DNA from: an uncultured delta proteobacterium
GTDB taxonomy: Bacteria > Myxococcota_A > Polyangia > Haliangiales > Haliangiaceae
Length of the DNA stretch: 64,000 nucleotides
Assembly: GCA_963772655.1 (NCBI GenBank)
Contig: CAVYYE010000003.1
Location: 2,673,341 to 2,737,340 of the forward strand
Reading direction: 5' to 3'
Both the position numbers and the translations under genes were made by a program. The notes beneath the pieces were generated by a model. The model was not told the origin of the DNA. It did not search any database and saw nothing but the letters and a program-made list of their open reading frames with translations. Shown here in pieces: positions 1 through 64,000 of this stretch. How positions within the stretch are numbered: position 1 is the first letter of the stretch; the number at the start of each line of letters is the position of its first letter.

Positions 1-468
1 GAGTGGCTCGGACGCGACGACGAGCACGCGCACCACGTCCGCGACAGCATCGGCAAGACACCGGTTCCCGAGATGCGGATCGGTTATCGGCGCCACCTGA
101 TCGAGGTCGAGCTCAACGGTGGGTGGTCGTTCGACCTCGGTGGCGGATTCGTCGGTCGCTGGGAAGACGATGGCGCGCAGTGGTGGGCCACCGACGGAGA
201 TCGCGTCGTCGAGTTCACCAGCCTGACGGCCGACGGCGAGCTCGACTCGCAGAAGCTGCTCGAGGTCGCTCCCGCCTTGCATCCCGTGATCGGTCAGATC
301 GCCGAGGGCGAGTACCGTGGGCGCGCCGAGGCCTACGACGAAGACGACGTCCACGTCGTGCACGGCCTGGTGACGCGCGCACCACACGTGGCGATCCTGA
401 CGTGCAAGGGTCGCCCCTCCGACGAGGAGTGGGCGCTCGCGACGTGGCGTAGCCTGCGCAACGACTGA
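1..468 (+). CDS. hypothetical protein (5' partial; open to window start, internal ATG at 73)
   Basis: Frame 1 is open from nt 1 to the stop at 468. The amino-acid composition is not Arg-biased and the protein is acidic and Trp-containing, which looks protein-like. I recognise no domain. Confidence 0.45.
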   Translation, partial: EWLGRDDEHAHHVRDSIGKTPVPEMRIGYRRHLIEVELNGGWSFDLGGGFVGRWEDDGAQWWATDGDRVVEFTSLTADGELDSQKLLEVAPALHPVIGQIAEGEYRGRAEAYDEDDVHVVHGLVTRAPHVAILTCKGRPSDEEWALATWRSLRND

Positions 469-483
469 TAGGTTCGAACCGTC

Positions 484-1152
484 ATGGAGCTCCAGTTCAT
501 CGCGCTCCAGCTGGTGTCGCCGCTCGTCGGCATCGTCTTGCTGGGTCCGGTCGTGCTCTACCTGATCGCGCGCTGGCGCGCTCACCGCGATCCGGCACTC
601 GATCCACAGCTCGGGTTCAAGTTCGCCCTGCACTACTTCGCGACGCTGGCGTTCCACGTCGCGCTCGCCGGCGGCACGCTGCTCCTCTACACGATGATCC
701 GGCCGGGCGGCGACGACCACGGCACCAAGAGCGAGATGTATCGCCTCGCGTTCGGGTTCCTGGTGCCCGCGGGGATCGTGCTCGGCGGCAGCCTCGGCGT
801 GTTGACGCGGACCAACGATGGCCAGCGCCGGCAGATCCGCCGGCTGTTCGTCGGCTTCAACCTCGTGCTCACGGGGCTGGTCGGCTTCGGCGCGCTGGTC
901 CTCGGATTCCAGGCGCTGTTCGCGAAGGGCTCGACCGGCGGCATGGGCCATCTCGGTGGCGCGGCGATCGTGATCTACTGCAGCGCGTGGGGTGCCCTCG
1001 GCTGGCGCTTCTACCAGATGACGATCGGCTCGTACGGCTCGCAGGATCCGCCCGACATCGTGCCGCCGCCGGGCTCGGTCGCCGGACCCCACGCGCAACC
1101 CGGCGGGCTGCCACCGCTCGGCGACGGGTCGTTTCCTCCGATCGACCGCTAA
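484..1152 (+). CDS. integral membrane protein, 5-6 predicted TM helices, Pro/Gly-rich C-terminal tail
   Basis: There are hydrophobic stretches of about 20 aa (LVSPLVGIVLLGPVVLYLI, GFLVPAGIVLGGSLGVL, LVLTGLVGFGALVLGF). The ATG has a plausible upstream context. Confidence 0.6.
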   Translation: MELQFIALQLVSPLVGIVLLGPVVLYLIARWRAHRDPALDPQLGFKFALHYFATLAFHVALAGGTLLLYTMIRPGGDDHGTKSEMYRLAFGFLVPAGIVLGGSLGVLTRTNDGQRRQIRRLFVGFNLVLTGLVGFGALVLGFQALFAKGSTGGMGHLGGAAIVIYCSAWGALGWRFYQMTIGSYGSQDPPDIVPPPGSVAGPHAQPGGLPPLGDGSFPPIDR

Positions 1153-1868
1153 CGATCGAGCGGCGCGTCGTCGCGCGCGAACACGACCACGCGCTGGTCG
1201 TGCAGCTCCTCGTGCGATGTCACCAGCGCGAACCCGAGCTCCGTGAGCTCCTTGACGATCCGCGCGCGGGTCATCTTGTGCGCGGGCTTGATCGGAATGC
1301 TCGGGTCCTCGGCCTTGTACTCGACGAGCACGAGCTTGCCGCGCGGCTTGAGCGCGCGCCGGATGCCGGCCATCACGCCCGGCGGATCGACGAGCTCGTG
1401 ATAGACGTCGACGAGCAGCACGACGTCGCAGCAGCGCGCCGGCAGGTTGGCGCGATGATCGGTGCCGCGGATCAGGCGGACGTTGGTGAGGTGCTCCTCG
1501 GACACCCGGGTATCGAGCAGGCCGAGCATCTCGGGCTGCAGATCGGTCGCGAGCACCTCGCCCGTCGGTCCGACCCGCCGCGCGAGTCGGATCGTGAAAT
1601 AGCCGGTGCCCGCACCGACATCGGCGACCGTCATGCCCGAAACGATCCCGATCATGTCGAGCACCTTCTCTGGATGCTCGCGGCTCTCCCGTTCGGGACG
1701 ATCGAGCCAGGCGGCGCCGTGGAAGCTGCAGGTGTCGGCGATCGGCCGGCCCTCGTACGTCGGTCCCGCTGGTGGAGGGGACTCGGTGTCCTGACCGCCA
1801 CCGGACACGCCGCTCGAGCTCGAGCATCCCGAGGCGATCACCAGCGCCAGCACGACCGCGATCCGCAT
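1149..1868 (-). CDS. class I SAM-dependent methyltransferase, lipoprotein signal (…VIASGC)
   Basis: The SAM-binding motif I is present (VADVGAGTGYFT), along with motif II/post-I acidic residues. The N-terminal signal ends in a lipobox Cys. Confidence 0.8.
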   Translation of the reverse strand: MRIAVVLALVIASGCSSSSGVSGGGQDTESPPPAGPTYEGRPIADTCSFHGAAWLDRPERESREHPEKVLDMIGIVSGMTVADVGAGTGYFTIRLARRVGPTGEVLATDLQPEMLGLLDTRVSEEHLTNVRLIRGTDHRANLPARCCDVVLLVDVYHELVDPPGVMAGIRRALKPRGKLVLVEYKAEDPSIPIKPAHKMTRARIVKELTELGFALVTSHEELHDQRVVVFARDDAPLDR

Positions 1869-1899
1869 CGCGAGAAGCCTAGCGTAGTAGGCTGCCTCG

Positions 1900-2460
1900 G
1901 TGAGTGCGCGGTACCGTGTCGACTGGGACGAGCTGTCCGTGATCGAGCCGACGCTCGACGAGGTGCGAACGCATGCGCCGACGCTCGCGGTCGCCTACAA
2001 CGATCCGGAGAACGCACCGCTGCTCGGCCACACCAGCGAGCTCGCCGAGGCCGACGTGATCGAGCACTACGAGTCGCTGTTCGCGCAGGGCGCGCGACCG
2101 TTCCTGCTGCTCGAGGGTGGCGCGCTCGCCGGCGATGCCGACCTCCGCGGGATCGCCGGAACCACCGCCGAGTTCGCGTTCCTGATCGCGTCGCCCGCCT
2201 CGCAGGGCAAGGGTCTCGGCACGCGGTTCGCGATCATGATCCACGCGCTCGCGTTCGCGCAGCGCCTCGAGCGGATCTATGCGTCGGTGATCCCGGCGAA
2301 CACCGCCTCGCGTCGCGTGTTCGAGAAGCTCGGCTATGTCGAGGACACCAGCGATGACGCGCGCGCGTACGGCGACCCCGGGGATGTCGTGCTTTCCCTC
2401 GAACGTGGCGCGTTCACCGCGCGCCATGCGGTAGCGGACCTCCGGATCGCGGTGCGATAG
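1900..2460 (+). CDS. GNAT family N-acetyltransferase
   Basis: The acetyl-CoA binding motif A is present (Q/R-x-x-G-x-G/A: ...SQGKGLGTRF) in a protein of about 186 aa. The start is GTG. Confidence 0.75.
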   Translation: MSARYRVDWDELSVIEPTLDEVRTHAPTLAVAYNDPENAPLLGHTSELAEADVIEHYESLFAQGARPFLLLEGGALAGDADLRGIAGTTAEFAFLIASPASQGKGLGTRFAIMIHALAFAQRLERIYASVIPANTASRRVFEKLGYVEDTSDDARAYGDPGDVVLSLERGAFTARHAVADLRIAVR

Positions 2461-2467
2461 TCCTCGC

Positions 2468-2824
2468 ATGGCGCTCGCCTCGCAGATCCTGACCGCCGTG
2501 GTCGCTCTCCTGCACGTCTACTTCATGGTGCTCGAGATGTTCTTGTGGGCGACACCCACCGGGCAACGCACCTTCAAACGCAGCGCCGAGGAGCAGCTCT
2601 CGACCAAGGCGCTCGCCGCGAACCAGGGGCTCTACAACGGGTTCCTCGCCGCGGGGCTCGCGTGGTCGCTGTTCGCGCCCGAGCCGATCGCGCACGCGAT
2701 TCGCGTGTTCTTCCTCGCGTGCGTCGTGATCGCCGGCATCTACGGTGCCGCGACGGCGGCCAAGCAGATCCTGTTCGTGCAGGCGATCCCCGCGGCGGCC
2801 GCGCTCGTCGTCACGCTGCTCTGA
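2468..2824 (+). CDS. small membrane protein, DUF1304-like
   Basis: The protein is 118 aa with 3-4 TM segments (LHVYFMVLEMFLWATP, GLYNGFLAAGLAWSLF). The resemblance to the DUF1304 family is from memory. Confidence 0.5.
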   Translation: MALASQILTAVVALLHVYFMVLEMFLWATPTGQRTFKRSAEEQLSTKALAANQGLYNGFLAAGLAWSLFAPEPIAHAIRVFFLACVVIAGIYGAATAAKQILFVQAIPAAAALVVTLL

Positions 2825-2829
2825 CGACC

Positions 2830-3609
2830 TCAGGCGTCGGCGAGCGGCGTGTCTCGAATGTGCGCGATCACGGTGCCGTGGTCGCTGGTACCGAAGTCGC
2901 GGTACGCGGCACACACACAGGTGCCGTCGATCAGCTCGCGACTCGCGATCACGTAGTCGAGCCGCCACCCGATGTTGCGCTGGCGCATGTTCCGCCATGG
3001 CGCCCACCACGTGAACAACCGATCGTTATCGGGGTCGACCTCGCGATGGAGATCGACGAGCCCGTGCGACAGGAACTGCTCGAACAGCGTCCGCTCCTCG
3101 ACGCTCTGCCCGATCATGTCCTTGCGTAGCATCGGGTGGACGTCGATCGGGAGCCGCGCGATGTTGAAGTCGCCGCACAGCACGAGGTACCTGCCGGCCT
3201 CGCGGAGCTCCGCCGCCCACAGCACGAGCTCCTTCCAGAACTCGATCTTCGCCGCGTAGTCCTTGCCGCCGTTCGGTCCGTACACCGTGCCGTAGACGAC
3301 GTTGTCGATCTCGGCGACAGCGATCCGGGTCTCGATGTCGAACCGCGGATGCGTGAACTCCGGCGGCGTGTCGCCGAACGTCTTCACGCGCAGCATCAGC
3401 GCGACGCCCGAGTAACCGGGATGCCCGTGCCAGTGGCAGTGGTAGCCGGGGACCTCGACGATCGGTTCCGGCAGCTGGTGGAGTGCGGCCTTGGTCTCCT
3501 GCAGGCACACCACGTCGGGCTCCTCGCGATCGATCCACGACAGCACCTCCGACGACCGCTTGCGGATGCCGTTGACGTTCCAGGTCCCGAGCTTCACCCT
3601 CGACCACAT
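2830..3609 (-). CDS. xthA: exodeoxyribonuclease III (AP endonuclease, ExoIII/Xth family)
   Basis: The N-terminus is MWSRVKLGTWNVNGIRKR, and the protein carries QETK, the C-terminal SDH motif and WR...DY. It is 259 aa. The ATG is placed at 3609-3607 after trimming the Arg-rich upstream extension of the 465-aa ORF. Confidence 0.9.
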   Translation of the reverse strand: MWSRVKLGTWNVNGIRKRSSEVLSWIDREEPDVVCLQETKAALHQLPEPIVEVPGYHCHWHGHPGYSGVALMLRVKTFGDTPPEFTHPRFDIETRIAVAEIDNVVYGTVYGPNGGKDYAAKIEFWKELVLWAAELREAGRYLVLCGDFNIARLPIDVHPMLRKDMIGQSVEERTLFEQFLSHGLVDLHREVDPDNDRLFTWWAPWRNMRQRNIGWRLDYVIASRELIDGTCVCAAYRDFGTSDHGTVIAHIRDTPLADA

Positions 3610-3690
3610 ACCACAACTATTTCCAGGTGTTCTCATCACAAAACAAACGAACGTTTGCTTTTTTCGAGCGGTCTTGATACCCGTCTTGGC
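3610..3690. promoter_or_regulatory. divergent promoter/operator region between xthA and tetR-family gene; AT-richer island with near-palindrome around AACGTT (aaacaaacgAACGTTtgcttttt)
   Basis: This is the only AT-rich stretch in the first 6 kb. It lies between divergently transcribed genes, and TetR regulators typically bind palindromes in their own upstream region. Confidence 0.35.
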
Positions 3691-4257
3691 GTGGCGAAGC
3701 CATCGACCGACCGCATCCTCAAGAGCTCCGAGCGGGTGCTCGCCGAACGTGGATACAGTGATGTCTCGCTCCGGCAGCTGATGGCTGCGGCTGGCGTGTC
3801 GACGACCGCGTTCTACGCGCGCTTCGCTTCGAAGGAGGCCGTGATGGAGGCGCTGGTGACCGGGCTGTTCGCCGATCTCTACGGGGCCGCACCCGACGTG
3901 CTCGATCGCGCGCGCGATCTCGAGGCCGGCATCGAGATCGGCGTCGATCTGTTGTGCGAACAACTCGGCCCGCGCCGCGCGCTGGTCGGCGTGATCCTGT
4001 CGGAGACCGGCTCGATCCCGGGAGCGATCGAGGCGCGCCGCAACGCGTATCACCTGCTGGCCGCGGTGCTGGCCGACCGGTTGCGCCCGTCGTGTCGAGA
4101 TCGCGTCGATCCGACCGCGCTCGCGTGGGGATTGGTCGGCGCGCTCGAGATCCAGTTCGTGCGCTGGGCGGTATGGCAGGACATCGAGCTTCCCGAGCTC
4201 CATACCCAGCTCGCCACCACCGCGCACGCGATCCTCGACCCGCTGGTGCGCCGATGA
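3691..4257 (+). CDS. TetR/AcrR family transcriptional regulator
   Basis: The GTG start gives MAKPSTDRILKSSERVLAERGYSDVSLRQLMAAAGVSTTAFYARFASKEAV, a typical TetR N-terminal HTH. The TGA overlaps the next ATG (ATGA). Confidence 0.85.
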   Translation: MAKPSTDRILKSSERVLAERGYSDVSLRQLMAAAGVSTTAFYARFASKEAVMEALVTGLFADLYGAAPDVLDRARDLEAGIEIGVDLLCEQLGPRRALVGVILSETGSIPGAIEARRNAYHLLAAVLADRLRPSCRDRVDPTALAWGLVGALEIQFVRWAVWQDIELPELHTQLATTAHAILDPLVRR

Positions 4258-6422
4258 TCGCGGTGCGAGTCGTCACGCTCGCGGCCGTGATCGTGGCGAC
4301 GGCATGCGGCGACAACGATCCCGGCGTCGGATTTCGCATGCTCGCGACCGCCGACATTCCCGCGTACGGCGACGTGCCGTTTCCGACGGACGCCGCGATC
4401 GAGAACGGCCGACTCGCAGTCAAGGGCCTCGATCGGATCGCCGACCTCCGCCTCGATCTGATCGAGACCCAGCTCGGCGCGCTCGACGGCTACGGCGTGC
4501 GACCGCTGGTCGAGATGTTCGCCGAGGCGCCGCTCGACGAGGACTCGCTGCCGACCATCACCACCTCCACCGACGACATCGCCGGCTTGATCGACGTCGA
4601 TCTCGATTCGCCGGAGCGCGGCCGGGTGATCGCGATGGACTGGCACTACGATCCCGATCGCGAGGTGCTCGCCGGATCCCCACGCCCCGGAGAGGTCCTG
4701 CGCGAGGGCACGCGCTACGCCGCGTGGGTCACCACCGACGTTCGTTCCAGCGGTGTACCGCTGCATCCGGTATCGCGCGCCGGCCTCGATCATCCGCGCT
4801 GGGCGTCGACCCTCGCCGCGCTCGACGGCCTCGATCAGCTGGCGGGCCACGAGATCGCCGGGATCGCCGCGTTCACCACGCAGCACGCCTCGGCGCCGCT
4901 GGTCGCGGCCCGTGACGTGATGACCACGCTGCCTCCTCCCGAGCTCGCGTTCCCCGATCCGGACCTCGGCTTCACCGGCGCTCGGCTCGATGCCATCCTC
5001 GGCACCGCCGCGCGCTTCACCGACGGACCGCGCACCGGCCTCGAGCACTGGGGCAACGACAACCCGACCGGCATCGCGCACGATCACGTGGGTGCGATCG
5101 TGACCGGCACGATCACGATCGCGCGGTTTCGCCGCGACGACACCGGCACCGACCTTCCCGATGATGAGACCTTCGAGCTCGATGGCGACGGGGTCCCGCG
5201 CGTGGTCGCGATCGAGCCGATTCCGATCACGTTCATCGTGCCGGCAACTCCATCGCCACCCGCAGGTTACCCGGTCGTGATCTACGGACACGGGCTCGGT
5301 GCCAGCCGCGACCAGCTGTTGTCGTTTGCCGAACCGCTGACCTCGCAGGGCTACGCGCTCGTCGGCATCGACATGGTCGGGCACGGTTCGCGCTTCGACC
5401 CCGGCGATCGCGTCGCCAACATGGCCGGTCAGCTGTCGGCGTTCTCCGGCGACCCCTCACAGCGCGATGGCTTCGGCGACACCACCGGCGCGACCACGCA
5501 GTTCGAGTTCTTCGAGGGATTCCAGAACGTGCTCGCGGTACGCGACGCGATCCGCCAGTCGGCGCTCGACCTGTCGCGCGTGGCGCAGCTCGTCCACGCC
5601 GGGGTCACGCTTCCCGACGGCACGCAGCTCGATCCAGACCGCGTCGCCTATCTCGGGGAATCGTTCGGCACCGTGGTCGGCACGCTGTTCGCCGCGATCG
5701 AACCGACGATCGACCTCTACGTGCTCGACGTCCCGGGTGGCGGCATCCTCGATCGCATCCTCCCCAACAGCCCCGAGATCGGGCAGCTCGCGCTGCCGCT
5801 GATCGAGACCCTCTATCACCCCCACGCACGCCTCGATCGCTGGAATCCGCTGATCGGGCTCGTCCAGGCCACGATCGATGGCGGCGATCCGCTGACCTAC
5901 GCTCCTCACGTGCTCCGCGATCGGTTCGCGATCGACGGCACTCGACTCGGACCGCGCAGCGTGGTCGCGATCGAGGTCGTGGGAGATCAGATCCTGCCGA
6001 ACGTCGCCACCGAGCCGCTCGCTCGCGAGCTCGGCCTCGACGTGCTGGTGCCGAACCTGGTCGTCCCCGACGGGATGCAGGGGATTCCGGCGCCGGCCAC
6101 AGCGAACCTGGACGGTCAGACGGCGGTGCTGGTCCAGTATTCACCGGCGACGCACGGTGCGAACTGGACGGCGGAGCACGGCACGCTGCGGTTCCTTCCG
6201 GGCTTTCCGGCCGATGGTGACGACCCGTTTCCGCGACTTCCCGAGGACATCACGATCGCGAACCCGATCTACGAGACCCTCGACCAGGTGTTCGACATCC
6301 TCGCCACGCACCGGACCGGGGTCCCGCGCGTGATCTCGACGCTGGCGCCCGTGTCCGACTTCGACGGAGATGGTGTCCCGGACGACACCGATCGCAACCC
6401 CTACGATCCGTCGATGCGCTGA
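4254..6422 (+). CDS. secreted lipoprotein alpha/beta-hydrolase (putative lipase/esterase), C-terminal DxDxDG calcium-binding-like tail
   Basis: The lipobox reads MIAVRVVTLAAVIVATAC. The nucleophile elbow is GESFG and IYGHGLG is oxyanion-like. The C-terminus DFDGDGVPDDTDRNPYDP resembles a thrombospondin-type3/Ca-binding motif. The start codon overlaps the tetR stop. Confidence 0.7.
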   Translation: MIAVRVVTLAAVIVATACGDNDPGVGFRMLATADIPAYGDVPFPTDAAIENGRLAVKGLDRIADLRLDLIETQLGALDGYGVRPLVEMFAEAPLDEDSLPTITTSTDDIAGLIDVDLDSPERGRVIAMDWHYDPDREVLAGSPRPGEVLREGTRYAAWVTTDVRSSGVPLHPVSRAGLDHPRWASTLAALDGLDQLAGHEIAGIAAFTTQHASAPLVAARDVMTTLPPPELAFPDPDLGFTGARLDAILGTAARFTDGPRTGLEHWGNDNPTGIAHDHVGAIVTGTITIARFRRDDTGTDLPDDETFELDGDGVPRVVAIEPIPITFIVPATPSPPAGYPVVIYGHGLGASRDQLLSFAEPLTSQGYALVGIDMVGHGSRFDPGDRVANMAGQLSAFSGDPSQRDGFGDTTGATTQFEFFEGFQNVLAVRDAIRQSALDLSRVAQLVHAGVTLPDGTQLDPDRVAYLGESFGTVVGTLFAAIEPTIDLYVLDVPGGGILDRILPNSPEIGQLALPLIETLYHPHARLDRWNPLIGLVQATIDGGDPLTYAPHVLRDRFAIDGTRLGPRSVVAIEVVGDQILPNVATEPLARELGLDVLVPNLVVPDGMQGIPAPATANLDGQTAVLVQYSPATHGANWTAEHGTLRFLPGFPADGDDPFPRLPEDITIANPIYETLDQVFDILATHRTGVPRVISTLAPVSDFDGDGVPDDTDRNPYDPSMR

Positions 6423-6445
6423 ACGAGCTGTGTCATAGTCGCCGG

Positions 6446-8551
6446 ATGGTGGGAACTACCGTGAGGGCGCTCCGCCTCGCCATTGTGATCCTGTTGTCTG
6501 CCGGCACGGCCGTCGCCGGTCCGGTCACGTCGTACGACTGCGCACCCGGCACACCGGTCAAGGGCGTCGGCTGCTCGTGTCCGAAAAGCTACAAGGGCAA
6601 GGCGTACACGCCGAAGCGCGACTCCGCAGATCCCGGTCGTGCGATCTGCGCGGTGCAGAGCTCCCGCCCGTATCGCCCGCGCGGCAACTACACCAAGCTC
6701 GTCGAGCAGGCGAACAACTATGCCGACGCGTTCAACTGCACCAAGGCCGAGGAGACCTATCAGCAAGCGTTGAAGGTCAACTCGCGCGGCCTCGAGGCGC
6801 TGGTCGGCTCGGGCAACTGCATGGTGCGCGAGCGCAAGTGGACCAACGCGCACATGCGCTTCGATCGCGCGCTCGCGATCAATCGCAAGTACGAGCCGGC
6901 GCTGTGGGGCAAGGCCGAGGCCTACCGCCTCGCGTACAAGAAGGACGACGCGATCGCCGCGTATCGCCAGTACCTCGATGCCTATCCCAACTCGTACAAG
7001 GCGAAGCAGGCGCTCGAGAAGCTCACGCAAGGTGCGCCGCAGATCGGAACGCCACCCGTGCGTCCCGGTCGCTACCCGACGCGCACCCAGGACGTCAACG
7101 TTTCGATCTCCGGGTCGAACATCGTGTGCAACGGCGTGGCCGTCAGCGGTACGCCGCGCCTGGCCGACTTCGAGGCGATCTACGGCAAGCCCGATCGCGT
7201 GTGGGACACCAAGGGCGGCGTCAACAAGGTGCATACCTGGGATCGGCTCGGCCTCGTGGTCTACGAGCCGAAGGACGGCCGCGCGATCTCGGCAACGTTC
7301 CCGTTCAAGCCGATGGGCATGGCCTACGACCCGTCGACGATGTTCCGTGGCTCGATCACCGTCGACGGCTACGCGCTCTCGCGTGCCACGAGCCTCGGTA
7401 GCGTGAAGAACCGGCCGGGCGCGACCCAGCCGTATTCGAGCACCTCGGTGGTGATCGCGAAAGGCGACTTCAACGTGTTCGTCACCGGGAAGAGCGGTCC
7501 GCTCGACCTCGTCGAGCTCAGTCTGTGGAAGCGTGGCAACTCCTCCACCAACACCAGCAAGTACAAGAACACGCGCGACGTACGTGTCGTGGTCAACGGC
7601 ACGCGCGTGACGATGAACGGCGTGACGATCAGCGGACGGCCGATGCTCGCCGACATCGAGAAGATCTACGGCAAACCGGATCGCACGTGGGACACCGGCG
7701 CGAGCAACCGCGTTCACACGTGGGACAAGCTCGGCCTCGTCGTCTACGAGCCGCGCGACGGGCGCTGCATCTCGACGACGTTCCCGTACAAGCCGATGGG
7801 AAGCTCGTACGACCCGTCCACCATGTTCGGTGGCTCGATCATCGTCGACGGTCGATCGGTGACGAAGTTTTTGACGATCCCGTCGATCAAGTCGCGACCG
7901 GGAGCGACGCAGCCGTACGGCAAGAACTCGATCGTGTTCGACAAGGGCGATATCCACGTGTTCACGATCTCGAAGAAGGGCGGCCCGATCGACCTCGTCG
8001 AGATCAGCTACTGGCAACGCGACAAACGCGGCACCTCACTCGGTGGCAACAACACCACGACCTCGAGCGGTGGTCGCGTGGCGAACGCGAAGGACGTGCG
8101 CGTCGAAGTCGTCGGTACCACGGTCAAGCTGCAGGGCGTCGCGATCAGCGGCAAGCCCCGCGTGTCCGATATCACCGCGATCTACGGCAAGCCCGATCGC
8201 GTGTGGGACAAGAAGGGTTCTCCCAACCGCATCCACACCTGGGACAACCTCGGCTTCGTCGTCTACGAGCCGCACGATGGTCGGGCGATCTCGTTGACCA
8301 TGCCGTTCAAGCCGATGAACAACACGTTCTCTCCGAGGACGCTGTTCAAGGGACGGGTCTCGCTCGACCGCCGCGGGTTCTACAACTTCAACACCATCGG
8401 CACGATCAAGCGACGCAAGGGCGCGACCCAGCCGTACGGCGCGACCTCCGTCGTGTTCGATCTCGGCGACGTCCACGTGTTCACGACCGCTTCCAAGTCG
8501 ACCTCCTCGACGATCGATCTCGTCGAGGTCAGCTTCTGGCAGCACAAGTAG
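6446..8551 (+). CDS. secreted protein: signal peptide + TPR-like helical N-domain + three tandem ~160-aa repeats of an uncharacterised module
   Basis: The signal peptide is MVGTTVRALRLAIVILLSAGTAVAG. The N-terminal roughly 200 aa are helical and TPR-like (AEAYRLAYKKDDAIAAYRQYLDAYP). Three paralogous repeats then each contain IYGKPDR-WD...HTWD-LGLVVYEP-DGR-IS-TFP-KPMG...PGATQPY...V-G/F. Confidence 0.75.
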   Translation: MVGTTVRALRLAIVILLSAGTAVAGPVTSYDCAPGTPVKGVGCSCPKSYKGKAYTPKRDSADPGRAICAVQSSRPYRPRGNYTKLVEQANNYADAFNCTKAEETYQQALKVNSRGLEALVGSGNCMVRERKWTNAHMRFDRALAINRKYEPALWGKAEAYRLAYKKDDAIAAYRQYLDAYPNSYKAKQALEKLTQGAPQIGTPPVRPGRYPTRTQDVNVSISGSNIVCNGVAVSGTPRLADFEAIYGKPDRVWDTKGGVNKVHTWDRLGLVVYEPKDGRAISATFPFKPMGMAYDPSTMFRGSITVDGYALSRATSLGSVKNRPGATQPYSSTSVVIAKGDFNVFVTGKSGPLDLVELSLWKRGNSSTNTSKYKNTRDVRVVVNGTRVTMNGVTISGRPMLADIEKIYGKPDRTWDTGASNRVHTWDKLGLVVYEPRDGRCISTTFPYKPMGSSYDPSTMFGGSIIVDGRSVTKFLTIPSIKSRPGATQPYGKNSIVFDKGDIHVFTISKKGGPIDLVEISYWQRDKRGTSLGGNNTTTSSGGRVANAKDVRVEVVGTTVKLQGVAISGKPRVSDITAIYGKPDRVWDKKGSPNRIHTWDNLGFVVYEPHDGRAISLTMPFKPMNNTFSPRTLFKGRVSLDRRGFYNFNTIGTIKRRKGATQPYGATSVVFDLGDVHVFTTASKSTSSTIDLVEVSFWQHK
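7094..8548 (+). repeat. three in-frame tandem coding repeats (~477-507 bp each: 7094-7570, 7571-8077, 8078-8548)
   Basis: Protein-level self-similarity of about 45-55% identity between the three units. Each unit itself looks like two related half-modules. Confidence 0.7.
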
Positions 8552-8559
8552 GACGCGCG

Positions 8560-9294
8560 CTACTCGTCGTCGTTGTCGCTCGCGATCTCGCCGGTCACGG
8601 ACTCGAGCTCCGTCCCGGCCTCTTCCATCCCCGCTCCGATCAGCGCGCGACCGAGGTCCTCGAGGCTGACCAGCTCGGCGATCGGTGCCGTGGCACGCGG
8701 CTTCGCGACGCCGGTGTACGCGTGCGCGAGCCCGAACGCGACCACCTCGCCGCTGCGTCGTCCGAGCGCCGGCTCCGGCGGCAACCAGGCGAACGCGATC
8801 GCACCGACGATCGGTGCCGACGCGTGTGCGGGATGTAGCGGACTCGCGAGGTAGAGGATCAGGTCGCTCATGCCGCCGGCATCGTCGGCGTCGATGTCGA
8901 CCGGGATCAGCGACCGCTCGAAACCGGTGCCGCTCGCCTCGACCGTGACGATCGCCGAGGTCGCACCGTGAACGTTGACGCTGGCGTTGACCGCTCCGAT
9001 CGAGAGCGGCTGGAGATCGTGATCGGCCGGGATCTCGACCTCGATGTCGATCAGCCCGACGCCGGCGTAGCGACCGATCGTCCAGGTGCCGGTCGCGATC
9101 CGTGCCGAGCCATCGAGCTTGGTCGCGATCGCGAGCTCGGCCTGCGAGTGCGCGCGGAGCAGCTCCGCACCGGTCACCCCGATGATGCGCGGGCCGTTGG
9201 CGACCAGCGTGACCGGCCCGATGAACTGCGGGGTGTCACCGAGGGCGATCAGCGGCGCAACGGAACGTAGCTCCGGTGCGTTCGGGTCGCGCAT
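8560..9294 (-). CDS. hypothetical protein (beta-rich, Gly-rich; possibly AIM24/DUF124-like)
   Basis: The C-terminal roughly 240 aa of the 328-aa ORF are non-Arg-biased. The start is placed at the ATG at 9294-9292, leaving about 95 bp of intergenic space to the divergent acyltransferase. The domain assignment is uncertain. Confidence 0.45.
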   Translation of the reverse strand: MRDPNAPELRSVAPLIALGDTPQFIGPVTLVANGPRIIGVTGAELLRAHSQAELAIATKLDGSARIATGTWTIGRYAGVGLIDIEVEIPADHDLQPLSIGAVNASVNVHGATSAIVTVEASGTGFERSLIPVDIDADDAGGMSDLILYLASPLHPAHASAPIVGAIAFAWLPPEPALGRRSGEVVAFGLAHAYTGVAKPRATAPIAELVSLEDLGRALIGAGMEEAGTELESVTGEIASDNDDE

Positions 9295-9388
9295 CACGCG
9301 CCCACACTCGCACATCGCAATCCGGTCCAGCAAGCCGCCGGGGGGGCACGATTGGGGTACGACATCGGCTCTGTGGCACCCTAGTGTC

Positions 9389-10732
9389 ATGGAGCACGCA
9401 GAGGGGCACGTGTCATCGGCCATCCCGGGCCGCTCGGAAGGTCGCTCGCTGGATGTTCGCGGCGTGCTGGTGTCGACGTTCCGCCGGCTGATGCGGTTGT
9501 ACTTCCGCGACATCGAGCGCGTCGGCGAGCCTCCCGGTGCCGACACCCGCGGCCGCGTCGTGGTGTCAAATCACACCAACGCGTTGATCGATCCGATCCT
9601 CGTGCTCACCGATGTCACCTGCGAGATCTCGCCGGTCGCCAAGTCGACGCTGTGGAACATCCCCGGTCTCCGGTGGCTGCTCGACCGCGCGGGTGCCGTT
9701 CCGATCGTGCGGCGAAAGGACACCCCGAACAAGGACGTGTCCTCGAACGCGACGATGTTCGAGAAGATCGCCACGCACCTGTCGGGTGGCGGAAACATCC
9801 TGATCTTTCCCGAGGGCACGAGTCACAGCGAGCCCCGTCTCGCTCCGCTACGAACCGGCGCCGCGCGGATGTTGCTCGCCGCCGAGAAGGCCGGTGGCAC
9901 GCCGCCCACGTTTCAGGCCGCGGCGCTCGAGTTCGATGCGCGCGAGGACTTCCGATCGCGATGCCTCGTGCTGTGGGGGCCGGTGCGGAGGTTCGCCGAC
10001 GTGCCCGGAGACGACGACGAGATCCGCATCCGCAACGCGACCGAGATCATGAACGCCGATCTCCGCGAGCTCCTCGTCGAGGGCGACACGCACGAGGAGC
10101 GCCTGCGGATCGCGCGCGTCGCCGAGCTGATCGCCAACGACGAGGGCGATCGTTCCCTCGGAACGTGGAACGGCATCGGCCGCCAGGTCGAGCTCGCGAA
10201 CCGCACGCTGCGCGATACCGCTCCGGACCTCCTCCGCCGGGTCGCCGACCAGGTCGACGCGTACTACGCCGAGCTCGAGCGACTCGGGCTCGACGACGTG
10301 CGGATCGTGGCGGGTCGGATCGGCTCGCGTCCCCCGCAGCCGGAGGCCCCGCGTGGATGGCGCCGGGCACTCCTCGCACCGCTCGCGGCGTCCGGCGTCG
10401 CGCTGTACGCGATCCCGTACTTCATCCCGCGCATGATCGCGCGCTCGCAGGATCCCGATGCCGTGAGCACGTTCAAGCTCGGTTCGGCCCTGCTCGTGTA
10501 TCCGCTGTGGGCGGCGGGACTGGTCACCGGGTCGCTCGTGCTGCTCCCCCCGCCGCTCTCGGTGGTGGCGGCCGCGGTCGCGATCGCGTCGCCGTTCGCC
10601 GCCTTGAGCTGGCTCGATCGCTGGTACGAACACTCGTCCGAGCCCACGCCCGACGAGCTCGCACAGCTCGCGCGGATGCGGATCGCCGCACGCACCGCGA
10701 TCGACGAGGCGCGTAGCCGGCTACCCAGCTGA
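9389..10732 (+). CDS. PlsC/GPAT-family acyltransferase (glycerol-3-phosphate / lysophospholipid acyltransferase-like) with C-terminal TM segments
   Basis: The catalytic block reads VVVSNHTNALIDP (H-x-D). Motif III is ILIFPEGTSH. There are two C-terminal hydrophobic helices. The start is at the ATG MEHAEGH. Confidence 0.8.
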   Translation: MEHAEGHVSSAIPGRSEGRSLDVRGVLVSTFRRLMRLYFRDIERVGEPPGADTRGRVVVSNHTNALIDPILVLTDVTCEISPVAKSTLWNIPGLRWLLDRAGAVPIVRRKDTPNKDVSSNATMFEKIATHLSGGGNILIFPEGTSHSEPRLAPLRTGAARMLLAAEKAGGTPPTFQAAALEFDAREDFRSRCLVLWGPVRRFADVPGDDDEIRIRNATEIMNADLRELLVEGDTHEERLRIARVAELIANDEGDRSLGTWNGIGRQVELANRTLRDTAPDLLRRVADQVDAYYAELERLGLDDVRIVAGRIGSRPPQPEAPRGWRRALLAPLAASGVALYAIPYFIPRMIARSQDPDAVSTFKLGSALLVYPLWAAGLVTGSLVLLPPPLSVVAAAVAIASPFAALSWLDRWYEHSSEPTPDELAQLARMRIAARTAIDEARSRLPS

Positions 10733-12002
10733 GCGGCGCGGGTGGAACACCACCCACAAGAGGAGCGAGATCGCTCCACTCGCGAGCTCGACCCACGACG
10801 ACGTCGCGCTGAGGTTGAACGTCCGGTACATCCACTCCTGCGACGACGGGTTGAACCCCGCGATCGACACCGCCACCATGCCGATACCGCTCGCCACCAC
10901 GAACAGGTGCTCGAGCTCGAACCGCGCGAACGCGAATCCGAGCAGTCCGACGCTGAGGTTGAGCGCGAGCGCATGTGCCTGGTTGGTGTGAACGAACCCG
11001 AGGTCCTCGGTGAACAGTCCGATCAGACCGAGCAACACCAGCCCGGCGCAGACCAGCCACGACCATCCGGCGAGGATCGCACCGCGATAGTGCGCGCTGC
11101 GACGCGCCGGCACCGGCTCCGGTAGCGATGGCGGCTTGGCGGTCTCGGGGCTCGGTGGCCGCTCGAGGAGCGCTCGCACCGCCGCGGTGACCTCGTCGGG
11201 CCTGTGTTCGGCGATGAAGTGCATGCCGTGCGAGATCGTGGTGCGCGTGGCATCCGGGATGGTCGCCACCAACTCGTCGGCGATGTCGTTCGGGCACCAC
11301 GGATCGGCGTCGCCCCAGATCACCGCGGTGGGTATGTCGAGCGTGGCGAGTGCGGCGAGTTGCTCGCGTCGCGGGCGTAACGAATAGCCGGCGAAGAACC
11401 GTGCGAACCACCGCCGGTTTCGAACGCTCGCCCATCCACCCGACGTAGCCATCGACCTGCTCCGCGTCGAAACATCCCGCCTGCTGGTACGGCTCGAGCC
11501 CGAGGCGATGGATGTTCTCGAGCGGCAACCACGCCAGCAGCCACGGCGCGACCCGCGCGGTCGCCGACACCAGCCACGTCATCCAGAACCCGGCACGGGT
11601 GAACGTCTCGTGCGCGCGGCTGTTGAGGATGCCGAACCGCGCGACCCGTTCGGGGTGCGCGAGCACGAAGCCGAGCGCGATGTAGCCTCCGTAATCGTGC
11701 GCGATCAGGTTGCAGCGCTTCACGCCGAGCGCGTCGAGTAGCCGGCCGAGCCGCTCGACCTCGCCCTCGTAGCGCGACACCGCCCCCACCACGCGCTGCG
11801 ATTCGCCCCAGCCGAACCAATCGATCGCGATCACGCGATGGGTCTTCGCGAGCTCCGGGATCTGGTGGCGCCACATCACGTGGCTCTCCGGATATCCGTG
11901 CACCAGCACCACCACCTCGCCCTCTCCGGCCTCGACGTAGGCGACGCTCGCGCCATCGACCTCGACGCGCTGTAGCGAGAGTGCTGACACCGCGGAGACC
12001 AT
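10721..12002 (-). pseudogene. alpha/beta-hydrolase (haloalkane-dehalogenase/epoxide-hydrolase-like fold) fused to C-terminal 4-TM domain; reading frame broken by an apparent +1 frameshift near 11400-11455
   Basis: The N-terminal frame carries HGYPESHVMWRHQ and the nucleophile AHDYGG. The C-terminal catalytic His region TLDIPTAVIWGDADPW...ISHGMHF and the TM tail lie in a frame shifted by +1. Both halves are clearly coding. This is either a sequencing error or a genuine pseudogene. Confidence 0.6.
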
Positions 12003-12016
12003 ACCAGCTGGCGCGA

Positions 12017-13297
12017 TCAGCCGCCGTGCTCGTCCGCGCCGATGTCGTATCCGTCATCGAGCGGACGCGGATCGCCATCGAAATCGACGTCGATCGTGGA
12101 CGACGGATCTGCCGCATCGATGGCCGCCGACGATCCCTTGAGGTGATACCCGTTGTTGGTGAACCCCGGATCGGTGTTGCCGAGGTTGCTCGTCCCGGCC
12201 GGCGACGTGCTCCCGAACAGCGAGAACGACGCCTGGCAGGAACTGGCGACCGCGGCGTCGAAGATCGAATTCGCCACCGGGACCGCGGTCGGACACTGCA
12301 TCGTCGGCGTCCCACCGTTGTCGGCCACGGTGTTGAATTCGAACCGCGTCGTCGCACCGATCATCGCGGGTGCGATCACCGCACGGGTCGCGTTGTTGGT
12401 GATGTACGTATTCGTGATCGTGTAGTCGATCGGCGTCGTCGCCGCCGTCATCTGGATTCCGATCCCGTTACCGTCGATCGTGGATCGATCGATCACCAGC
12501 GTGGCGCCGTCGGCCACCGAGACGCCGATGCCCGATCCCAGCTTGTTGTCGACGATCGCGGAGCGACGCAACGTCACCGTGGCCGCCCGGATGTCGAGGC
12601 CACCGGCGGAGTTGGCGATCCGCACACCGTCGAACACCACGTTTCCACTGGTGACGCGGACGGCCTCGTTGCCGCTGGTGTCGGCGAGCGATAGCGACTC
12701 GACGAGCAGATCGGTACCGGACGTCTCGAGCAGGTGATCGTGCGCGCCGGTCCCGAACCCGGCCGTCGCGAACGCGACGGTGGCGTCGCCATCGTTCCCG
12801 GGTCCGGAGATCGAGAATCGACCGAGATCGACGAGCACCCACGACTCGCTGTAGTTGCCGGCGGCGACCCGGATCGTGTGACGGGAGGAGTCGAGCTTGC
12901 CGAGCGCTCCGGACACCGTGAGGCATGGCGTGTCGATCGTGGTGCAATCGTTGTTGTCGTCGCCGTCCGGCGCCGCGTACAGCACTTCGTCCGCGGGCAC
13001 GCAGGTGCCATCCGACTCGGCGCACACCTGGCTGTCGCATTCGGAATCGGCCGCACACGCGCGACACTCGCCTGTCGCATCGTCGCAGACCGGTTGCGAC
13101 GGGTCGCACTCGGACGCGACGCACCCCTGCAAGACGTCCGAGGGATCCACGCATGCCGGCGGATCGCGGCGCTGATCGCACACCAGGTCATCGGGACACG
13201 ACAGGTCATTCGCGCACGGCGCGGTACCGGCGGCCTGCGGGTCGAAGCAGCCCACCATCGCGAACCCTACAGCCGCGACTGCGATCCGATAGTCCAC
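12017..13297 (-). CDS. secreted right-handed parallel beta-helix repeat protein (pectate-lyase-fold), Cys-rich N-terminal region, probable lipoprotein
   Basis: Multiple PbH1-like repeats are present (IDRSTIDGNGIGIQM, RVTSGNVVFDGVRIANSAGGLDI). The GTG start gives MDYRIAVAAVGFAMVGC. The gene lies 14 bp upstream of the alpha/beta-hydrolase on the same strand. Confidence 0.65.
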   Translation of the reverse strand: MDYRIAVAAVGFAMVGCFDPQAAGTAPCANDLSCPDDLVCDQRRDPPACVDPSDVLQGCVASECDPSQPVCDDATGECRACAADSECDSQVCAESDGTCVPADEVLYAAPDGDDNNDCTTIDTPCLTVSGALGKLDSSRHTIRVAAGNYSESWVLVDLGRFSISGPGNDGDATVAFATAGFGTGAHDHLLETSGTDLLVESLSLADTSGNEAVRVTSGNVVFDGVRIANSAGGLDIRAATVTLRRSAIVDNKLGSGIGVSVADGATLVIDRSTIDGNGIGIQMTAATTPIDYTITNTYITNNATRAVIAPAMIGATTRFEFNTVADNGGTPTMQCPTAVPVANSIFDAAVASSCQASFSLFGSTSPAGTSNLGNTDPGFTNNGYHLKGSSAAIDAADPSSTIDVDFDGDPRPLDDGYDIGADEHGG

Positions 13298-13311
13298 ACA
13301 CCCATCGTAGA

Positions 13312-13794
13312 TCACTTCCCGATCAGGGGGAGATCTACCGCGTCGTCGTTGGCCGGTGCGACACCCGCCCTGGTCAAGATCCGTAACGATCGCAAAGCTC
13401 TCTCTGCCGCCGGCCAGTCCGGATGCACGCACCGGATCGTGATCAACAGACCACCATCGATCGCGAGATCGCCGGGTCCGATCGCGAACACGTAATGATA
13501 CGGAAGCGGACCGGCGTGGACGGCTTCGGCGCGATAGCCGGTGGCACCGGGGAGCTGGACCGCCACCGCCGGCGTGCCCGTCGCCTCGCTGGCCTTCGCC
13601 GCGAGGATGCCATCGCGATCGATGACGAGCGCCGCGGTGAACAGCTCGATCGTGAGCTCGCCGACCACGCGTCCGTCGTCCCGGCGTTCCTCGAAATGAA
13701 CGGGATCGGTATCGTTCGGCTCGTCGTCGAGCTCCAACGTGAAACCGATGGCCGGAACACGTGCCGGTGGCTTATGGATCGGGTGAACACCCAA
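13312..13794 (-). CDS. hypothetical protein
   Basis: The 160-aa ORF has protein-like composition, whereas the opposite strand is Arg-rich. I recognise no domain. Confidence 0.4.
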   Translation of the reverse strand: MGVHPIHKPPARVPAIGFTLELDDEPNDTDPVHFEERRDDGRVVGELTIELFTAALVIDRDGILAAKASEATGTPAVAVQLPGATGYRAEAVHAGPLPYHYVFAIGPGDLAIDGGLLITIRCVHPDWPAAERALRSLRILTRAGVAPANDDAVDLPLIGK

Positions 13795-13858
13795 CCCAGA
13801 GATTTTATTGCGGGAGCGCCGGGATTTGGCTTCGAAGTTCCGGCGTGATCTCGCGGTG

Positions 13859-14266
13859 TCAGCCGTGCGTGCTGCCGAGCCGGCGCGCGAGCTCCTCGTC
13901 CTGGCGATCGTGCGGCAGCATGCAGATCTGCACCAACCAATCGGTCGCGCACACGCCGGTCGCCGATCCCTGCTCCTCGCGCCACCGCACCATCACGGTT
14001 GGCGACGCGCGATCGACCACCCGGATCAAGTTGTTGATGTAGCCCTCGCTGCGCCCGAGGCCGCGCGCGATCCGCGCTCCGCTCCAGCCCTTGTCTCGGA
14101 GCACCTTGCACCACACCGCGAGGTCGCAGGTGCCGCCGAAGCCGAGCTCGACCCTCGGCTCGGTCGACGCCGGTTCTCGAACGTCTTCTCCAACGTCGGG
14201 TTCTTGAAGGTCTGGTTCTCGGAGGTGTTCGGGGATGGGTTCGAGCTCTGACACGGCGATCTCCAC
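13859..14266 (-). CDS. small DNA-binding protein with ParB/KorB-like helix-turn-helix
   Basis: WSGARIARGLGRSEGYINNLIRVV resembles the ParB HTH (…IA..LG.S...V.N.LRLL). The protein is 135 aa. Confidence 0.45.
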   Translation of the reverse strand: MEIAVSELEPIPEHLREPDLQEPDVGEDVREPASTEPRVELGFGGTCDLAVWCKVLRDKGWSGARIARGLGRSEGYINNLIRVVDRASPTVMVRWREEQGSATGVCATDWLVQICMLPHDRQDEELARRLGSTHG

Positions 14267-14296
14267 GTGCCGGTATGACGCCCGACCCGACGGATT

Positions 14297-15016
14297 TCAT
14301 TCCCGTCGCGTGATCGCCTGCTTCGCACTGGCGAACACCACATCGAGCATGTCCTCGGTCAGCCGTCCGGTGAACGTGTTCTGCTGGCTGACGTGGTAGC
14401 TGCCGAATAGCGCCCAATCGCCGATCGTCGCGGTCGCGCCGTGGCCGAACTTGGGCTTCGGTTTGGGGATCGCGCGCTCGAGGGCCGCGGCCGCGAGCAA
14501 GAGCCCATCCCACGCGAATCCACCCAGCGCCACGATCGCCCGCAGGTCGGTCAGGAGCGCGAGCTCGCGGGCGAGCAACTTCACGCAGCGATCGCGCTCG
14601 GTCGGAGTCGGTTTGTTGTCGGGCGGAGCGCATCGCACGACACAGGTCACGTAGGCATCGGTCAGCGCGAGTCCGTCGTCGGCGCTCGTCGAGGTCGGTT
14701 GGTTGGCGAACCCGGCGCGATGGAGCGCGGCGTACAGCCAGTCTCCCGATCGATCACCGGTGAACACGCGCCCGGTGCGATTGGCGCCGTGCGCAGCCGG
14801 TGCGAGTCCGAGCACGAGCAATCGCGCGTCGCGATCCCCGAACCCCGGAACTGCACGACCCCAGTAGGTCTGCCCCTGGAACCGCTTCGGTGGATCGGCA
14901 GCGGCGCGCTCGCGACACCGCACCAGACGCCGACACCTGCGACAGCCGATGATGTCGGCGTTCAGCAACTCGAACGTCGGACTGACACGCGTCGCCGGTT
15001 TCGCCTTGCTCGCCAT
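14297..15016 (-). CDS. uracil-DNA glycosylase superfamily protein, family 4/5 type (4Fe-4S), motif A = GLAPAAHG (UdgB-like)
   Basis: Cys ligands are present (CRRCRRL...C). Motif A is LGLAPAAHGANRTGRVFTG. A motif-B His is present near the C-terminus (GSYHVSQQN). The start was chosen at MASKAK, because the upstream Arg-rich extension is unlikely to be coding. Confidence 0.7.
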   Translation of the reverse strand: MASKAKPATRVSPTFELLNADIIGCRRCRRLVRCRERAAADPPKRFQGQTYWGRAVPGFGDRDARLLVLGLAPAAHGANRTGRVFTGDRSGDWLYAALHRAGFANQPTSTSADDGLALTDAYVTCVVRCAPPDNKPTPTERDRCVKLLARELALLTDLRAIVALGGFAWDGLLLAAAALERAIPKPKPKFGHGATATIGDWALFGSYHVSQQNTFTGRLTEDMLDVVFASAKQAITRRE

Positions 15017-15146
15017 GCTTGCCGTCATCGTCGCACGCGATGCCCGCGATACGCGCGACATGCGGCGCGACGCGACACCGGCGCGTGTCATGCGGCTTCA
15101 CCGACGCTGCGTTTCTTTCGCGCGCCCTGCCCTCTATCACGAGATC

Positions 15147-18100
15147 GTGCGTTGGGTTCATCTTGTTCGTCTCCTCGTCGCGTGCGTGCTGTTGACCTCG
15201 ACGGTTCCGGCACGAGCGCAATCACCGACCACCGGCGCGATCGCCGGGCGCGTCACCGATGCCATCTCCAAGGAGCCGCTGATCGCCGTCGCGGTCACCG
15301 TCGTACGCGAGGGTGGCGGCGAGCCGCAGACGGTGCTCACCGACGAGAACGGCGTCTACAAGATCACCGAGCTGCTACCCGGGTTCTATACGGTGACGTT
15401 CGAGGTCGACGCGCTGTCGAAGACCAAGCGCACGCACGTCCAGGTCGACGCCAACGGCGTCGCCTCCGTGTACCAGGCGGTCAAGCACGGCGACATCATC
15501 GAGGTCGTCGGCAAGGCACCGCAAATCCGGCAGAGCACGCTCGAGATCAGTCGCCGCATGGACCACGACTTCCTGACCAAGATGCCGCTGCCGACGCGGA
15601 ACGCCACCGACGCCGCAGGTGCGGCGGCCGGCGCCCATAACGATGGGGTCGGCATCGCGTTCTCGGGTTCGACCGCGCTCGAGAACCGGTTTTTGGTCGA
15701 CGGCATCGACATCACCGGACTCACCCTCGGCGACGTCGGCACGCCGGTCCTCAACGACTTCGTCGAACAGATCGAGGTGCTGTCGGGTGGGTTCAACGCC
15801 GAGTGGGGGCGCGCCACGGGCGGCATCGTCAACATCGTCACCAAGTCGGGCACCAACGAGGTTCACGGCAGCGTGTTCGGCACGCTGTCGCCCGGAGTCC
15901 TGACCGCGAACCGGCAGACGACACCGACCAACGCGGCATCGATCGACCTCGTCGGCGACCGCGCCTACAACGCCGACTTCGGCGCCGAGGTCGGTGGTCC
16001 GCTCATCAAGGACCGGCTGTGGTTCTACGCCGGTCTCGCCCCGCAGCTATCGCGTACCGACCTCACGCGGATCACCAAGCGCCAGACCGACTGCCGGCAA
16101 CTGCTGCCGAGCGGCGAGCTGTCGGGGTGCGATCCACGGCTGGTCAGCCAGGGCGGGTTCGCCGACGGCGCTCCCGACGTCGATCCGTCCACCGGGTTCT
16201 TCATCACCGACGAGATCGATCGCGATGTGCGCCAGGCGACCTCGGAGCAGCTGTCGTCGATCGCCAAGCTCAACCTCGCGGTGACGCCGCGCCACCAGGC
16301 GCAGATCAGCCTGATCGCCGTGCCGGGCCGCTCGCGCACGCCGGGCCTGTTCGGGTTGCCGTCGACCGGCTCGCGCACCAACACGCTATCGCTCGACGGA
16401 GCCGCGCGCTGGACCTCGAAGGTCGACGACGACCGCCTCGAGCTCGAGGGCGTGCTCGCGTGGCACCACTCGTCGCTGCGCACCGGTGCACTCGACCCGA
16501 CGCTCGACGCGCAACCGCGCCAGATCTTGCTGAACGGTAGCCTCGGCACGTGGTCCGGGTTCGGCGGCGAGTCGGCGCGCACGGTGGCCGGCTGCACCGA
16601 TGGCGGTCCCGGCTCGAGCGACCCGTACTTCGGCATCGTCAACTGTCCGATGGACACCGTGTCGTACGCGATCGGAGGCCCCGGCCCGATCGCGGCGGAT
16701 CGAGAGGATCGAATCACCGCACGGTTCGGCGTCACGCGCCGCGGTCATCTCGCGGGCTCGCACGAGATCAAGGCCGGCATCGACATCGAGAACAACTCCA
16801 AGGTCACCGCGCGCCTGTTCTCGGGTGGCGCGCTGATCCAGAACTTCGTCGACGCCGGCGTCGTCGACGTCACGCGCTGGGTCGGACTCGCGCCGCTCGG
16901 CGACAAGGACCCGCGCTACGACCACGTGTGCAAGACGCCCGATCCCGAGGCCACCGGGGGGCTCGGCACCGGCAGCAAGACGTTCGCGTGCGAGTACCTG
17001 CCCGGCACGGTGGGGGCCCCCGGCACCGAGGTCACCGGCCAGACCATCGACTGGTCGACCTACCTGCGCGACTCGTGGCAGCCGTGGCCCAACCTGACCC
17101 TCAACGCCGGCGTGCGCTACGAGGAGCAGCAACTGCGCTACGCCGAGTCGCTCCGCGGCAAGCTCGATCCGTTGACCGGCGAGCGCCACGACACCACCGC
17201 GCTCGACCTCACGAACAACTGGGCACCGCGGCTCGGCGTGGCCTGGGATCCCACCGAGGAAGGTCGCGCGAAGCTATGGCTGTCGTACGGCCGGTTCTTC
17301 GAGGCGATCCCGATGGACATCAACGATCGCTCGTTCGGCGGCGAGGTGTCGTACCAGCAGTCGTTTCAGACCGCGGGTACCGACGTGTGCGGTTCCGTCG
17401 ATCCCCGGATCGGCGCCGCCGATGGCGTCGGGTGTTTGACACCGAACGGCGCGCCCGCGGTCGAGCAGTTGATCGGTTCGTCGGGCGTGCTGGTCGCTCC
17501 GGGGACCAAGTCGCAGTACCTCGACGAGGTCGTCGCCGGCGCCCAGTTCCAGCTCGCCGACGACCTGATGATGGGGATCACCTACCAGCACCGCTGGCTC
17601 GGTCGCGTGATCGAGGACGTGTCGACCGATGGCGCGCAGACCTACGTGATCGCCAACCCGGGCGAGTGGTCGGCCGACGAAGAGGCCCGCCTGGAGCAGC
17701 GGATCGCGGCGGCCGACGATCCGGTGGTGCGCGGGCGGCTCGAGGATCAGCTGGCGATGTTCCAGGGCATTCGCGCCTTCGATCGGCCATCGCGCACGTA
17801 CCGATCGATCGCCCTCGAGCTGTCCAAGCGGCTATCGCACGACCTGTTCGTGCGCGCGTCGTACACGTACTCGCGCACCCGGGGCAATTTTCCCGGCAGC
17901 GTGTCCTACGACAACGGCCAGCGCGATCCCAACATCTCGTCGCAGTACGATCTGATCGAGCTACTCGCCAATCGCTACGGTCCACTTCCGCAGGATCGCC
18001 CGCACTCGCTCAAGGTCGACGCGTTCTACACCGCGCATCCCAGCGATCGCGATCTGCTCACGATCGGTGCGCGCGTACGTGCGGTGTCGGGCATTCCGCG

Positions 18101-18530
18101 CAACGCGCTCGGCGCTCACTATCTGTACGGCCCGAACGAATCGTTCCTGCTACCGCGCGGTGAGCTCGGCCGAACCGAGCTCGAGCGCACGTTCGATCTC
18201 AAGCTGTCGTACGGACGCAAGCTAAACGACAGCAAGATGACTGCCGAGATCTTCCTCGACGTGTTCAACGTATTGAATCATCAGGGCACGTTCGACGTCG
18301 ATTCGACGTACGCGCCGTCGGTCAAGCGTGGAATCGGCGGTGCGGGTGGGACGCTCAACAACGTCAACCCGGTTTCTGGAGGAACGTACGAGGATCTGAT
18401 CTTCGCGAAAGCGATCGACGCAAATGGTGCCGAGACTTCCGCACCGACTGCGCGCAATCCAAACTTTCAGCGCACGATTTCTCGATATGCTCCGGCCTCG
18501 GCACAAGTGGGTTTTCGGTTGACGTTCTAG
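15147..18530 (+). CDS. Oar-like TonB-dependent outer-membrane protein (carboxypeptidase-regulatory-like domain + plug + beta-barrel)
   Basis: The GTG start gives the signal peptide MRWVHLVRLLVACVLLTSTVPARA-QS. The CarboxypepD_reg motif reads GRVTD..EPL..V.VTVV....QTVLTDENGVYKITELLPGFYTVTF. The plug reads FLVDGIDITG...IEVLSGGFNAEWGRATGGIVNIVTK. The protein is about 1127 aa and ends with an aromatic residue. Confidence 0.85.
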   Translation: MRWVHLVRLLVACVLLTSTVPARAQSPTTGAIAGRVTDAISKEPLIAVAVTVVREGGGEPQTVLTDENGVYKITELLPGFYTVTFEVDALSKTKRTHVQVDANGVASVYQAVKHGDIIEVVGKAPQIRQSTLEISRRMDHDFLTKMPLPTRNATDAAGAAAGAHNDGVGIAFSGSTALENRFLVDGIDITGLTLGDVGTPVLNDFVEQIEVLSGGFNAEWGRATGGIVNIVTKSGTNEVHGSVFGTLSPGVLTANRQTTPTNAASIDLVGDRAYNADFGAEVGGPLIKDRLWFYAGLAPQLSRTDLTRITKRQTDCRQLLPSGELSGCDPRLVSQGGFADGAPDVDPSTGFFITDEIDRDVRQATSEQLSSIAKLNLAVTPRHQAQISLIAVPGRSRTPGLFGLPSTGSRTNTLSLDGAARWTSKVDDDRLELEGVLAWHHSSLRTGALDPTLDAQPRQILLNGSLGTWSGFGGESARTVAGCTDGGPGSSDPYFGIVNCPMDTVSYAIGGPGPIAADREDRITARFGVTRRGHLAGSHEIKAGIDIENNSKVTARLFSGGALIQNFVDAGVVDVTRWVGLAPLGDKDPRYDHVCKTPDPEATGGLGTGSKTFACEYLPGTVGAPGTEVTGQTIDWSTYLRDSWQPWPNLTLNAGVRYEEQQLRYAESLRGKLDPLTGERHDTTALDLTNNWAPRLGVAWDPTEEGRAKLWLSYGRFFEAIPMDINDRSFGGEVSYQQSFQTAGTDVCGSVDPRIGAADGVGCLTPNGAPAVEQLIGSSGVLVAPGTKSQYLDEVVAGAQFQLADDLMMGITYQHRWLGRVIEDVSTDGAQTYVIANPGEWSADEEARLEQRIAAADDPVVRGRLEDQLAMFQGIRAFDRPSRTYRSIALELSKRLSHDLFVRASYTYSRTRGNFPGSVSYDNGQRDPNISSQYDLIELLANRYGPLPQDRPHSLKVDAFYTAHPSDRDLLTIGARVRAVSGIPRNALGAHYLYGPNESFLLPRGELGRTELERTFDLKLSYGRKLNDSKMTAEIFLDVFNVLNHQGTFDVDSTYAPSVKRGIGGAGGTLNNVNPVSGGTYEDLIFAKAIDANGAETSAPTARNPNFQRTISRYAPASAQVGFRLTF

Positions 18531-18532
18531 TA

Positions 18533-18580
18533 CTTCGGACCCACGTTGTGTTTCGTTGTCCGACTTCGCTTCCGCGGTCG
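18533..18580 (+). terminator. possible intrinsic terminator hairpin after Oar-like gene (tcggac-17nt-gtccga followed by T-containing tract)
   Basis: There is an inverted repeat immediately 3' of the TAG. The U-tract is weak, as is usual in high-GC genomes. Confidence 0.25.
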
Positions 18581-18626
18581 ACCTCTTGCTGGGTGCCCGC
18601 TCGCGAAGTCTTGCCGGGAGGAATCA

Positions 18627-19928
18627 TTGACTACGAGTAGGGCCATCAAGAACGTCGTCGTGCTCGGCGCGAATGGAACGATGGGCGCCGGAGCGGGCGC
18701 CCTGTTCGCGCTTTCGGGCTTCACCACCACTCTCGTCGCGCGCACGATCGATCGCGCGGAAGCGGGTCGCAAGAAGGCGATCAAGATGTCCAAGGGGAAA
18801 CTCGCGGACGACGCTCCGATCCGCTGCACCACGTACGACGATCGCGAAGCGATCGCGAACGCCGATCTGGTGCTCGAAGCGGTGGCCGAAGACCCGTCGA
18901 TCAAGCGTGCCCTGTTCGCGAACGTCGATCAGATCCGTAAACCAGACTCGATCATCGCCACGGTGTCATCGGGGCTGTCGATCACCGAGTTGTGCGCCGA
19001 TCGCAGCTCGGGCTTTCAATCGCACTTCCTGGGGATCCACCTGTTCAACCCACCGACCATCATCGTCGGCTGCGAGCTGATCCCACATGCCGGCACCGAT
19101 CCGGGAGTGATCGCGGTGGTCCGCGACTTCCTGCAGCGCGATCTGCGCCGTCAGGTCATCGAGACGCGAGACACGCCGGCGTTCGCCGGCAACCGTCTCG
19201 GCTTCAAGGTGCTCAACGAGGTCGCGCAACTCGCCGAGGAACACGGCGTGGTGTTCATGGACCAGCTGGTCGGACTTCACACCGGCCGCGCGCTGCCGCC
19301 GCTCGCCACGATCGATCTCGTCGGCTGGGATGTCCACGCGGCGATCGTCGATAATCTGGTGGGCTCCACCAACGACTTCGCGCACGCATCGTTCGAGCTG
19401 CCGAAGTACATGCGCGATCTGATCGCGCGCGGTCACCTCGGCCGCAAGAGCCGCGACAAAGGCGGGTTCTACAAGAAGGTCGGTGACGACCAGTTCGTGG
19501 TGATGCCGAAGACCGGCGACTACGTCCCGCGTGGCGAGATCGTGGTGCCGGTACCCGCGTTCGTCGAGCGCATGCAGGCCGCGGTCGCGAAGGGCGATCA
19601 CGTCGCCGCGTTCGACGTGATGTGCACGGCCAAAGGTCACGAGGCCGACCTGCTCCGCCAGATCATGCTCGGCTACGTCAGCTACGGGCTCGGACTCGTC
19701 GGCCAGGTCGTCGAGCGACCGCGCGACATCGATCGGATCATGAGCTACGGCTTCTCGTGGGCACCGCCCGGCATGGTGGTCGACGCGATCGGTGCCGAGC
19801 GCACGATCGAACTGCTCGATCAACTCAAGATGCCGGTCCCCGCGTGCGTGCACGACGCCGCCGAGCATCACCGGCCGGTGTTCCACGAAGAGATCAACAC
19901 GGCCCGACTGTTCCCGGTCGCGGCCTGA
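18627..19928 (+). CDS. 3-hydroxyacyl-CoA dehydrogenase family protein (NAD-binding + C-terminal domain)
   Basis: A GGAGG RBS sits 5 nt upstream of the TTG start. The Rossmann motif is IKNVVVLGANGTMGAGAGALFALSGF. HADH-like catalytic and C-terminal regions follow. Confidence 0.8.
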   Translation: MTTSRAIKNVVVLGANGTMGAGAGALFALSGFTTTLVARTIDRAEAGRKKAIKMSKGKLADDAPIRCTTYDDREAIANADLVLEAVAEDPSIKRALFANVDQIRKPDSIIATVSSGLSITELCADRSSGFQSHFLGIHLFNPPTIIVGCELIPHAGTDPGVIAVVRDFLQRDLRRQVIETRDTPAFAGNRLGFKVLNEVAQLAEEHGVVFMDQLVGLHTGRALPPLATIDLVGWDVHAAIVDNLVGSTNDFAHASFELPKYMRDLIARGHLGRKSRDKGGFYKKVGDDQFVVMPKTGDYVPRGEIVVPVPAFVERMQAAVAKGDHVAAFDVMCTAKGHEADLLRQIMLGYVSYGLGLVGQVVERPRDIDRIMSYGFSWAPPGMVVDAIGAERTIELLDQLKMPVPACVHDAAEHHRPVFHEEINTARLFPVAA

Positions 19929-19950
19929 ATCTCGTCACACGACGTCGGTT

Positions 19951-19968
19951 CCGCGGACCGCTCCGCGG
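19951..19968. terminator. perfect 7-bp stem/4-nt loop hairpin (ccgcgga-ccgc-tccgcgg) between convergent genes; candidate bidirectional terminator
   Basis: The hairpin is seen directly in the sequence. It lies in the 98-bp gap between the stop of the dehydrogenase (+) and the stop of the lipoprotein (-). Confidence 0.4.
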
Positions 19969-20026
19969 TGAAGCGCGAACCGAACGCGAGCTCTGGAAAG
20001 AACACGCGGACGGTTCGCTCGCGAAG

Positions 20027-21118
20027 TCAGCGTGCCTCGAGGGCGAGCGTCCACACGAGGTCGGTGGTGGTCTTGCCGTCGAAGTACGGATCGTCGGGCG
20101 CGAGATCGCCGCGGGTGACCGGAAGGTACTCGGTCGCGCCGAGCGCCGCGCGGCGATGACACGCCACGCAGTTGGAGTGCACGCCGCCGGGAAACCGCGC
20201 CTCGAGATACGGGTTCATCGCGACGTGCGGCGAGCCATCGGATTCGCGCGGGCGTAGCGCCGACACCGTGGTGTCGAGCAGGTAGCTGCGCGCGGCGCCG
20301 CGAACGTCGTCGGGGCGTCCGGCCGCGTACGGACCGGCGTCGGGTCGGTCGTGCCACCACAACGTGATCCACACCCAATCGGGAATCTCGCGCGTCGATA
20401 CGTGCATGCCGACGAGCACGACGTGATCGCCGATCGCGAGCGTCGGATCGCGCGCCGCGCGGCGAGCGGCGGCGACCTCGTACGGCGTGGTCAGCGTGCG
20501 ATGGATGAACGCGTCGAGGGGAACATGATGGACGCCATCGACGAGCTCGTCGAACGCGGTGCCATCGGTGGGCTCCTCGGCCACGGGATCGATCGCGACC
20601 TGGCGCGACCAGGTTCGCGTCGGGTTTCCGAGGTCGCGCGCGGCCTCGCCGTCCCACACCGGCAACCGCGTCACGCCCTCGCGATGCACCGGGTACCACA
20701 CGGCCTTGATCAGGATCGCGTCGTCGGGGAAGTCGGGGATCGCGGATGCGTCTCGCGTCGACGCGCGCTGCGCCAGATGGTGCTCGCGAACGTGTGCCGC
20801 TGCCACCGGATCGAACACGACCTGAAACATCAGCGGCGCGGTCTCGCGCTCGATGCGATCGCCGACCCGGAACGCCTGGAGCTCGCGGAACACGCGATCG
20901 CGCACGCCGAGCACGACGTCGGAGCGCGGCCATTGTTGCCAGCGATCCTGCAGACGCGCCCATAGTGCCCACGCGTGTGCCCGGATCGCAGGCACGTCGT
21001 CGCGATCGCGCTCGGCGAGCAGCGATGTCTGCGACCGCGATGGCACCGGTGCACGTGGGCGACGGCAACCGAGGCCGAGGCCGAGGACGAAGATGATTCC
21101 GAGAACGCGAAGAGACAC
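20027..21118 (-). CDS. lipoprotein with C-terminal CXXCH (c-type heme-binding-like) motif
   Basis: The lipobox is MSLRVLGIIFVLGLGLGC. The protein is 363 aa with a low-Arg, protein-like composition. NCVACH lies near the C-terminus. Confidence 0.6.
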   Translation of the reverse strand: MSLRVLGIIFVLGLGLGCRRPRAPVPSRSQTSLLAERDRDDVPAIRAHAWALWARLQDRWQQWPRSDVVLGVRDRVFRELQAFRVGDRIERETAPLMFQVVFDPVAAAHVREHHLAQRASTRDASAIPDFPDDAILIKAVWYPVHREGVTRLPVWDGEAARDLGNPTRTWSRQVAIDPVAEEPTDGTAFDELVDGVHHVPLDAFIHRTLTTPYEVAAARRAARDPTLAIGDHVVLVGMHVSTREIPDWVWITLWWHDRPDAGPYAAGRPDDVRGAARSYLLDTTVSALRPRESDGSPHVAMNPYLEARFPGGVHSNCVACHRRAALGATEYLPVTRGDLAPDDPYFDGKTTTDLVWTLALEAR

Positions 21119-21177
21119 GAAAGGTGGCGCGGCCCACGCCCGGGCGGATGGAGCCCGTTGATTGTGGGTACCTCTTA

Positions 21178-21300
21178 CGAGTGACCGGTGACGAGTGACG
21201 CGGCCTCTATGTCGAGGCCGTTACCTATTGCCGTTTGCAACAAACAAACCGTCTTGGGATGTGGTGGGCGGATAGGCACGTGACGAGTGACCAGCGACGT
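21178..21300. promoter_or_regulatory. two copies of a heptad-periodic element (GTGACcgGTGACgaGTGACgc at ~21181-21201 and GTGACgaGTGACcaGCGACgt at ~21280-21300) plus a 7-bp-stem hairpin (cggcctc-tatgtc-gaggccg, 21201-21220) in the 222-bp intergenic region
   Basis: These are direct observations. The region lies upstream of the lipoprotein gene start (21118, -) and downstream of peptide ORF 1. Confidence 0.3.
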
Positions 21301-21342
21301 GTATGCAGCCAAGCCTTCGGCAGGGCCGCGCCGTCACCGAGT

Positions 21343-21675
21343 CTACTTGAAGAACGGGTAGTAGACGCCGTCGATCGTGTAGCCGGAGTAACCGCCGATC
21401 GTGTTGGGGGCGTACGCGGGCGCGGGCGCGGGCGCGCTACCGCCGCCACCTCCACCCATCATCATCATGAACATCATCATGGTCGTCGGGTCCATGCCCT
21501 GCTGGCGGTTGGTCTGCAGGCTCTGGAGCGAGTCGATCACGCCGCTCAGCGCCTGCGTGATCTCGGCGTTGGAGCCGCTCGACGACACGCCACCGCTGAC
21601 CTGAGAGAGGTCGGTCGGGTCGATGGTCTGGAGGGTTTCGGGCCGGGCGGGTTGGGTGGGCTTGGCTTTGGGCAT
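21343..21675 (-). CDS. small secreted peptide precursor 1: double-glycine-type leader (…TLQTIDPTDLSQVSGG) + Met/Gly-rich core (MMMFMMMMGGGGGG)
   Basis: The ATG at 21675 has an AAGGA RBS 8 nt upstream. The protein is 110 aa. The leader is conserved with three other ORFs in the window. The gene lies immediately downstream of the VIT1-like transporter gene on the same strand. Confidence 0.6.
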   Translation of the reverse strand: MPKAKPTQPARPETLQTIDPTDLSQVSGGVSSSGSNAEITQALSGVIDSLQSLQTNRQQGMDPTTMMMFMMMMGGGGGGSAPAPAPAYAPNTIGGYSGYTIDGVYYPFFK

Positions 21676-21822
21676 GGCCGGTGTCCTTCGGTGGTGACAC
21701 CCCTGTCTCCAGCAGTCGACGTGCCACCGTTCGAAGGTCGCGATCTCGCGAACATCGACGACCATCGAGGGACGGGCCCCGGCGAGCGAAGCGCCGGTCC
21801 GTATACCGCCGGACTCGATCGA

Positions 21823-22942
21823 TCAGCCCAGCGCCACCCCGAGGAGACGCCCCACCCCGAACGTCAGACCCGCGGCACCGAGCCCGAGAACGAGCTGTCG
21901 CCCGCCCGACCACACCGCCGACCTCCCGGTGAATAGCGTGATGCCGGCACCGACCGCGAACAGCGCGAGCCCCGAAAGCCCGATGCTCGCGATCATCGCG
22001 ACCGTGCCGCTCGCGAACACGAACGGCACGACCGGGAACACCGCACCGAGCGTGAACAGCAAGAACGAGGTCAGGGCCGCGGTCCACGCCGATCCGCCGA
22101 GATCATCGGGATCGAGTCCGAGCTCCTCGCGCGCGAGGACGTCGAGTGCGGTCTCGCGATTCGCGAGCAGGTTGGTCGCGAGCTGCTTGGCTTCCTCCTT
22201 GGGGATGCCCTTGGCCTCGTCAGATCAGCTGTAGCTCCTCGCGCTCTTCCTCGGGCGCCGCCGCCAGTTCCTCCGCCTCGACGCGCAACTCGCGCTGCGC
22301 GAGCTCGCGCGAGCTGGTCACGCTGATCCATTCGCCGAGCGCCATCGACGACGCGCCGGCGAGCAACCCGGCGAGACCGGCGATCAGGATCGCCTGGCTC
22401 GACGCTTCGGCTCCCGCCACACCCATCACGAGCGCGAGGTTCGAGCACAGACCATCGTTGGCGCCGAGTACCGCCGCGCGGAGAGCATTGCCTCCGACGT
22501 TGCGATGGCGACCCTCGACGCGTGCCAGCGTGCTTCCCGTCGCGCCCTGCGCGCGCTGCATCATCACGCCGAGCACGCGCGCGTGCGATCGCTCCTGCGC
22601 CGCCATCCGCGTGTGCGCCGACTCGGCCTGCGTGGCGTAGTCGTCGCGCCCCGCCGACTCGCGCGCTGCCACCGTCGGCAAGATCGCGCGCGCACCGAAC
22701 CGTACCGCGAACCAACGCAGCACCCGCGCCCGCCAGCTCGGGCGCCGAGGCCCCGGATCGACACCCTTGGCGCGAAGCTGGTCTTCCCAGAACGTCGCGT
22801 GCTTCTCCTCGACCGCCGCGAGCTCTCGATAGATGTTGGCGATGCTCTCGTCGGACTCGACGTCGGCCATCGCGTGGTACTGCGCCGCGCTATCGATCTC
22901 GTCCTGCCGGTTGAGCCGAAACCGCCGGATGTCGTCCGTCAT
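21823..22942 (-). pseudogene. VIT1/CCC1-family Fe/Mn transporter with N-terminal ferritin-like (rubrerythrin-type) domain; interrupted by a 1-nt insertion creating TGA + frameshift at ~22221
   Basis: The N-terminal frame carries the ferritin-like E-x-x-H motifs plus TM1-2 and ends ...EEEREELQLI*. The next frame continues with (Y)EAKGIPKEEAKQLATNLLANRETALDVLAREELGIDPDDLGGSAWTAALTSF plus TM3-5, which is a perfect VIT-family loop consensus (ELxxIYxxKG). Removing the single base at ~22221 restores ELQLIYEAKG. Confidence 0.7.
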
Positions 22943-22946
22943 GGGA

Positions 22947-23609
22947 TCACGGGAGATCCAGAAGCTCGGTCTTGTTCGCGTAGTTGATCGCCTGCTTCAC
23001 GCGCTGGAGGAACTCCTGGATCCGATCGATCTCGTTCCACACCTCGCGTGACGGCAAGCCGTAGTCCATGACCTCGGTGACGTCGTAGCCGAGTAGCTCC
23101 ATCTCCTCCGCCTTGAGTCCTTTGTCCGAGAACGTCTCCTTCTTGCGCTCGACCTTGTGAACGTTGCGGTAGCGGACGTGGTCGTCCCCGGTCTCGATCA
23201 CGTTCACGCCGTCGGCGCGCAGCGGGATCGCGCGTGCGGCTTCTTCCATCTTGGGGATGATGCTGTCCTTGAGCACGAGCAACTCGGGGATCGAGTAGCT
23301 GCGTGCGTTGCCCTCGAGGTCGGATACCTCGGCCTTGGCCGCCTGGTTGGTGATCGAGATCCGGAGTGCGAGCTGGCGATCCTCCGCGATGATCTCGCGG
23401 ATCTTCGCGCGGCACTCGTCGACCGTGTAGTGCCGCGACGTCGTCTTCTCCGATCCGGGCTCCGGAGCGAAGGCCTGGGCGCCCTCGATCGCGTGAGACC
23501 GATAGGTCCGCTTGGTGTGTCCCGACGCCTTGAGTCGGTTGGTCCACGACGTCAGATCGGCGGAGAGCTTCTTGCGGCGGTTGAACGCATCGCCCAGGGT
23601 CATGCGCAT
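22947..23609 (-). CDS. conserved hypothetical protein (Lys/Glu-rich, 220 aa)
   Basis: The composition is non-biased and clearly coding. It ends 5 bp upstream of the VIT1-like gene on the same strand, so it is probably co-transcribed. I recognise no domain. Confidence 0.6.
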   Translation of the reverse strand: MRMTLGDAFNRRKKLSADLTSWTNRLKASGHTKRTYRSHAIEGAQAFAPEPGSEKTTSRHYTVDECRAKIREIIAEDRQLALRISITNQAAKAEVSDLEGNARSYSIPELLVLKDSIIPKMEEAARAIPLRADGVNVIETGDDHVRYRNVHKVERKKETFSDKGLKAEEMELLGYDVTEVMDYGLPSREVWNEIDRIQEFLQRVKQAINYANKTELLDLP

Positions 23610-23706
23610 GGGCGAAGGTTATCCGAGGTAACCACCCAAAACCACGAGACTACTGATCTTTACATCGTCTGTACGAACCGAGGAATCTGCGCAGAAACGC
23701 TACACT

Positions 23707-26592
23707 GTGGTTCGTTCGGCAATGGCGAGCTTCTTCTTCGGTCGAGTCGACGAGCTGCGCCGGCTTCGAGCTCTGGCCGAAGAACCGGTCGCACTGATCT
23801 ATGGGTTGCCCGGGATCGGCAAGAGCGAGCTCGCCTACCACGCGGCTGCCGAGCTGCGTTCGGCACCGCCGTGGCAGGACATCCCGATCGTGCGCGTGAC
23901 GATCGAGCCGCACAACGCCCGCGTGTTCCACAGCTTCTTGCACGCACGGATCACCGGTCGCGGTTGTCAGGGTCTCTCCGATCTCGTCGCCCTGCTCGCG
24001 AAGACACCCCACGTGGTGGTCCTCGACAATGCCCACCACGCGCCGAACGAGATCGCCGCCCTGGTCGACGAGCTGGTTCGCGAGGTCGAGCCGGCGAGTC
24101 GGTTGATCGTCACCTCGCGCACGGCGCTTCCCGTGGTGACCACGCCGATCGTGATCCGCCTCGGGCCGCTCGCGAAACCGGAAGCGCGATCGCTCGCCGA
24201 GCACTTCGCGACGCGCCTCGGCATGCCCACCGACGGGCTCGACCCACTCGTCGAGCACAGCGGTGGCAGCCCGTTCCTGTTGCGGCATCTGGTGGCCGGA
24301 AGCCGGCGCGGCTCCAGCAGCGGTGATCCGCTCGAGGAGACCATCAACATCCTGGACTCGGACGCACGCCAGGCGCTGATCCGGTTGGCCGCGGTCGCCG
24401 ACTGTTCGCGCTCGCGGCTCGCCGCAGCTCGGCTGGTGCCCGACGACCGCGTGTTCAACACGCTGGCGGAGCAGTTCCTCGTCGATTCTCGCCCCGAGGA
24501 GCTGGTGATCCACGAGCTCGTTCGCGAGGTCGTGATGAGCGGCGCCGATCGCGACACCATCGCGTCGAGCCGCAGGACCGCGGCCCAGGTGTTGTGGGAG
24601 GACTTCGAGCGCCACAGCTTGCCGCTGGTCGCGGTCGAGTCGATCTGCCTGTCGGTGTCGGCGGGCGATATCGAGCAGGCGTTCGCGAGCCTGCGCGCCG
24701 CGATCCAGACGATCAGCGGTGCCGGACTCGATCACCTGCTGGTGCCGACGCTCGAACGACTGTCGCGCGACGGTCGACCCGAAGCCACGCTCGCGCTCGC
24801 GCGGATCTACCTGCGGATGGCGCGGATCGACGACGCGGCCCAGGCGATCGAGGCCTTGCCACCGGAGCGAGACCACGACCTGTCGGCACTGATGACACGC
24901 GCGACGATCGCCGAGCGGCGCTGCCGGGTGCTCGAAGCACGCTCGCATCTGGCGGCGGCGCTCGAGGTCGCTCGCGATCCGCGGATGCGTGCACTGGTTT
25001 CGATGCGACTCGCGATCATCGAGACGCTGTCCGGTGAACCGAGCGGCAGGAAGCGGATCGTGGAGCTCGAGCACGATCCCGCGATCACCCGCGAGGTCGA
25101 TCGCGTGCGTTTGTGCTGGGCCCGCGGTGTCGTGCACGCCCTTCACCTCGAGTGGATCGAGTGTCTGTCGGCAGTGTCCGAGGGTCGGCGGATCGCGCAG
25201 GCAGCGGCGATCGTCGACCTCGACTTCCTGTTGATGCTCCTCGAGCTGCTGGCCGCGAGCGAGCTCGGCGACGTGACACGCGCGGAGGAGCTCGGTCGCG
25301 ATACGCGCCTCGTCGAGACCAGCGCACACCTGCGCGGCCGGATGTCCGAGCTCTACGTCGGCGTATCTCAGGTCGTGTGCGGGCGGCTCGACGAGGCCGT
25401 GGTCACGCTCGAGCACGCGTACGTCGAGCACGAGCGCCAGCACGACGAGCTACTCGCCTGCCTCGCCGGCCACTTCCTCGGTCGTGCACTCGCGCTGCAC
25501 GGTGAGGCAGCGAGGTCGGTCGAGGTGCTCACCGACGTCAGCCAGCGCGCCACCGCGGCGAAGCTCGTTCCGTTGATCAGTCCGGGCAGAGCGCATCTCG
25601 GTCGCGCGCTGCTGACCGTCGGCCGCGTCTCAGATGCGGAGCACATCGCGCGCGACCTTCGCGATCACCCGTTGCCCGCGATGGCCGCGGAGTCCGCGGC
25701 GCTCCAGGCGTACGTCCACGTGTTCCGCGGAGACATCGAGCTCGCGCGAACCGAGATCGCACGCGCGCTCGAGATCGCCGGCGACCGCGAACCGCTCAGG
25801 ACCGACTACGCCCTCGACCAGGCTTACATCGAGCTGTTCGGTGGCGATCCCGAACGCGCGCGGGCGACAGCCGTGGCGGTGATCGAGGACGAATCGCGCC
25901 GCCGGCGCCCGTATTCGCTGGGACGCGCGTTGCTCGTCACCGCGATCGCCGACGTCGCCGCGGGGATCTACGACACCGCGTTGGCCTCGCTCGCGCGCAT
26001 CGACGAGCTCGCGAAACGCCACGGCCTGCACTTCCTGCACGCACGTGCCGCGCTGTTGCGCAGCGCGACCTCGCACGGCGGCACGTCGATCCTCGAGCGC
26101 GTCCCTGCCGAGCAACAGCAAGGCTACGTCGGACTCCTGCGCGTCCTCGGACTCCGTCCCGAGACGGTGATCGTGTCGTCCCGGCATGGTCGGCTCCATA
26201 CCGAACACGCCTTGCTGCGCGAGGTGGCGCGCGAGCACGATCTGCTGATCGATCTATCCACCGGATCGATCATCGAGAAGTCCGGGCGAGCGATCGAGGG
26301 ACGCGGCGTCGCCTCCGCGATCCTGGTGGCGCTCGCCGAGAGTCCCGATCCCGTGAACCCGGAGCGGCTCTACCAGATCGTGTGGGGCGGTACCGACTAC
26401 CACCCGCTTCGCCATCGCAACACGCTCTACATCGCGCTCAACCGCACGCGGAAGCTTCTGGACGAGCTGGTCGGTGACCGCGAGATCATCATCCGCCGCG
26501 ATCCGACCGGATGGGCGATCGCGCCGGATGTCGACATCGCCGTCGCGCGTCGCGACCCGCGGGTGTCGACGGTCACCGGCGCGCGAACCTGA
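23707..26592 (+). CDS. STAND-class NTPase (NB-ARC/AAA-like P-loop) + TPR-like helical region + C-terminal OmpR/PhoB-type winged-helix DNA-binding domain; putative transcriptional regulator
   Basis: The Walker A motif is LIYGLPGIGKSELAYHAA. Walker B is hhhhDN (VVVLDNAHH). The middle region is long and helical. The C-terminus reads LYQIVWGGTDYHPLRHRNTLYIALNRTRKLL (trans_reg_C). An alternative start lies at 23722 (MASFFFGRVDEL). Confidence 0.8.
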   Translation: MVRSAMASFFFGRVDELRRLRALAEEPVALIYGLPGIGKSELAYHAAAELRSAPPWQDIPIVRVTIEPHNARVFHSFLHARITGRGCQGLSDLVALLAKTPHVVVLDNAHHAPNEIAALVDELVREVEPASRLIVTSRTALPVVTTPIVIRLGPLAKPEARSLAEHFATRLGMPTDGLDPLVEHSGGSPFLLRHLVAGSRRGSSSGDPLEETINILDSDARQALIRLAAVADCSRSRLAAARLVPDDRVFNTLAEQFLVDSRPEELVIHELVREVVMSGADRDTIASSRRTAAQVLWEDFERHSLPLVAVESICLSVSAGDIEQAFASLRAAIQTISGAGLDHLLVPTLERLSRDGRPEATLALARIYLRMARIDDAAQAIEALPPERDHDLSALMTRATIAERRCRVLEARSHLAAALEVARDPRMRALVSMRLAIIETLSGEPSGRKRIVELEHDPAITREVDRVRLCWARGVVHALHLEWIECLSAVSEGRRIAQAAAIVDLDFLLMLLELLAASELGDVTRAEELGRDTRLVETSAHLRGRMSELYVGVSQVVCGRLDEAVVTLEHAYVEHERQHDELLACLAGHFLGRALALHGEAARSVEVLTDVSQRATAAKLVPLISPGRAHLGRALLTVGRVSDAEHIARDLRDHPLPAMAAESAALQAYVHVFRGDIELARTEIARALEIAGDREPLRTDYALDQAYIELFGGDPERARATAVAVIEDESRRRRPYSLGRALLVTAIADVAAGIYDTALASLARIDELAKRHGLHFLHARAALLRSATSHGGTSILERVPAEQQQGYVGLLRVLGLRPETVIVSSRHGRLHTEHALLREVAREHDLLIDLSTGSIIEKSGRAIEGRGVASAILVALAESPDPVNPERLYQIVWGGTDYHPLRHRNTLYIALNRTRKLLDELVGDREIIIRRDPTGWAIAPDVDIAVARRDPRVSTVTGART

Positions 26593-26678
26593 GAGAATCA
26601 CTGGCACGTAAAGACGAAGTACAGGTCGCGACATGACCGGGAGCGCCCGGGTTCCGGCAACGTAACGCTCGGGGTTTC

Positions 26679-28313
<1,635 letters not shown>

Positions 28314-28412
28314 CGCACCGAAGCACTCGTGTTGCCCGCTGTACAGATGAAGTAAAGCCCCGGTGAAGACGGACACCGAGGCGAATTCGGCAAAGTGAAT
28401 CCCGGGAGGATC

Positions 28413-30815
28413 ATGACTACAGTCGGCACCACAGTCGGCCGCTACGAGCTTCTGCGCCTGCTCGCCGCCGGAGGGATGGGCGAGGTGTACCTCGCACGTC
28501 TCACCTCGGAGGTGGAGGGGTTCGGCGCGCTGGCCGCTGTCAAGGTGCTGCCACGCAACCTGAGCGCCAACGCGACCTTCGTGAAGATGTTTCTCGACGA
28601 AGCGCGAGCGGTCGGAAGACTCCACCACAAGAACATCGTGCAGGTCCGCGATGTCGCGGAGCACCTCGGCCAGTACTACATCGTGATGGAGTACATCTCC
28701 GGACAGAACCTGCGGGAGCTGCTCGGTGATGCATCGATCCGTGATCGGCCGCTGTTCGAACCGCGTCTCGGATGCGATGTGTTCATCGAGATCGCGAGTG
28801 CGCTCGCCGCGGCACACGCCGAGAAGCTGATCCACCGCGACGTCTCGCCCAACAACATCATGATCAGCGATGAGGGCATCGCGAAGTTGATCGACTTCGG
28901 CGTCGCACGCGCGCTCGGATCGACGTCCGGCACCAACCCCGGAACGCTCAAGGGCAAGTTCGGGTACATGGCGCCCGAGTACGTGCGCGAGCAAGCGTAC
29001 GACCACCGCGCGGACATCTTCTCGCTCGGTGTCGTGATGTGGGAGACGTTCGCACGCCGCCGATTGTTCCGCGGCACGGCGGCGGCCGAGCAGCTCCACC
29101 AGTTGCTCGAGGCCGACATCCCGCGGCTCGACGAGGTCCTGGACGACTTCCCGGCGGACCTCGCGACCATGGTCGCAGGCGCACTCGAGCGCGATCCCAC
29201 CCGCCGGATCTCGTCGGCGAACATGCTCGCGGAAGCGCTGACCGAGATCGCACGCGGATTGCCGGTGGGCCCCGATCTCACGCTGCGCAAGTGGCTCGAG
29301 CGCCGGATCCCCGGACGGCTCGAGGAGCGCCGGCGCGTCGACAACGCGCTGCTCGCACTTCCACGCGGTGCCGCGATCCCCGACTTCGGCGTCGCCTTCC
29401 CCGACGCGGGAAGCTTGCCCGGTACCTACGGCTTCGAACTGTCGCAACCGATCCGACTCGGCGAGTTGCTGGGAGAGCCGTCGTCGTCGTCGGGCGGTGC
29501 TCCTGCGATGGCGGCGCCGCTGCCGTCGGCACAGATGGCATCCCAGATGCCGACGATGCTCGGTGTCGGGATGACACCGAAGGACACCACACCGCCTCCG
29601 ATCTCCCAGCTCTCCCCAAAGCCGCAGGCCCAGAGCTCGCGCGGCAAATGGGTCGCGTTGATCGGAGGTCTCGCCGTCGCTGCCGTGGTCATCATCCTCG
29701 TGGCGCGCGGAGGCTCGTCGTCCCCGGATCTCGCCACCAAGGCATCCGGCTCGGACGTGCAGACCGCGGCTGCCGACGAGGCGCCGAAACCCGGCTCGGA
29801 TGCCTCGATCATCGAGGCCCACCGCCAGATCGGCCTCAAGGCGATGTCCGACGGCGACTACGCGAAGGCGCGCTCCGAGTTCCAGCAAGCGATCGAGGCG
29901 GGCGGCGGCGGCGATCTCGCTCAGCTCGCGAGCATGGCGGAGGAGCTCCAGAAGGACTCCACCGTCGCGCACGCCGCCGACGACAACGCCACCGACGACA
30001 AGACCACCGGCGACAAGGCCACCGACGACAAGGCCACCGACGACAAGGTCCCCACGAAGGTCGCGGCCGTCGAACCTCCCAAGGTCGCTGTTGCCAAGGC
30101 GCCGCCACGGCCGACTCCGACACCACGTAGAAGAGTGGTCGTCCCGCAGAAGCACCGCACCCGCGTTGCCGTGCGGCAACCGACGCGCCGCGAGGCCGAG
30201 CCGACGCCCGCCGCCGTCGAACCCGTCACGTTGCCTCCCACGCCCGAGCCACCGAAGAAGACCTACCTCGCGGTGACCTCGAGCAAGGTCGCGCCGGCCG
30301 GCACCGTGATGCGCGTCGACGGCAAGGTCGTCGGTCCGGTGCCCGGACTCACCAAGGTCAAGCCCGGCAACCACAAGCTCGTGATCGAGAACGGGTCGCG
30401 CATCCTGTACGCGAAGACCGTCGACGTCGGTGCCGGCGAGACCCAGCAGGTCAAGCTCGCGGATGCGGTGTTCGCGAAGCCGGCGGAGCCGGCCAAACCG
30501 CCACCCGCCGTCGTGCGCGCGCAGCGACCGCAACCGAAGCCGACACCGCGGGTGAGCTCCGACGGCAGTGTCGACGCCGGTCGCCGCGTGGTCGGTGCGT
30601 GCAGCGGTTGCCACCGCACGAGCGGGATCTCGGGGGTCGCACCGCGCAGCCGTTCGCGCGCGATGTGGGAACGTTTCTTCGCTTCCGGGCAGCACGATCG
30701 CTACATCCCGATCGGGGATCGGATGTCGGCCGGTCAGCTCCGGGCCGCGCGTGCCTACCTCCGCGCGAACGCCGCCGACTCTGCCGAAAACCAGGGCGCC
30801 GGCATCAAGAACTGA
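28413..30815 (+). CDS. eukaryotic-like Ser/Thr protein kinase (paralog of upstream kinase) with TM helix, periplasmic Pro-rich/DKATD-repeat linker, PEGA domain and C-terminal CXXCH motif
   Basis: The kinase motifs are GAGGMGEVYLA, HRDVSPNNIM and DFG. The TM segment is WVALIGGLAVAAVVIILVA. The PEGA domain reads YLAVTSSKVAPAGTVMRVDGKVVGPVPGLTKVKPGNHKLVIE. ACSGCHR lies near the C-terminus. A GGGAGG sequence sits upstream of the ATG at 28413. Confidence 0.9.
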   Translation: MTTVGTTVGRYELLRLLAAGGMGEVYLARLTSEVEGFGALAAVKVLPRNLSANATFVKMFLDEARAVGRLHHKNIVQVRDVAEHLGQYYIVMEYISGQNLRELLGDASIRDRPLFEPRLGCDVFIEIASALAAAHAEKLIHRDVSPNNIMISDEGIAKLIDFGVARALGSTSGTNPGTLKGKFGYMAPEYVREQAYDHRADIFSLGVVMWETFARRRLFRGTAAAEQLHQLLEADIPRLDEVLDDFPADLATMVAGALERDPTRRISSANMLAEALTEIARGLPVGPDLTLRKWLERRIPGRLEERRRVDNALLALPRGAAIPDFGVAFPDAGSLPGTYGFELSQPIRLGELLGEPSSSSGGAPAMAAPLPSAQMASQMPTMLGVGMTPKDTTPPPISQLSPKPQAQSSRGKWVALIGGLAVAAVVIILVARGGSSSPDLATKASGSDVQTAAADEAPKPGSDASIIEAHRQIGLKAMSDGDYAKARSEFQQAIEAGGGGDLAQLASMAEELQKDSTVAHAADDNATDDKTTGDKATDDKATDDKVPTKVAAVEPPKVAVAKAPPRPTPTPRRRVVVPQKHRTRVAVRQPTRREAEPTPAAVEPVTLPPTPEPPKKTYLAVTSSKVAPAGTVMRVDGKVVGPVPGLTKVKPGNHKLVIENGSRILYAKTVDVGAGETQQVKLADAVFAKPAEPAKPPPAVVRAQRPQPKPTPRVSSDGSVDAGRRVVGACSGCHRTSGISGVAPRSRSRAMWERFFASGQHDRYIPIGDRMSAGQLRAARAYLRANAADSAENQGAGIKN
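29985..30050 (+). repeat. in-frame 15-nt tandem repeat (ACCGACGACAAGGCC x ~4) encoding (T/A)DDK repeats
   Basis: The repeat is seen directly. Confidence 0.8.
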
Positions 30816-30842
30816 TCCGCATCGCGGATCGACAAGGACAAC

Positions 30843-32546
30843 ATGGCTTCGAACCGACTCTGGCTGCTCCTGCTGCCCGCGTGGCTCCACACCTCGACAG
30901 CACTCGCCGACGATCCACCCGGTGGTGACGACGACGAGGCGCCGGCGCCGATGCCAACACCGAGCGAGCCCGAAACGACTCCGCCACCCACCGCGCCGCT
31001 ACCGACGGCTCCGGATCCGAGCGCCGGGGCTCCGCTCGATCAGGATCCGGCTTACCGGCGACTGCGCGATCGCGTACGAGATCTCGAGCATCGCCTCGTC
31101 GATCTCGAGAAGGAGAACTCGCTCCGTCGCGTCGAGTGGGGCGGTGACTACCGCACCACGCTCGGCAGCTACTGGTATCACGGTGCCGATCCGCAGGGGA
31201 ATCCGTTCGCGCCGCCCACGTTCGTCAGCCTCCACAACTCCGAGCAGTGGCTGCATCGGTTCCGTCTCATGCTGAAGGCCGAGCCCACCGACAACCTACG
31301 CATCCGCGGTCGGATCTCGGTGTTCAAGCGGTTCGGCACCAACGTGTCGACACCGTCGCCGCAGGACTTCTCGCAGGGCCGCGTGCCCAGCGACACCACG
31401 CTGCGTCTCGATCGGTTCTGGCTCGACTGGTTCTTGACCTCGAAGATCGCGCTGTCGTTCGGACGCATCTCGTACTCCAACGGCAGCCCCGGCGAGCTCC
31501 GCGAGAACATGGAGAAGCCCGACGCCACGTGGGGCCTGACGATGGTCGACGGCGAGTACGACACCGTCGACGTCACCATGCAGGTCGCCAAGCCGTTCCT
31601 GATCCGCGGGTTCTACGCGTCGTGGTCGTTCCCCAACAACGACGACCTGTTCTCGCAGAACTTGTTCCTCAACAACGGCACCAACAACCTGCGCATCATC
31701 GGCGGCAACGCCGACCTGTCGTCGTCCGACGGCCGGTTGTTCGCGCAGTTCGGTGCGTACTACGTGCCCAAGTTCCGGCCGTTCGACATCCCGCTGCCGA
31801 ACCCGAGCTTCTACCTGAACCCACAATCCAACCAGCCGGCCAACGCACCGCCGCCGCTCGACGGCTCGCTGGTGTTCCCGTCGTCGAAGCCGAGCTCGCT
31901 CGGCACCTACGGCAACGTGAGCCTGTTCCTGATGATGAAGAAGCTGGCCGGGTTCGATGCGTTCGTCGGCGGCGCACTCGGTTTCTTGAATCCCAACGGT
32001 AAGGGGATCTCGTACCGCGGCTACGCGTTCGACCAGATGGGGATGCCGATCCTCGACGCCAACGGGCTTCCCGCCGAGCTCCCGTTGCTCCACCTCGCCA
32101 GCGATGACGTGGACGCCAACGGCAAGGAAGTCAGTCACGTCACGAAGTTCCTCTACCTCGGCGGTCGCTACACGTTCCCGGCGGGCGGTGTTCACGCTCC
32201 GAAGATCGGTGCCGAGTACAACCAGGCATCGCGCTACTGGATCTCGTTCGCGCAGCCGACCGACCTCTTGACCAACAAGCTCGCGGTTCGCGGGAAGGCC
32301 TACGAGGTCTACTTCATCCAACCGATCAACGAGCGTGCGTTCATCCGGTTCGACTACCAGTTCATCGACGCCGATTTCACCAGCGGCTTCCCCGGCAACA
32401 TCGCCGGTGCGACCGGGTTCTTCGGTATCCCGGACTTCCCGGGGCAGCAGCCGCACGGCGGGACGTCGCCGCCGGTCGATCCGACCGGCATGGGCAACAA
32501 GCAGCACCTGCAGGCACTGACCGCCACGATCCACACGGACTTCTGA
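30843..32546 (+). CDS. secreted protein, putative outer-membrane beta-barrel (DUF3373-like): signal peptide, Pro-rich segment, coiled coil, beta-rich body ending in aromatic residue
   Basis: The signal peptide is MASNRLWLLLLPAWLHTSTALA. The coiled coil reads RLRDRVRDLEHRLVDLEKE. There is an alternating hydrophobic beta pattern, and the C-terminus is ...TATIHTDF. Confidence 0.55.
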   Translation: MASNRLWLLLLPAWLHTSTALADDPPGGDDDEAPAPMPTPSEPETTPPPTAPLPTAPDPSAGAPLDQDPAYRRLRDRVRDLEHRLVDLEKENSLRRVEWGGDYRTTLGSYWYHGADPQGNPFAPPTFVSLHNSEQWLHRFRLMLKAEPTDNLRIRGRISVFKRFGTNVSTPSPQDFSQGRVPSDTTLRLDRFWLDWFLTSKIALSFGRISYSNGSPGELRENMEKPDATWGLTMVDGEYDTVDVTMQVAKPFLIRGFYASWSFPNNDDLFSQNLFLNNGTNNLRIIGGNADLSSSDGRLFAQFGAYYVPKFRPFDIPLPNPSFYLNPQSNQPANAPPPLDGSLVFPSSKPSSLGTYGNVSLFLMMKKLAGFDAFVGGALGFLNPNGKGISYRGYAFDQMGMPILDANGLPAELPLLHLASDDVDANGKEVSHVTKFLYLGGRYTFPAGGVHAPKIGAEYNQASRYWISFAQPTDLLTNKLAVRGKAYEVYFIQPINERAFIRFDYQFIDADFTSGFPGNIAGATGFFGIPDFPGQQPHGGTSPPVDPTGMGNKQHLQALTATIHTDF

Positions 32547-32653
32547 GCGGGCTCGCCGCCCCGCGTTCGTGATCGCGCTTCGACGGTCGATCGACTGCAG
32601 GGCTTGCGCCGACTACGCAACCGCCCGGTAGTCTGGCAGCATCGTACCCGCTG

Positions 32654-33988
32654 GTGCCCGACGATATCGACGAGCTGACTGGTGGGATTCGACGGATGTG
32701 GTCGACCGCGAGCCTCACGAGCAAGCTCGGGCGGAAGGCCGCATCGCGCTTGCTGTTCCGGCGCAAGAAGGCCGGGGAACAAGCCGCCGAGCCGGCTGCG
32801 CGCGACGCCAAGGCCGAGGCCAAGGCGGCCCGAGCCGAGGCCAAAGCCATCGCCCACGCCCGCGAGCTGGTCAGCAAGATGGGCCACCTCAAGGGACTGG
32901 TGATGAAGGCCGGCCAGATCGCGAGCTACATGCCGGGCACGCTGCCACCCGCCGCACAGGAGGTGCTGGCCGAGCTGCAGGCGCAATCGACACCGATGTC
33001 GTTCGCGCGGATCGACACCGTGATCGCGGGCGAGCTCGGCGATCGCGCCACCACGTTGTTCGACGACTTCGAGGATCGCCCGTTCGCGTCGGCATCGATC
33101 GGTCAGGTCCATCGCGCGCGGGTTGGCGACCAGCAGGTCGCGGTGAAGATCCAGTATCCCGGGATCGAGGACGCGATCCGCAGCGACCTCAAGATGGTCG
33201 GGGTGCTCGCCCGGATGAGCTCGATCGGCTCGTCGGTCGACGGCGGCGCGCTCGCGACCGAGCTACGCGATCGGCTGATCGAGGAGTGCGACTACGAACG
33301 CGAGGCCGAGCAGCAGGAGCTGTTCGCGACGCTGCTCGGCGAGGTCGAGGGTGCCCACGTGCCGGGCGTGGTGCGCGAGCGGTCGAGTGGCCGCGTGTTG
33401 ACCACCGTGCTCGCCGATGGAGCCCGGATCGCCGACACGCCGGCAGACGCGCGCGATCGCGCGGGTAGCGTGATCTTCCGTGCGTGTTTCGAGCTGCTGT
33501 TCCGACGCTGCATCTACAACGCCGATCCGCATCCCGGGAACTACCTGATCGGCGACACCGGCGACGTCACGTTCCTCGACTTCGGATGCACGCGTCGGTT
33601 CGACCGCTCGATGATCGAGACCTGGCGCGGCATGGCGCGCGGCATCCTCGATGGCGATCGCGAGGCGTTCCAGCACGGGTTTCGCGAGCTCGGGTTCGTC
33701 GGCAAGGAAAAGGGGTTCGACTGGGACTACCAGTGGGAGGCGATGCGGCACCTCTACCAACCGTACGCGACGTCGACGTTTCGGTTCGACGCCGGGTTCG
33801 TACGCGAGACGTTCGGCAGCCTGATGTTCGACAACCCGAACCGGTTCAAGGTGGCGATGCCGCCGCAGTGGCTGTTCCTCAACCGCCTGCAGTGGGGGCT
33901 GTTCGCGGTGCTCGCGCAGCTCGAGGCCGAGGCGCCGTGGCGCGACCACCTCGAGGAGCTACTCGCCGGTCCGGTCGAACCGGCCTAG
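32654..33988 (+). CDS. ABC1/UbiB/ADCK-family atypical protein kinase
   Basis: ASASIGQVHRARV is the ABC1 lysine/A-rich loop. ADPHPGNYL is catalytic-loop-like, and DFG is present. The true start may instead be the internal Met at 32696. Confidence 0.8.
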   Translation: MPDDIDELTGGIRRMWSTASLTSKLGRKAASRLLFRRKKAGEQAAEPAARDAKAEAKAARAEAKAIAHARELVSKMGHLKGLVMKAGQIASYMPGTLPPAAQEVLAELQAQSTPMSFARIDTVIAGELGDRATTLFDDFEDRPFASASIGQVHRARVGDQQVAVKIQYPGIEDAIRSDLKMVGVLARMSSIGSSVDGGALATELRDRLIEECDYEREAEQQELFATLLGEVEGAHVPGVVRERSSGRVLTTVLADGARIADTPADARDRAGSVIFRACFELLFRRCIYNADPHPGNYLIGDTGDVTFLDFGCTRRFDRSMIETWRGMARGILDGDREAFQHGFRELGFVGKEKGFDWDYQWEAMRHLYQPYATSTFRFDAGFVRETFGSLMFDNPNRFKVAMPPQWLFLNRLQWGLFAVLAQLEAEAPWRDHLEELLAGPVEPA

Positions 33989-34950
33989 GCCAGTTTGCGA
34001 CCGACGAAGTCGAGCGAGGTGATCGCGAGCTGCTCGTCGGGGAGATCGCGAAACGCCGGATCGAGGCGATCCTCGGCGCGCATCCGTCGCACCGAGTGAA
34101 GCCGATCCTCGGTGGTGTTGGGAATGTCGAGCGCGATCGCGAACCCGGCGTCGCGCGCCATGTCGGTGAACGCGAATGCGCGCAGCCGGTTCTGGTACAG
34201 GAACTCGTTGTCCCACCGTCGCCACGCGGCCTCGGAGTACTGCAGGTAGTTGACCTGATCGATCTCGGGATCGGAGTAGGCGTAGTGATCGCCGCAGTTG
34301 ACCGAGTGATAGACGATGCCGCCCGGCTTCAAGATCCGGTAGGCCTCGCGAAAGCACGCCTCGAGCACGGGTGCCGGGATGTGCTCGAGCACGTTGTTCG
34401 AGAACACGACATCGACCGACGCGTCGGGGAGCCCGGTGTCGGAGGCGTCACCCGGCGCGTGATAGTCGACGACGCCCCCCGTGGCCTGTCCTAGCTCGAC
34501 GCCGGCGGCGAGCAGGTTGGCGTACTCGGCGAGCCGGCGCGCGACCTCCTCGCGATCGCGACCGGCGGAATCGGCGACCTTCGCCGCGTGGACTCGCGCC
34601 AGTCGCTCGATCAACGCGCGCGTGAGCCTGACATCGTAGTGGCGCACGAGATCGTAGGTGTGGACACGCGCCGCCCCCGCCAGCCCCAGGCACACCGGCA
34701 ACGCCGGATACCATCCGCTCCCGATCTCGAGCAGGATCGCGCCCTCCACCGGGACGCGCACCTTCTGGAGGTTGCGCATCATCAGGGTCCAGTCCGTGAC
34801 GCGAACATCACACTCCTGCTCGAACCTGGAGAGCCCGCCGAATCGTTGCTGTAGCAACAGATGCAGGCGCGTGCCGCCCGGCACGTAGCCGAGCACCTTC
34901 TGGATCGTGCCCTTGATCCGCCAGTCCATCGGCAACTCACTGTCGGCCAT
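33985..34950 (-). CDS. class I SAM-dependent methyltransferase (Methyltransf_11/23-like)
   Basis: Motif I is LLEIGSGWYPALPV. The other motifs are VDVVFSNNVLEHIP and LKPGGIVY. The start is placed at MADSEL, because the upstream extension is low-complexity. Confidence 0.7.
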   Translation of the reverse strand: MADSELPMDWRIKGTIQKVLGYVPGGTRLHLLLQQRFGGLSRFEQECDVRVTDWTLMMRNLQKVRVPVEGAILLEIGSGWYPALPVCLGLAGAARVHTYDLVRHYDVRLTRALIERLARVHAAKVADSAGRDREEVARRLAEYANLLAAGVELGQATGGVVDYHAPGDASDTGLPDASVDVVFSNNVLEHIPAPVLEACFREAYRILKPGGIVYHSVNCGDHYAYSDPEIDQVNYLQYSEAAWRRWDNEFLYQNRLRAFAFTDMARDAGFAIALDIPNTTEDRLHSVRRMRAEDRLDPAFRDLPDEQLAITSLDFVGRKLA

Positions 34951-35029
34951 CGAGGGCTCGTTGTCATCCTCGCGTGGCACGTGATCCTCCCCACTGGACG
35001 GAGCGCCCCCGACGTGGTGCAGTGCAGCC

Positions 35030-36076
35030 GTGCGCTGGGTGTCGCTCGCAATTCTGCTCGCCGCTTGCGGCCAGGATTCCGTGCCGAGCTTCACCACCGA
35101 CGCGTCTCCCGACGTCGGTGACGACGCGCCGATCGACACCCCGCCTCCGCCGCCCGGGTGTGACTACGGCGAGCTCGCCGATCTCACCAACGACTTCACG
35201 GTCTCGAACAACGCGTCCGAGACCACCAATCTCGTGCTCGATGCGCCGGTCACGATCTGCGGCAGCGTCGACTCCGGCCACTTCGACGCCGGTGCCGGCG
35301 TGGTCGACCTCGATGGCTACGCCGTGCACGTATCCGCGCGCACCGCGTTTCGGGTCGAGCTGTCGGGCGACGCCGCGGCGCTCGCGAGCCTCCAGGTCCG
35401 GGTGATCGACAGTGGCCTCGAGGTGGTCGATGCCGGCACCTATCGCGGCAACCACGTCGCGTTCGGATCGACGTTGATCGCCGGCGACTACCAGCTCGCG
35501 GTGGTGGCGTCCGACGCCGCTGATATCGGCGCCGCGATCCCGTACAAGCTGCGCGTGATCCCCGATCCGACGCCGTGCGCCGCGGTCACCGCCGCTGCCA
35601 CGTACACCGAGGCCAACGACGGGCCACAAGACGATCGCAACGACGTCGTCTCCGTCCAGTTCGCGCCCGACGTGCGCGCACTGACCGCGAGCGCCAACGA
35701 CAACCCCGAGGCGACCGGCATCGTCACCGCCGCCGGCACCGACGTCCGGATCTCGGGCACCAGCGCCGATGTCGACGCGGCCGACGACTTCCGCGACCGC
35801 GACACCTATCTGATCGAGACCGGCGCCGCTACCGACGAGCTCGCGGTGCGCGTCGACTGGACGGGCGCCGCGGACCTCGACGTCCTGGTGTTCCCGGAGA
35901 ACACCACCGCCGAGATCGCGAGCGGCACCTCCATCCAGCCCGTCGGCCCCGAAACCACGTTCTTTCCGGTGCTGCCGAGCACCCGGTACTGGGTCTGGGT
36001 CGGGAGCTTCGATTCCTCGACCACGCTTCCCGTCGACTACGACATCACGGTGTGCCCCAGCACCTACATGCCCTGA
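35030..36076 (+). CDS. secreted lipoprotein, beta-rich (possible pre-peptidase C-terminal/PPC-like domains)
   Basis: The lipobox is MRWVSLAILLAACG. Two similar Asp/Thr-rich beta modules are present. The protein is 348 aa. Confidence 0.55.
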   Translation: MRWVSLAILLAACGQDSVPSFTTDASPDVGDDAPIDTPPPPPGCDYGELADLTNDFTVSNNASETTNLVLDAPVTICGSVDSGHFDAGAGVVDLDGYAVHVSARTAFRVELSGDAAALASLQVRVIDSGLEVVDAGTYRGNHVAFGSTLIAGDYQLAVVASDAADIGAAIPYKLRVIPDPTPCAAVTAAATYTEANDGPQDDRNDVVSVQFAPDVRALTASANDNPEATGIVTAAGTDVRISGTSADVDAADDFRDRDTYLIETGAATDELAVRVDWTGAADLDVLVFPENTTAEIASGTSIQPVGPETTFFPVLPSTRYWVWVGSFDSSTTLPVDYDITVCPSTYMP

Positions 36077-36197
36077 CGATCAGCGCGGTGCGTCGATCTC
36101 TGATCCACCGAACCCGTTGTGATTCGTGGTCACAGGTCCGTTCACGATCGGGAGACCGGCTCCAACGATCCCGCGAATCTAGGCACTGGCACGAAGG

Positions 36198-36878
36198 ATG
36201 CTGCATAGTAAATACATGCGAAACCTGCTCGTCCTGATGGTGCTCTCCATCGCCGCTGGCGGTTGTTACGCCACCACGACCACCGGCTACACCCCCGCCT
36301 ACGTCGGCCCGGCGGTGTCCGTCTCCGCCACGACCGTCGCCCCCGATCTCGTCTACGTCAGCCCTGGCGTTCAGGTGATCGCGGACTACGACGAACCGAT
36401 CTTCTACTCCGACGGCTTCTACTGGAGGGAGTACGGCGGCACCTGGTACCACTCGCGTTACTACGATCGCGGTTGGGCCTACGCCGCGCCGCCGCGTGCG
36501 ATCGTCTCGATCGGCAACCGGCGCTCGTACGTGCACTACCGCCCGCGCGGGTACACGCCCCGCGGCAGCTACGTGCGCGACCACCGCGGATACAACCGGT
36601 CGCGTCCGATCGTTCGCGACAACCGCGGCTACAACCGGTCGCGTCCGATCGTTCGCGACAATCGCGGCTACAACCGGTCGCGTCCGATCGTTCGCGACAA
36701 CCGCAACTACAACCGGTCGCGTCCCGTGGTTCGCGACAACCGTGGCTACAACCGATCGCGCCCGGTCGTTCGCGACAACCGCTCGACCCGGTCGCGTCCC
36801 GTGGTTCGCGACAACCGCAGCAACCGGTCGCGTCCCGTGCGCGACAACCGTAGCAACCGTCGCGATCATCGACGCTAG
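36198..36878 (+). CDS. lipoprotein with C-terminal tandem 13-aa repeats (RSRPIVRDNRGYN x ~7)
   Basis: The lipobox is MRNLLVLMVLSIAAGGC. The N-domain is Tyr/Trp-rich (YWREYGGTWYHSRYYDRGWAY). An alternative start lies at 36216. Confidence 0.6.
   Translation: MLHSKYMRNLLVLMVLSIAAGGCYATTTTGYTPAYVGPAVSVSATTVAPDLVYVSPGVQVIADYDEPIFYSDGFYWREYGGTWYHSRYYDRGWAYAAPPRAIVSIGNRRSYVHYRPRGYTPRGSYVRDHRGYNRSRPIVRDNRGYNRSRPIVRDNRGYNRSRPIVRDNRNYNRSRPVVRDNRGYNRSRPVVRDNRSTRSRPVVRDNRSNRSRPVRDNRSNRRDHRR
36575..36860 (+). repeat. 39-nt in-frame tandem repeat x ~7 (ggctacaaccggtcgcgtccgatcgttcgcgacaaccgc and variants)
   Basis: The repeat is seen directly. Confidence 0.85.
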
Positions 36879-36965
36879 TCGCACGTTTCGCTCGCGCGCG
36901 TCGAGAAGACGCGATCGAAGGCCCTCCTCCGCGAGGGCCTTCGTCGTTTCGTGCTAACGACAGCC

Positions 36966-38753
36966 ATGCGCGCCAGGCTGTTGTGGATCGTCGCCCTCGC
37001 CGGTTGCCCTTCACCGGCTCGACCGCCGGTGCCGGCCACACCCGCACCGCCCGTCGAACGCGCTGCGGTCGATCCGGCGACGCTGGTGACCACGGGCGAG
37101 CGCTCGGGCTACGTCCGGACCGGGCACTACGCCGAAGCGATCGATCTGTGCGAGCGGTTTCCCCGCGCGTTCGCGCACGTGAGCTGCGGGCCCATCGGCA
37201 CCACCGCGGAGGGTCGTCCGATCGTCGCGCTCACGATCGAGCGACACCCGAAGCTCCCGTGGATCTACGTTCAGGGTGGCATCCACGCCGGCGAGATCGA
37301 GGGTAAGGATGCCGGGTTCGCATTCTTTCGCGACCTGCTCGAGGGCAAGGTCGCGCCCGGCGCGCTCGATGCCGCCAACGTGGTGTTCGTGCCGGTGCTC
37401 AATCCCGACGGTCACGAGCGGTTCGGTCCCAACAACCGGCCCAACCAGCGAGGACCGGAGGACATGGGATTTCGCACCAACGGTGCTCGCCTCAACATCA
37501 ACCGCGACTTCATCAAGGCGGACACCGAGGAGACGCAGGCGATGCTGGGTGTGATGCGCGCGCGCGACCCGGTGCTCGTGATCGACCTGCACACGACCGA
37601 CGGCGCCAAGTTCCAGCACGATGTCTCGATCAATGTCGCGCCGGTGGCGCCGCGCGCCGACCGCCTCGACGAGGCGGCCGACGCGTTTCGCGATGCCCTG
37701 ATCGCGCGGCTCACCGAGCTCGGTCACCTCCCGCTGCGGTTCTACCCGTCGTTCGTCAAGGACGACGATCCGTCATCGGGGTTCGGGATCGGAGAAGCGC
37801 CGCCGCGGTTCTCGCAGTTCTACGCCGCGGCACGCGGGCGGCTGGGCCTGTTGGTCGAGAACCACAGCTGGCGCACGTACAAGGAGCGCGTGAAGAGCAC
37901 CTACGACACGTTGCGGGCCGTGTTCGAGGATGCGCGCACGCAGGCCGCGATGTGGCGGCGCATCGCCGACGAGACCTCTAGGGCCGACGCGGCGCTCGGC
38001 GGAACTCGGCTGCCAGTGATGTGGAAGCCGTCGGGGCACACCACGCAGATCGCGTTTCGCGGCTACGCCTACGAGAAGCGCGAGTCCGAGATCTCGGGCG
38101 GCACCTGGATCGTCTACGACGAGACCAAGCCCCAGATCTGGAACATCCCGCTGTACGACGAGTTGGTCCCGGCGATCACCGTCGACGTGCCACGTGCCGG
38201 GTACATCGTCGATGCCGGGTTCGCGAAGCAGGTCGGAACCATCCTGGCTCTCCACGGAGTTCAGTACCGGTTGATTCGTGGCGCGCCGCGGGTCCAGGTC
38301 GAGGTGTTCCGCGCCTCCAAGGTCACCTACAACCCACCGTACGAGGGGCGCACGCGGCCCGACTTCGAGGGTGCGTGGACGACCGAGACCCGCACCCTGG
38401 AGCACGGCGCGATCTTCGTGCCGATCGCGCAACCGTTCGCGCGCCTGGCGATCCACATGCTCGATCCGGCGCTCCCCGACTCGCTCGCGAAGTGGGGCTT
38501 CTTCAACACCGCGTTCGAGCAGAAGGAGTACATGGAGTCGTACGTCGCCGAGGAGCAGGCGCGCGCCATGATCGCGAAGGATCCGAGCCTGAAGACGAAG
38601 TTCGAGGCCGCCCTCGCGGCGGATCCGAAGCTCGCCGCCGATCCGGCGAAGCGCCTGCACTGGTTCTACGAGCGTCATCCGTCGTGGGACGAACGCGTGA
38701 ACCTGCTGCCGGTGTATCGCGTGGCGACCGATCCGCGGCCGCGCCGACGGTAG
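36966..38753 (+). CDS. M14-family zinc carboxypeptidase, lipoprotein
   Basis: The lipobox is MRARLLWIVALAGC. Zn ligands are GGIHAGEIEG (HxxE) and NPDG. The substrate-binding motif is NINRDF. Confidence 0.8.
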   Translation: MRARLLWIVALAGCPSPARPPVPATPAPPVERAAVDPATLVTTGERSGYVRTGHYAEAIDLCERFPRAFAHVSCGPIGTTAEGRPIVALTIERHPKLPWIYVQGGIHAGEIEGKDAGFAFFRDLLEGKVAPGALDAANVVFVPVLNPDGHERFGPNNRPNQRGPEDMGFRTNGARLNINRDFIKADTEETQAMLGVMRARDPVLVIDLHTTDGAKFQHDVSINVAPVAPRADRLDEAADAFRDALIARLTELGHLPLRFYPSFVKDDDPSSGFGIGEAPPRFSQFYAAARGRLGLLVENHSWRTYKERVKSTYDTLRAVFEDARTQAAMWRRIADETSRADAALGGTRLPVMWKPSGHTTQIAFRGYAYEKRESEISGGTWIVYDETKPQIWNIPLYDELVPAITVDVPRAGYIVDAGFAKQVGTILALHGVQYRLIRGAPRVQVEVFRASKVTYNPPYEGRTRPDFEGAWTTETRTLEHGAIFVPIAQPFARLAIHMLDPALPDSLAKWGFFNTAFEQKEYMESYVAEEQARAMIAKDPSLKTKFEAALAADPKLAADPAKRLHWFYERHPSWDERVNLLPVYRVATDPRPRRR

Positions 38754-39731
38754 CTACACGCGCAGGACGATCTTGCCGAATCCGGCGTTCGTCGCCATGC
38801 GCTGGTGCGCCGCGGCGGCCTGGTCGAGCGGCAGCACGGTATCGATGACCGGCGCGAGCTTGCCGCGCGTGAACAGCGGGACCACCTGAGCCTCGAACGC
38901 GCGCATCGCCGCGAGCTTCTCCTCGAGCGGACGCGACCGCAGCACCGTGCCGGTGATCGTGATCCGCTTGCGCAGGAGCAATCCGAGATCGAGCTCGGTC
39001 TTGGTACCGGCCATCAGCCCGATCAGCACGATCCGGCCGAGCGTCTTGACCGCGCGCAGGTCCTCGTCGACGTACTTGCCGCCGACCAGCTCGAGTACGG
39101 CATCGGCTCCAGCGGGGACCAGCTTCTTGACCGCCGCCGCGAAGCTCCCGTCGAGAACCGTGATGCCCTCGTCCATGCCGAGCTGCTTGGCCCGTTCGAG
39201 CTTGTCGGCGGTGCGAGCGGTCCCGATCGTGTACGCGCCGAGCGCGCGCCCGAGCTGCACCGCCGCCGTTCCGACACCGCTGCCCGCAGCGTGGACGATC
39301 ACGCTCTCGCCCGACCGCAGGTTCGCACGCGTCACCATCGCGTCGTGTGCGGTCACGAACGCCTCGGGCACCGCCGCGGCGTGTTCGAACGACATCCCGT
39401 CGGGAATCTTGGCGAGCGCACGCTCGTGTGCGGTCGCTGCCTCGGCATAGCCACCGCCGCCGAGCAGACCGAACACGCGGTCGCCGATCGCCAGACGTTC
39501 GACGCCCGGTCCGAGTGCGTCGACCTCGCCCGCGATCTCGAGCCCCGGGATGTCGGGCGGAGCATCGGGAGGCGCGGGGTACGCACCCATCCGTTGCAAC
39601 ACATCGGCGCGGTTGATCGCCGTCGCGCGGATCCGCACCCGAACCTCGCCGCGGCTGGGCTCGGGTAACGGTCGCTCGACGACCTCGAGGACCTCGGGTC
39701 CTCCGAACGTGGGAATCGCGACGGCTTTCAC
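38754..39731 (-). CDS. NADPH:quinone oxidoreductase / zeta-crystallin-like medium-chain dehydrogenase
   Basis: The protein starts MKAVAIPTFGGPEVLEVVERPLPEP. The Rossmann motif is GSGVGTAAVQLGRALGA. It is 325 aa. Confidence 0.85.
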   Translation of the reverse strand: MKAVAIPTFGGPEVLEVVERPLPEPSRGEVRVRIRATAINRADVLQRMGAYPAPPDAPPDIPGLEIAGEVDALGPGVERLAIGDRVFGLLGGGGYAEAATAHERALAKIPDGMSFEHAAAVPEAFVTAHDAMVTRANLRSGESVIVHAAGSGVGTAAVQLGRALGAYTIGTARTADKLERAKQLGMDEGITVLDGSFAAAVKKLVPAGADAVLELVGGKYVDEDLRAVKTLGRIVLIGLMAGTKTELDLGLLLRKRITITGTVLRSRPLEEKLAAMRAFEAQVVPLFTRGKLAPVIDTVLPLDQAAAAHQRMATNAGFGKIVLRV

Positions 39732-39785
39732 GCGGCGACTATCCCACGCGCGCCTGGCGAGCGTGGGATGCGCGCCCCGCGACTG

Positions 39786-40028
39786 CTACCACCAGCGACC
39801 GCGACGGCCGCTGACGTAGACGACGTTCGCCGCCTGGCTACGCTGGAGCGCGATGCCCATGAGAAGGATCATCTGCGTGCTCGAGAACCCCTTGGTCTGA
39901 GCCGAGATGTCCTTGATCGACGACGCCAGCTTGCTGATGTCGTCGAGGAACGGGTCACCTGCGTGCTTGGTTCCGCCGGTGACGGTCGAAAGAACGGTGG
40001 GATCGATGGACAGGATCTTGTTCGACAT
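39786..40028 (-). CDS. small secreted peptide precursor 2: double-glycine-type leader (MSNKILSIDPTVLSTVTGG) + amphipathic/hydrophobic cationic core ending RRGRWW (class II bacteriocin-like)
   Basis: The ATG has an AGGAAG RBS. The composition is Lys/Ile/Ser-rich and atypical for non-coding high-GC frames. The leader is conserved with ORFs at 21343, 42535 and 53721. Confidence 0.6.
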   Translation of the reverse strand: MSNKILSIDPTVLSTVTGGTKHAGDPFLDDISKLASSIKDISAQTKGFSSTQMILLMGIALQRSQAANVVYVSGRRGRWW

Positions 40029-40137
40029 GGGCTGGGCTTCCTGGTGATGGCAGGTGGTGCCGATCGTTCGAGCAGCCCGCGTGCCATCGCTAAGTCGTTG
40101 ATCCCAGTCGCGCGATCCAACCGAACGAATTCATTCG

Positions 40138-40176
40138 AGGTGACACCTCGCCAACCGAGGGTGACACCCGGGGGGC
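40138..40176. promoter_or_regulatory. two small palindromes GAGGTGaCACCTC and GGGTGaCACCC ~110-135 nt upstream of peptide ORF 2; same GGTGnCACC core occurs 15 nt upstream of peptide ORF 1 (21690-21698)
   Basis: The palindromes are seen directly. They may be an operator for a dimeric regulator. Confidence 0.3.
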
Positions 40177-40189
40177 CTTGCGCGGGGGG

Positions 40190-41074
40190 TCACTGGACCA
40201 GGAACGGCTGGTCGACGGTCGCCTTCACCGGCCGGCCGTCGTCGTCGAGGGCCGGCCGGTACCGGAACCGGAAGATCTGGTCCGCCGCCACGTTGTCGCG
40301 CGGACCACCGACGCCCTGTACGAGGTGGGCGCCGACCACGTAACCGTCGGTGTCGACGGTGACCCGTGCGACGAACAGCGGGTCACCGTCGCCGACCTCG
40401 CGCTGGCGCACCGGGTAGATCAGCTTCGGGGGGCGCGCCTTCGACGGTGGTGGTGGCGGCGGCAGGTGACTCGACAGTAGCTCGTCACCACCACCCGCCC
40501 CGTCCCCGAGCCCCGTCCCGCACGCCAGCCGCCCGATCCCGCGACACCGACCCGTGCCGTTGCCGGTGCCTCGCCCGTCACCCGTGCCCGCGCCGGTTCC
40601 CGTCGCACCCGCGCCGCCGCCGCGCTCGCCGGGACCTGACTCGATCTCGACCGTGCCGAGCTCCGAGGCGATGGTCCGGATCTCGGACGTATCGGTCCGG
40701 ATGCCGGAAGGCTTGGTCCGCGCACCGGACATCTCGGTCCGTGCACCAGACGTCTCGGTCCGAGTCTCGGTCCGAGTCTCGGACGATGCCGAAGTCGCCA
40801 ACGCGTCGGCGCCAATGTTGCCGTCGGCGCGGGGCGCGTCCCGCGCGGCGGGCTCGAGCGACGACGAAACGTCGACGACCTCGACGATCTCGACGCCCGG
40901 TGCCATCCCGAGGCCGTGTCCCGTCGACGGCGAGCGCCGCGCGAGCATCACCAGCGCCGCGCCGAGGATCGCGTGCAGTACCAGGGATCCGAGGAGCGCG
41001 CATCGTCGGAGATAGTCACGCGCCGGGCCCTCGGGGCGGGCGTGACGACGCTCCGGGTGTTGCCCCACATCCAC
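40190..41074 (-). CDS. TonB-family energy transducer (N-terminal TM anchor, Pro/Gly/Thr-rich periodic linker, C-terminal TonB domain)
   Basis: The anchor is ALLGSLVLHAILGAALVML. The linker has TETRTETSGARTEMSGARTKPSGIRTDTSEIRT repeats. The C-terminus reads PKLIYPVRQRE...GYVVGAHLVQGVGGP..D.AA...FRFRYRPA (TonB_C-like). Confidence 0.7.
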   Translation of the reverse strand: MDVGQHPERRHARPEGPARDYLRRCALLGSLVLHAILGAALVMLARRSPSTGHGLGMAPGVEIVEVVDVSSSLEPAARDAPRADGNIGADALATSASSETRTETRTETSGARTEMSGARTKPSGIRTDTSEIRTIASELGTVEIESGPGERGGGAGATGTGAGTGDGRGTGNGTGRCRGIGRLACGTGLGDGAGGGDELLSSHLPPPPPPSKARPPKLIYPVRQREVGDGDPLFVARVTVDTDGYVVGAHLVQGVGGPRDNVAADQIFRFRYRPALDDDGRPVKATVDQPFLVQ

Positions 41075-41159
41075 CCGACGATCATGCGCGAAACCCGGTG
41101 CCGTGCGGGATCACACGCGATCACCGGCGCGAGCTGCAGGTCTCTCGCGGTGTCGCGGT

Positions 41160-41567
41160 CTATCCGTGGTCCTGGCACCGCAACGGTCGATCGCGATTCG
41201 GACGGCATTGCCACTGCCAGCACGGGTCGTACTTACCCGGGCCAATGCCGTCGACCCGCTCCGCGTGAAATCGCTCTCCGTCGAGCCAGCCCTGAACCAC
41301 GACGTCGACACCCTCGCACACCGTGTCCGGAAGCACACCGTCGTAGAGAACCTCGACGGGATCGTCGATCTTCGTGGGTGCCCACGGGTCGACGAGCGTC
41401 AACGCGTAGCCATCGGAGGTGTGGTGCAGCGAGCCGCGCTCGATGGTGCCGGCACGCCACTCGAGATCCCGGTGTACCAGGCCTCGAATCGCCATCGCGA
41501 TCGCCAGCGTCGTGATCACGATCAGACTCGCCGCGAGCCAGGTGCGAACACGATCGAGGACCAGCAT
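41160..41567 (-). CDS. CcmE-like OB-fold protein (cytochrome c maturation heme-chaperone family) lacking the canonical heme-binding His
   Basis: There is an N-terminal TM anchor. VEVLYDGVLPDTVCEGVDVVVQGWLDGERFHAERV aligns with E. coli CcmE [34 protein letters not shown]. The C-terminus is GKYDPCWQWQC instead of LAKHDENY. Confidence 0.5.
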   Translation of the reverse strand: MLVLDRVRTWLAASLIVITTLAIAMAIRGLVHRDLEWRAGTIERGSLHHTSDGYALTLVDPWAPTKIDDPVEVLYDGVLPDTVCEGVDVVVQGWLDGERFHAERVDGIGPGKYDPCWQWQCRPNRDRPLRCQDHG

Positions 41568-41788
41568 TTCGATCGCGCAACCGCGAGAGCCGCACCGCTA
41601 TTCCGTGCAGCAACTGCAGGGTCGGTGGTCGCGGATGAAACTGGTGGCTGGTCGAGATCTGGCTACTCCACTGGCCAGACGTCCGAAATGTGGACACTTT
41701 CTGGAGCTTGGTCATTTCAACCATTGAAGATCATGGCGATATTATCGGCCGGACCAATGGTCCACCGCTTGCACCGCAGTGCGTCATC

Positions 41789-42403
41789 ATGCGTGCTCTA
41801 GCTTTGATTCCTCTCCTCACCGCGTGCGGCGCCGACCTCATGGAGCCACCGCCGGCGTCCGCGCGGGCCTATCTCGAGGCCGGTGCCGACGTCGAGGTGT
41901 CACCGGCCGACAGCGCCGGCACCATCGGCGCCGCTCACCACACCCCCGATGGCTGGGTGTCCGGCCTGACGGATCTGACGATCGACGCGGGAACGATCGC
42001 GCTCTCGACCACGAGCGATGGCGCGCTCGAGATCGACGACGTCTCGCTCGACCTCGGATCGATCGCGATCCCCGAGACCGTGCTCGGCTACGACGTCGCG
42101 CTCACCGACGTGCACGTCGGTCTGAAGGCCCCGGTCGCGATGGTTCCGGAGTGGGACGGCGACAACGCCGCGCACGCCCGGGCCGAGCTCGAGCTCGCGA
42201 TCACGTGGTCGCTGACCAACCACGGCACGACGTCGCCGCTCGGGTCACCGAAGCTGCCGTCGCTCCCGGTCGAGCTCGACATCACCGGGAGCGGAGCCGG
42301 CGTGAACGTCGAGATGCGGGTGACCGCACCGGGCACGTTGTGGACGTGGGCGAACCTGCTCGAGCTGCAGGATCTGACGCTGATCGTTGGCGGTCGCGGT
42401 TAG
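41789..42403 (+). CDS. lipoprotein, hypothetical
   Basis: The lipobox is MRALALIPLLTACG. The body is Asp/Thr/Leu-rich and about 204 aa. The start was chosen at an internal Met of the longer ORF. Confidence 0.5.
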   Translation: MRALALIPLLTACGADLMEPPPASARAYLEAGADVEVSPADSAGTIGAAHHTPDGWVSGLTDLTIDAGTIALSTTSDGALEIDDVSLDLGSIAIPETVLGYDVALTDVHVGLKAPVAMVPEWDGDNAAHARAELELAITWSLTNHGTTSPLGSPKLPSLPVELDITGSGAGVNVEMRVTAPGTLWTWANLLELQDLTLIVGGRG

Positions 42404-42525
42404 GCGATCGTCGCTCGTCGATCGTCGCTCGTCGCTCGTCGCTCGTCGCTCGTTGATCGTCGCTCGTCGCTCGTTGATCGTCGATCGTCGATCGTCGCTC
42501 GTCGCTCGTCGCCGATGGTCGCGTT
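42404..42525. repeat. intergenic heptanucleotide microsatellite (CGTCGCT / CGTTGAT / CGTCGAT) ~16 copies
   Basis: The repeat is seen directly. It lies immediately 3' of the peptide ORF 3 stop on the minus strand. Confidence 0.85.
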
Positions 42526-42534
42526 GACAGTCGT

Positions 42535-42729
42535 CTACTGGCCGTAGCCGGTCGTGCTGCCGTAGCCGGAGATCTGGACGTTGGTCGTGATCTCCGGACC
42601 GGCCGACGGCGGCGGAGCCGGCGGGGCCGCCGGCGGCGGGCAGCTCTTCTTCTTGTGACAACCGCCGGAGACGCCGGCGAGGTCGGAGAGATCGATCGAC
42701 TCGAGGAGGGGCTGGGTGGTGGTGGACAT
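42535..42729 (-). CDS. small secreted peptide precursor 3: double-glycine-type leader (MSTTTQPLLESIDLSDLAGVSGG) + Cys/Lys/Pro-rich core (CHKKKSCPPPAAPPAPPPSAG…GYGSTTGYGQ)
   Basis: The ATG at 42729 has a GAGAGG RBS. The protein is 64 aa. The leader is conserved with the other three peptide ORFs. Confidence 0.55.
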   Translation of the reverse strand: MSTTTQPLLESIDLSDLAGVSGGCHKKKSCPPPAAPPAPPPSAGPEITTNVQISGYGSTTGYGQ

Positions 42730-42885
42730 GTCGCCTCTCGGTGCAGCGCATATGCCACGGGTTCCCGCCGAAACTCCGCGCAGTTGGCCAGACGGCATCG
42801 TCTCCCGTGGGATGCAATCGATGATCGCGCGACGCAGGCCAACGCTGGTCGAGCGTGGGACAATCACCCGGTGATCGCGCCGAAC

Positions 42886-43113
42886 ATGTCATCGCGCGGC
42901 AAGCAGCTCGCAGCGCTGTTCGCCCTGGTGATCATCTTCGCGCTCCCCAAGCAGGTCGAGTGCGGGTATCCCGGCGGGACCTGCGAGCATCCGGCCTCGT
43001 TCCATCGCACGTGCAAGAGCTACGAGGTCGAGCCGTTCGGGTTCTACCTGATCGAGAAGCTGGTCGGAGACGACGTCGGGTTCGCGTACTCGTCGGGCGA
43101 GAACTGCCGCTAG
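42886..43113 (+). CDS. small secreted/membrane-anchored Cys-containing protein (75 aa, 4 Cys), divergent from peptide ORF 3
   Basis: The protein is MSSRGKQLAALFALVIIFALPKQVECGYPGGTCEHPASFHRTCKSY..., with a hydrophobic N-terminus and protein-like composition. Confidence 0.4.
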   Translation: MSSRGKQLAALFALVIIFALPKQVECGYPGGTCEHPASFHRTCKSYEVEPFGFYLIEKLVGDDVGFAYSSGENCR

Positions 43114-43541
43114 CTGGGGTAGTCGATCGCCACGACCTCGACTTCGCCGCGCGGCAACACGATGCTGTCGCCGACGCTGGCGTCGTAGAGCTCCTCGGCG
43201 ATCGGGGTCTGGAAGTAGATCGCGCCATCCTTGGGCGACGCCTCGATCGCGCCGACGATCCGGTAGGTGGTGCGCTTGCCACGCGCATCCTCGACCGTGA
43301 CCGCCGCTCCGAACCCGACGCGCGACCGATCGACCGGCGGCTCCATCACCACCGCGGTCCCCAGGTGATCGCCGAGCTCGCGGGCGCGATCCTCGTCGGT
43401 GCAACTCTCGAGCTCGGCGCGCAACGCACGGACACCGGCGGCCGTGACGTAGTTCGGCACGCCGTCGGGCACGGGCACGCCCCGGCGACGAACCGGCGGT
43501 GGGGGGACCCCGTCGTCGTCTTTCGTGAACGCCTTGCTCAA
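43110..43541 (-). CDS. GreA/GreB-family transcription elongation factor-like protein (C-terminal FKBP-like domain; Rnk-like)
   Basis: RTTYRIVGAIEASPKDGAIYFQTPIAEELYDASVGDSIVLPRGEVEVVAIDY matches the Gre C-terminal domain pattern. Confidence 0.75.
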   Translation of the reverse strand: MSKAFTKDDDGVPPPPVRRRGVPVPDGVPNYVTAAGVRALRAELESCTDEDRARELGDHLGTAVVMEPPVDRSRVGFGAAVTVEDARGKRTTYRIVGAIEASPKDGAIYFQTPIAEELYDASVGDSIVLPRGEVEVVAIDYPS

Positions 43542-43563
43542 GACCCCGTGTTATCACGCTCCG

Positions 43564-45276
43564 ATGAACGAGCGGGATGAGATGCGCGAGCCGGCCCCGA
43601 TCGACGAGATCGACCCGACCGATCCGCGTACCAGACTGCCGAACCAGATCCCGTTCATCATCGGGAACGAGGCGGCGGAACGCTTCAGCTACTACGGGAT
43701 GAGGAACATCCTCACGACGTTCCTCCCGATCTCGCTCTTGCTCGCGAACCTGCCACCCCCGGAACGCGAGGGCGCCGCCTCGACGGTGTTCCACACGTTC
43801 GCGATGGGCGTGTACTTCTTTCCGCTGCTCGGCGGCTGGCTGTCGGATCGCTGGTTCGGCAAGTACCACACGATCCTGTGGTTCAGCCTGATCTACTGCG
43901 TCGGGCAAGGCTGCCTCGCGCTGTTCGTCGACGACCGCACCGGGTTCTATACCGGTCTGTTCCTGATCGCGCTCGGATCGGGCGGCATCAAACCGCTGGT
44001 GTCGTCGTTCGTCGGCGACCAGTTCGACCAGTACAACAAGCACCGCGCCAAGGTCGTGTACGACGCGTTCTACTGGTCGATCAATTTCGGCTCGTTCTTC
44101 GCGTCGCTGTTGATGCCGATCTTCTTGCGCCAGCTCGGTCCACGCGTCGCGTTCGGCGTGCCCGGCGTGCTGATGGCGGTCGCGACGCTGGTGTTCTGGC
44201 TGGGTCGCAAGCGCTACAAGAACATGCCGCCGGCGCCGCGCAACCCGGACTCGTTCGTCAACGTGTCGCGCACCGCGCTGCGCGCCGGCGGGTTCGGCTT
44301 CGCGCTGTTCGTGATCGGCGCCTTGATCATGTTCGGGCTGCTCGTCGCCTCGGGCACGTACTTCATCCATCCGGTGTGGCCGATGACGTGGCTCAAGCCG
44401 GCGGAGTCGATCTGCCTCGGCGTGATGGTGTTCTTGGTGTGCGGCTCGATCGGAGTCCACCACCAGCTCGAGCTCGCGCGCGGCAAGCACCCGGACGAGG
44501 CGATCGACGGCGTGCGCGCCGTGCTGCGCGTGCTGATCGTGTTCGCACTGGTGACGCCATTCTGGACGTTGTTCGACCAGAAGGCCTCGACCTGGGTGTT
44601 CCAGGGCATGGAGATGTCGAAGCCGTCGTGGTTCGAGTCGGCGCAGATGCAGCTGGTCAACCCGGCGCTCGTGATGATCCTGATCCCGCTCAACAACCTC
44701 GTGTTGTTCCCGGCGATGCGCAGGCGGGGCTTCAAGCTCACCCAGCTCGGAAAGATGACCACCGGGATGGCGCTCGCCGGGTGTTCCTACATCTCGGTCG
44801 CGATCTTCCAGCTGGTCCTCGACGGTGGCGGTGACCTGTCGATCGTGTGGCAGGTGATCCCGTACGCGCTGCTCACCATGGGCGAGGTGCTGGTGTCGGC
44901 GACCGGCCTCGAGTTCGCGTACAGCCAGGCGCCGCTGTCGATGAAGGGCGTGATCATGAGCTTCTGGCAGCTCGCGGTCACGATGGGCAACCTGTGGACG
45001 CTGCTCGCGCGGGAGACCGTGCACCGCAAGGGTGTGGCCGACTGGATCTCGGGTTTCGGGATCACGCCGACCGCGTTCCTCATGGTGTTCTTCGCGGGCT
45101 TCGCGTTCTGCGCCGCGCTCGCGTTCCGCTGGTACGCCAAGCGCTACAAGGAGGTCGACAACTACCGCAGCAGCGGACCCGCTCCGGGTGCCGGTCCGGC
45201 GCCGATCCCGAAGGCGACCGCGCACGATGTCGACGAGCTGCCGAAGGCGACGGCGCGCGAGACCGACGAGGATTGA
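43564..45276 (+). CDS. POT/PTR2-family proton-dependent oligopeptide transporter (MFS)
   Basis: The PTR2 signatures are FSYYGMRNIL, GGWLSDRWFGKY and FLIALGSGGIKP. There are 12-14 TM helices. Confidence 0.9.
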   Translation: MNERDEMREPAPIDEIDPTDPRTRLPNQIPFIIGNEAAERFSYYGMRNILTTFLPISLLLANLPPPEREGAASTVFHTFAMGVYFFPLLGGWLSDRWFGKYHTILWFSLIYCVGQGCLALFVDDRTGFYTGLFLIALGSGGIKPLVSSFVGDQFDQYNKHRAKVVYDAFYWSINFGSFFASLLMPIFLRQLGPRVAFGVPGVLMAVATLVFWLGRKRYKNMPPAPRNPDSFVNVSRTALRAGGFGFALFVIGALIMFGLLVASGTYFIHPVWPMTWLKPAESICLGVMVFLVCGSIGVHHQLELARGKHPDEAIDGVRAVLRVLIVFALVTPFWTLFDQKASTWVFQGMEMSKPSWFESAQMQLVNPALVMILIPLNNLVLFPAMRRRGFKLTQLGKMTTGMALAGCSYISVAIFQLVLDGGGDLSIVWQVIPYALLTMGEVLVSATGLEFAYSQAPLSMKGVIMSFWQLAVTMGNLWTLLARETVHRKGVADWISGFGITPTAFLMVFFAGFAFCAALAFRWYAKRYKEVDNYRSSGPAPGAGPAPIPKATAHDVDELPKATARETDED

Positions 45277-45403
45277 TCGATCCTCGTGGTCGTGATCGTT
45301 GTCTCCGACGTGGACGTCGACGTAGGGAACAGGACACGAGGACGCCGAGATCGTTTCCCGCGAGTGCCGACCGTGGCTACGGCGCGTGCCCGATGGACAG
45401 TCG

Positions 45404-46435
45404 CTAGGCGACGCGTTCGATCTTGCCGTCGGCGTGGCGCGCGAATCGTCCCTCGCCGCGCGGATGGACCGGCGCGTCGTCGGGCCACGGCCAGCCCCCG
45501 AACCGGGTGCGCTGGTAGTCGGTGAACGCCTGCACGATCTCGGCGCGGGTCGACATCACGAACGGACCGTGCTGCACGACCGGCTCGCCGATCGGCTTGC
45601 CCTGGAGCACCAGCGCCTCGGCCGGAGCGGCGGCCCGGAGCACGGTGCTGTCGGGCGCGAGCCGCACGCCGGTGCCCTCGCCGATGGTCTCGCCCTCGAT
45701 CTCGATCTCGCCCGCGAACACGTACAGCACGCGGTTACTCGTGGGGCGTGCCGCTGGCATCGTCCACGTCGAGGGAATCGAGCCCGGTGCGTGGGCGCGA
45801 CCCATCGCGATCGTCCAGATCGCGACATCGGAGTCCTCGCGCGCGGCCCACGAATCCGGCGGAGGTGCGAGCGGTCGCACGTCGCCGATCGCACCGGCGA
45901 CCACGGTGATGTCGACGCCATCCGCGTGGATGACCGGAATGTCCTTGGCCCAGAGCATCGAGAAGTACGGATCGACCATCTTCCCGGTGTGCGGCAGGTT
46001 GACCCAGATCTGGAACAGCTCGCACGGGTTGCGCTCGTCGCGCTCGAGCAACGGGAACATCTCGGAATGGACGATGCCCTTGCCGGCGGTCAGCCACTGC
46101 ACGTCGCCACGCCCGAAGCGTGCCGCCGCTCCGAGGGAATCCGAGTGGTCGATGAACCCGCGCCGCGCGATCGTCACGGTCTCGAACCCGCGGTGCGGGT
46201 GACTCGGAAATCCCGGCACCCTCTGGCCGTGGTACATGCGCCAGCCGGGCTCGCCGGGGACATCGCTCTTGAGCGTGAAATCCATCCCGAGCTCGCGCCC
46301 GGACAGCGAGGCCGCGGGCCCGAGCTCGTCGTTTCCCTTGGGATAGTTATCGACGTGGTGGACGCAGAACAGAAACGGATCGAGGGTTCCCCACGGAAAC
46401 CCGAGGGAAAACTTCTGGAGGATGGTGCCGCTCAT
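45404..46435 (-). CDS. pirin-family bicupin protein
   Basis: The cupin metal site is HPHRGFETVTIARRG…VQWLTAGKGIVHSE. A C-terminal second cupin is present. The start is at MSGTILQKF. Confidence 0.85.
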   Translation of the reverse strand: MSGTILQKFSLGFPWGTLDPFLFCVHHVDNYPKGNDELGPAASLSGRELGMDFTLKSDVPGEPGWRMYHGQRVPGFPSHPHRGFETVTIARRGFIDHSDSLGAAARFGRGDVQWLTAGKGIVHSEMFPLLERDERNPCELFQIWVNLPHTGKMVDPYFSMLWAKDIPVIHADGVDITVVAGAIGDVRPLAPPPDSWAAREDSDVAIWTIAMGRAHAPGSIPSTWTMPAARPTSNRVLYVFAGEIEIEGETIGEGTGVRLAPDSTVLRAAAPAEALVLQGKPIGEPVVQHGPFVMSTRAEIVQAFTDYQRTRFGGWPWPDDAPVHPRGEGRFARHADGKIERVA

Positions 46436-46483
46436 GGTGTCTGACCCGGACGACAAAATACGTCGTCCCGGCGAGACCGCAAG

Positions 46484-47008
46484 CTAGCCGATCCGCCGAT
46501 CTCGGAGTGCGCGACTGCGCGTGGTGCATCGCTCGCTGACGATCGCGATCACGCGATGCGTCCCCTCGATCAGCTGGACCTTGCCGAGATCGCCGCGCCG
46601 TCCGACCAGTCGGCCGCGCGAGCCGGCGGCGATGAACCGCCAGGTCTTGTGGCCGCGCTTGCTGCCCTGGATCTCGGCGAGCACGTCGCGGACGATCATC
46701 ACCAGGTCGCCGATCTCGGCGGAGAACAACAGCGGCACGCCTCCGTTCGAGATGGTCTCGACGAACGACGCGATCTCGTCGGCCAGCGGCGCGGTGACCT
46801 CGAGGCGGAGGTTGTCGAGGTCGACCCGCTGGGTCTTCGTGACGTGGTCGACCATCGCAGCCAGCGCCGGCGGCATCGCCAGGGCCTGGGTCTGGCCCTG
46901 CGTCTGGGGATGCGCCTGGCCTTCGAGAGGAGGAGGCAGCGGGCGACTCGCGAGCCCGGTGAGGAACCGCAAGCCTTCGGTACCGTTGACCGTGATCGTC
47001 GTCAGCAT
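46484..47008 (-). CDS. hypothetical protein
   Basis: The C-terminal roughly 170 aa of the ORF have non-biased composition. The N-terminal extension is probably not coding. I recognise no domain. Confidence 0.35.
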   Translation of the reverse strand: MLTTITVNGTEGLRFLTGLASRPLPPPLEGQAHPQTQGQTQALAMPPALAAMVDHVTKTQRVDLDNLRLEVTAPLADEIASFVETISNGGVPLLFSAEIGDLVMIVRDVLAEIQGSKRGHKTWRFIAAGSRGRLVGRRGDLGKVQLIEGTHRVIAIVSERCTTRSRALRDRRIG

Positions 47009-47048
47009 CGGTATCGCGACGTTACTCGGGGGGACTGACACGCTCGTG

Positions 47049-47642
47049 TCAGGGCTGCGCGCCGCTGCCCGCAGCACCCGTTGGGGCACCACCCCGACCG
47101 AACCTCCGGCCGAACCGTCCGAACCGACCACCGCCCCACATCCGCGAACGCTGCTCGAGCGCGGCGTCGAGCTCGTCGACACTGATCGTGCCGTCCTTGT
47201 TGGTATCGAGCTCCTCCGGCTTCATGCGGCGGAACCGGCCCTGCGCGAGCTCGTCGGGCGTGACCTTGCCGTCACCGTTGACGTCGGATCGAGACAGCAG
47301 ATCCTCGGCGCGCTTGTGGCGTGCGGCCGCGCGCTCCTCGTCGCTGATCTTGCCGTCACCGTCGGTGTCGAGCTGCTCCATGCGGTGGCGGCGCCGCGAC
47401 TGGAAGTCTTCCAGCGACGGACGCTCGCGCGTCGTATCCGCGCTGTCGCTCTCGTTGCTCGGCAAGCTCGGATGCCGGGGCGTCTGGAGCTCGATCTTCC
47501 CCGACCGACCCTTTCCGAGGTTGTTCGGCGCCGTGTCGGACTGATCGTTCGACGACGTGGCCTGGGTTTTCGACGAAGACGAATCCTTGCAGCCGCTGGC
47601 GGCGAGGACTCCGACGAGGGCGATTCCGAGTAGCTTCCGCAT
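47049..47642 (-). CDS. EF-hand calcium-binding lipoprotein (three EF loops)
   Basis: The lipobox is MRKLLGIALVGVLAASGC. The EF loops are DTDGDGKISDEE, DVNGDGKVTPDE and DTNKDGTISVDE. Confidence 0.8.
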   Translation of the reverse strand: MRKLLGIALVGVLAASGCKDSSSSKTQATSSNDQSDTAPNNLGKGRSGKIELQTPRHPSLPSNESDSADTTRERPSLEDFQSRRRHRMEQLDTDGDGKISDEERAAARHKRAEDLLSRSDVNGDGKVTPDELAQGRFRRMKPEELDTNKDGTISVDELDAALEQRSRMWGGGRFGRFGRRFGRGGAPTGAAGSGAQP

Positions 47643-47771
47643 GTCGCGAGGACGTTAGAGCAAGCCCTGAGCCAGCACGCAAGTGCCTTCGATTGCCGGG
47701 GTGCGAACCCGCACGATCCGCCGCGTTCTGCCGATCACGCAGGGCAGCATGCGGTTTCGGCATGCGAGATC

Positions 47772-48401
47772 CTAGAATCGGCCGCCGATCGTCCCGACCC
47801 CGATCGTCCACTCGATGCGGTGGCGTCGTTCGAGGCGGGCGCTGTCGCGCGGCTGGGTCCACGCGAGCAGCGGCGTGACCGGTATCGCGGTGAGAAACGA
47901 CGTCGCGCCCGTCGTGAAGTCGTGCCGTGCCCACAAGAAGATCGAGCCCGCCAGGTTGACAGCCGTACCACCGATCAACGTCAGCCACACGGATCGCCGT
48001 TCCTTGCGCCCGACGATCTGGATCGCGTGACGAAGCGCGCGCACGTCGTCGCACGGATCGTCGACACGTGGAGGAACCGCGATCCGCAGCGGCAGGACCA
48101 CACGCGACGCCATCCCGAGACTGGACTTGAGCATCCCGACGTACATCGCGTCGCGAAACCGATCGTCGAACGGGCCGAGTGGATTGACCTCGGCCTCGAG
48201 TAACCCGAGCTGTCCGATCGCACTGCCGGCGAAGCCGAGTGCCCACGCCGTGTTCCAGACCTCGGCACGATGTGACTCCGCCTGTAGCTGACGCCGCAGA
48301 TCGGCGGCTTCGCTGCGGCACCGATCGTCGGCGAATGAACGATTCGTGTACACCACGACGATGGTGAGCGTGACGACCGTGACAACGACGCGGCGCACCA
48401 C
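47772..48401 (-). CDS. secreted hypothetical protein
   Basis: The signal peptide is MVRRVVVTVVTLTIVVVY. The composition is protein-like and the protein is 209 aa. Confidence 0.5.
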   Translation of the reverse strand: MVRRVVVTVVTLTIVVVYTNRSFADDRCRSEAADLRRQLQAESHRAEVWNTAWALGFAGSAIGQLGLLEAEVNPLGPFDDRFRDAMYVGMLKSSLGMASRVVLPLRIAVPPRVDDPCDDVRALRHAIQIVGRKERRSVWLTLIGGTAVNLAGSIFLWARHDFTTGATSFLTAIPVTPLLAWTQPRDSARLERRHRIEWTIGVGTIGGRF

Positions 48402-48447
48402 GCGAATCTATGTCATTCGCGCTCCGGCTTGCTGATACCGTTGCTCT

Positions 48448-49176
48448 ATGTCGAACCGGTGGACCGAATTCGTGCTCGTCGCGGCTCTCCTGGGTGCGTG
48501 CGGTGGTGGTGGCGGCAGCAGCGGCGATGACGACGGCGGTCCCGATGCTCCGACGATCCCCGACACCATCATGATCTCGGGGACCGCGGTCACGCAGTCG
48601 ATCCAGGGCAGCAACCCTGCGGTCGGTCTCCAGGTCGAGGCGTACTCGAACGCCGACGAGAACACACCGGTCGCGACCACGACCACCGACATGCAGGGCA
48701 ACTACACGCTGGTCGTGACGACCAACGGCATGGCGCTCGACGGCTACATCAAGGCGACCGGCAACAACCTGGTCGACACCTACCTGTACCCTCCAGCGCC
48801 ACTCGCGGCGGACTTCGACGGTGCGTCGGTCAACATGGTCTCGCCCGGCAACTTCGACATCCTCTCCGGCACGCTGTGCCGTGCGAACCAGGATGCCGCG
48901 AAGGGCACGATCGCGGTGCTCGTCGAGGACGCCAGCGGAACCGCGGTCAGCGGAGCGACGATCGCGAGCGATCCCGCGGCGACCGACACCTGCTACAACG
49001 GGTCGAATGGACTGCCGAGCTCGACCGCGACCGCGACCAGCGACAGCGGCATCGGGTATCTGTTCAACGTCACCGGCAGCGCGACGGTCAGCGCCGACGG
49101 CGCGGGGATGACGTTCCAGTCGCACGGTGTGGTCGCCCGCGCCGGTGCACTGACGACGACGCTCGTCGAGCCGTAG
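48448..49176 (+). CDS. lipoprotein, beta-rich (carboxypeptidase-regulatory-like/Big-like fold suspected)
   Basis: The lipobox is LVAALLGAC with a Gly-rich linker. The body is Thr/Gly/Ala-rich and beta-like. Confidence 0.55.
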   Translation: MSNRWTEFVLVAALLGACGGGGGSSGDDDGGPDAPTIPDTIMISGTAVTQSIQGSNPAVGLQVEAYSNADENTPVATTTTDMQGNYTLVVTTNGMALDGYIKATGNNLVDTYLYPPAPLAADFDGASVNMVSPGNFDILSGTLCRANQDAAKGTIAVLVEDASGTAVSGATIASDPAATDTCYNGSNGLPSSTATATSDSGIGYLFNVTGSATVSADGAGMTFQSHGVVARAGALTTTLVEP

Positions 49177-49186
49177 CGCGAGCCTG

Positions 49187-50209
49187 CTAGCGCGGAGTCG
49201 CGATCAGGGGCCTCACGTTCACCATCGACGGGGGCGTCTTCACGCCGCGCATCAGCGCGTAGCGAAACACCTTCTTGCGATAGCGCAGCGACGCACCGCC
49301 GACCTTGCCCGACTTGGCCATCGCGATGAACGCGAGCTGCGCGTCGGGATCGGACTTGACCTCGGGGTGCTTGGCGACGATGCGCGCCAGGATCTCCTGG
49401 CACGCGCGCTTGGGGTCGAGGCCGGCGCGCATCTGCTCGACGATCGCGAACGAGGCGGCGTGCTTGATCGCGAGCTCGCCGATCCCGGTCGCCGCGGCTC
49501 CGCCGATGTCGTTGTCGACGTAGCACCCGGCGCCGACGATCGGCGAGTCGCCGAGCCGACCGGGCAACTTGTTCGCGAGCCCGCTGGTCGACACCACGGC
49601 CGCGAGGTCGCCCTTGGCGTCGATCCCGATCGCGCACACGGTGTCGTGGTTGTCCTCGTGCCAGAACGAGCGGCGCTTCTTGCGCTCGTGCTGCTCCCAC
49701 TCGCGACGCAGCTTGGCCGTCATCAGATCCTGTTCCTTGAAGCCGAGCTTCTTCGCGAACGCGTTGGCGCCGCGGCCGACGAGCAGGACGTGCTCGGTGC
49801 GCTCCATGACCTTGCGCGCGACCGAGATCGGATTCTTGATGCGCTCGAGCGCGCCGACCGATCCGCAGCGGTGCGTGCGGCCATCCATGATCGTGGCGTC
49901 GAGCTGGACCACGCCGTCGGCATCGGGCCACACGTTGTAGCCGACGGTGTGAACGTCCGGATCGTTCTCCACCACGTGCACGCCTTGCTCGAGCGCATCG
50001 AGCAGATCGCCGCCGCGCGCGAACACGCGCTGCGCCCCCTTGCACAGGTCGAGACCGTAGTCCCAGGTCGCGATCACCGAGGGCATCGTGACCCGCGCAC
50101 GCGGAGCGGGGCGCGGCGGCGTCTTGGTACGAGGCGCACGTGCGCGCGCCGCACGCGGCAGCAGGGCGAGCCCGAGAGCGGCGTCGCGAAGGAGCTCGCG
50201 TCGATTCAT
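49187..50209 (-). CDS. Ntn-hydrolase asparaginase_2 family (isoaspartyl peptidase / glycosylasparaginase-like), Tat signal
   Basis: The twin-arginine signal is MNRRELLRDAALGLALLP. The autoproteolytic/nucleophile region is HDTVCAIGIDAKGDLAAVVSTSGLANKLPGRLGDSPIVGAGCYVD. The start coordinate is approximate to within 1 nt. Confidence 0.8.
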   Translation of the reverse strand: MNRRELLRDAALGLALLPRAARARAPRTKTPPRPAPRARVTMPSVIATWDYGLDLCKGAQRVFARGGDLLDALEQGVHVVENDPDVHTVGYNVWPDADGVVQLDATIMDGRTHRCGSVGALERIKNPISVARKVMERTEHVLLVGRGANAFAKKLGFKEQDLMTAKLRREWEQHERKKRRSFWHEDNHDTVCAIGIDAKGDLAAVVSTSGLANKLPGRLGDSPIVGAGCYVDNDIGGAAATGIGELAIKHAASFAIVEQMRAGLDPKRACQEILARIVAKHPEVKSDPDAQLAFIAMAKSGKVGGASLRYRKKVFRYALMRGVKTPPSMVNVRPLIATPR

Positions 50210-50231
50210 GCCGCGATGATGACCGAAACGG

Positions 50232-51635
50232 TCAGCGGTTGCAGGCTGGAAGCGACTGCGAGCTGCACGTCGGTGGAGCGGTGCCGTCGACCACCGCCTC
50301 GATCCACGCGACCGCGCGCTCGATCTTGCGCTCGAGGACGGTGTCGTGGGTCGCGAGCGCGTCGGCGCAGATCGTCGGGACCACACCCTCCGCACGCAAC
50401 TTCACGACGTCGCAGGCGGCCTCGCCGGCGGCCGGCATCACCTGATCCGCCAGGCCCTGCACGATCAGCACGCGCGCGCCCTGTGGATCCGCGGTCACGA
50501 CGTCGGACAGCATCCAGTCGTGAAACGCCTGGCCGAGACCGGTGCACCCGGCGGTACCGTCGATGCACGCCAGTACCTGCTGCCGGAACTGATCGTCGAC
50601 GAGATCGCCGAGATGCGGCTGCTGCGCGTCGAGCGCACCGCCCAGCGGGATCGTGCACAGCGACTCGATGCTCCCGGTGATCGACGACGCCTCGGTCGCG
50701 GGGAACGACTCCTCTCCGGACAGCCCCATCCGGTTGATCAAGAACCCGTAGTGCCGGAGCACCGTCACCGTCGGAGCCGCGAGCCCGGCGAGCCCCGTGA
50801 TCCGATCCGGGTGGCGCAGCACGTCCTCGTAGCCGAACGATCGCGTCGAGATCGGCCACTCGGGTGCGATCGCGACGACGGCGGACAGGGTGCGCGTTCC
50901 GGTGGTCGCGAATTCGAGCGCCTGCGCCGACAGCACGACGCCGCCGCCCTGGCTGTACCCGGCCGCCGCCACCGGATCGCCGACCAGGCCGTCGGGCTCG
51001 AGCGCCCGCAACGCGATCGCGCCATCTAACAACTGGCCGACCTCGTCGTGGTTGTCGAGATAGCTATGCGTTCCCTCCGTCCCCAGCCCGGCGAAGTCGG
51101 GCGCGATCACCGCGAAGCCTCGCGCCGCGAACGGCAACGCGAGATTCGGCAACGGGTGATCGGCCTTCGAAGGCGCGCAGTCGTCGGCGACGCCCGAGGT
51201 CGAGCGCCCGATCAACACGACCGGTGCCGGCAACGCGCGCGGCACCGCGGGCAGATACACCGTCGCGCTGGTCATCGCCGCGGCACCGTTACTCCGCTGG
51301 GTCCGGTACGCGAGCTTGACCACCCGCACGCCGGTCTGCGCGACGGTATCGCCCGCCCCGCTGGCGTCGAGCGCCGCCTGCACGGCGGCAGCATCGAGCG
51401 CGTCGCCGAGTGCGCAGTGCACGATCGCTCCGCGCGCATCCGGCAGCTGCGTCGGTGACGTGTAGATGTCGCCAGCGGCGTCGCCGCATCCCTCGGGCGT
51501 CGGCAACCACGCCGCGGCCGGCGCGTCGGGCGACACCATTGGCGCATCGGGCGCATCGGGCGCATCGTCGCCGACGGGCGCCATCGTCGATCCACCGCAG
51601 GCAGTCACGCATGCGATCGTCAGCACTCCCCACAT
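50232..51635 (-). CDS. secreted lipase/alpha-beta hydrolase (secretory-lipase LIP-like), lipoprotein
   Basis: The lipobox is MWGVLTIACVTACGG. The nucleophile elbow is GYSQGG. The protein is about 467 aa. Confidence 0.7.
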   Translation of the reverse strand: MWGVLTIACVTACGGSTMAPVGDDAPDAPDAPMVSPDAPAAAWLPTPEGCGDAAGDIYTSPTQLPDARGAIVHCALGDALDAAAVQAALDASGAGDTVAQTGVRVVKLAYRTQRSNGAAAMTSATVYLPAVPRALPAPVVLIGRSTSGVADDCAPSKADHPLPNLALPFAARGFAVIAPDFAGLGTEGTHSYLDNHDEVGQLLDGAIALRALEPDGLVGDPVAAAGYSQGGGVVLSAQALEFATTGTRTLSAVVAIAPEWPISTRSFGYEDVLRHPDRITGLAGLAAPTVTVLRHYGFLINRMGLSGEESFPATEASSITGSIESLCTIPLGGALDAQQPHLGDLVDDQFRQQVLACIDGTAGCTGLGQAFHDWMLSDVVTADPQGARVLIVQGLADQVMPAAGEAACDVVKLRAEGVVPTICADALATHDTVLERKIERAVAWIEAVVDGTAPPTCSSQSLPACNR

Positions 51636-51680
51636 CGCTGTCACGCGCGCACTCTCGCGCACGCCTCTCCGAGTTACGTG

Positions 51681-51702
51681 ATCGAAGTCGTTACACTTCG
51701 AT
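51681..51702. promoter_or_regulatory. 8-bp-stem hairpin atcgaagt-cgttac-acttcgat in the MFS/lipase intergenic region (terminator or operator)
   Basis: The hairpin is seen directly. Confidence 0.3.
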
Positions 51703-51773
51703 TGCGCACACCCGCCGCGTGTTACAGCGCGATGTCGCCGGTCGCGATGGCCACCACTCGAGGGAGCGAGCGA

Positions 51774-53000
51774 TCACGTTCGGTCGGGGCCGACGGCCCG
51801 GAAGCTCCACAGAAACCACGAGATCCCGAAGACGATCGCGACACCCGCCAGCCACCACGTCGAGATCGACTCGTCGTAGACGTCGGCGATCACGCCCGCC
51901 ACGATCGACGAGATTCCGATGCCGAGCGTCGCCAGCCCGTAGTCGAGCGACATCACCCGACCGCGCAGGCGATCCGGCGTCGCGACCTGCAGGCCGTAGG
52001 TCGACACGGCCCACTGCGCGCCACCTCCCATGTGCGCGAGCACCACGAACACGAGCGCGAGCGGAAACCACGTGACGAACGGAAACCCGAGATAGAACAC
52101 GCCGTAGCCCAGCGTCGACAGCGCACACACCGCGACGATCGTGCGCGGCGACGGCGTGGCGCCGGTGACCTTGCGGGCGAACAACGGACCGAGCAAGGCC
52201 CCGAGCCCGCGCGCCGCGAACAGGAGGCCGGTCGGGATCGGCGCGCCGCGGAACCGACCGTGCGCGAATCCCGGCAACAGACCGACGATGCCGTTCGCCC
52301 AGCTCACGCCGGCCTTGGCGAACAGCAGGCGCTTGACGACACGATTGCTTCGCGCGTGGCGGATCACGGCGCGCAACCCGCCGCGATCCTCCTCGGTGGG
52401 TGTCTCGCCTCGCGCCTCTTGCAGCGGCTTTCCGATCCCCGCGACCAGCCATGCCGAGATCACGAACGACGCGGCGTCGATCGAGAACGCCGTGTACGGA
52501 CCGAGCACCGCGGCGACCAGACCGCCGATGCCGGCGCCGAGCAGCAGCATCGATCCCCACACCATGCCCATCAGCGACTGCGCCGAGGCGAGATCCTCCG
52601 CCGGGACCAGGTTGGGCGTCGCCGCCGCGGCGATCGGATCGTAGAAGCTCGCACCGACACCGAGCATCACGATCGCCGCAACCGCCATCGGCAAGCTTCC
52701 CCAGTAGGCGGCGAGGCACAGCGACAGCGCGATCGGAACGCGCCCGAGATCCGCGAGCACCAGGATGCGCCGGCGGTCGAAGCGATCGCCGGCCATCCCG
52801 GCGATCGGCGATGCCAGGAACACGGGCAGCACGGTCGCCGCGTACACGTATGCGGCGGTGCCGGGACGACCGGTGAGATCGGTGACCAGATCGGCGACGG
52901 GAACGAACGAGAACCAGTCGCCGGCGAGCGACACGACGCTCGCGAGGAACAGCCGTCGAAAGTCGGGGTTGCGAGCCAGGAGCTCGCGCGCGGACGACAC
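51774..53000 (-). CDS. MFS transporter (EntS/MFS_3-like efflux)
   Basis: There are 12 TM helices. The MFS motif A-like sequence is GMAGDRFDRRRILV. The protein is 408 aa. Confidence 0.85.
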   Translation of the reverse strand: MSSARELLARNPDFRRLFLASVVSLAGDWFSFVPVADLVTDLTGRPGTAAYVYAATVLPVFLASPIAGMAGDRFDRRRILVLADLGRVPIALSLCLAAYWGSLPMAVAAIVMLGVGASFYDPIAAAATPNLVPAEDLASAQSLMGMVWGSMLLLGAGIGGLVAAVLGPYTAFSIDAASFVISAWLVAGIGKPLQEARGETPTEEDRGGLRAVIRHARSNRVVKRLLFAKAGVSWANGIVGLLPGFAHGRFRGAPIPTGLLFAARGLGALLGPLFARKVTGATPSPRTIVAVCALSTLGYGVFYLGFPFVTWFPLALVFVVLAHMGGGAQWAVSTYGLQVATPDRLRGRVMSLDYGLATLGIGISSIVAGVIADVYDESISTWWLAGVAIVFGISWFLWSFRAVGPDRT

Positions 53001-53009
53001 CCCGTACGA

Positions 53010-53495
53010 CTACTCGTGGATCAACGTCGCGACGCGCTCGCGCAGGTGATCGAGGTTGTCCCTGCCGTCGATCACCCAGTCTTCCATCGAGTAGTAGTTC
53101 TTCACTCCGCGGCTCGCACCGGCGAGCGCCAGGCAGTAGTCCATGCCGCGTTCGTTGCAGCGGGTCGCCTTGGCGGTGATCTTCTCGCGCTCGCCGGTCT
53201 GGCCGTAGACGACGCGAAGCTCGCTGCCGTGGGCCTCGTAGCGGAACATCTCGAACTGGCCTTTCCACTGCGAGGTCGCCTGGAAGATGCCGAACGGCTG
53301 CTCGGTGATCGCGACGAAGATCTGGAACGTGTCGCGATCGTTGCGCGGGATGTGGTCGATCCAGATCCGATCGAGCACGACGTTCTTGGCGAGCGTGTCG
53401 CCATCGCCGCTGTCGTCGTGGGATCCGCTGCGATGCACGGCCACGTACGCCACCACGGCCGCCACGATCATTCCGAGGACGAGCTTGTTCTTCAT
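53010..53495 (-). CDS. membrane-anchored hypothetical protein
   Basis: The N-terminus is MKNKLVLGMIVAAVVAYVAV. The body is of ordinary composition (about 160 aa). Confidence 0.5.
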   Translation of the reverse strand: MKNKLVLGMIVAAVVAYVAVHRSGSHDDSGDGDTLAKNVVLDRIWIDHIPRNDRDTFQIFVAITEQPFGIFQATSQWKGQFEMFRYEAHGSELRVVYGQTGEREKITAKATRCNERGMDYCLALAGASRGVKNYYSMEDWVIDGRDNLDHLRERVATLIHE

Positions 53496-53720
53496 CGGCC
53501 GCACTCTACCCGGACGACGTACGAGCGACCAGGCGATCGCAGGCGATCACGATCGTGGCGCCCGCCGGAGCGCGTGCAGGTTCCCCCAGGGCGCGTTTGT
53601 CTTTCCCCCGACGAACGAACGCGCCTTCGCAGCGATTCCGGCGGGCGATGGCCACCCGCTCCCGCGCGACGATCCTCGTCGATCATCGCGTCGGAGCCGG
53701 TGCCCATCACCGGGCCCCGC

Positions 53721-53948
53721 TCACTTGTTGGCGACCAGCGGCACCAACGGCGATCCCGGGAACGTCGGCAACGGGTTCGGGAACGTCGGCGACGGGTTCG
53801 GGAACGTCGGCGACGGGGTCGGGAACGGGTTGAACGGTCCGGTGCATCCGCCACCGTTCGGCTGCTTCGTCACTCCGCCGGTGACCAGCGAGAGCTCGTC
53901 GAGCTCGACGACGTTATCGGTGGCGGTGACGTTCTCGGTATCGCGCAT
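53721..53948 (-). CDS. small secreted peptide precursor 4: double-glycine-type leader (…NVVELDELSLVTGG) + Pro-rich core with (PTFPNPS)3 repeat
   Basis: The ATG at 53948 has an AGGAGAG RBS 6 nt upstream. The protein is 75 aa. The leader is conserved with the other peptide ORFs. Confidence 0.55.
   Translation of the reverse strand: MRDTENVTATDNVVELDELSLVTGGVTKQPNGGGCTGPFNPFPTPSPTFPNPSPTFPNPLPTFPGSPLVPLVANK
53752..53822 (-). repeat. 21-nt in-frame tandem repeat x3 (gggaacgtcggcgacgggttc) encoding PTFPNP(S/L)
   Basis: The repeat is seen directly. Confidence 0.8.
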
Positions 53949-54364
53949 GATGTCTCTCCTGTTTGGATTCGCGGCCGGTTCGGCTGCAACCTCCTCGAGA
54001 GCACTCGACGTGCCAGCGTCGCTCGCACGCTCGCGATCAAAAGTGTTCGCGAGTTGCGGATCGACCACGCGCTTCGCGACCTCGCGGTGCGTGTCCCGCG
54101 GTCGGCGATCGGCATCCCGTGGTTGGCGTCGTGATCGTCGAGGAGCCGGCGGCGCGCTTGATGATCGAGACGGCGATCGACATGACGCTGACGATAGGAG
54201 CAGCTCGCGTGCCACGCGATCGCGGCCGCATGCACGCGACTTGTGCGCCGTCGCGAGCGTTCCGCGGGTAACACCGTGCCGTCTCTGAGCATCAGTCACT
54301 GGTCGAACCGCCTCGGCGTTTCATGGTTGCGCGAATTGTGCAGCGCGGGCACGATGCCGCCGTG

Positions 54365-55363
54365 ATGAGGGTCCGTCGATTCGTGCATGGCGTGATCGTC
54401 GCGGCACTGGTCCCCGCGTGCTCGTACACGCCCGGCACCAACCCCAGCGGTGACGACGATTCCACCGCCGACGCGCAGGTCGTGACACCGGGTGACGATG
54501 CCTCGACCGCGACCTGCGGAACCCGCCCCGGCCAGCGCGGCTATACCAACCGCGCGGCCACGGTCGCCGGCCTCGATCGCACGTACCACGTGTACCTGCC
54601 GCCGAACGCCTCGCCGACCGAGCCGATGCCGCTCGTGATCGTCCTTCACGGCTACACGATGTCTGGCGATCAGATGCACGACGTCACCCGGTACCAGGAG
54701 CTCGCCGACTCCGAGGGCATCGCGGTCGCATTCCCCGACGGCGAAGGTGGTCCCAACAACGCACTCTCGGCGCCGTGGAACGTCGGCTCGGACATCTGCC
54801 CGAGCACGATCGGTGCGCCGCCGAGTGCCGACGGCGACGACTTCGCGTTCCTCGACTACATCAAGGCCGATATCGCCAAGGACCAGTGCATCGATCCGGA
54901 TCACGTATTCGCGACCGGGTTCTCGATGGGCGGTTACTTCTCGCACCACATCGGGTGCATGCGCACCGACTTCGCGGGTGTCGCGCCGCACTCGGGAGGA
55001 ACCCACCCGCTCGACAACTGCGTGACGTCGAAGATGCCGATCATGATCTTCCACGGCAAGGCCGACCCGCTCGTCCCCGCCGGCTGCGACGACCCTAACT
55101 CGAACCCGGTCAACGGCGTCACGCCGGCCGCCGACGCGTGGGCGATGAAGAACGGTTGCTCGCTGACCACCACCACCCGCTCGGTGACCGGTGGCACTTG
55201 CTACCACTACGAAGGCTGCCCGACCGGGGGCCAGGTCGAGCTGTGCACGTTCGACAACGCCGGCCACTGCTGGGCGGGCGGCAAGAGCGGGATCTACGCG
55301 TGCTCGGGTACGGCGAGCGCCACGCAGCTCGAGTGGGACTTCTGGAAGCAGTACGCCTGGTGA
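54365..55363 (+). CDS. polyhydroxybutyrate-depolymerase/LpqC-family esterase, lipoprotein
   Basis: The lipobox is MRVRRFVHGVIVAALVPAC. The conserved blocks are VLHGYTMSG and GFSMGGYFSHH (nucleophile). The C-terminal region is Cys-rich. Confidence 0.75.
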   Translation: MRVRRFVHGVIVAALVPACSYTPGTNPSGDDDSTADAQVVTPGDDASTATCGTRPGQRGYTNRAATVAGLDRTYHVYLPPNASPTEPMPLVIVLHGYTMSGDQMHDVTRYQELADSEGIAVAFPDGEGGPNNALSAPWNVGSDICPSTIGAPPSADGDDFAFLDYIKADIAKDQCIDPDHVFATGFSMGGYFSHHIGCMRTDFAGVAPHSGGTHPLDNCVTSKMPIMIFHGKADPLVPAGCDDPNSNPVNGVTPAADAWAMKNGCSLTTTTRSVTGGTCYHYEGCPTGGQVELCTFDNAGHCWAGGKSGIYACSGTASATQLEWDFWKQYAW

Positions 55364-55390
55364 GCGGATCGGCCGTTCTCGTGATACGAG

Positions 55391-55711
55391 ATGCGGATGC
55401 GCGCGCTCGTCTCGACGTTCGTCCTGGCCGGTAGCCTCCTCGTCGCCTGCAAGCACGACGTGACCGAGGACCTCCAGGCCCTCGAGACTCGCGCCTGCGA
55501 CTGCGCGGCGAAGAAGGACGCCGCGTGTGGCAAGGCCGTGCTCGCCGACCTCGTCAAGCTCGGCGACCTCCACAACGCCAAGGCCGACGAGGCCAAGGCG
55601 GCGGAGTCCGCCAAGCACCTGGCGACCTGTCTCCTCGAATCCGGCGTCAAGGCGCTCGAGATCCACGAGGCGATCAACAAGCCCGACGAGCCGGCCGAGA
55701 AGTCGGACTGA
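55391..55711 (+). CDS. small lipoprotein, helical, Lys/Ala/Glu-rich
   Basis: The lipobox is MRMRALVSTFVLAGSLLVAC. The protein is 106 aa. Confidence 0.5.
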   Translation: MRMRALVSTFVLAGSLLVACKHDVTEDLQALETRACDCAAKKDAACGKAVLADLVKLGDLHNAKADEAKAAESAKHLATCLLESGVKALEIHEAINKPDEPAEKSD

Positions 55712-55781
55712 TTCGTCCTCGCCACCCGCGGCCGACGAACCGTGAAGCCGGCTCCGTTCGCTCGCGTGGTACCAACGCGCC

Positions 55782-56378
55782 ATGTCCACCGAGCTCGTTC
55801 GCGAAGTCGCAGGTGTGTCGCTCGTCAACCAGAGCCACTACGTCATCAAGCGGAAGTTCTGGTCGTTCTTCGAGCGGATCTTCCGCGTGTGGACCCGCGA
55901 CGGTCAGCTCATCATGTACATCAAGCACCCGCTCCTGAAGCTGCGCGAGGAGTTCATGGTGTACGCGGACGAGGCCCAGACCCGACCGCTGCTGCGCGTG
56001 AAGTCGCAGCAGATGATCGCGATCAACTTCTCGTACGAGATCACGGATGCCAACACCGGTCAGGTGTTCGGTTCCGTGCAGAAGAAGGGACTCAGGTCGA
56101 TCATCCGCGACAAGTTCATCCTGCTCGACGACACCGGCCAGGAGATCGGGTACGCCGAGGAACAGGGCGCGTCGATCATGCGGCGGTTTTTTCCATGGCT
56201 GACCTCGAAGCACGCGATCTTCGTCGACGGTGGACAGGTCGCGTTCATCAAGCAGAAGTTCCGGTTCTTCACCAAGGAGTTCGAGGTCGATCTCCAGCCG
56301 TCGCGGCTCGATCCCAAGTTCGTGCTCGCAGTGGCGCTGCTCGCGCTGATCGCCGAAGCACGGCGCGAGGACTCCTAG
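55782..56378 (+). CDS. tubby-C-terminal-like fold protein (LURP-one-related/DUF567 or scramblase-like)
   Basis: The protein is 198 aa with a Lys-rich, beta-rich composition. The pattern YVIKRKFWSF...F.V.D..GQ.I.Y... and the C-terminal hydrophobic helix resemble the LOR family. The assignment is from memory. Confidence 0.5.
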   Translation: MSTELVREVAGVSLVNQSHYVIKRKFWSFFERIFRVWTRDGQLIMYIKHPLLKLREEFMVYADEAQTRPLLRVKSQQMIAINFSYEITDANTGQVFGSVQKKGLRSIIRDKFILLDDTGQEIGYAEEQGASIMRRFFPWLTSKHAIFVDGGQVAFIKQKFRFFTKEFEVDLQPSRLDPKFVLAVALLALIAEARREDS

Positions 56379-56385
56379 TCCCACC

Positions 56386-56865
56386 ATGCCCGAGCCCGAT
56401 CATCGCGTGTTCGTGTACGCGTCGCTGCTCTCGCAACGCGAGATGGACAAGCAGTGCCGCACCGCGCGATTCCTCGACATCGCGCAGCTCGCGGATCGCA
56501 GGCTGGCGTTCACCAAGCCGTCGACGCGGTGGGGCGGCCATTCGGCCGATGTCGTGGTCGCCCCGGGACACCACGTGTGGGGCGCGCTGTACGCGATGGA
56601 CGAATCGGATGTCGAGGCACTCGATCTCCGCGAAGGCGTGCCGCGGTTCTACCGGCGAACCGCCGTCGACGTGATCACGTCGGTGGGCGAGCGCCACGCG
56701 AGCGTGTGGGTGTTCGAGGCACAGGACCACGTCCGCATCGCCGAGGCGGCGCCGAGCGAGACCTACTGGTCGACGATCGTGATGGGAGCCCGCGAGCGCG
56801 CCTTGCCCGCGACCTACATCGACGCACTCGAGGCGCGGATCCGCACGCTGCCGGTCGTGAAATAG
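56386..56865 (+). CDS. gamma-glutamylcyclotransferase (AIG2/GGACT-like) family
   Basis: The N-terminal VFVYASLL block (a YGSL-type motif) and the catalytic Glu region are present. The protein is 159 aa. Confidence 0.7.
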   Translation: MPEPDHRVFVYASLLSQREMDKQCRTARFLDIAQLADRRLAFTKPSTRWGGHSADVVVAPGHHVWGALYAMDESDVEALDLREGVPRFYRRTAVDVITSVGERHASVWVFEAQDHVRIAEAAPSETYWSTIVMGARERALPATYIDALEARIRTLPVVK

Positions 56866-57044
56866 GTTCCGAGAGGTTCCGCGCTCCCGACGTGTGGGAG
56901 TTGACGACGATCGAGTCGGCGAATCCTACGGCCAGATGTGGAGTACGATCGGTCAAACGCCTGGATTCGCGGCCCTGTTCGGGTGGCCCTGGCGTTGCAG
57001 CTCGAGCACGGAACGAGTTGGTTCCCCGAGGGAGAGGAGACGAC

Positions 57045-57950
57045 GTGCATCTCGATCTACGACAGCTGGTCGTTTCGCTGGTGGCCGCATGCGGCCTCGC
57101 AGCGTGCAACCAGACGCACGATGGACAGCAACCGATCGGAGGGTCGGTGGATAGCGAGGCCGCGATCCAGCGCTACCTCCGCCACGCCTATCTCGATCTC
57201 ACCGGCAAGCCACCGACCGACGACGAGCTGTCGGCGGCGACCCTGCGGCTGCAGGACGCCGACAACACGCCGACCGCGCGGGCCGAGCTGGCCGACGACC
57301 TGATCGCGAAGCCCGAGTTCGCGACCTCGTGGGTCGAGGAGCTCGAGAACGGGATCTTCGGCGGCAACGATCTCGAGGCGCAGTACACGCAGGTGTGCGG
57401 CCTGGTCCGCGCCACCACGCAGGCGTGCATGACATGCACGGACGCCGACCCGTGTGCATGCACGTGCTCCGCGATGACCCAGTTCGCGACCGAGCGCGCC
57501 CAGCTCAGGTTGTCGCCGACCGACTTCTCCGACGGAATCGCGAGCAGCGTGATCGAGCGCCGTTACGCCTCGGCGAACGGCTACTTCTTCCTGCTCGGCG
57601 CGCCCGAGACCCGGATCAACGCGCTATTCGATGACTTCCTCGGGCGGCCCGCCGAACCCGACGAGGTCGAGAACGGTCGTTCGATGATCTTCGGCGCGAT
57701 CATTCCCGGCTCGCCTGCGGGGCTGATGTTCCACAAGCACGGCGCGAACTACACCGACCTGATCGACATCATCTTCACCAGCGAGGTCTATCGCGAGTCG
57801 ATCGTGCGCCGCGTGTTCGACCGCTACCTCGCGCGCGACCCCGATCCGGTCGAGCTCGAGCACTTCACGCCCACCCTCGATGCGAACGAACCCGACCTGC
57901 GCAGCGTGGTCCGCGCGGTGGTGTCGTCGCGGGAGTACTTCGAACAATGA
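57045..57950 (+). CDS. lipoprotein with DUF1549-type motif pairs (R.YLDL.G.PPT.EE), DUF1549/DUF1553-like
   Basis: A GGAGAGGAG RBS precedes the GTG start. The lipobox is MHLDLRQLVVSLVAACGLAAC. The family motif occurs twice (YLDLTGKPPTDDEL and FDDFLGRPAEPDEV). The C-terminus is VVSSREYFEQ. Confidence 0.55.
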   Translation: MHLDLRQLVVSLVAACGLAACNQTHDGQQPIGGSVDSEAAIQRYLRHAYLDLTGKPPTDDELSAATLRLQDADNTPTARAELADDLIAKPEFATSWVEELENGIFGGNDLEAQYTQVCGLVRATTQACMTCTDADPCACTCSAMTQFATERAQLRLSPTDFSDGIASSVIERRYASANGYFFLLGAPETRINALFDDFLGRPAEPDEVENGRSMIFGAIIPGSPAGLMFHKHGANYTDLIDIIFTSEVYRESIVRRVFDRYLARDPDPVELEHFTPTLDANEPDLRSVVRAVVSSREYFEQ

Positions 57951-58483
57951 GAGCTCTGGTCCTGCGCCTCCCGGCGCTGATCCTGTGCGCCGTGTTCGCG
58001 CTATCGACGGCGTGCACGGACACCTACGACTACGATCCGGCCACGGCCGGCGCTCCCGAGGGCGACCGCGCACCGCGCTACAAGTCGAACAGCCAGTTCA
58101 TCCGCTCGCTGTACGCGGACCTCTTGGGGCGCGCGCCCGAGGCGCACGACGTCACGATCGCGGTGGACGGCGTCGACCAGTTCACGCTCCCGGTCGACGA
58201 GGAGGCGCAGCTGGTCGGAACGCTCGACGGCATCGGCGATTCGCTGCCGATGCGCAACCTGATCGCCAACGGCCTGGTTCACGGCGACGAAGTGTCGCTT
58301 CCCGCCAAGGACGAGGTCGACGCCAAGACGTTCATCACCGACCAATTCCGCACGCTGCTCGGGCGCGACCCCAATCCGTACGAGCTGCAGGTGTTCGCCA
58401 ACGAATGGGCGAGCGACGACGCGGTCGGTCCCACCACCATCATCCGCGCGATCGTCGGGTCGCGCGAATACCAGAGCCAGTAG
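57947..58483 (+). CDS. lipoprotein, shorter paralog of the upstream DUF1549-like gene; start overlaps upstream stop (ATGA)
   Basis: The lipobox is MRALVLRLPALILCAVFALSTAC. The motifs LYADLLGRAPEAHDV and TLLGRDPNPYEL are present. The C-terminus is IVGSREYQSQ. Confidence 0.55.
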   Translation: MRALVLRLPALILCAVFALSTACTDTYDYDPATAGAPEGDRAPRYKSNSQFIRSLYADLLGRAPEAHDVTIAVDGVDQFTLPVDEEAQLVGTLDGIGDSLPMRNLIANGLVHGDEVSLPAKDEVDAKTFITDQFRTLLGRDPNPYELQVFANEWASDDAVGPTTIIRAIVGSREYQSQ

Positions 58484-58495
58484 GAGGAATTCGCC

Positions 58496-59953
58496 ATGGC
58501 ACTGTCACGACGCAACTTCCTCCGCGGCGCGTTCGCCGGTATCGGCGCCGCCGCCGCAAGCTCCGCGCTGTCTCCGCTGATCAAGGTCAAGAACGCGCGC
58601 GCGGGAACCACCGGTAACCGGGTGATCGTCGTCGGTATCGGCGGCGGCCTGCGGCTGCGCGAGTCGCTCGGCATGGCCGAGGGCGCGACGATGCCGAACC
58701 TGTTCGGCAACACGCCACTGGTCACCGGGTTCGGCGTGTCGGGGTCGCAGGGCGCTCCCAAGATCGCCCCCGAGTACGCGTCGACCGCGCGACCGCTCGC
58801 GCTTCCCACACCGCGTGCGACGCCGCTCCACACGCAGGGAACGCTGATCACCAACCTCCGCTACGCGGATGGTCCTCCCGGACACCTCCAGGGTCACGGC
58901 TGCTTGCTATCGGGCTTCTACAACAAGCTCGAGAACCGCGCCGACGCCCACCTACCGGTGCCGACGATCTTCGAGCTCCACCGCCGCGAGACCAACATGC
59001 CGGCGTCGGATGCCTGGTACGTCTCGCAGGTCGGCGGCTTCTATCGCGCGCTGATCACGAGTGACAACCCGCTGTACGGCAGCCGCTATGCGGGCGTGTA
59101 CCTACAGCCTCCCGGCGTGATGCAGCAGGTCGTCCCGATCATCACCAGCGGCAAGCGCCACATCGACGTCAGCTCCGCGAACCTCCAGTTGCCGACGATC
59201 CCGTCGAGCCCGGCCGAGGACGCCGCGGTCAACCGACTCACCGACGTGCTCGACGGCAACACCGCGGGCTACCAGCCCGACCCCGGCAACGTCCACCTGT
59301 CGCCGGTCGACAACGCCGCGATCCAGGCGCACCTCGCCGAGATCTACTCCGACCCGACCTACCAGACGTTCTTCAACGACAGCTTCGGCATCGGGTTCCG
59401 CAACGGCGACGGCAGCATCGCCGGCACCCCGGACGCGCTGACGGTGTTCCATGCCGAGCGCGTCCTCGATCGGTTCCGGCCGTCGGTCATGGGCATCACG
59501 CTGCTCGACGTCGACGTCTGCCACTCCGACTTCAACGGCTATCTGCGGATGCAGCAGGTCGTCGACGCGTGCGTCAACCACCTGTGGGATTTCATCCAGT
59601 CGGTGCCCGAGCTCCGCGACACCACCACGATGGTCGTGCTCCCCGAGCACGGACGGCACCTGTTCTTCAACGGCAACAACCCCGACACGCTCGGCCGCTC
59701 CGGCATCGACCACGGTCAGGGCGACGACGGTGACCGCGACGTGTGGATGCTGGCGCTCGGCCCCGACATCAAGCCGAACCAGGTGATCGCGCCGACCGGG
59801 ATCACGCAGACCGGTCGCAGCACCGATCGCTACGAGACGATCGACGCCGTGATGACCGCGATGAACGTGCTCGGTCACGACCAGGCGATGACCACCGAGC
59901 TCACCGATTACGGTGCGCGTCCCGGTCTCGTGATCGGGGAGGTGCTGGCATGA
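58496..59953 (+). CDS. DUF1501 family protein (sulfatase-like alkaline-phosphatase fold), Tat signal
   Basis: The twin-arginine signal is MALSRRNFLRGAFAGIGAAAASSA. Metal-site-like Asp/His blocks are present (LLDVDVCHSDFNGY, LPEHGRH, DHGQGDDGDRDVWM). Confidence 0.8.
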   Translation: MALSRRNFLRGAFAGIGAAAASSALSPLIKVKNARAGTTGNRVIVVGIGGGLRLRESLGMAEGATMPNLFGNTPLVTGFGVSGSQGAPKIAPEYASTARPLALPTPRATPLHTQGTLITNLRYADGPPGHLQGHGCLLSGFYNKLENRADAHLPVPTIFELHRRETNMPASDAWYVSQVGGFYRALITSDNPLYGSRYAGVYLQPPGVMQQVVPIITSGKRHIDVSSANLQLPTIPSSPAEDAAVNRLTDVLDGNTAGYQPDPGNVHLSPVDNAAIQAHLAEIYSDPTYQTFFNDSFGIGFRNGDGSIAGTPDALTVFHAERVLDRFRPSVMGITLLDVDVCHSDFNGYLRMQQVVDACVNHLWDFIQSVPELRDTTTMVVLPEHGRHLFFNGNNPDTLGRSGIDHGQGDDGDRDVWMLALGPDIKPNQVIAPTGITQTGRSTDRYETIDAVMTAMNVLGHDQAMTTELTDYGARPGLVIGEVLA

Positions 59954-60051
59954 AGACCTCGCGAGCGACCCTGCCGAGTATTCTCGCCAAGGCTTCGAGT
60001 TCGCACGAGTGCTCCACCGAGGTGGGGTCGCGGAAGCGAAGTCGAGCAACA

Positions 60052-60978
60052 ATGACTCTCCTGCTCGGCGCGGTGCTCGGGCTGGCGCTCGTGGCCTGCG
60101 GCTCCGATGGTTCTACCGACGGCCCGCCCGACGCGACGGTCGATCCCGATCCGCTCGACATCACGAGCAACGCCGCGCCCGGTTCGCTCGACGATCTCCA
60201 CGAGCGCATCATCGCGAAGCGCTGCTCGGGACAACCCGGGCTGTGCCACAACGGCCAGTTCGAGCCCAACCTGTCGACCCCGGCGCTGACCTACGCGTAC
60301 ATCGTCAACCGGCCCGGGATCGAGAAGACCGATCGCCTGCGCGTCAAGCCCGGCGACTCGGCGCACAGCCTGTTGATCGACAAGATCCGCAACCGCAACG
60401 GCGTGGCCACCCAGATGCCGCTCGGCGCCGAGCCGCTCGACGAGGCCGACATCGAGGAGATCGAGGACTGGATCGATGCCGGTGCGTTGCGCGAGCCCGG
60501 GGCCGACCCGGCTCCGGATCTCAACAATCCACCCAAGCGACCCGAGATCGCCGTGTTCGACAACGCGGGCAACCGGCTCGATGGCACCGGGCCGGTGGTC
60601 GCGAGCCCCGGAGACACGCTGGTACTGCGACACAGCGTGCAGGACTTCGAAACTCCCGACGACCAGATCCCGTTCGCCGCGGTCGTGCTCCAGCTCGGAG
60701 ACGGCCAGCAGGTCGTGCTGTCGCCGGGCGAGAACGATCCGGGCCTCGGACCGACGACGTTCGATGTCGCCGGTCCGCAGGGCAAGGGCGACGTGCTCGA
60801 CTTCGAGCGCTCGTGGACGATCCCGACCACGCTCGACGTCGTCGACCCCAACACCAAGATCGTGACCCAGCGAGCCGCCTCGGGACAGTCAGCGACGGTG
60901 CTGGCGCTCTACATCGACGGCGATACCGTACCGATCGTCGCCTTCGACTTCTCCACCGCACCCATCCAGATCCAATGA
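60052..60978 (+). CDS. lipoprotein with PSCyt-like Cys/His segment (RCSGQPGLCHNGQFEPNL)
   Basis: The lipobox is MTLLLGAVLGLALVAC. The body is Asp/Pro-rich. An alternative ATG at 59950 overlaps the DUF1501 stop (ATGA) but would put 34 aa in front of the signal peptide. Confidence 0.5.
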   Translation: MTLLLGAVLGLALVACGSDGSTDGPPDATVDPDPLDITSNAAPGSLDDLHERIIAKRCSGQPGLCHNGQFEPNLSTPALTYAYIVNRPGIEKTDRLRVKPGDSAHSLLIDKIRNRNGVATQMPLGAEPLDEADIEEIEDWIDAGALREPGADPAPDLNNPPKRPEIAVFDNAGNRLDGTGPVVASPGDTLVLRHSVQDFETPDDQIPFAAVVLQLGDGQQVVLSPGENDPGLGPTTFDVAGPQGKGDVLDFERSWTIPTTLDVVDPNTKIVTQRAASGQSATVLALYIDGDTVPIVAFDFSTAPIQIQ

Positions 60979-60986
60979 GGAGCACC

Positions 60987-61448
60987 ATGAAGAACTTCGG
61001 TTTGTTATTGGTCGCGGTTCTGGCGGCCGGGTGTAGCGACGCCGGAACCACGCCCGAGGTCGTCGTGACGAACGCGACGCCCGACACGCTCGCACCCTCC
61101 GACGACATGCGCGACGACCTCACGATCACCGTCGACTACGACGATGGCGATGGTGACCTCGGTGGTGGGGTGGCCGAGGTTCACGACTGTCGCGCCGACG
61201 GTCTCGTCACCGCGCTCCCGATCCCCGAGATCGCGCCGGAAGGCGTGATCGGCAAGCACATCACCGGCTCGCTCGAGCTCCACGTCAACGACGTCGGCGC
61301 GCTGGCGCCCGAGGCCCTGCCGCCGTTGTGCGCCGACCTCGGCGTCGACGCACTCGGCGACACCCAGACCGTGTTCTGCGTGGTGCTCGTCGATGCCGCC
61401 GGCAACAGCGGCACCGGCGACTGTACGGACCCGATCACGCTCGAGTAA
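60987..61448 (+). CDS. small lipoprotein, Asp-rich
   Basis: An AGGAG RBS lies 4-5 nt upstream of the ATG. The lipobox is MKNFGLLLVAVLAAGC. The protein is 153 aa. Confidence 0.5.
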   Translation: MKNFGLLLVAVLAAGCSDAGTTPEVVVTNATPDTLAPSDDMRDDLTITVDYDDGDGDLGGGVAEVHDCRADGLVTALPIPEIAPEGVIGKHITGSLELHVNDVGALAPEALPPLCADLGVDALGDTQTVFCVVLVDAAGNSGTGDCTDPITLE

Positions 61449-61513
61449 CCACGGGTTGGCGCCGCCGAGCGGGGTCGACTTGCAGGTCGACCCGGCCGGT
61501 CCATCCTTAGCGA

Positions 61514-62260
61514 GTGAGGGCCGCCGAGGTCGACGACGAGTTCGCCGGGGAGCTGCGATCGCTGCGCGTCCCGCGGCCGACGCCGGCGTGGGTACGCCGG
61601 CTGATCGCGGCGTTCGGAAACGGCGTGATCGCCGGGCTCGTACCGTCGGCGATCGTGCTCGGCATCTACTACCTCGCGAATCACGAGGCCTCGCTACCGT
61701 GGATCAAGATCGCCTCGATCCTCGCGATCTACGGTCCCGGCGTCGGCGTGTCGCTGGCCGTGCTCGTCGAGGCGTTCACGCTGATCGCCGATCGCGTCGC
61801 GCGAGCGGGCCACGGCCTACCCGTGATCGCCAACCCGCTCTCGGCGGGGATGCTCGCCGGCGTGGTGGCTGGCATCGCACCCGGCGCGATCGGGGTCGTG
61901 GTGTTCGGCTCGTATCACGGCCCGTTCGTCGGCACCGGGCTGATCGCGTTCGGGCTGATCTCCGGATCGGTGATGGTGGCGGTACCGCTCGCGGCCCGCG
62001 CGCGTCGGGCCCGCGGTCACACGCGCGCGCGTGGAATCATCGCGATCGCGACGCTGTCGGCCACGTTGTTCTTCATCGCGGTGTCCGTGGTGATCGCGCC
62101 GGTGATCGTCGGCAGCGCGTTCGCCGAGGCGCGATTCTCGGTCGCCGACCACGGCTGGGCGGTGGGTGCGGTCGCCGGAGCGATCGGCGGAGGTGTCGCC
62201 GGGACATTCGTCGGGATCGTGATCGCGATCGGTCGCTCGCTGGGCGTGCGGCGAGCCTAG
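61514..62260 (+). CDS. integral membrane protein (6-7 TM), hypothetical
   Basis: Long hydrophobic Gly/Ala/Val/Ile-rich helices are present. The protein is 248 aa. Confidence 0.55.
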   Translation: MRAAEVDDEFAGELRSLRVPRPTPAWVRRLIAAFGNGVIAGLVPSAIVLGIYYLANHEASLPWIKIASILAIYGPGVGVSLAVLVEAFTLIADRVARAGHGLPVIANPLSAGMLAGVVAGIAPGAIGVVVFGSYHGPFVGTGLIAFGLISGSVMVAVPLAARARRARGHTRARGIIAIATLSATLFFIAVSVVIAPVIVGSAFAEARFSVADHGWAVGAVAGAIGGGVAGTFVGIVIAIGRSLGVRRA

Positions 62261-62263
62261 CAA

Positions 62264-62560
62264 CTACTCCAGCGTCAGGTCGCACTGCAGACAATCGCCG
62301 GCCGAGACGTCGACCGTCATCGCCGTGTACGGCGCGCCTGGTGGCGGCGCCTGCGACGGAGCCTCCGTGGTTCCGTTCGACAGCCATGCCGAAAGCAGGA
62401 ACGTCGTCGCGTCGGTCTCGCCAGCGTCGGCTCCGACCAGGAAGTGCTGCGGAAACTGGGCCGGGAACACGGCGATGCGATGCTGATCGTCGCCGATCGC
62501 ATCCCAATGCACCTCGATCGCGGTGAAGCCATCGGTGCTCGCGGTCGGCGCGAGCGTCAA
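62264..62560 (-). CDS. possible small hypothetical protein (TTG start with GAGGG RBS); only the C-terminal third of the 237-aa ORF looks coding
   Basis: The composition in 62264-62560 is protein-like. Upstream, the ORF is Arg-rich and overlaps the well-supported CULT-domain gene on the other strand. Confidence 0.25.
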   Translation of the reverse strand: MTLAPTASTDGFTAIEVHWDAIGDDQHRIAVFPAQFPQHFLVGADAGETDATTFLLSAWLSNGTTEAPSQAPPPGAPYTAMTVDVSAGDCLQCDLTLE

Positions 62561-62623
62561 CGTGCCCTCGGCAGCGGAAAGATGTCCATGACGACGATGG
62601 TCGCCATCGCAGCGGCGATCCCG

Positions 62624-63004
62624 ATGCGCATGCCCGGATGGTACACCTGTGACGCCGTGGCCAAGGAACAGTCGTCCGCGCAGGCGGGCACCGGGAGCGG
62701 TGACGACGACGCGCTCCGGTGCGCGGCGTGCGGGCACCGCATCACCGATCGGGCGTATCGGGTGGAGCGCGGCGGTGCGCACGAGCACACGTTCGTCAAC
62801 CCGGGCGGGTTCGTGCACCACATCGCGTGCTACGCGGCCGCGCCCGGATGCGTCCAGATCGGGAAGACGGAGACCGCGTTCTCGTGGTTCCCCGGCTGGA
62901 GCTGGCAGATCGTCGAGTGCGGCTACTGCCGCCGTCACCTCGGCTGGATCTTCCGCTGCGAACACGACCAGTTTCACGGGCTCGTGGTGTCGGCGTTGCG
63001 GTAG
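62624..63004 (+). CDS. CULT-domain (cereblon/Yippee-like zinc-ribbon) protein, bacterial stand-alone form
   Basis: The two CxxC pairs are LRCAACGHRI and ECGYCRRHLGW. The Trp cage is AFSWFPGWSW. HEHTFVNPGGFVH matches the bacterial cereblon isoform (MsCI4) pattern FRCRQCG…HEHVVFNPAG…FSWFKGYDW…CGQCGSHLGW. The start is uncertain (62582-62630). Confidence 0.7.
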   Translation: MRMPGWYTCDAVAKEQSSAQAGTGSGDDDALRCAACGHRITDRAYRVERGGAHEHTFVNPGGFVHHIACYAAAPGCVQIGKTETAFSWFPGWSWQIVECGYCRRHLGWIFRCEHDQFHGLVVSALR

Positions 63005-63015
63005 CTTCGCTAGCG

Positions 63016-64000
63016 ATGGGAGCGCGCGACAAGGGCAACGACATCGACATGGTCGCGATCGCGCGGCGCGTACTCGAGGACAACGGATTCGAGCCGGACA
63101 TGCCGGCGGGGTTGGCGGACAGTGTCCCGGAGGACCCGGATGTCGACATCGAGAGCCTGATCAACCTACCGTGGTCGTCGATCGACAACGCGGAGTCGCG
63201 CGACCTCGATCAGATCGAGCACGCGGAGCGGCTCGAGGACGGCACCTACCGGGTGCGCATCGGGATCGCCGACGTCGATGCCTTCGCTCCCAAGGATTCG
63301 CCGGTCGACCTTCACGCCTACGCGAACACCGCGACGCTGTACACCGGCGTGAAGATCTTCCCGATGTGTCCGCGGGTGATGTCCGAGAATCGGACGTCTC
63401 TCCTCGAGGGCGGCGAACGTCTGGCGGTGATCACCGAGATGATCGTCGATGCCGACGGCTCGCTCGACGACACCGAGACCCGGGTCTATCCGGCGCGCGT
63501 GATCAACCACGCCAAGCTGGCCTACGAGCACGCCGGTGCGTGGCTCGACGGCGAGACCGACGCCAAGCCGCGAGACGCGCGGATCGCCGAGCAGCTCTCG
63601 CTCCAGGACGAGATCGCCGCGGCACTGCGTCGCCGCCGCCACGAACGCGGTGCGCTCGACTTCGAGACCATCGAAGCGCGTCCGGTGACCAAGGACGGCA
63701 AGGTCGTCGACCTGCGGGTGGCGCGAAAGAACCGAGCGCGCCAGCTCGTCGAGGATCTGATGATCGCGGCCAACGCTGCGACCGCGAAGTATCTCGAGCA
63801 ACGCGGTACGTCGTCGATCCGCCGGGTCGTGCGCGCACCGAAGCGATGGCCGCGTATCGTCGAGATCGCCGCCGGCTTCGGCCACGCGCTCCCCGACGAG
63901 CCCAGCGCGCTCGCGCTGTCGGAGTTCCTCGCCGAGCGGCGCGCCGCCGATCCGCAGCGGTTCGCCGACCTGTCGCTGTCGGTCGTCAAGCTGATCGGTC
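63016..64000 (+). CDS. RNB-domain exoribonuclease (RNase II/R family), 3' partial (runs off window)
   Basis: RNB motif I is WSSIDNAESRDLDQIEHAERLEDGTYRVRIGIADVDAF, and the block YTGVKIFPMCPRVMSE...GERLAVITEMIVDADG follows. No stop occurs before the window end. The ORF track omits it because it is open-ended. Confidence 0.7.
   Translation, partial: MGARDKGNDIDMVAIARRVLEDNGFEPDMPAGLADSVPEDPDVDIESLINLPWSSIDNAESRDLDQIEHAERLEDGTYRVRIGIADVDAFAPKDSPVDLHAYANTATLYTGVKIFPMCPRVMSENRTSLLEGGERLAVITEMIVDADGSLDDTETRVYPARVINHAKLAYEHAGAWLDGETDAKPRDARIAEQLSLQDEIAAALRRRRHERGALDFETIEARPVTKDGKVVDLRVARKNRARQLVEDLMIAANAATAKYLEQRGTSSIRRVVRAPKRWPRIVEIAAGFGHALPDEPSALALSEFLAERRAADPQRFADLSLSVVKLIG

Follow-up and report, generated by a model that had tools for sequence, protein, structure and literature searches.

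Four small myxobacterial genes encode putative double-glycine leader peptides and are preceded by predicted sigma-54-type promoters

The 64-kb stretch of DNA analyzed here (the window) raises the question of whether four small open reading frames (ORFs), dispersed on its minus strand, are genes at all and, if so, whether a double-glycine (GG)-type leader unites them as one family of secreted peptides. The coordinates, strand, and translations given for these ORFs in the first-pass annotation were all reproduced; they are listed in Table 1 as pep1 to pep4, together with the associated features. The GC content at the third codon position was 0.91, 0.86, 0.92, and 0.89 for pep1 to pep4, respectively, with values of 0.47 to 0.62 at positions 1 and 2, and all four ORFs were retained by a simple GC3 gene caller. 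Purine-rich hexamers resembling ribosome-binding sites (RBSs) lie 6 to 15 nt 5' of each ATG, in agreement with the plausible RBSs noted initially. Furthermore, identical products are annotated as genes in public assemblies, positional orthologs of the four ORFs are present in related Kofleriaceae/Haliangiales metagenome-assembled genomes (MAGs), and one related MAG contig (L005) contains orthologs of pep1, pep2, and pep3 in matching neighborhoods. The four ORFs are real genes of a small-precursor-peptide family that extends across the Kofleriaceae/Haliangiales branch of Myxococcota.

Table 1. Peptide genes, predicted promoter elements, and conserved neighbors in the window
Feature	Position	Strand	Details
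pep1	21343..21675	-	110-aa precursor; 29-aa GG leader
pep1 sigma-54-type -24/-12 promoter (predicted)	21711..21726	-	TGGCACGTCGACTGCT; 35 nt ahead of ATG
pep1 candidate upstream (enhancer-like) element	21796..21816	-	GAGTCCGGCGGTATACGGACC; ~75 nt upstream of -24 element
pep2	39786..40028	-	80-aa precursor; 19-aa GG leader
pep2 sigma-54-type promoter (predicted)	40071..40086	-	TGGCACGCGGGCTGCT; 42 nt ahead of ATG
pep2 near-palindrome	40097-40120	-	TTGGATC-N10-GATCAAC; conserved in pep2-type promoters
pep2 tandem pair of elements	40126-40165	-	GTGTCACC...; conserved in pep2-type promoters
pep3	42535..42729	-	64-aa precursor; 23-aa GG leader
pep3 sigma-54-type promoter (predicted)	42742..42757	-	TGGCATATGCGCTGCA; just 12 nt ahead of ATG
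pep3 candidate upstream element	42796..42815	-	GCATCCCACGGGAGACGATG; GGG replaces GGT
MFS_3 transporter	51774-53000	-	Pfam scan; conserved, downstream of pep4
164-aa membrane-anchored protein	53010-53504	-	Pfam scan; conserved, downstream of pep4
pep4	53721..53948	-	75-aa precursor; divergent 25-aa GG leader VVELDELSLVTGG
pep4 proximal sigma-54-type promoter (predicted)	54000..54015	-	TGGCACGTCGAGTGCT; one mismatch; 51 nt ahead of ATG
pep4 distal sigma-54-type site (predicted)	54199..54214	-	TGGCACGCGAGCTGCT; perfect; 250 nt ahead of ATG

Across the lineage, the leader follows the motif ...[IL]-D-[PL]-x-x-L-x-x-V-[ST]-G-G, which was found in ~66 distinct small ORFs at 47 loci. A leader HMM trained only on other genomes, with the window excluded, scored pep1, pep2, and pep3 at 25.1, 19.7, and 18.4 bits, compared with 8.2 bits for the best of 30 reversed/shuffled windows. 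The leader of pep4 itself obtained 4.8 to 6.7 bits, which is within noise, and this peptide is counted as a member because its orthologs, which share its Pro-rich core and flanking genes, have the canonical leader. The proposal that all four ORFs share a GG-type leader is thus borne out directly for pep1 to pep3 and, for pep4, through its orthologs and not through its own leader. All four leaders terminate in GG and have hydrophobic residues at positions -4, -7, and -12 (V/L/I in pep1 to pep3; V/L/V in pep4). Position -15 is also hydrophobic in pep1 (L), pep2 (I), and pep3 (L), and is D in pep4. An acidic residue occupies position -8 in three leaders (D in pep1 and pep3), the residue in pep2 being Val. 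Inspection of the four leaders revealed no hydrophobic stretch ahead of the GG that could form a Sec-type hydrophobic core.

The search for this leader in related genomes confirmed that the family is large, with matches in Kofleriaceae, Haliangiales, and "Myxococcales" MAGs, and that the initial presumption of a myxobacterial origin was correct. At the DNA level, the pattern ID[PL]xxLxxV[ST]GG was present at 119 loci of GTDB representative genomes, and nearly all matches at the N terminus of small ORFs came from these three groups; the other matches were chance occurrences within large proteins. Outside the lineage, the verified colicin V leader (checked against annotated cvaC) scored 10.2 bits in the family HMM, and a betaproteobacterial peptide with the same motif at locus L105 (47 aa, LuxR-linked) scored 10.3 bits; shuffled known leaders peaked at 5.3 bits (99th percentile, 2.0), and ORFs of shuffled windows reached the 8.2 bits mentioned above. 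The L105 gene is located directly upstream of genes for HlyD and a CvaB-like C39 peptidase-containing ABC transporter (PCAT; 40% identity). None of the four window peptides matched a curated GG-leader or bacteriocin model in Pfam or NCBIfam at E<=10.

Some relatives are closer to known bacteriocins. Against PF10439 (Bacteriocin_IIc), whose gathering score is 27.1, Gly-rich relatives with the same leader scored 27.8, 26.0, and 22.2 bits. PF10439 is among the precomputed annotations of many homologs, one relative has been named "bacteriocin" by NCBI, and weak ComC Pfam matches were obtained on the leaders of relatives. Immunity-like hydrophobic ORFs of 62 to 69 aa adjoin the Gly-rich relatives, which resemble conventional class II bacteriocins or microcins accompanied by immunity genes. 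In the gaps flanking the four window ORFs, no immunity-like small hydrophobic coding-like ORF was detected.

The cores of the window peptides, 41 to 81 residues in length, had been described as completely different from each other, which is incorrect for pep1 and pep2. Both show the same order of a Ser/Gly/Thr linker, an amphipathic helix, G-[MF]-x-x-T, a Met/Leu-rich hydrophobic run, and a basic/aromatic C-terminal strand. In pep1, the leader is followed by an S/G-rich linker, the amphipathic helix, the Met run MMMFMMMM, a Gly/Ala/Pro linker, and the conserved C terminus TIGGYSGYTIDGVYYPFFK. Its AF2 model, of low confidence (pLDDT 58.7), comprises helices at residues 35 to 55 and 63 to 73 and a hairpin at 99 to 106. 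We retrieved ~18 close homologs of pep1, and a pep1-type profile matched 379 clusters (50% identity) at E<=1e-3; pep1, the window representative of this Met-rich helical type, was without a match in Pfam, NCBIfam, or PDB. The pep2 core consists of an amphipathic helix, the hydrophobic segment MILLMGIAL, and a basic/aromatic C terminus with final RRGRWW. The pep3 core begins with C-H-K-K-K-S-C and continues through a spacer rich in Pro and Ala to the conserved motif EITTNVQISGY; its common part with pep1 and pep2 may be limited to a C-terminal strand of the I-T-T-N-V-Q-I-x-G-Y type. The pep4 core is built of P-T-F-P-N-P-S-type repeats. The core types fall into helix plus Met-rich hydrophobic (pep1 and pep2), Cys/Lys/Pro-rich (pep3), and Pro-repeat (pep4), all of them old and separately conserved.

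To call this a diversifying family, as done initially, is misleading, since each paralog is syntenic and has a conserved core across genomes. The pep2 ortholog at positions 9235-9486 of L005 is syntenic, and further orthologs were found in L059, L038, and L049; for pep3, orthologs were found at L005 positions 12212-12397 and in P0034 and P0038. Homologs of pep4 (P0016 and P0018) were identified along with positional orthologs in L069 and L084, which have the canonical leader, and in both of the latter the order of the downstream genes for the membrane-anchored and MFS_3 proteins, separated by 9 nt in the window, is kept. The paralogs are old genes, each kept at its own fixed place on the chromosome; such syntenic placement in the core genome is unusual for bacteriocins.

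Upstream of the genes, we searched for TGGCAY-N5-YTGCW. The window contains four perfect sites, compared with 0.11 expected, a number not attained in any of 100 shuffles; each site lies on the minus strand, with one upstream of each peptide. They match the published sigma-54 consensus TGGCACG-N4-TTGC[TA] (PMC7910581). Among the perfect sites at the 47 family loci, 25 of 31 were inside the 1.35% of strand space that adjoins peptide starts, and a site with no more than one mismatch precedes 44 of 63 family peptide genes. The site is also retained in orthologs: in L005, it reads TGGCACGTCCACTGCT for pep1 (distance of 47 nt) and TGGCATACGCGCTGCA for pep3 (16 nt), pep2 orthologs have it at 33 to 46 nt, and in the L069 ortholog of pep4 the site is perfect, at a distance of 50 nt. 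It is only by sequence and conservation that these elements are recognized as sigma-54 promoters of the four genes. With a putative promoter of its own at each gene, the four resemble a single group of secreted peptides under common control. The pep3 site is so close to the ATG that the predicted mRNA would be nearly leaderless (5' untranslated region of ~2 nt), which is at odds with the use of the RBS proposed for this gene. The first-pass annotation contained no mention of sigma-54-type promoters at the four genes.

Further upstream, a candidate enhancer-like element showed a peak 71 to 80 nt ahead of the -24 box in 22 of 43 promoters, versus 3.7% expected, for a motif that was defined post hoc on the same data. 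The candidate element of pep3 fails the regular expression because of its GGG and is not among these 22. The L005 ortholog of pep2 has the same upstream arrangement as the window gene, with a perfect palindrome (TTGGATCC..GGATCCAA). No Sigma54_activat protein was present among the scanned window proteins.

The initial statement that neither an exporter nor a maturase is encoded in the window was upheld by a Pfam scan of 40 window proteins, covering all but ~15 ORFs of <230 aa, and by tblastn with CvaB and CvaA. These searches revealed no genes for a C39 ABC transporter, HlyD, or an outer-membrane factor in the 64 kb, and none of these was located within 8 to 20 kb at ~60 related peptide loci. 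A common export machine elsewhere in the genome is only implied. An order-level exporter precedent is Hoch_5839 of Haliangium ochraceum, a LanT-type transporter that has an HlyD neighbor and is without LanM (PMC3951391).

The explanation that we consider best, with a probability of roughly 0.6, is that the genes encode sigma-54-driven GG-leader precursors that are exported and cleaved by a PCAT encoded elsewhere. A dedicated sigma-54 (-24/-12) promoter would drive transcription of each gene; expression would then need an enhancer-binding activator, and one signal would probably switch all genes on together. The predicted product is a leader of 19 to 29 residues followed by the core, devoid of a Sec signal. 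A PCAT would bind the leader through its C39 peptidase domain and would operate with an HlyD-type adaptor and an outer-membrane factor, likewise encoded elsewhere in the genome, and cleavage after Gly-Gly would release the core outside the cell. The mature peptides could be antimicrobials, signals, or surface factors.

Alternatively, the products could be small proteins of the cytoplasm or membrane that belong to a sigma-54 regulon for stress or development, in which the N-terminal motif serves for partner binding or targeting and not for export. The syntenic core-genome location amid housekeeping genes, the failure to find an exporter nearby, and the hydrophobic segments of pep1 and pep2, which could lie in the membrane, are consistent with this idea. 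We nevertheless regard it as unlikely, given that the motif is invariably placed 15 to 30 residues from the N terminus with GG at its end, and that the least conserved stretch in each family is formed by the residues directly after GG. In addition, the same leader occurs in the Bacteriocin_IIc-type peptides with immunity-like partners and in the PCAT-linked peptide of another phylum. It is improbable that the peptides are RiPP precursors, whose leader would be recognized by distant enzymes that modify the cores before removal at GG. Dispersed genes with one leader and varied cores would fit such a system, as would the conserved Cys pairs of pep3 and several relatives and, at locus L100, an unannotated 465-aa ORF that shares 1 nt with the MFS_3 gene immediately upstream of a GG peptide. 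However, no LanM, radical-SAM, YcaO, or other maturase was encountered among the scanned window proteins or at the ~60 related loci, and the dominant Met-rich type is devoid of typical modification motifs. Moreover, the leader is unlike Nif11 or NHLP leaders, with no NCBIfam match to either for window or related peptides, and the partner of the H. ochraceum LanT homolog is HlyD, not LanM. The notion that the ORFs are chance frames with a coincidental motif, conceivable because long spurious ORFs abound in high-GC genomes, is effectively refuted by the conservation data, namely, conserved-core orthologs in several genomes and a conserved promoter ahead of each ORF, next to coding-type GC3 and, in three cases, leader scores well beyond those of shuffled sequences.

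Export of GG-leader precursors may be part of a wider picture, which we put forward tentatively and on the basis of sequence. Kofleriaceae-type myxobacteria might possess an ancient dispersed regulon of dozens of GG-leader genes, with individual sigma-54 promoters and a common enhancer-like element, through which one activator would release a cocktail of secreted peptides. The Met-rich helical type would then represent an unrecognized class of exported effectors or signals for predation, development, or metal handling, and not a classical strain-variable bacteriocin. In Gram-negative bacteria, the known double-glycine peptides are nearly all enterobacterial microcins, encoded in compact clusters (PMC10233263). 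What differs here is a whole bacterial family with many GG-leader genes outside clusters, fixed in the core genome and apparently wired to sigma-54. Cluster-based mining, which relies on a peptide gene adjoining a PCAT gene, would overlook nearly all of them. The data offer a concrete, testable regulon for an almost uncultured predatory lineage, with promoter, candidate enhancer site, and leader defined at base resolution. They also bring to light several peptide families that lack annotation, among them a Met-run family with hundreds of members, as candidates for new antimicrobial or signaling chemistry.

Among known systems, colicin V and the class II microcins (CvaC, with the PCAT CvaB, the HlyD-type adaptor CvaA, and TolC) have the same short GG leader with the same hydrophobic spacing, in Gram-negative bacteria and without a Sec signal. 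The Gly-rich relatives, with their small hydrophobic immunity-like partners, also resemble the colicin V core. Microcin genes are packed together with those for the PCAT, the adaptor, and immunity, in most cases on a plasmid or island (PMC10233263). In contrast, the window genes are solitary, syntenic in the chromosomal core, preceded by putative sigma-54 promoters, and without an exporter nearby, and no microcin resembles the four peptides in its core. With the relatives that match PF10439, the window peptides have only the leader in common. ComC/BlpC-type peptides and the L105 peptide have a GG leader cut by a PCAT and regulated expression, as predicted for the window peptides, and a non-toxin function is possible in both groups, but their exporter and sensor genes are adjacent and their cores short, whereas the window peptides have neither gene next to them and much longer cores. 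The prochlorosins and the Nif11/NHLP-leader families comprise dispersed precursor genes with a leader ending in GG, varied cores, and distant processing machinery; a single ProcM serves the dispersed prochlorosin genes. Their leaders, of ~60 to 80 aa, are homologs of Nif11 or nitrile hydratase, and their cores are lanthionine modified. The likeness lies in scattered precursors, a GG leader, differing cores, and, by prediction for the family described here, machinery at a distance; in this family, for which the above searches revealed no maturase, a short leader recalls those of bacteriocins, and each core is conserved in its own right instead of being hypervariable.

The translations of the small ORFs pep1 to pep4 in the first-pass annotation were reproduced exactly at four minus-strand ORFs. 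The GC content at third codon positions (GC3) of the four frames was 0.86-0.92, compared to 0.47-0.62 at positions 1 and 2, which at a genome GC content of ~68% is the signature of real genes, and a reading as chance ORFs is excluded. All four were retained in a simple gene map based on GC3, RBS-like purine-rich hexamers precede each of the four ATGs, and genes with identical products are present in public assemblies. Scans with the curated Pfam and NCBIfam models revealed no meaningful match for any of them.

A codon-aware DNA pattern of the leader, I-D-[PL]-x-x-L-x-x-V-[ST]-G-G, matched at least 119 loci in the GTDB representative genomes. About half of the matches listed were ORFs of 50-130 aa with the motif 8-30 residues after the start codon. 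These listed small ORFs came from MAGs labelled Kofleriaceae, Haliangiales, Myxococcales, Myxococcota, Deltaproteobacteria, or unclassified Proteobacteria, with the sole exception of a peptide linked to a C39-peptidase-containing ABC exporter (PCAT) in a betaproteobacterial MAG (L105); the other matches listed were due to chance, inside large proteins of other phyla. This distribution identifies the source of the window as a Kofleriaceae-like myxobacterium. The padded leader alignment as a protein query, in a search restricted by word index, retrieved 17 proteins. Overall, looking for the leader in related myxobacterial genomes, as the first-pass annotation had suggested, provided ~66 distinct family members. 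The relatives include Gly/Ala-rich, INMGPPKYSAAWWDF-type, and two-Cys YNVEDRRPGAGT-type cores, and the cores in the window are Cys/Lys/Pro-rich (pep3), of the Pro-repeat type (pep4), or composed of a helix and a Met/Leu-rich run (pep1 and pep2). Because pep1 and pep2 have a common layout, the claim that all four cores differ completely is only partly true. An HMM of the family leaders, built from other genomes only, scored 25.1, 19.7, and 18.4 bits for pep1, pep2, and pep3, respectively, but only 4.8 bits for pep4, and never exceeded 8.2 bits on 30 reversed or shuffled windows. The pep4 score lies below the shuffle maximum; pep4 belongs to the family by virtue of its orthologs and not of its own leader score.

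The leaders comprise 19-29 residues, end with GG, and have hydrophobic residues at -4, -7, -12, and -15 and an acidic residue at -8; those of pep1 to pep4 contain no Sec-like segment. These features fit the double-glycine leader class of the microcin literature (PMC10233263). On the Kofleriaceae leader HMM, the colicin V (ColV) leader scored 10.2 bits; its precursor was checked against the annotated cvaC of E. coli plasmids, and CvaB and CvaA were taken from the same record. The sequence that we take to be the leucocin A leader scored 9.8 bits, and shuffled leaders reached 2.0 bits at the 99th percentile and 5.3 bits at maximum. The leader of the L105 peptide (47 aa, ...LPIDPSLLRQVSGG-TDSPKTGW, the last eight residues forming the core) scored 10.3 bits. 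In this locus, genes for a LuxR-type regulator, the peptide, the adaptor HlyD, and a PCAT with 40% identity to CvaB follow each other, an order suggestive of an operon for the export of a peptide signal. Among the Kofleriaceae relatives with the same leader, Gly-rich ones matched Pfam PF10439 (Bacteriocin_IIc) with 27.8, 26.0, and 22.2 bits (gathering score, 27.1). This family figures in the precomputed annotation of many of their homologs, NCBI names one "bacteriocin", and the hydrophobic ORFs of 62-69 aa directly after these relatives look like immunity genes. Given the leader features, the ColV and L105 scores, and the PF10439 relatives, the leader is of the bacteriocin/microcin double-glycine kind, in agreement with the first-pass assignment.

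In the approximately 18 close metagenome homologs of pep1, the leader LQTIDPTALSQVSGG recurs together with 7-9 consecutive Met and a C terminus that hardly varies (TIGGYAGYTIDGVYYPF[KR]). An exhaustive search with a pep1-type profile retrieved 379 clusters (50% identity, E<=1e-3), all of small proteins. The search of the genome collection with the pep1-family alignment (patterns TIGGYAGYTI plus Met run) identified no relative; these patterns are specific to a sub-branch, and the leader pattern later caught relatives with other C termini. The AlphaFold model from the pep1 alignment was of low confidence (pLDDT 58.7), with a consistent secondary structure of helices at 35-55 and 63-73 (the Met run) and a C-terminal hairpin, and a profile search of PDB sequences found nothing.

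Neighboring genes were clustered for the window, L005, and 53 related loci, 55 sources in all. On L005 (a contig from MAG GCA_034680565.1), pep1, pep2, and pep3 each have an ortholog whose local neighborhood matches that in the window: pep1 after the VIT1 gene, pep2 next to a zinc-type dehydrogenase gene and downstream of an M14 peptidase gene, and pep3 next to a small Cys-containing ORF and GreA. A backbone of VIT1, 3-hydroxyacyl-CoA dehydrogenase, M14 peptidase, ADH_zinc, a TonB_C-like protein, and GreA recurs in many MAGs. In L069 and L084, the positional orthologs of pep4 precede the same two genes as in the window, for a 164-aa protein and an MFS_3 transporter. Since neighborhoods are shared and cores conserved, pep1 to pep4 are old paralogs, each with a fixed place and a conserved core, and not rapidly diversifying copies.

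Several observations concern these neighbors. Relative to a Logan contig from this organism (99.96% identity), which encodes an intact protein of 372 aa, the VIT1 gene (ferritin-like plus VIT family) upstream of pep1 is frameshifted in the window by a 1-nt gap; it is either a pseudogene or misassembled. Functional coupling of pep1 to VIT1 is speculation, conserved synteny alone accounting for the adjacency, as is a link between Met runs and copper. Divergent from pep3 and abutting GreA is a signal-anchored ORF of 80 aa, which is conserved in L005 and L054; its product has four conserved Cys (…VECGYPGGTCEHPASFHRTCKSYEVEPFGFY…) and no Pfam match. The order pep4, 164-aa membrane-anchored protein, MFS_3 transporter is conserved in three genomes (window, L069, and L084), and distant MFS_3 paralogs lie 2-3 kb or less from unrelated GG-leader peptides in two other contexts (L019/L026/L135 and L100); these transporters could be export or immunity partners, or coincidental neighbors. 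In L029, ~2.3 kb separate the gene of a Met-rich GG-leader peptide from an upstream ORF of 759 aa, whose product has the N-terminal motif FCNPKCREKF and may be a P-type ATPase that transports metal; from this single case, the Met runs may be connected with metals. Neither tRNA genes nor Rfam families scoring above the gathering threshold were detected in the whole window (1-64000).

The four genes also share a promoter type. The reading of upstream regions first revealed TGGCAC-N5-CTGC before pep2 and pep3. The pattern TGGCAY-N5-YTGCW has exactly four matches in the whole window, compared to 0.11 expected, a number that 100 dinucleotide shuffles never reached; each gene has one of them upstream, and every match is on the minus strand. 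The 47 family loci (424 kb) contain 31 perfect sites, of which 25 were located at -60 to +120 nt of a peptide start, a zone that makes up 1.35% of the strand space. Allowing at most one mismatch, a site was present before 44 of 63 peptide genes, mostly 13-50 nt from the ATG, and all three L005 orthologs have retained theirs. The sites agree with the published sigma-54 consensus TGGCACG-N4-TTGC[TA] (PMC7910581). The proximal pep4 site occupies the place of the perfect site in the L069 ortholog. From the distal one, a long 5' UTR, a small RNA, or a further tiny gene may be transcribed; a 48-aa ORF (MSIAVSIIKRAAG…) with a weak coding signal follows it. The RBS-like hexamers of pep1, pep2, and pep4 lie within predicted 5' UTRs of 24-40 nt. 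The promoter spacing of pep3 leaves ~2 nt, so that its mRNA would be leaderless or its start handled differently. Four further one-mismatch sites, of which three directly precede other genes, are about as many as chance would give (3.4 expected among nine one-mismatch matches in the window). Scans for sigma-70 promoters and intrinsic terminators around pep1 to pep4 were uninformative.

Locations of the peptide genes, sigma-54-type sites, and associated features (window coordinates unless a locus is named)
Feature	Location	Strand	Remark
pep1	21343..21675	-	
pep2	39786..40028	-	
pep3	42535..42729	-	
pep4	53721..53948	-	
Site, pep1	21711-21726	-	35 nt to ATG
Site, pep2	40071-40086	-	42 nt to ATG
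Site, pep3	42742-42757	-	12 nt to ATG
Site, pep4 distal	54199-54214	-	Perfect; 250 nt to ATG
Site, pep4 proximal	54000-54015		One mismatch; 51 nt before pep4
Further site	25919-25934	+	One mismatch
Further site	36187-36202	+	One mismatch
Further site	47659-47674	-	One mismatch
Further site	56984-56999	+	One mismatch
Palindrome, pep2	40097-40120	-	TTGGATC-N10-GATCAAC
48-aa ORF	54037-54183	-	
VIT1 gene	21824-22942	-	
80-aa four-Cys ORF	42871-43113	+	
164-aa protein and MFS_3 transporter	51774-53504	-	
Peptide and 759-aa ORF	L029:2084-6859		
OEP gene and peptide array	L033:444-6008		
OEP gene and peptide array	L098:358-6369		
Regulator, peptide, HlyD, PCAT	L105:4288-8000		

Of 43 promoters, 22 have an element [CT]CC-N2-3-GGT-N2-3-CG at a distance of 50-130 nt upstream of their -24 box, compared to 3.7% expected, an enrichment that is optimistic because the pattern was chosen by eye on the same data. 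It peaks sharply at 71-80 nt from the -24 box and may be an activator site. Promoters of the pep2 type have a palindrome just upstream of the -24 box, which is perfect in the L005 ortholog (TTGGATCC…GGATCCAA, upstream of 9486) and could be a regulator site of its own, separate from the shared element. No enhancer-binding protein was found among the window proteins scanned.

The first-pass statement that the window contains no cognate exporter was confirmed. Peptidase_C39, ABC_tran, HlyD, OEP, radical SAM, LanM, and YcaO were all absent from the 40 window proteins scanned with Pfam, which include kinases, a TonB-dependent-type barrel, hydrolases, MFS transporters, and similar proteins, and CvaB and CvaA as tblastn queries had no match in the window. 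Likewise, no C39 exporter or maturase was found in ~60 related loci of 8-20 kb each; tblastn over the window and related loci detected a PCAT solely in L105. A regex for Walker A plus LSGGQ in 55 related loci retrieved only ordinary ABC ATPases, the gene contexts retrieved for family members contain no C39 or HlyD gene, and the relative labelled "bacteriocin" lies among heme-biosynthesis genes with no exporter near. The nearest hints of an exporter in family loci are L033 and L098, where three or four tandem Met-rich GG peptides are encoded downstream of a TolC-like OEP gene and of genes for two exported proteins without a Pfam match. Both the arrangement and, it appears, the DNA upstream of the OEP gene are conserved between two Kofleriaceae MAGs.

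The data establish that the genes are real, their place in the family, the kind of leader, the presence and conservation of the promoters, and the lack of a local exporter, while dependence on an activator, export, cleavage, and function are inferred. In the best-supported reading, pep1 to pep4 belong to a lineage-wide, sigma-54-controlled set of double-glycine-leader precursors. Activation would lead to the joint transcription of the set, the leader would direct the precursors to a PCAT-type exporter encoded elsewhere in the genome and be cut off after GG, and the cores would act outside the cell. A rival is a RiPP route with maturases that are likewise encoded at a distance; another is that the N-terminal motif has a non-secreted role.

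In the searchable literature (double-glycine or microcin combined with myxobacteria, Kofleriaceae, or sigma-54) and in curated families, we found no description of this leader family, its Met-rich, Pro-repeat, and Cys/Lys/Pro core types, its solitary, syntenic, core-genome distribution, or its sigma-54 promoters. Unlike the Gly-rich relatives, pep1 to pep4 matched no curated bacteriocin model. Hoch_5839 of Haliangium ochraceum is listed in one paper as a LanT-type transporter with an HlyD neighbor and without LanM (PMC3951391). Double-glycine-leader peptides and their exporters are already known, and some of the relatives collected here have been automatically annotated as bacteriocins.

What the first reader, a model, noticed from the sequence alone, without database searches (positions are those of the whole stretch)
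39786..41567. Bacteriocin-like GG-leader peptide 2 is clustered with a TonB-family protein and a CcmE-like protein
Peptide 2 has a 19-aa leader, an amphipathic Lys/Ser/Asp helix, a hydrophobic MILLMGIAL stretch and a cationic Trp-rich C-terminus. It looks most like a genuine membrane-active class II bacteriocin or microcin. It lies 160 bp downstream of a TonB-family gene on the same strand and 54 bp upstream of a quinone oxidoreductase gene, and two GGTGnCACC-type palindromes sit in its upstream region. TonB is the energizer hijacked by microcins for import, so the arrangement is suggestive, although it may be coincidental.
Basis: partly seen in the sequence, partly recalled or inferred. Interest (0 to 1): 0.55.

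Follow-up and report, generated by a model that had tools for sequence, protein, structure and literature searches.

The report
Sigma-54-controlled exported double-glycine peptide gene
The small gene is real: it encodes a secretion-type "double-glycine leader" peptide from an unannotated family found in one group of soil myxobacteria, and it has its own conserved sigma-54 promoter, while the suggested link to the neighbouring TonB and CcmE-like genes has no functional support.

Summary
The 80-codon ORF at 39786..40028 (-) is a genuine gene. Its GC3 is 0.86, it has at least 251 homologues, and it sits at the same locus in 11 related Haliangiales/Kofleriaceae contigs. No Pfam or NCBIfam model covers it. 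The most conserved residues are Gly-1, Gly-2, Val-4, Leu-7 and Ile-12 of the leader. These are the residues a C39 peptidase domain grips, so cleavage after G19 and export by a peptidase-containing ABC transporter is the best reading.

It is followed by an IHF-like site and a near-consensus sigma-54 -24/-12 element, which is conserved in 11 of 12 loci. The peptide is therefore its own activator-dependent transcription unit.

The only invariant neighbour is the downstream quinone oxidoreductase (12/12 loci), which seems to have its own leaderless-type promoter. The TonB-like gene lies directly upstream in 8 of 11 relatives. The CcmE-like gene is present in none.

No immunity gene, transporter or activator lies nearby, so a bacteriocin role is possible but unproven. 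All four double-glycine peptide genes in the window carry sigma-54-type elements.

The parts
39786..40028 (-). Precursor gene of the double-glycine-leader peptide (80 codons plus stop). The leader is codons 1-19 (40028..39972), the predicted mature 61-aa peptide is 39971..39789, and the stop is 39788..39786.
   Evidence: ORF. GC3 0.86. Family of at least 251 proteins. L13, V16, G18 and G19 are invariant and I8 is at least 90% conserved in 82 sequences. AF2 predicts helices at 10-16, 26-44 and 50-66.
40071..40086 (-). Sigma-54-type -24/-12 promoter element TGGCACGCGGGCTGCT. The inferred transcription start is near 40060.
   Evidence: The window holds 5 matches to TGGCAC-N6-TGC against 0.48 expected. 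GTGGCACG-N5-TGCTC is conserved in 11 of 12 orthologous loci, 33-42 nt before the ATG.
40139..40168 (-). It starts 21 nt after the TonB-like stop codon.
   Evidence: one composite match against 0.02 expected. The block TGTCACC..GGTCGGCGA..TG(T/A)(C/A)ACC is conserved in the 12-locus alignment. In the related loci the composite occurs only upstream of the peptide.
40091..40102 (-). ATCAACGACTTA, a match to the IHF core consensus (W)ATCAA-N4-TTR, directly upstream of the -24 element.
   Evidence: Conserved block aTCa.c.a.TT in the 12-locus alignment. The IHF assignment is my inference from the consensus.
40037..40042 (-). Shine-Dalgarno-like AGGAAG inside a conserved 5'UTR (CACC...ACAAAGGA).
   Evidence: Sequence. 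Conserved block.
39734..39776 (-). GC-rich hairpin between the peptide stop codon and the oxidoreductase start (core arms ATCCCACGC / GCGTGGGAT). Probably the terminator or 3' end of the peptide transcript.
   Evidence: Fold of -31.4 kcal/mol, z = -2.3 against shuffles. A hairpin of unrelated sequence sits at the same place in most related loci.
39738..39743 (-). -10-like hexamer GATAGT, 6 nt before the GTG start of the oxidoreductase gene, with no Shine-Dalgarno sequence. This is the geometry of a promoter for a leaderless mRNA.
   Evidence: An NANNNT hexamer ends 6-7 nt before the oxidoreductase start in 12 of 12 loci. The function is inferred.
38754..39731 (-). PIG3-family NAD(P)H quinone oxidoreductase. 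It is the only invariant neighbour of the peptide gene.
   Evidence: TIGR02824, 362.9 bits against a cut-off of 296.8. It lies directly downstream of the peptide in 12 of 12 loci, with gaps of 19-54 nt.
40190..41074 (-). TonB-family protein (the true start is probably downstream of 41074). It is a frequent but not obligatory upstream neighbour.
   Evidence: TonB_C: 20.2 bits for the whole protein and 23.6 bits for the C-terminal domain alone, against a 24.6 cut-off. Eight of 9 orthologues match, best E 5.4e-8. The top PDB hits are TonB. It has the N-terminal helix motif S-x3-H and a PPPPPP spacer. ExbB/ExbD-like genes lie next to it in L006, L008 and L009.
41160..41567 (-). CcmE-domain protein. 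It is specific to this lineage and is not part of the conserved unit.
   Evidence: PF03100, 32.9 bits. Extending the ungapped alignment to E. coli CcmE puts Gly at the position of the haem-binding His. No homologue was found in related loci.

Best explanation
This is a self-contained, activator-dependent transcription unit encoding a secreted peptide.

**Proposed mechanism**
1. An enhancer-binding protein, encoded elsewhere, binds the two TGTCACC sites just downstream of the TonB-like gene.
2. Helped by a bend at the IHF-like site, it activates sigma-54 RNA polymerase at TGGCACG-N4-CTGCT.
3. The roughly 30-nt-leader mRNA is translated into an 80-aa precursor and probably ends at the GC hairpin.
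4. The leader helix (Val-4, Leu-7, Ile-12, Gly-Gly) is recognised by the C39 peptidase domain of a peptidase-containing ABC transporter, also encoded elsewhere.
5. The transporter cuts after G19 and exports a 61-aa, 6.7-kDa, net-cationic two-helix peptide. This peptide has a conserved VVYV strand and an Arg/Trp tail.

**Shown:** the gene and its family, the conserved leader positions, the conserved promoter and activator-site blocks, and the synteny.

**Inferred:** sigma-54 dependence in vivo, cleavage and export, and the terminator.

**Extracellular role (not resolved).** My rough estimates are:
- 0.40: a self-directed role (signal, or surface/matrix assembly, as for cyanobacterial EbfG peptides). 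This fits a single-copy, vertically inherited core gene that lacks an immunity gene.
- 0.35: an antagonistic peptide aimed at prey or competitors that needs no dedicated immunity.
- 0.25: something else.

I see no evidence that the TonB-like and CcmE-like neighbours work with the peptide. The downstream oxidoreductase appears to be a separate leaderless transcription unit whose promoter is wedged against the end of the peptide gene.
For: - **Gene reality and family:**
- **Leader:** L13 (-7), V16 (-4), G18 and G19 are invariant, and I8 (-12) is at least 90% conserved in 82 sequences. [quoted passage not shown] AF2 predicts a leader helix at residues 10-16.
- **Promoter:** the sigma-54 pattern is enriched about 10-fold in the window. 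The element is conserved in 11 of 12 loci at a fixed distance, although the flanking DNA diverges. The activator-site and IHF-like blocks are conserved with it.
- **The promoter travels with the peptide:** it stays with the peptide when the upstream gene is a histidine kinase (L006) or GroES (L012).
- **Composite activator site:** it is unique to this gene.
- **Hairpin:**
- **Oxidoreductase -10 geometry:** 12 of 12 loci.
- **Transporter precedent in the clade:** a LanT/PCAT homologue next to a HlyD-type gene is listed for Haliangium ochraceum, the same family (PMC3951391).
- **Paralogues:** pepA is a distant paralogue with the same promoter and 5'UTR box. All four GG-peptide genes in the window carry sigma-54-type elements.
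Against: - No peptidase-containing ABC transporter, membrane-fusion protein or sigma-54 activator gene is in the 64-kb window or in about 128 kb of related loci (gene tables).
- No expression or cleavage data exist.
- NCBIfam's bacteriocin-type signal models did not hit the leader.
- The structure model has only moderate confidence (pLDDT 69) and has no structural neighbour.
- L009 has TGAA in place of the -12 TGC.
- The hairpin lacks a U-tract and its z-score is modest.
- The invariant adjacency to the oxidoreductase could mean co-function rather than promoter overlap.
Confidence: 0.6

Rival explanations
1. One reading: a membrane-active class II bacteriocin or microcin whose clustering with TonB (and CcmE) is functional, for example TonB-linked uptake or immunity.
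For: The precursor has a double-glycine leader. The mature peptide is under 10 kDa and cationic, with an amphipathic and a hydrophobic helix. The peptide evolves fast: 50-60% identity against 71-84% for the oxidoreductase, and dN/dS of 0.5-1.0 in distant pairs. The TonB-like gene lies directly upstream in 8 of 11 relatives.
Against: Verified class II microcins have a small membrane immunity protein encoded immediately adjacent (PMC12219008). None of the 12 loci has one; the flanks are a 161-nt promoter region and a gap of 19-54 nt. The window has no transporter. The gene is single-copy at a fixed chromosomal locus across a family- to order-level clade, unlike accessory bacteriocin islands. The TonB link is broken in L006, L011 and L012. 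The CcmE-like gene is never syntenic. The hydrophobic run is at most 10 residues. There is no similarity to any bacteriocin family in Pfam or NCBIfam.
Confidence: 0.12
2. An antagonistic secreted peptide (bacteriocin-like or anti-prey) with no functional tie to TonB. It needs no dedicated immunity because the producer lacks the target.
For: The evidence is the same peptide features as above. In addition, regulated (sigma-54/activator) expression would suit induction on prey contact or starvation. The Arg/Trp C-terminus is typical of membrane-interface binding (my own knowledge).
Against: Specific positions are conserved (T45, G47, L59, A60, V69, V70, Y71, W80). This points to a defined fold or partner rather than generic membrane activity. 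Helix 1 is acidic to neutral, not cationic (sequence). Verified class II microcins have adjacent immunity genes (PMC12219008), and here none is present.
Confidence: 0.3
3. A RiPP precursor whose partner is the invariant downstream oxidoreductase, by analogy with LanJA-type zinc-ADH-family reductases that reduce dehydroalanine (my own knowledge). The two genes would be co-transcribed from the sigma-54 promoter.
For: Peptide-to-oxidoreductase adjacency holds in 12 of 12 loci with gaps of only 19-54 nt. The core contains a conserved Ser/Thr-rich segment, KTSGFSS.
Against: The enzyme is a full-length, above-cut-off PIG3-type quinone oxidoreductase and is far more conserved than the peptide. No dehydratase, cyclase or other modification gene appears in any locus. 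A conserved -10-like hexamer 6-7 nt before its start codon and the lack of a Shine-Dalgarno sequence indicate its own leaderless transcript. A hairpin separates the two genes.
Confidence: 0.05
4. A small cytoplasmic or membrane-associated protein that is not exported. The GG would be incidental.
For: No transporter was found nearby. The leader did not hit curated signal models.
Against: The most conserved positions of the whole protein are exactly GG, -4, -7 and -12. Three other small ORFs in the window share the motif (I/L)D..xL..V(S/T)GG while having unrelated cores. The segment after GG is a variable Gly/Ser-rich linker of 2-20 residues, as expected just after a cleavage site.
Confidence: 0.07

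Closest known systems
Class II microcins (e.g. MccV/colicin V) and other double-glycine-leader bacteriocins
   Same: An N-terminal leader of 15-19 aa ending in GG, with hydrophobic residues at -4, -7 and -12. The mature peptide is under 10 kDa and carries no obvious modification. Export is expected through a peptidase-containing ABC transporter, a membrane-fusion protein and an outer-membrane channel (PMC12219008).
   Different: There is no adjacent immunity gene and no nearby transporter. There is no sequence similarity to known families. The gene sits at a core, vertically inherited chromosomal locus and has a sigma-54/activator promoter. The host is Myxococcota rather than Enterobacterales.
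EbfG1-4 / PteB of Synechococcus elongatus (double-glycine-motif small proteins needed for biofilm formation)
   Same: They are small proteins with a microcin-type GG secretion motif and a non-antibiotic, self-directed role. They are exported by a C39-peptidase transporter (PMC4997328). The other GG peptides in this window (pep1, pepA, pepD) share the Pro/Gly/Tyr-rich low-complexity composition of EbfG fragments.
   Different: The ebfG genes are clustered and co-transcribed. Here the GG genes are scattered and each has its own sigma-54 promoter. Peptide 2 has a helical core rather than a low-complexity one. No functional data exist.
ComC-type competence and quorum pheromones of streptococci (my own knowledge)
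   Same: A GG-leader precursor at a conserved chromosomal locus, with rapid sequence divergence between lineages and cleavage and export by a C39-ABC transporter.
   Different: ComC is encoded next to its receptor kinase and regulator, and the mature pheromone is about 17 aa. Here the mature peptide is 56-78 aa, and histidine kinases are neighbours in only some loci (L006, L011, L012).
Classical sigma-54 promoters with an upstream activator sequence and an IHF site (e.g. nifH, glnAp2; my own knowledge)
   Same: GG-N10-GC spacing with TGGCACG-N4-xTGCT. Paired activator sites lie about 55-85 nt upstream of the -24 element. An IHF-consensus-like motif lies in between.
   Different: The activator is unidentified. 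The TGTCACC half-site matches no activator site I can name. The IHF-like site lies unusually close to the -24 element.

Membership tests
Double-glycine-leader peptides (substrates of peptidase-containing ABC transporters) | N-terminal leader of about 15-25 aa ending in GG, GA or GS | tested here: met
   The leader is 19 aa in the window and averages 19.1 aa across the family (range 14-24). G18 and G19 are invariant in 82 sequences.
Double-glycine-leader peptides (substrates of peptidase-containing ABC transporters) | Hydrophobic residues at -4, -7 and -12 that dock into the C39 domain | tested here: met
   V16 (-4) and L13 (-7) are invariant and I8 (-12) is at least 90% conserved. [quoted passage not shown]
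Double-glycine-leader peptides (substrates of peptidase-containing ABC transporters) | A cognate C39-ABC transporter encoded in the genome, often nearby | tested here: not met
   None was found among the window ORFs scanned with Pfam or in the related loci. The rest of the genome is not available. A LanT homologue next to a HlyD-type gene is listed for Haliangium ochraceum (PMC3951391).
Double-glycine-leader peptides (substrates of peptidase-containing ABC transporters) | Cleavage after GG and export demonstrated | not testable with these tools
   This needs mass spectrometry or an in-vitro C39 assay.
Class II microcins | Small membrane immunity protein encoded immediately adjacent | tested here: not met
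   In 12 of 12 loci the flanks are a promoter region or a TonB-like, kinase or GroES gene upstream, and the oxidoreductase 19-54 nt downstream. The criterion comes from PMC12219008.
Class II microcins | Mature peptide of about 5-10 kDa with a double-glycine signal | tested here: met
   61 aa, 6.7 kDa.
Class II microcins | Sequence relationship to a known microcin or bacteriocin family | tested here: not met
   No Pfam or NCBIfam hit at E <= 0.1. No structural neighbour in the PDB.
Class II microcins | Antibacterial activity | not testable with these tools
   This needs a secretion or inhibition assay.
Sigma-54-dependent promoter | -24 GG and -12 GC elements with canonical spacing (TGGCAC-N5-TTGC) | tested here: met
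   TGGCACGCGGGCTGCT at 40071-40086. The window holds 5 matches against 0.48 expected.
Sigma-54-dependent promoter | Conservation of the element at orthologous positions | tested here: met
   Conserved in 11 of 12 loci, 33-42 nt before the ATG.
Sigma-54-dependent promoter | Upstream activator sites about 80-150 nt from the transcription start | tested here: met
   The conserved TGTCACC pair is at 40139-40168. Binding by an activator is inferred.
Sigma-54-dependent promoter | Transcription start and dependence on RpoN and an activator | not testable with these tools
   No transcript data are available, and the window has no Sigma54_activat-domain gene.
TonB family (upstream neighbour) | TonB C-terminal domain | tested here: inconclusive
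   The window protein scores 20.2-23.6 bits against a cut-off of 24.6. Eight of 9 orthologues match TonB_C, best E 5.4e-8. The top three PDB hits are TonB at E 0.15-0.29.
TonB family (upstream neighbour) | N-terminal anchor helix with S-x3-H, a Pro-rich spacer and ExbB/ExbD partners | tested here: met
   GSLVLHAILG and LPPPPPPS are in the sequence. Weak MotA_ExbB genes followed by two small genes lie next to the orthologues in L008 and L009, with a similar trio of unannotated small genes in L006; none is in the window.
CcmE haem chaperone (second neighbour) | CcmE OB-fold domain | tested here: met
   PF03100, 32.9 bits against a cut-off of 24.6.
CcmE haem chaperone (second neighbour) | Haem-binding His in the H-x3-Y motif, and a ccm operon context | tested here: not met
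   Residues 68-105 align to E. coli CcmE 88-126. Extending the alignment without gaps puts G109 at the position of His130 (sequence GIGPGKY). No ccm genes lie nearby.

The most novel reading that the evidence does not exclude
Haliangiales myxobacteria may carry a dispersed regulon of core, vertically inherited double-glycine-leader peptides. At least four lie in this 64-kb window, and two of them are distant paralogues that share promoter and 5'UTR. Each would be switched on through its own sigma-54 activator site and exported by a shared peptidase-containing ABC transporter. In this reading they serve as social or developmental signals, or as matrix or surface building blocks, in a multicellular bacterial lineage rather than as bacteriocins.
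Probability: 0.25. Interest if true: 0.65.

Novelty: new member of a known kind. Interest (0 to 1): 0.42.

Why it matters
Double-glycine-leader peptides are usually read as bacteriocins and found next to their transporter and immunity genes. Here an unannotated family of at least 251 members from uncultured soil myxobacteria shows the same export signal in a different setting. It sits at a fixed core locus, with no immunity or transporter gene nearby, and has a complete, phylogenetically footprinted sigma-54/activator promoter.

If the pattern seen for all four such genes in this window holds genome-wide, it points to regulated peptide secretion as a sizeable, unexplored part of myxobacterial social or predatory biology. 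It also gives concrete handles for experiments: promoter motifs, a cleavage site and a 61-aa product.

The finding also warns against inferring function from adjacency to tonB.

Tried and rejected
- **Pfam and NCBIfam on the peptide:** no hits.
- **Word-indexed protein search:** only one near-identical hit. The family appeared only with exhaustive HMMER.
- **Genome scan with the 19-sequence alignment:** A 7-sequence alignment worked.
- **Foldseek of the AF2 model against the PDB:** nothing below E = 3.9. This is uninformative for a small helical hairpin.
- **Sigma-70 promoter and intrinsic-terminator consensus scans:** none in 39600-41800.
- **P0018:** it looked like the same core fused to a lipoprotein signal, which would have been independent evidence for an extracytoplasmic location. 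Its 510-bp contig changes composition at the junction, and its N-terminal part looks like an efflux-adaptor lipoprotein. I treat it as a chimeric assembly.
- **P0013 (2032 aa) and P0020:** repetitive or partial matches, excluded from the alignments.
- **Shared 9-mer CATCCCACG** between the peptide-2 hairpin and the pep1 activator site: not significant, 3 matches against 1.07 expected.
- **Search for a sigma-54 activator or a C39-ABC transporter in the window:** none among the roughly 49 ORFs scanned.
- **Literature searches** for sigma-54/RpoN together with double-glycine peptides or myxobacteria: no description of such a family.
Full report

The window is 67.6% G+C. The ORF at 39786..40028 (-) encodes MSNKILSIDPTVLSTVTGG-TKHAGDPFLDDISKLASSIKDISAQTKGFSSTQMILLMGIALQRSQAANVVYVSGRRGRWW.
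- Its codon-position G+C is 0.51/0.47/0.86. This is the coding signature of the neighbouring genes. The overlapping 191-codon ORF on the other strand is flat at 0.68/0.62/0.67.
- The gaps are 161 nt to the TonB-like stop (40190) and 54 nt to the oxidoreductase start (39731).
- GGTGTCACC occurs at 40139-40147 and 40160-40168.

**2. A real but unannotated family**

- Pfam and NCBIfam give nothing for the peptide. The word-indexed search finds one 96%-identical protein.
- Exhaustive HMMER against 1.84 billion representatives finds 21. A profile search finds 251 proteins at E <= 0.01. All are labelled "hypothetical". The few with organism names come from Kofleriaceae, Haliangiales or Myxococcota MAGs; Kofleriaceae belongs to Haliangiales, Myxococcota.
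- In an 82-sequence alignment the invariant residues are L13, V16, G18 and G19. Positions M1, I8, T17, L31, T45, G47, L59, A60, V69, V70, Y71 and W80 are at least 90% conserved.
- Counting back from the GG, the conserved leader residues are Val-4, Leu-7 and Ile-12. These are the side chains that fill the hydrophobic pockets of the C39 protease domain LahT, with the leader bound as a helix (PMC6363468). AlphaFold2 on the alignment also predicts a short leader helix at residues 10-16.
- A variable Gly/Ser-rich linker of about 2-20 residues follows the GG, as expected next to a processing site.
- The predicted mature peptides are 56-78 aa with net charge +2 to +6. Their longest uninterrupted hydrophobic run is at most 10 residues, so the "hydrophobic stretch" cannot span a bilayer alone.
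- The window's mature peptide is 61 aa, 6.7 kDa, pI 10.2. Helix 26-44 is amphipathic (moment 0.47).
- The model has moderate confidence (pLDDT 69) and no structural neighbour in the PDB.
- The gene is under purifying selection in the closest pair (dN/dS 0.24). It evolves much faster than its neighbours: 50-60% identity against 71-84% for the oxidoreductase.

**3. What the "palindromes" are**

Read on the coding strand, the 161-nt intergenic region contains, in order:
- the two TGTCACC sites (40168-40139);
- ATCAACGACTTA, which matches the IHF core consensus (40102-40091);
- TGGCACGCGGGCTGCT, a near-perfect sigma-54 -24/-12 element (40086-40071);
- an AGGAAG ribosome-binding site.

TGGCAC-N6-TGC occurs 5 times in the window against 0.48 expected.

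I fetched 11 distinct orthologous loci and aligned the 170 nt upstream of each ATG. Against a diverged background, four blocks stand out:
- TGTCACC..GGTCGGCGA..TG(T/A)(C/A)ACC;
- ATCA.C.A.TT;
- GTGGCACG-N5-TGCTC, intact in 11 of 12 loci (L009 has TGAA at -12);
- CACC..ACAAAGGA just before the ATG.

The composite activator site occurs once in the window (0.02 expected). In the related loci it occurs only upstream of the peptide. In relatives only the half-site is conserved, not the palindrome. This is the standard anatomy of an enhancer-dependent sigma-54 promoter (established knowledge). Its activity is inferred, not shown. The consensus scan found no sigma-70-type promoter or intrinsic terminator.

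**4. Synteny: which neighbours matter**

*Oxidoreductase.* The peptide is followed by the PIG3-type oxidoreductase in 12 of 12 loci, with gaps of 19-54 nt.

*TonB-like gene.*
- It lies directly upstream in 8 of 11 relatives.
- In L006 a KaiC-like ATPase gene and a hybrid histidine kinase gene are inserted between it and the peptide.
- It is absent in L011 (a small Cys-rich lipoprotein gene plus ExbB/ExbD-like genes) and in L012 (GroES/GroEL).
- In each of those three cases the activator site and the sigma-54 promoter stay with the peptide.
- The protein is credibly TonB family. TonB_C is borderline in the window protein but clear in orthologues. TonB tops the PDB hits. It has an S-x3-H anchor and a proline spacer. 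ExbB/ExbD-like genes flank it in relatives.

*CcmE-like gene.* It has a genuine CcmE domain. It is found in none of the 9 loci where the flank can be read. It has Gly at the position of the haem-binding His.

*Wider block.* The M14 peptidase, orf226 and orf348 are also collinear. The TonB adjacency is therefore best explained by inherited gene order.

**5. Why the oxidoreductase is always adjacent**

In all 12 loci an NANNNT hexamer (GATAGT, CATAGT, TAGACT, TACACT, CAGAAT or TAGGCT) ends 6-7 nt before the oxidoreductase start codon, and there is no Shine-Dalgarno sequence. That is the geometry of a promoter producing a leaderless mRNA (inference).

A GC-rich hairpin occupies the rest of the short spacer. 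In the window it folds at -31.4 kcal/mol with z = -2.3. Hairpins of unrelated sequence sit at the same place in most relatives.

My reading is two back-to-back transcription units. The oxidoreductase promoter overlaps the peptide's 3' end, which would resist separation. A RiPP-type partnership (a LanJA-like reductase) is a low-probability alternative. No dehydratase or other tailoring gene occurs in any locus, and the enzyme is a canonical, highly conserved PIG3-type protein.

**6. Bacteriocin or not?**

For:
- the export signal, size and charge;
- a two-helix core and an Arg/Trp tail;
- fast evolution.

Against:
- Verified class II microcins have an adjacent small membrane immunity protein and usually a nearby transporter (PMC12219008). 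None of the 12 loci has room for one.
- No C39-ABC transporter, adaptor or sigma-54 activator is in the window.
- The gene behaves as a single-copy core gene, not an accessory island.

Double-glycine-motif proteins with non-antibiotic roles are documented: EbfG1-4 and PteB in Synechococcus biofilm formation (PMC4997328). A LanT/PCAT homologue next to a HlyD-type gene is listed for Haliangium ochraceum (PMC3951391), so the export machinery plausibly exists in the clade.

I therefore commit to [quoted passage not shown] with confidence about 0.6. Within that, I split the role roughly as 0.40 self-directed, 0.35 antagonistic and 0.25 other.

**7. Wider pattern**

The window holds four small high-GC3 ORFs with the shared leader motif (I/L)D..xL..V(S/T)GG and unrelated cores.
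- pepA, 21343..21675 (-), is a distant paralogue of the peptide-2 family (hhalign 96%, E 2.9e-9). It has the same promoter and the 5'UTR box GTCACCACC..AAGGA.
- pepD, 53721..53948 (-), has TGGCACGTCGAGTGCT 51 nt upstream.
- pep1, 42535..42729 (-), has GTGGCAT-N6-CTGCA 12 nt upstream. This element is conserved in L005 together with its own palindromic upstream site.

This suggests a set of sigma-54-controlled secreted peptides, each with its own activator site. Literature searches found no description of such a family or arrangement.

**8. Verdict**

The double-glycine exported peptide is supported. Synteny with TonB is frequent but not obligatory, and nothing found here supports a functional link. 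CcmE is not linked. A bacteriocin function is unproven.
- It is a new, unannotated member of a known kind (double-glycine-leader exported peptides), with an unusual regulatory and genomic setting.
- Interest is moderate.

Noticed in passing
window 36186-36878 (+): The lipoprotein gene orf226 (MRNLLVLMVLSIAAGGC..., with C-terminal NRGYNRSRPIVRD repeats) has a sigma-54 element, CTGGCACG-N2-GGATGCT, ending only 13 nt before its ATG. The same geometry (12-13 nt) is conserved in L003, L004, L006, L009 and L012, and L003, L004 and L009 also share a separate palindromic upstream site (TGTGA-N7-TCACA). This implies a sigma-54 promoter producing a leaderless or nearly leaderless mRNA, which is unusual.
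   Followed up: partly
window 21343-21726 (-): pepA is a 110-aa GG-leader peptide with a Met-rich stretch (TMMMFMMMM), a Gly run and a Tyr-rich tail. It is a distant paralogue of the peptide-2 family (hhalign 96%). It has its own sigma-54 element (21711-21726) and shares the 5'UTR box GTCACCACC..AAGGA. The third GGTGTCACC copy (21693-21701) is this UTR box, not an activator site.
   Followed up: partly
window 42535-42757 (-); L005 about 2985-3195: pep1 is a 64-aa GG-leader peptide with a Cys/Lys motif and a Pro-rich core. GTGGCAT-N6-CTGCA lies only 12 nt before its ATG (15 nt in L005). A conserved palindrome, GCATCCC..GGGATGC, lies about 70 nt further upstream. It may be another near-leaderless sigma-54 transcript.
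   Followed up: partly
window 53721-54214 (-): pepD is a 75-aa GG-leader peptide with PTFPNP repeats and a sigma-54 element at 54000-54015. A second strong sigma-54 element at 54199-54214 has no convincing high-GC3 ORF after it.
   Followed up: no
window 39729-39743 (-) and 11 related loci: The quinone oxidoreductase gene has a conserved -10-like hexamer 6-7 nt before its start codon and no Shine-Dalgarno sequence in 12 of 12 loci. This suggests a leaderless mRNA.
   Followed up: partly
window 41160-41567 (-): A membrane-anchored CcmE-domain protein with Gly in place of the haem-binding His, outside any ccm operon. It is present only in this lineage among the loci compared.
   Followed up: partly
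window 42405-42520: A run of short GC-rich tandem repeats (units like CGACGAGCGA / CGATCGACGA) lies between the convergent ends of the 237-aa lipoprotein-like gene and pep1.
   Followed up: no
window 14949-18530 (+): A large TonB-dependent receptor with an N-terminal CarboxypepD_reg domain, an architecture resembling Myxococcus Oar (my own recollection). It lies about 21 kb from peptide 2, with no evident link.
   Followed up: no
L006 4286-6862; L011 8167-12339; L012 8273-9610: In some relatives, histidine-kinase or response-regulator genes (and a KaiC-like ATPase gene in L006) sit right next to the peptide-oxidoreductase pair. None carries a sigma-54 activator domain.
   Followed up: no
L014 1-510: A metagenomic contig appears to fuse a lipoprotein/efflux-adaptor-like N-terminus to the peptide-2 core. 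The composition shifts at about position 300, which suggests a chimeric assembly.
   Followed up: yes

Follow-up and report, generated by a model that had tools for sequence, protein, structure and literature searches.

A strain-variable heptanucleotide repeat in the convergent spacer beside a double-glycine-type peptide gene of an uncultured Kofleriaceae-type myxobacterium

A long heptanucleotide repeat lies at the 3' end of a gene encoding a small peptide with a double-glycine-type leader (peptide 3) in a 64-kb stretch of DNA from an uncultured bacterium, and this raises the question of whether the repeat acts on the peptide gene or is one more variable tandem repeat of a kind already known. 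A first-pass annotation of the same DNA had favored the former, proposing a phase-variation-like switch and, for a small divergently encoded protein, a role as immunity or partner protein of the peptide. The whole stretch that was analyzed (64,000 nt; G+C approximately 68%) is referred to as the window, and all positions are those of the window.

Position and composition of the array

Five genes around the array were supported by third-position G+C (GC3) and homology. The features of the region are as follows.

41789-42403, + strand: lipoprotein-like gene, 204 aa, with the signal MRALALIPLLTACG; GC3 0.88; the TAG stop lies directly before the array
42404-42513, no strand: heptanucleotide microsatellite, non-coding, about 16 units of GTCGCTC, GTCGATC, and GTTGATC
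42514-42534, no strand: unique spacer GATGGTCGCGTTGACAGTCGT of 21 nt between the array and the peptide 3 stop, read from the sequence
42535-42729, - strand: peptide 3, 64 aa, with a double-glycine-type leader, from an ORF and motif scan; GC3 0.92
42742-42757, - strand: promoter-like element of the sigma-54 (-24/-12) type, TGGCATATGCGCTGCA, which stops 12 nt short of the peptide 3 ATG
42799-42817, no strand: conserved near-palindromic element in the middle of the intergenic region, CGTCTCCCGTGGGATGCAA on the + strand and TTGCATCCCACGGGAGACG on the - strand
42886-43113, + strand: small protein, 75 aa, with four Cys and a hydrophobic N-terminus; GC3 0.92
43110-43541, - strand: protein with a GreA/GreB C-terminal domain, 143 aa (Pfam PF01272, E=1.1e-14)
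43525-45276, + strand: POT-family transporter

The array was located by Tandem Repeats Finder (TRF) at 42408-42512 (period 7, 15.0 copies, 89% matches, score 161). When the units are read in register, the array spans 110 nt, starting 1 nt past the TAG stop of the + strand lipoprotein-like gene (42401-42403) and running to the unique flank GATGG. The 16 units follow the order GCGATC, A B A A A A C A A C B B A A, GTCGCC, where A is GTCGCTC, B is GTCGATC, and C is GTTGATC. The pattern GTYGMTC x3 gave 13 overlapping matches in the window, all of them within the array, versus 0.01 expected from shuffled sequences; head-to-tail short units far above chance, as in bacterial SSR/VNTR loci, are thus present. 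The heptamer microsatellite reported at the 3' end of peptide 3 in the first-pass annotation is real, but it measures 105-110 bp rather than approximately 120 bp, and the clean array lies 21 nt, not 9 bp, from the peptide stop codon (42535-42537). To arrive at the shorter distance, one or two degenerate units (GATGGTC...) must be assigned to the array, and the CGTCGCT unit named at that time is a rotation of the array unit.

The gap between the stop codons of the two convergent genes (42403 / 42535) is 131 nt in the window. Because the array abuts the stop of the convergent lipoprotein-like gene, it forms the 3' flank of two genes. This convergent gene, whose stop adjoins the array, had been missing from the earlier description of the locus.

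The array is non-coding. The exact 204-aa product of the lipoprotein-like gene, on record as P0246, had 273 representative homologues at E<=1e-3, and the alignments extended up to residue 200-203 of 204, which indicates that the gene does not reach into the repeat; no Pfam or NCBIfam family was matched by this protein. ORFs running through the array had GC3 values of 0.52-0.66, versus 0.88-0.92 for genuine genes nearby. A coding repeat was ruled out by this low GC3 of the crossing frames together with the flanking proteins, which end where their homologues end.

Copy-number variation and origin of the array

A second allele was found in L002, a 1092-bp JGI metagenome contig (sample 3300037398) that runs from the last part of the lipoprotein gene through the gap and the complete peptide gene into the beginning of the gene for the 75-aa protein. 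The 21-nt spacer GATGGTCGCGTTGACAGTCGT was identical in L001 and L002. The L002 flanks are 99.1-99.4% identical to the window (99.2% overall), with 8 SNPs in 1147 bp, and these substitutions indicate that the contig comes from another strain. The array of L002 measures 47 nt against 110 nt in the window, a difference of 63 nt, or exactly nine units, so that the copy number is approximately 7 in the former and approximately 16 in the latter, in one comparison of two assemblies. The unit order of L002 (GCGCTC, B B A A A, GTCGCC) is not derivable by collapsing the window allele, and from k=23 upward the contig contains k-mers that are absent from the window allele, which shows that it is not a collapsed copy of the window sequence. 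The two alleles are separated by at least two events. The array had been suspected of being hypermutable and length-polymorphic, and the copy-number comparison suggested as a check agrees with this: a whole-unit difference with conserved flanks, as in VNTR loci, was found, although in one comparison and with both alleles taken from assemblies.

Mis-assembly is common at tandem repeats, and assemblers usually stop there. Consistent with this, the Logan short-read assembly ERR11594398 matches 6 kb of the window with 100% identity and then stops once it has entered the array by 7-8 nt; the array explains such short-read assembly breaks at this site. Together with the modest size of L002 (a mere 1.1-kb metagenome contig), the break could be taken to mean that the array, or its length difference between the alleles, is an artefact of assembly. 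We give this explanation almost no credence. Heptamer units occur at this exact site in three independent assemblies, and the 47-nt array of L002 is probably below the length of a typical short read. The foreign k-mers and flank SNPs of L002 likewise argue against an artefact, as do the interspersed unit variants, which are clean, in register, and untypical of sequencing noise.

No further allele spanning the array was obtained from the metagenome scans or from the exact-protein look-ups of the lipoprotein (204-aa and 237-aa starts). An exact 25-nt flank gave 0 matches in the metagenome contigs searched, and the metagenome contigs scanned with the peptide gave no match, perhaps because the 600 candidates were swamped by the PPPAAPPA pattern. 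The genome contigs scanned with the lipoprotein yielded no relative, since the peptide patterns gave no match there, and the short ENA contigs carrying the Cys protein stop short of the array.

The stop-to-stop spacers of the related loci and the window form a graded series in length (alignment A2), as follows.

L072: 1 nt; gene order identical (lipoprotein, peptide, Cys protein, GreA-like); approximately 70-76% DNA identity
L071: 15 nt, CAGGTCATTCGCTCG, with one TCGCTCG unit; 81% DNA identity
L002: 68 nt; 99.2% identical strain
Window: 131 nt

None of the peptide-gene 3' flanks that were read (L016, L017, L018, L037, L042, L071, and L072) contains an array. In L016, L017, and L018, the 1-66 nt past the peptide stop are free of repeats, whereas the gap of L042 holds a clear bidirectional intrinsic terminator and that of L037 an unrelated sequence. 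A gene for a DPBB-like lipoprotein occurs in the same neighborhood of 17 relatives, usually between the two convergent genes, and is absent from the whole window. The possibility that the repeat is simply conserved as it stands in relatives, named earlier as a reason to doubt the switch, was not borne out, and the array was missing from every orthologous spacer examined. It is also unique within the DNA examined. When TRF was run over 383 kb of related loci, nine short non-triplet arrays were obtained, none of comparable copy number. Tandem dimers of GTCGCTC, GTCGATC, or GTTGATC were found nowhere outside the array in the 64-kb window or the 53 related loci; within this DNA, membership of a dispersed repeat family was therefore ruled out. 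An origin at an inversion junction was also rejected, since the convergent lipoprotein-to-peptide order is widespread and hence ancestral, with no breakpoint.

We consider it probable that the array is a lineage-specific, strain-variable VNTR that was made by slippage from one proto-unit in the convergent spacer and is probably neutral. The starting point would have been a single TCGCTCG proto-unit in a short gap between the lipoprotein-like gene (+) and peptide 3 (-), from which replication slippage or unequal exchange would have produced a young array confined to this lineage. A change in copy number, such as that from approximately 16 to approximately 7 units, would alter only the length of an untranslated tail. 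Situated beyond both stop codons, the array most likely has no selected function; its position and the absence of conservation are the grounds on which neutrality is argued, and slippage is the origin that we infer. Its approximately 16 units make the array long for a functionless bacterial SSR, which counts against the neutral reading.

The array is an ordinary, textbook-type bacterial heptanucleotide VNTR, and its kind is already known. In PMC4692102 and PMC4679880, both of which cite a 2007 survey, heptanucleotide SSRs are given as the most abundant class of long SSR in many bacterial genomes, and the same two papers attribute heptanucleotide repeats to polymerase slippage, with lengths that vary between close relatives and with intergenic positions near the end of the upstream ORF. 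In Burkholderia, Xanthomonas, and Ralstonia, VNTR loci are used for MLVA typing (PMC4692102, PMC4679880, PMC1853098). The array shares with such long SSR/VNTR loci the head-to-tail 7-nt units, the intergenic position close to a gene 3' end, the whole-unit copy-number differences between close strains, and slippage as the accepted origin. It differs in belonging to an uncultured Kofleriaceae-type myxobacterium, in occurring only once in the DNA examined, and in being long (approximately 16 units) with three interspersed unit variants.

Similarly, the dispersed heptamers of Xanthomonas (GGGAATC) and Nostoc (GGGGA(C/T)T) (PMC4692102) are 7-nt, intergenic repeats, often placed just after an upstream ORF, and vary in length between relatives. 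The TAACTGA repeat of Beggiatoaceae and cyanobacteria is another dispersed heptamer family (PMC4679880), and three tandem heptanucleotides are mentioned for Calothrix PCC7601 (PMC4692102). In such families, however, one fixed motif recurs at tens to hundreds of loci in a genome and is G4-forming or close to start codons, whereas the array has no second locus in the 64-kb window and 383 kb of related DNA and contains no G-runs. The array alone brings no new biology, but it could be used as a strain marker for the uncultured Kofleriaceae population.

Tests for an effect of the array on gene expression

The first-pass annotation had proposed that the array could modulate transcript stability or termination in the manner of a phase-variation switch; slippage would then change the length of the peptide 3 3' UTR and give heritable and reversible expression states. 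The copy-number difference between near-identical strains would suit such a switch, and the peptide transcript probably includes the array, since the 131-bp gap has no other predicted terminator. However, no intrinsic terminator (a G+C-rich hairpin followed by a U-tract) was predicted in 42404-42534 on either strand, the RNA fold of the array was no better than that of shuffled sequences on either strand (z +0.54 and -0.78), and no Rfam family matched the array at E<=1. A terminator or structured RNA was ruled out on these three results.

The position of the array also argues against a switch. In the known SSR switches, a change in length alters the reading frame, promoter spacing, or the 5' UTR (PMC12721329; examples in PMC4679880). 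The array lies between two stop codons and so has no effect on any of these, which sets it apart from phase-variation contingency loci. It resembles the contingency loci of Haemophilus, Neisseria, and Moraxella (PMC12721329; uspA2, PMC4679880) in being a hypermutable SSR beside the gene for a secreted or surface product, but the SSRs of such loci lie in ORFs, promoters, or 5' UTRs, where a change in length affects the reading frame, promoter spacing, or 5'-UTR processing, and the array is past two stop codons. In addition, the other peptide-family loci that were read carry no array, one of them with identical gene order and a 1-nt spacer, which indicates that the peptide family does not need it. 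With neither a terminator, fold, nor Rfam match in the array, and without conservation, the proposal of a switch of transcript stability or termination did not hold up, and a switch appears improbable. Were the array to tune peptide expression, it would represent a new position for an SSR switch; the evidence is against this.

Alternatively, the array might be a selected spacer or insulator, serving as a Rho-utilization tract or as a buffer against collision and antisense read-through in place of the terminator or gene of the relatives. The DPBB-like lipoprotein gene at 17 loci and the bidirectional terminator in L042 occupy this place, and the window has neither such a gene nor such a terminator. 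This reading also seems quite improbable: spacers of 1 and 15 nt suffice in L072 and L071, and the length of the array is not constant, as the 7-unit allele shows. The C/G ratio of the array was 1.25 on the + strand (approximately the 80th percentile, a value reached by 20% of windows) and 0.8 on the peptide strand, so the array is not rut-like, and a rut-like C-rich tract was ruled out.

As the gap contains no recognizable terminator, unlike that of L042, both transcripts may cross the array, the length of which might then influence convergent transcription or the processing of 3' ends, a point against the neutral reading. More specifically, the array length might set the overlap of the convergent transcripts and lead to reversible, heritable variation in the output of the secreted peptide, a speculation to which we attach very little weight. 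We know of no description of an SSR phase variation of this 3'-end (antisense or collision) type.

Peptide 3, its divergent neighbor, and their shared intergenic region

The leader of peptide 3 (LLESIDLSDLAGVSGG, followed by C) ends in VSGG and carries hydrophobic residues at V(-4), L(-7), I(-12), and L(-15), as is characteristic of leaders that end in GG, and the core comprises CHKKKSC, a Pro/Ala-rich stretch, and GPEITTNVQISGYG. Homologues were found as P0093-P0095 and at about 22 genome loci, and an alignment of 16 homologues shows the leader to be conserved. The cores of the family start with C-x-K-K-x-C(C), continue with a Pro/Ala-rich middle, and end in the tail (T/P)E(I/V)(T/S)T(N/S)V(Q/S)xxG(Y/F), with EITTNVQxxGYG conserved. 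Peptide 3 had no Pfam or NCBIfam match at E<=0.1 and thus fits none of the curated models for leaders or bacteriocins; a literature search on double-glycine peptides in myxobacteria found nothing specific. The family is an uncharacterized family of GG-leader peptides.

Peptide 3 shares with class II bacteriocin-like GG-leader peptides the GG motif and the hydrophobic residues at -4, -7, -12, and -15, and also an adjacent gene for a small protein with a hydrophobic N-terminus. Unlike those systems, it matches no curated model, its neighbor is divergent, and its promoter is of the sigma-54 type. In addition, no C39-peptidase ABC exporter or modifying enzyme was found among the 30 window ORFs scanned, which cover part of the window.

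The divergently encoded protein, described in the first-pass annotation as a 75-aa, 4-Cys protein with a hydrophobic N-terminus, was confirmed as such in the sequence, with Cys at positions 26, 33, 43, and 74, all of which are invariant. It contains the motifs LPKxVECGYPGG and GFAYSSGExCR, and the alignment of the family (A1) revealed P21, C26, P29, C33, C43, E49, P50, E57, G65-Y68, and C74 as invariant residues. Whether the small ORF is a gene had been left as a point to check; its 91 full-length homologues (48-77% identity), the four invariant Cys, and the GC3 of 0.92 identify it as a real protein-coding gene on sequence grounds. The AF2 model built from the family alignment was of moderate confidence (pLDDT 70) and showed a helix at 3-19 followed by a small beta/alpha domain. 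No significant match was found in PDB, either by Foldseek (best E=0.55) or by a profile search of the PDB sequences, and there was no match in Pfam, NCBIfam, or PADLOC. The protein is probably membrane-anchored or exported and disulfide-bonded.

The protein occurs in 53 genomes titled Kofleriaceae, Haliangiales, or Myxococcales bacterium MAG, a few of them titled only Deltaproteobacteria or Proteobacteria and one Acidobacteriota. The family is restricted to Haliangiales/Kofleriaceae, and the host of the window belongs to the Kofleriaceae/Haliangiales group of Myxococcota. On its other side, the Cys-protein gene is convergent with the GreA-like gene, the stop codons of the two overlapping in CTAG, and the same convergent pairing was seen in L006, L007, and L072.

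In 22 of the 53 species-level genomes, the Cys-protein gene has a divergently oriented peptide-3-family gene upstream of it; the two genes are directly adjacent in 11 of these pairs, and in the other 11 a gene for an 85-97-aa lipoprotein precedes the Cys gene. From the peptide side, a small Cys operon was found beside every locus (about 25 loci), including all three of the peptide homologues that were retrieved independently of the Cys protein. The pair also remains intact in L016 and L018, where it is inverted relative to the GreA-like and lipoprotein genes. The recurrent divergent pairing, the three independently retrieved homologues, the pair kept intact on inversion, and the conserved palindrome in the middle of the shared region would suit the earlier proposal of an immunity or partner protein, in the form of a protein dedicated to peptide 3 and regulated jointly with it from the region between the two genes. 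However, the Cys protein is present without the peptide in 31 of the 53 genomes, in other contexts as well, such as the unrelated one of L008. The lipoprotein, GreA-like, and POT transporter genes make the neighborhood syntenic as a whole, so the adjacency of the peptide and Cys genes may be simply inherited. The absence of the peptide from the 31 genomes and this synteny weaken the immunity reading. Moreover, the Cys gene is divergent from the peptide gene, with no co-transcription, and its product matches no known immunity family, fold, or defense model. A dedicated immunity or partner role therefore seems rather unlikely, and the link between the two proteins is drawn from conserved neighborhood only. 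The peptide family, with its putative sigma-54-type promoter and its uncharacterized 4-Cys neighbor across Haliangiales, appears more promising than the array.

The length of 156 bp that the first-pass annotation gave for the shared intergenic region was confirmed, with the peptide ATG at 42729 and that of the small protein at 42886. The pattern TGGCAY-N5-YTGCW gave 4 matches in the 64-kb window, versus 0.11 expected, one upstream of each of the 4 GG-leader peptide ORFs; that of peptide 4 lies approximately 250 nt upstream. In most of about 20 related loci, the element is conserved 12-16 nt before the ATG, and in three others 3-15 nt before it. Peptide 3 thus has conserved -24 GG and -12 GC elements at a fixed distance from each other (TGGCAC-N5-TTGCW) and is predicted to be driven by a putative sigma-54-type promoter. 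Approximately 45 nt upstream of the element lies the near-palindrome TTGCATCCCGYGGGAGACG, a candidate activator site, whose placement relative to the -24 element recurs in the window, in L016 and L017, and at about 15 genome loci. The short distance between the sigma-54-type element and the ATG suggests that the peptide 3 mRNA has a very short or absent 5' leader. Among the genes of the peptide-3 family, the sigma-54-type promoter is conserved and almost touches the start codon.

Sigma-54-type elements and a conserved near-palindrome

The sigma-54-type pattern TGGCAY-N5-YTGCW was matched exactly four times in the 64-kb window, against 0.11 matches expected. All four matches were found on the minus strand, one upstream of each of the four GG-leader (double-glycine) peptide ORFs:

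21711-21726, minus strand: element of peptide 1 (ORF 21343-21675; 35 nt to the ATG)
40071-40086, minus strand: element of peptide 2 (ORF 39786-40028; 42 nt to the ATG)
42742-42757, minus strand: element of peptide 3 (ORF 42535-42729; 12 nt to the ATG)
54199-54214, minus strand: element of peptide 4 (ORF 53721-53948; about 250 nt to the ATG)

Comparison of window positions 42730-42757 with the homologous loci revealed that the -12 element is separated from the ATG of the peptide-3 family by only 12-16 nt in most related loci examined. Such a short distance implies that the sigma-54 transcript of this family may be leaderless or nearly so.

The near-palindrome TTGCATCCCGYGGGAGACG (42799-42817), which precedes the -24 element of peptide 3 by about 45 nt, is conserved and occupies the equivalent relative position in the related loci L016 and L017 and in about 15 genome loci. 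It lies in the region common to the peptide gene and the gene of the four-Cys protein (or of the small lipoprotein), and may be bound by an enhancer-binding protein.

Convergent gene ends and lipoprotein genes of relatives

The stop codons of the 75-aa Cys-protein gene (plus strand) and the GreA-like gene (minus strand) overlap in the palindrome CTAG at 43110-43113. The same tail-to-tail overlap was detected in L006 and L007, and in L072 the two convergent genes are 3 nt apart. In the window, the gap between the lipoprotein-like gene and peptide 3 consists of the heptamer microsatellite and 21 nt, with nothing else. The equivalent convergent spacer of L042 (2592-2686) contains a textbook example of a bidirectional intrinsic terminator, AAAAAGGGGGTCGGGGTGCC...GGCACCGAGCCCCTTTTCGTTTT, and after it (TGACGC)x3.

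Many relatives carry a gene for a DPBB-like lipoprotein of about 230 aa between the lipoprotein and peptide genes; no homologue was found anywhere in the 64-kb window. Also absent from the window is a small conserved lipoprotein of 85-97 aa (signal ...LAGLSGC, C-terminal GCxxGACS). About half of the loci that bear the peptide carry the gene of this lipoprotein, which lies 5' of the Cys-protein gene and overlaps the start of the latter:

L020 104-805, minus strand: DPBB-like lipoprotein gene (further copies in L018, L019, L034 and 13 other loci)
L004 5747-6004: small lipoprotein gene
L017 35-313: small lipoprotein gene
contig of the peptide-3 homologue P0095: small lipoprotein gene (97 aa)

Other tandem repeats

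Besides the peptide-3 array, the only period-7 tandem repeat in the window is a short one, ACGAGTG x3.4 (21177-21200), which lies about 140 nt downstream of peptide 1 on the strand opposite to that array and is probably coincidental. With period lengths divisible by three, other strong tandem repeats are located inside ORFs with coding-type GC3, among them that of the TonB-C-like protein (40190-41074):

36572-36850: 39 nt x7.4
27647-27746: 9 nt x11
29973-30057: 15 nt x5
40672-40782: 21/12 nt

Within peptide 4, a 21-nt repeat (53757-53827; 3.4 copies, 96% matches) codes for PTFPNPS-type repeats. The Kofleriaceae MAG locus L068 (5793-5957) contains a tandem repeat with a 38-nt unit, present in 4.3 copies that are 98% identical.
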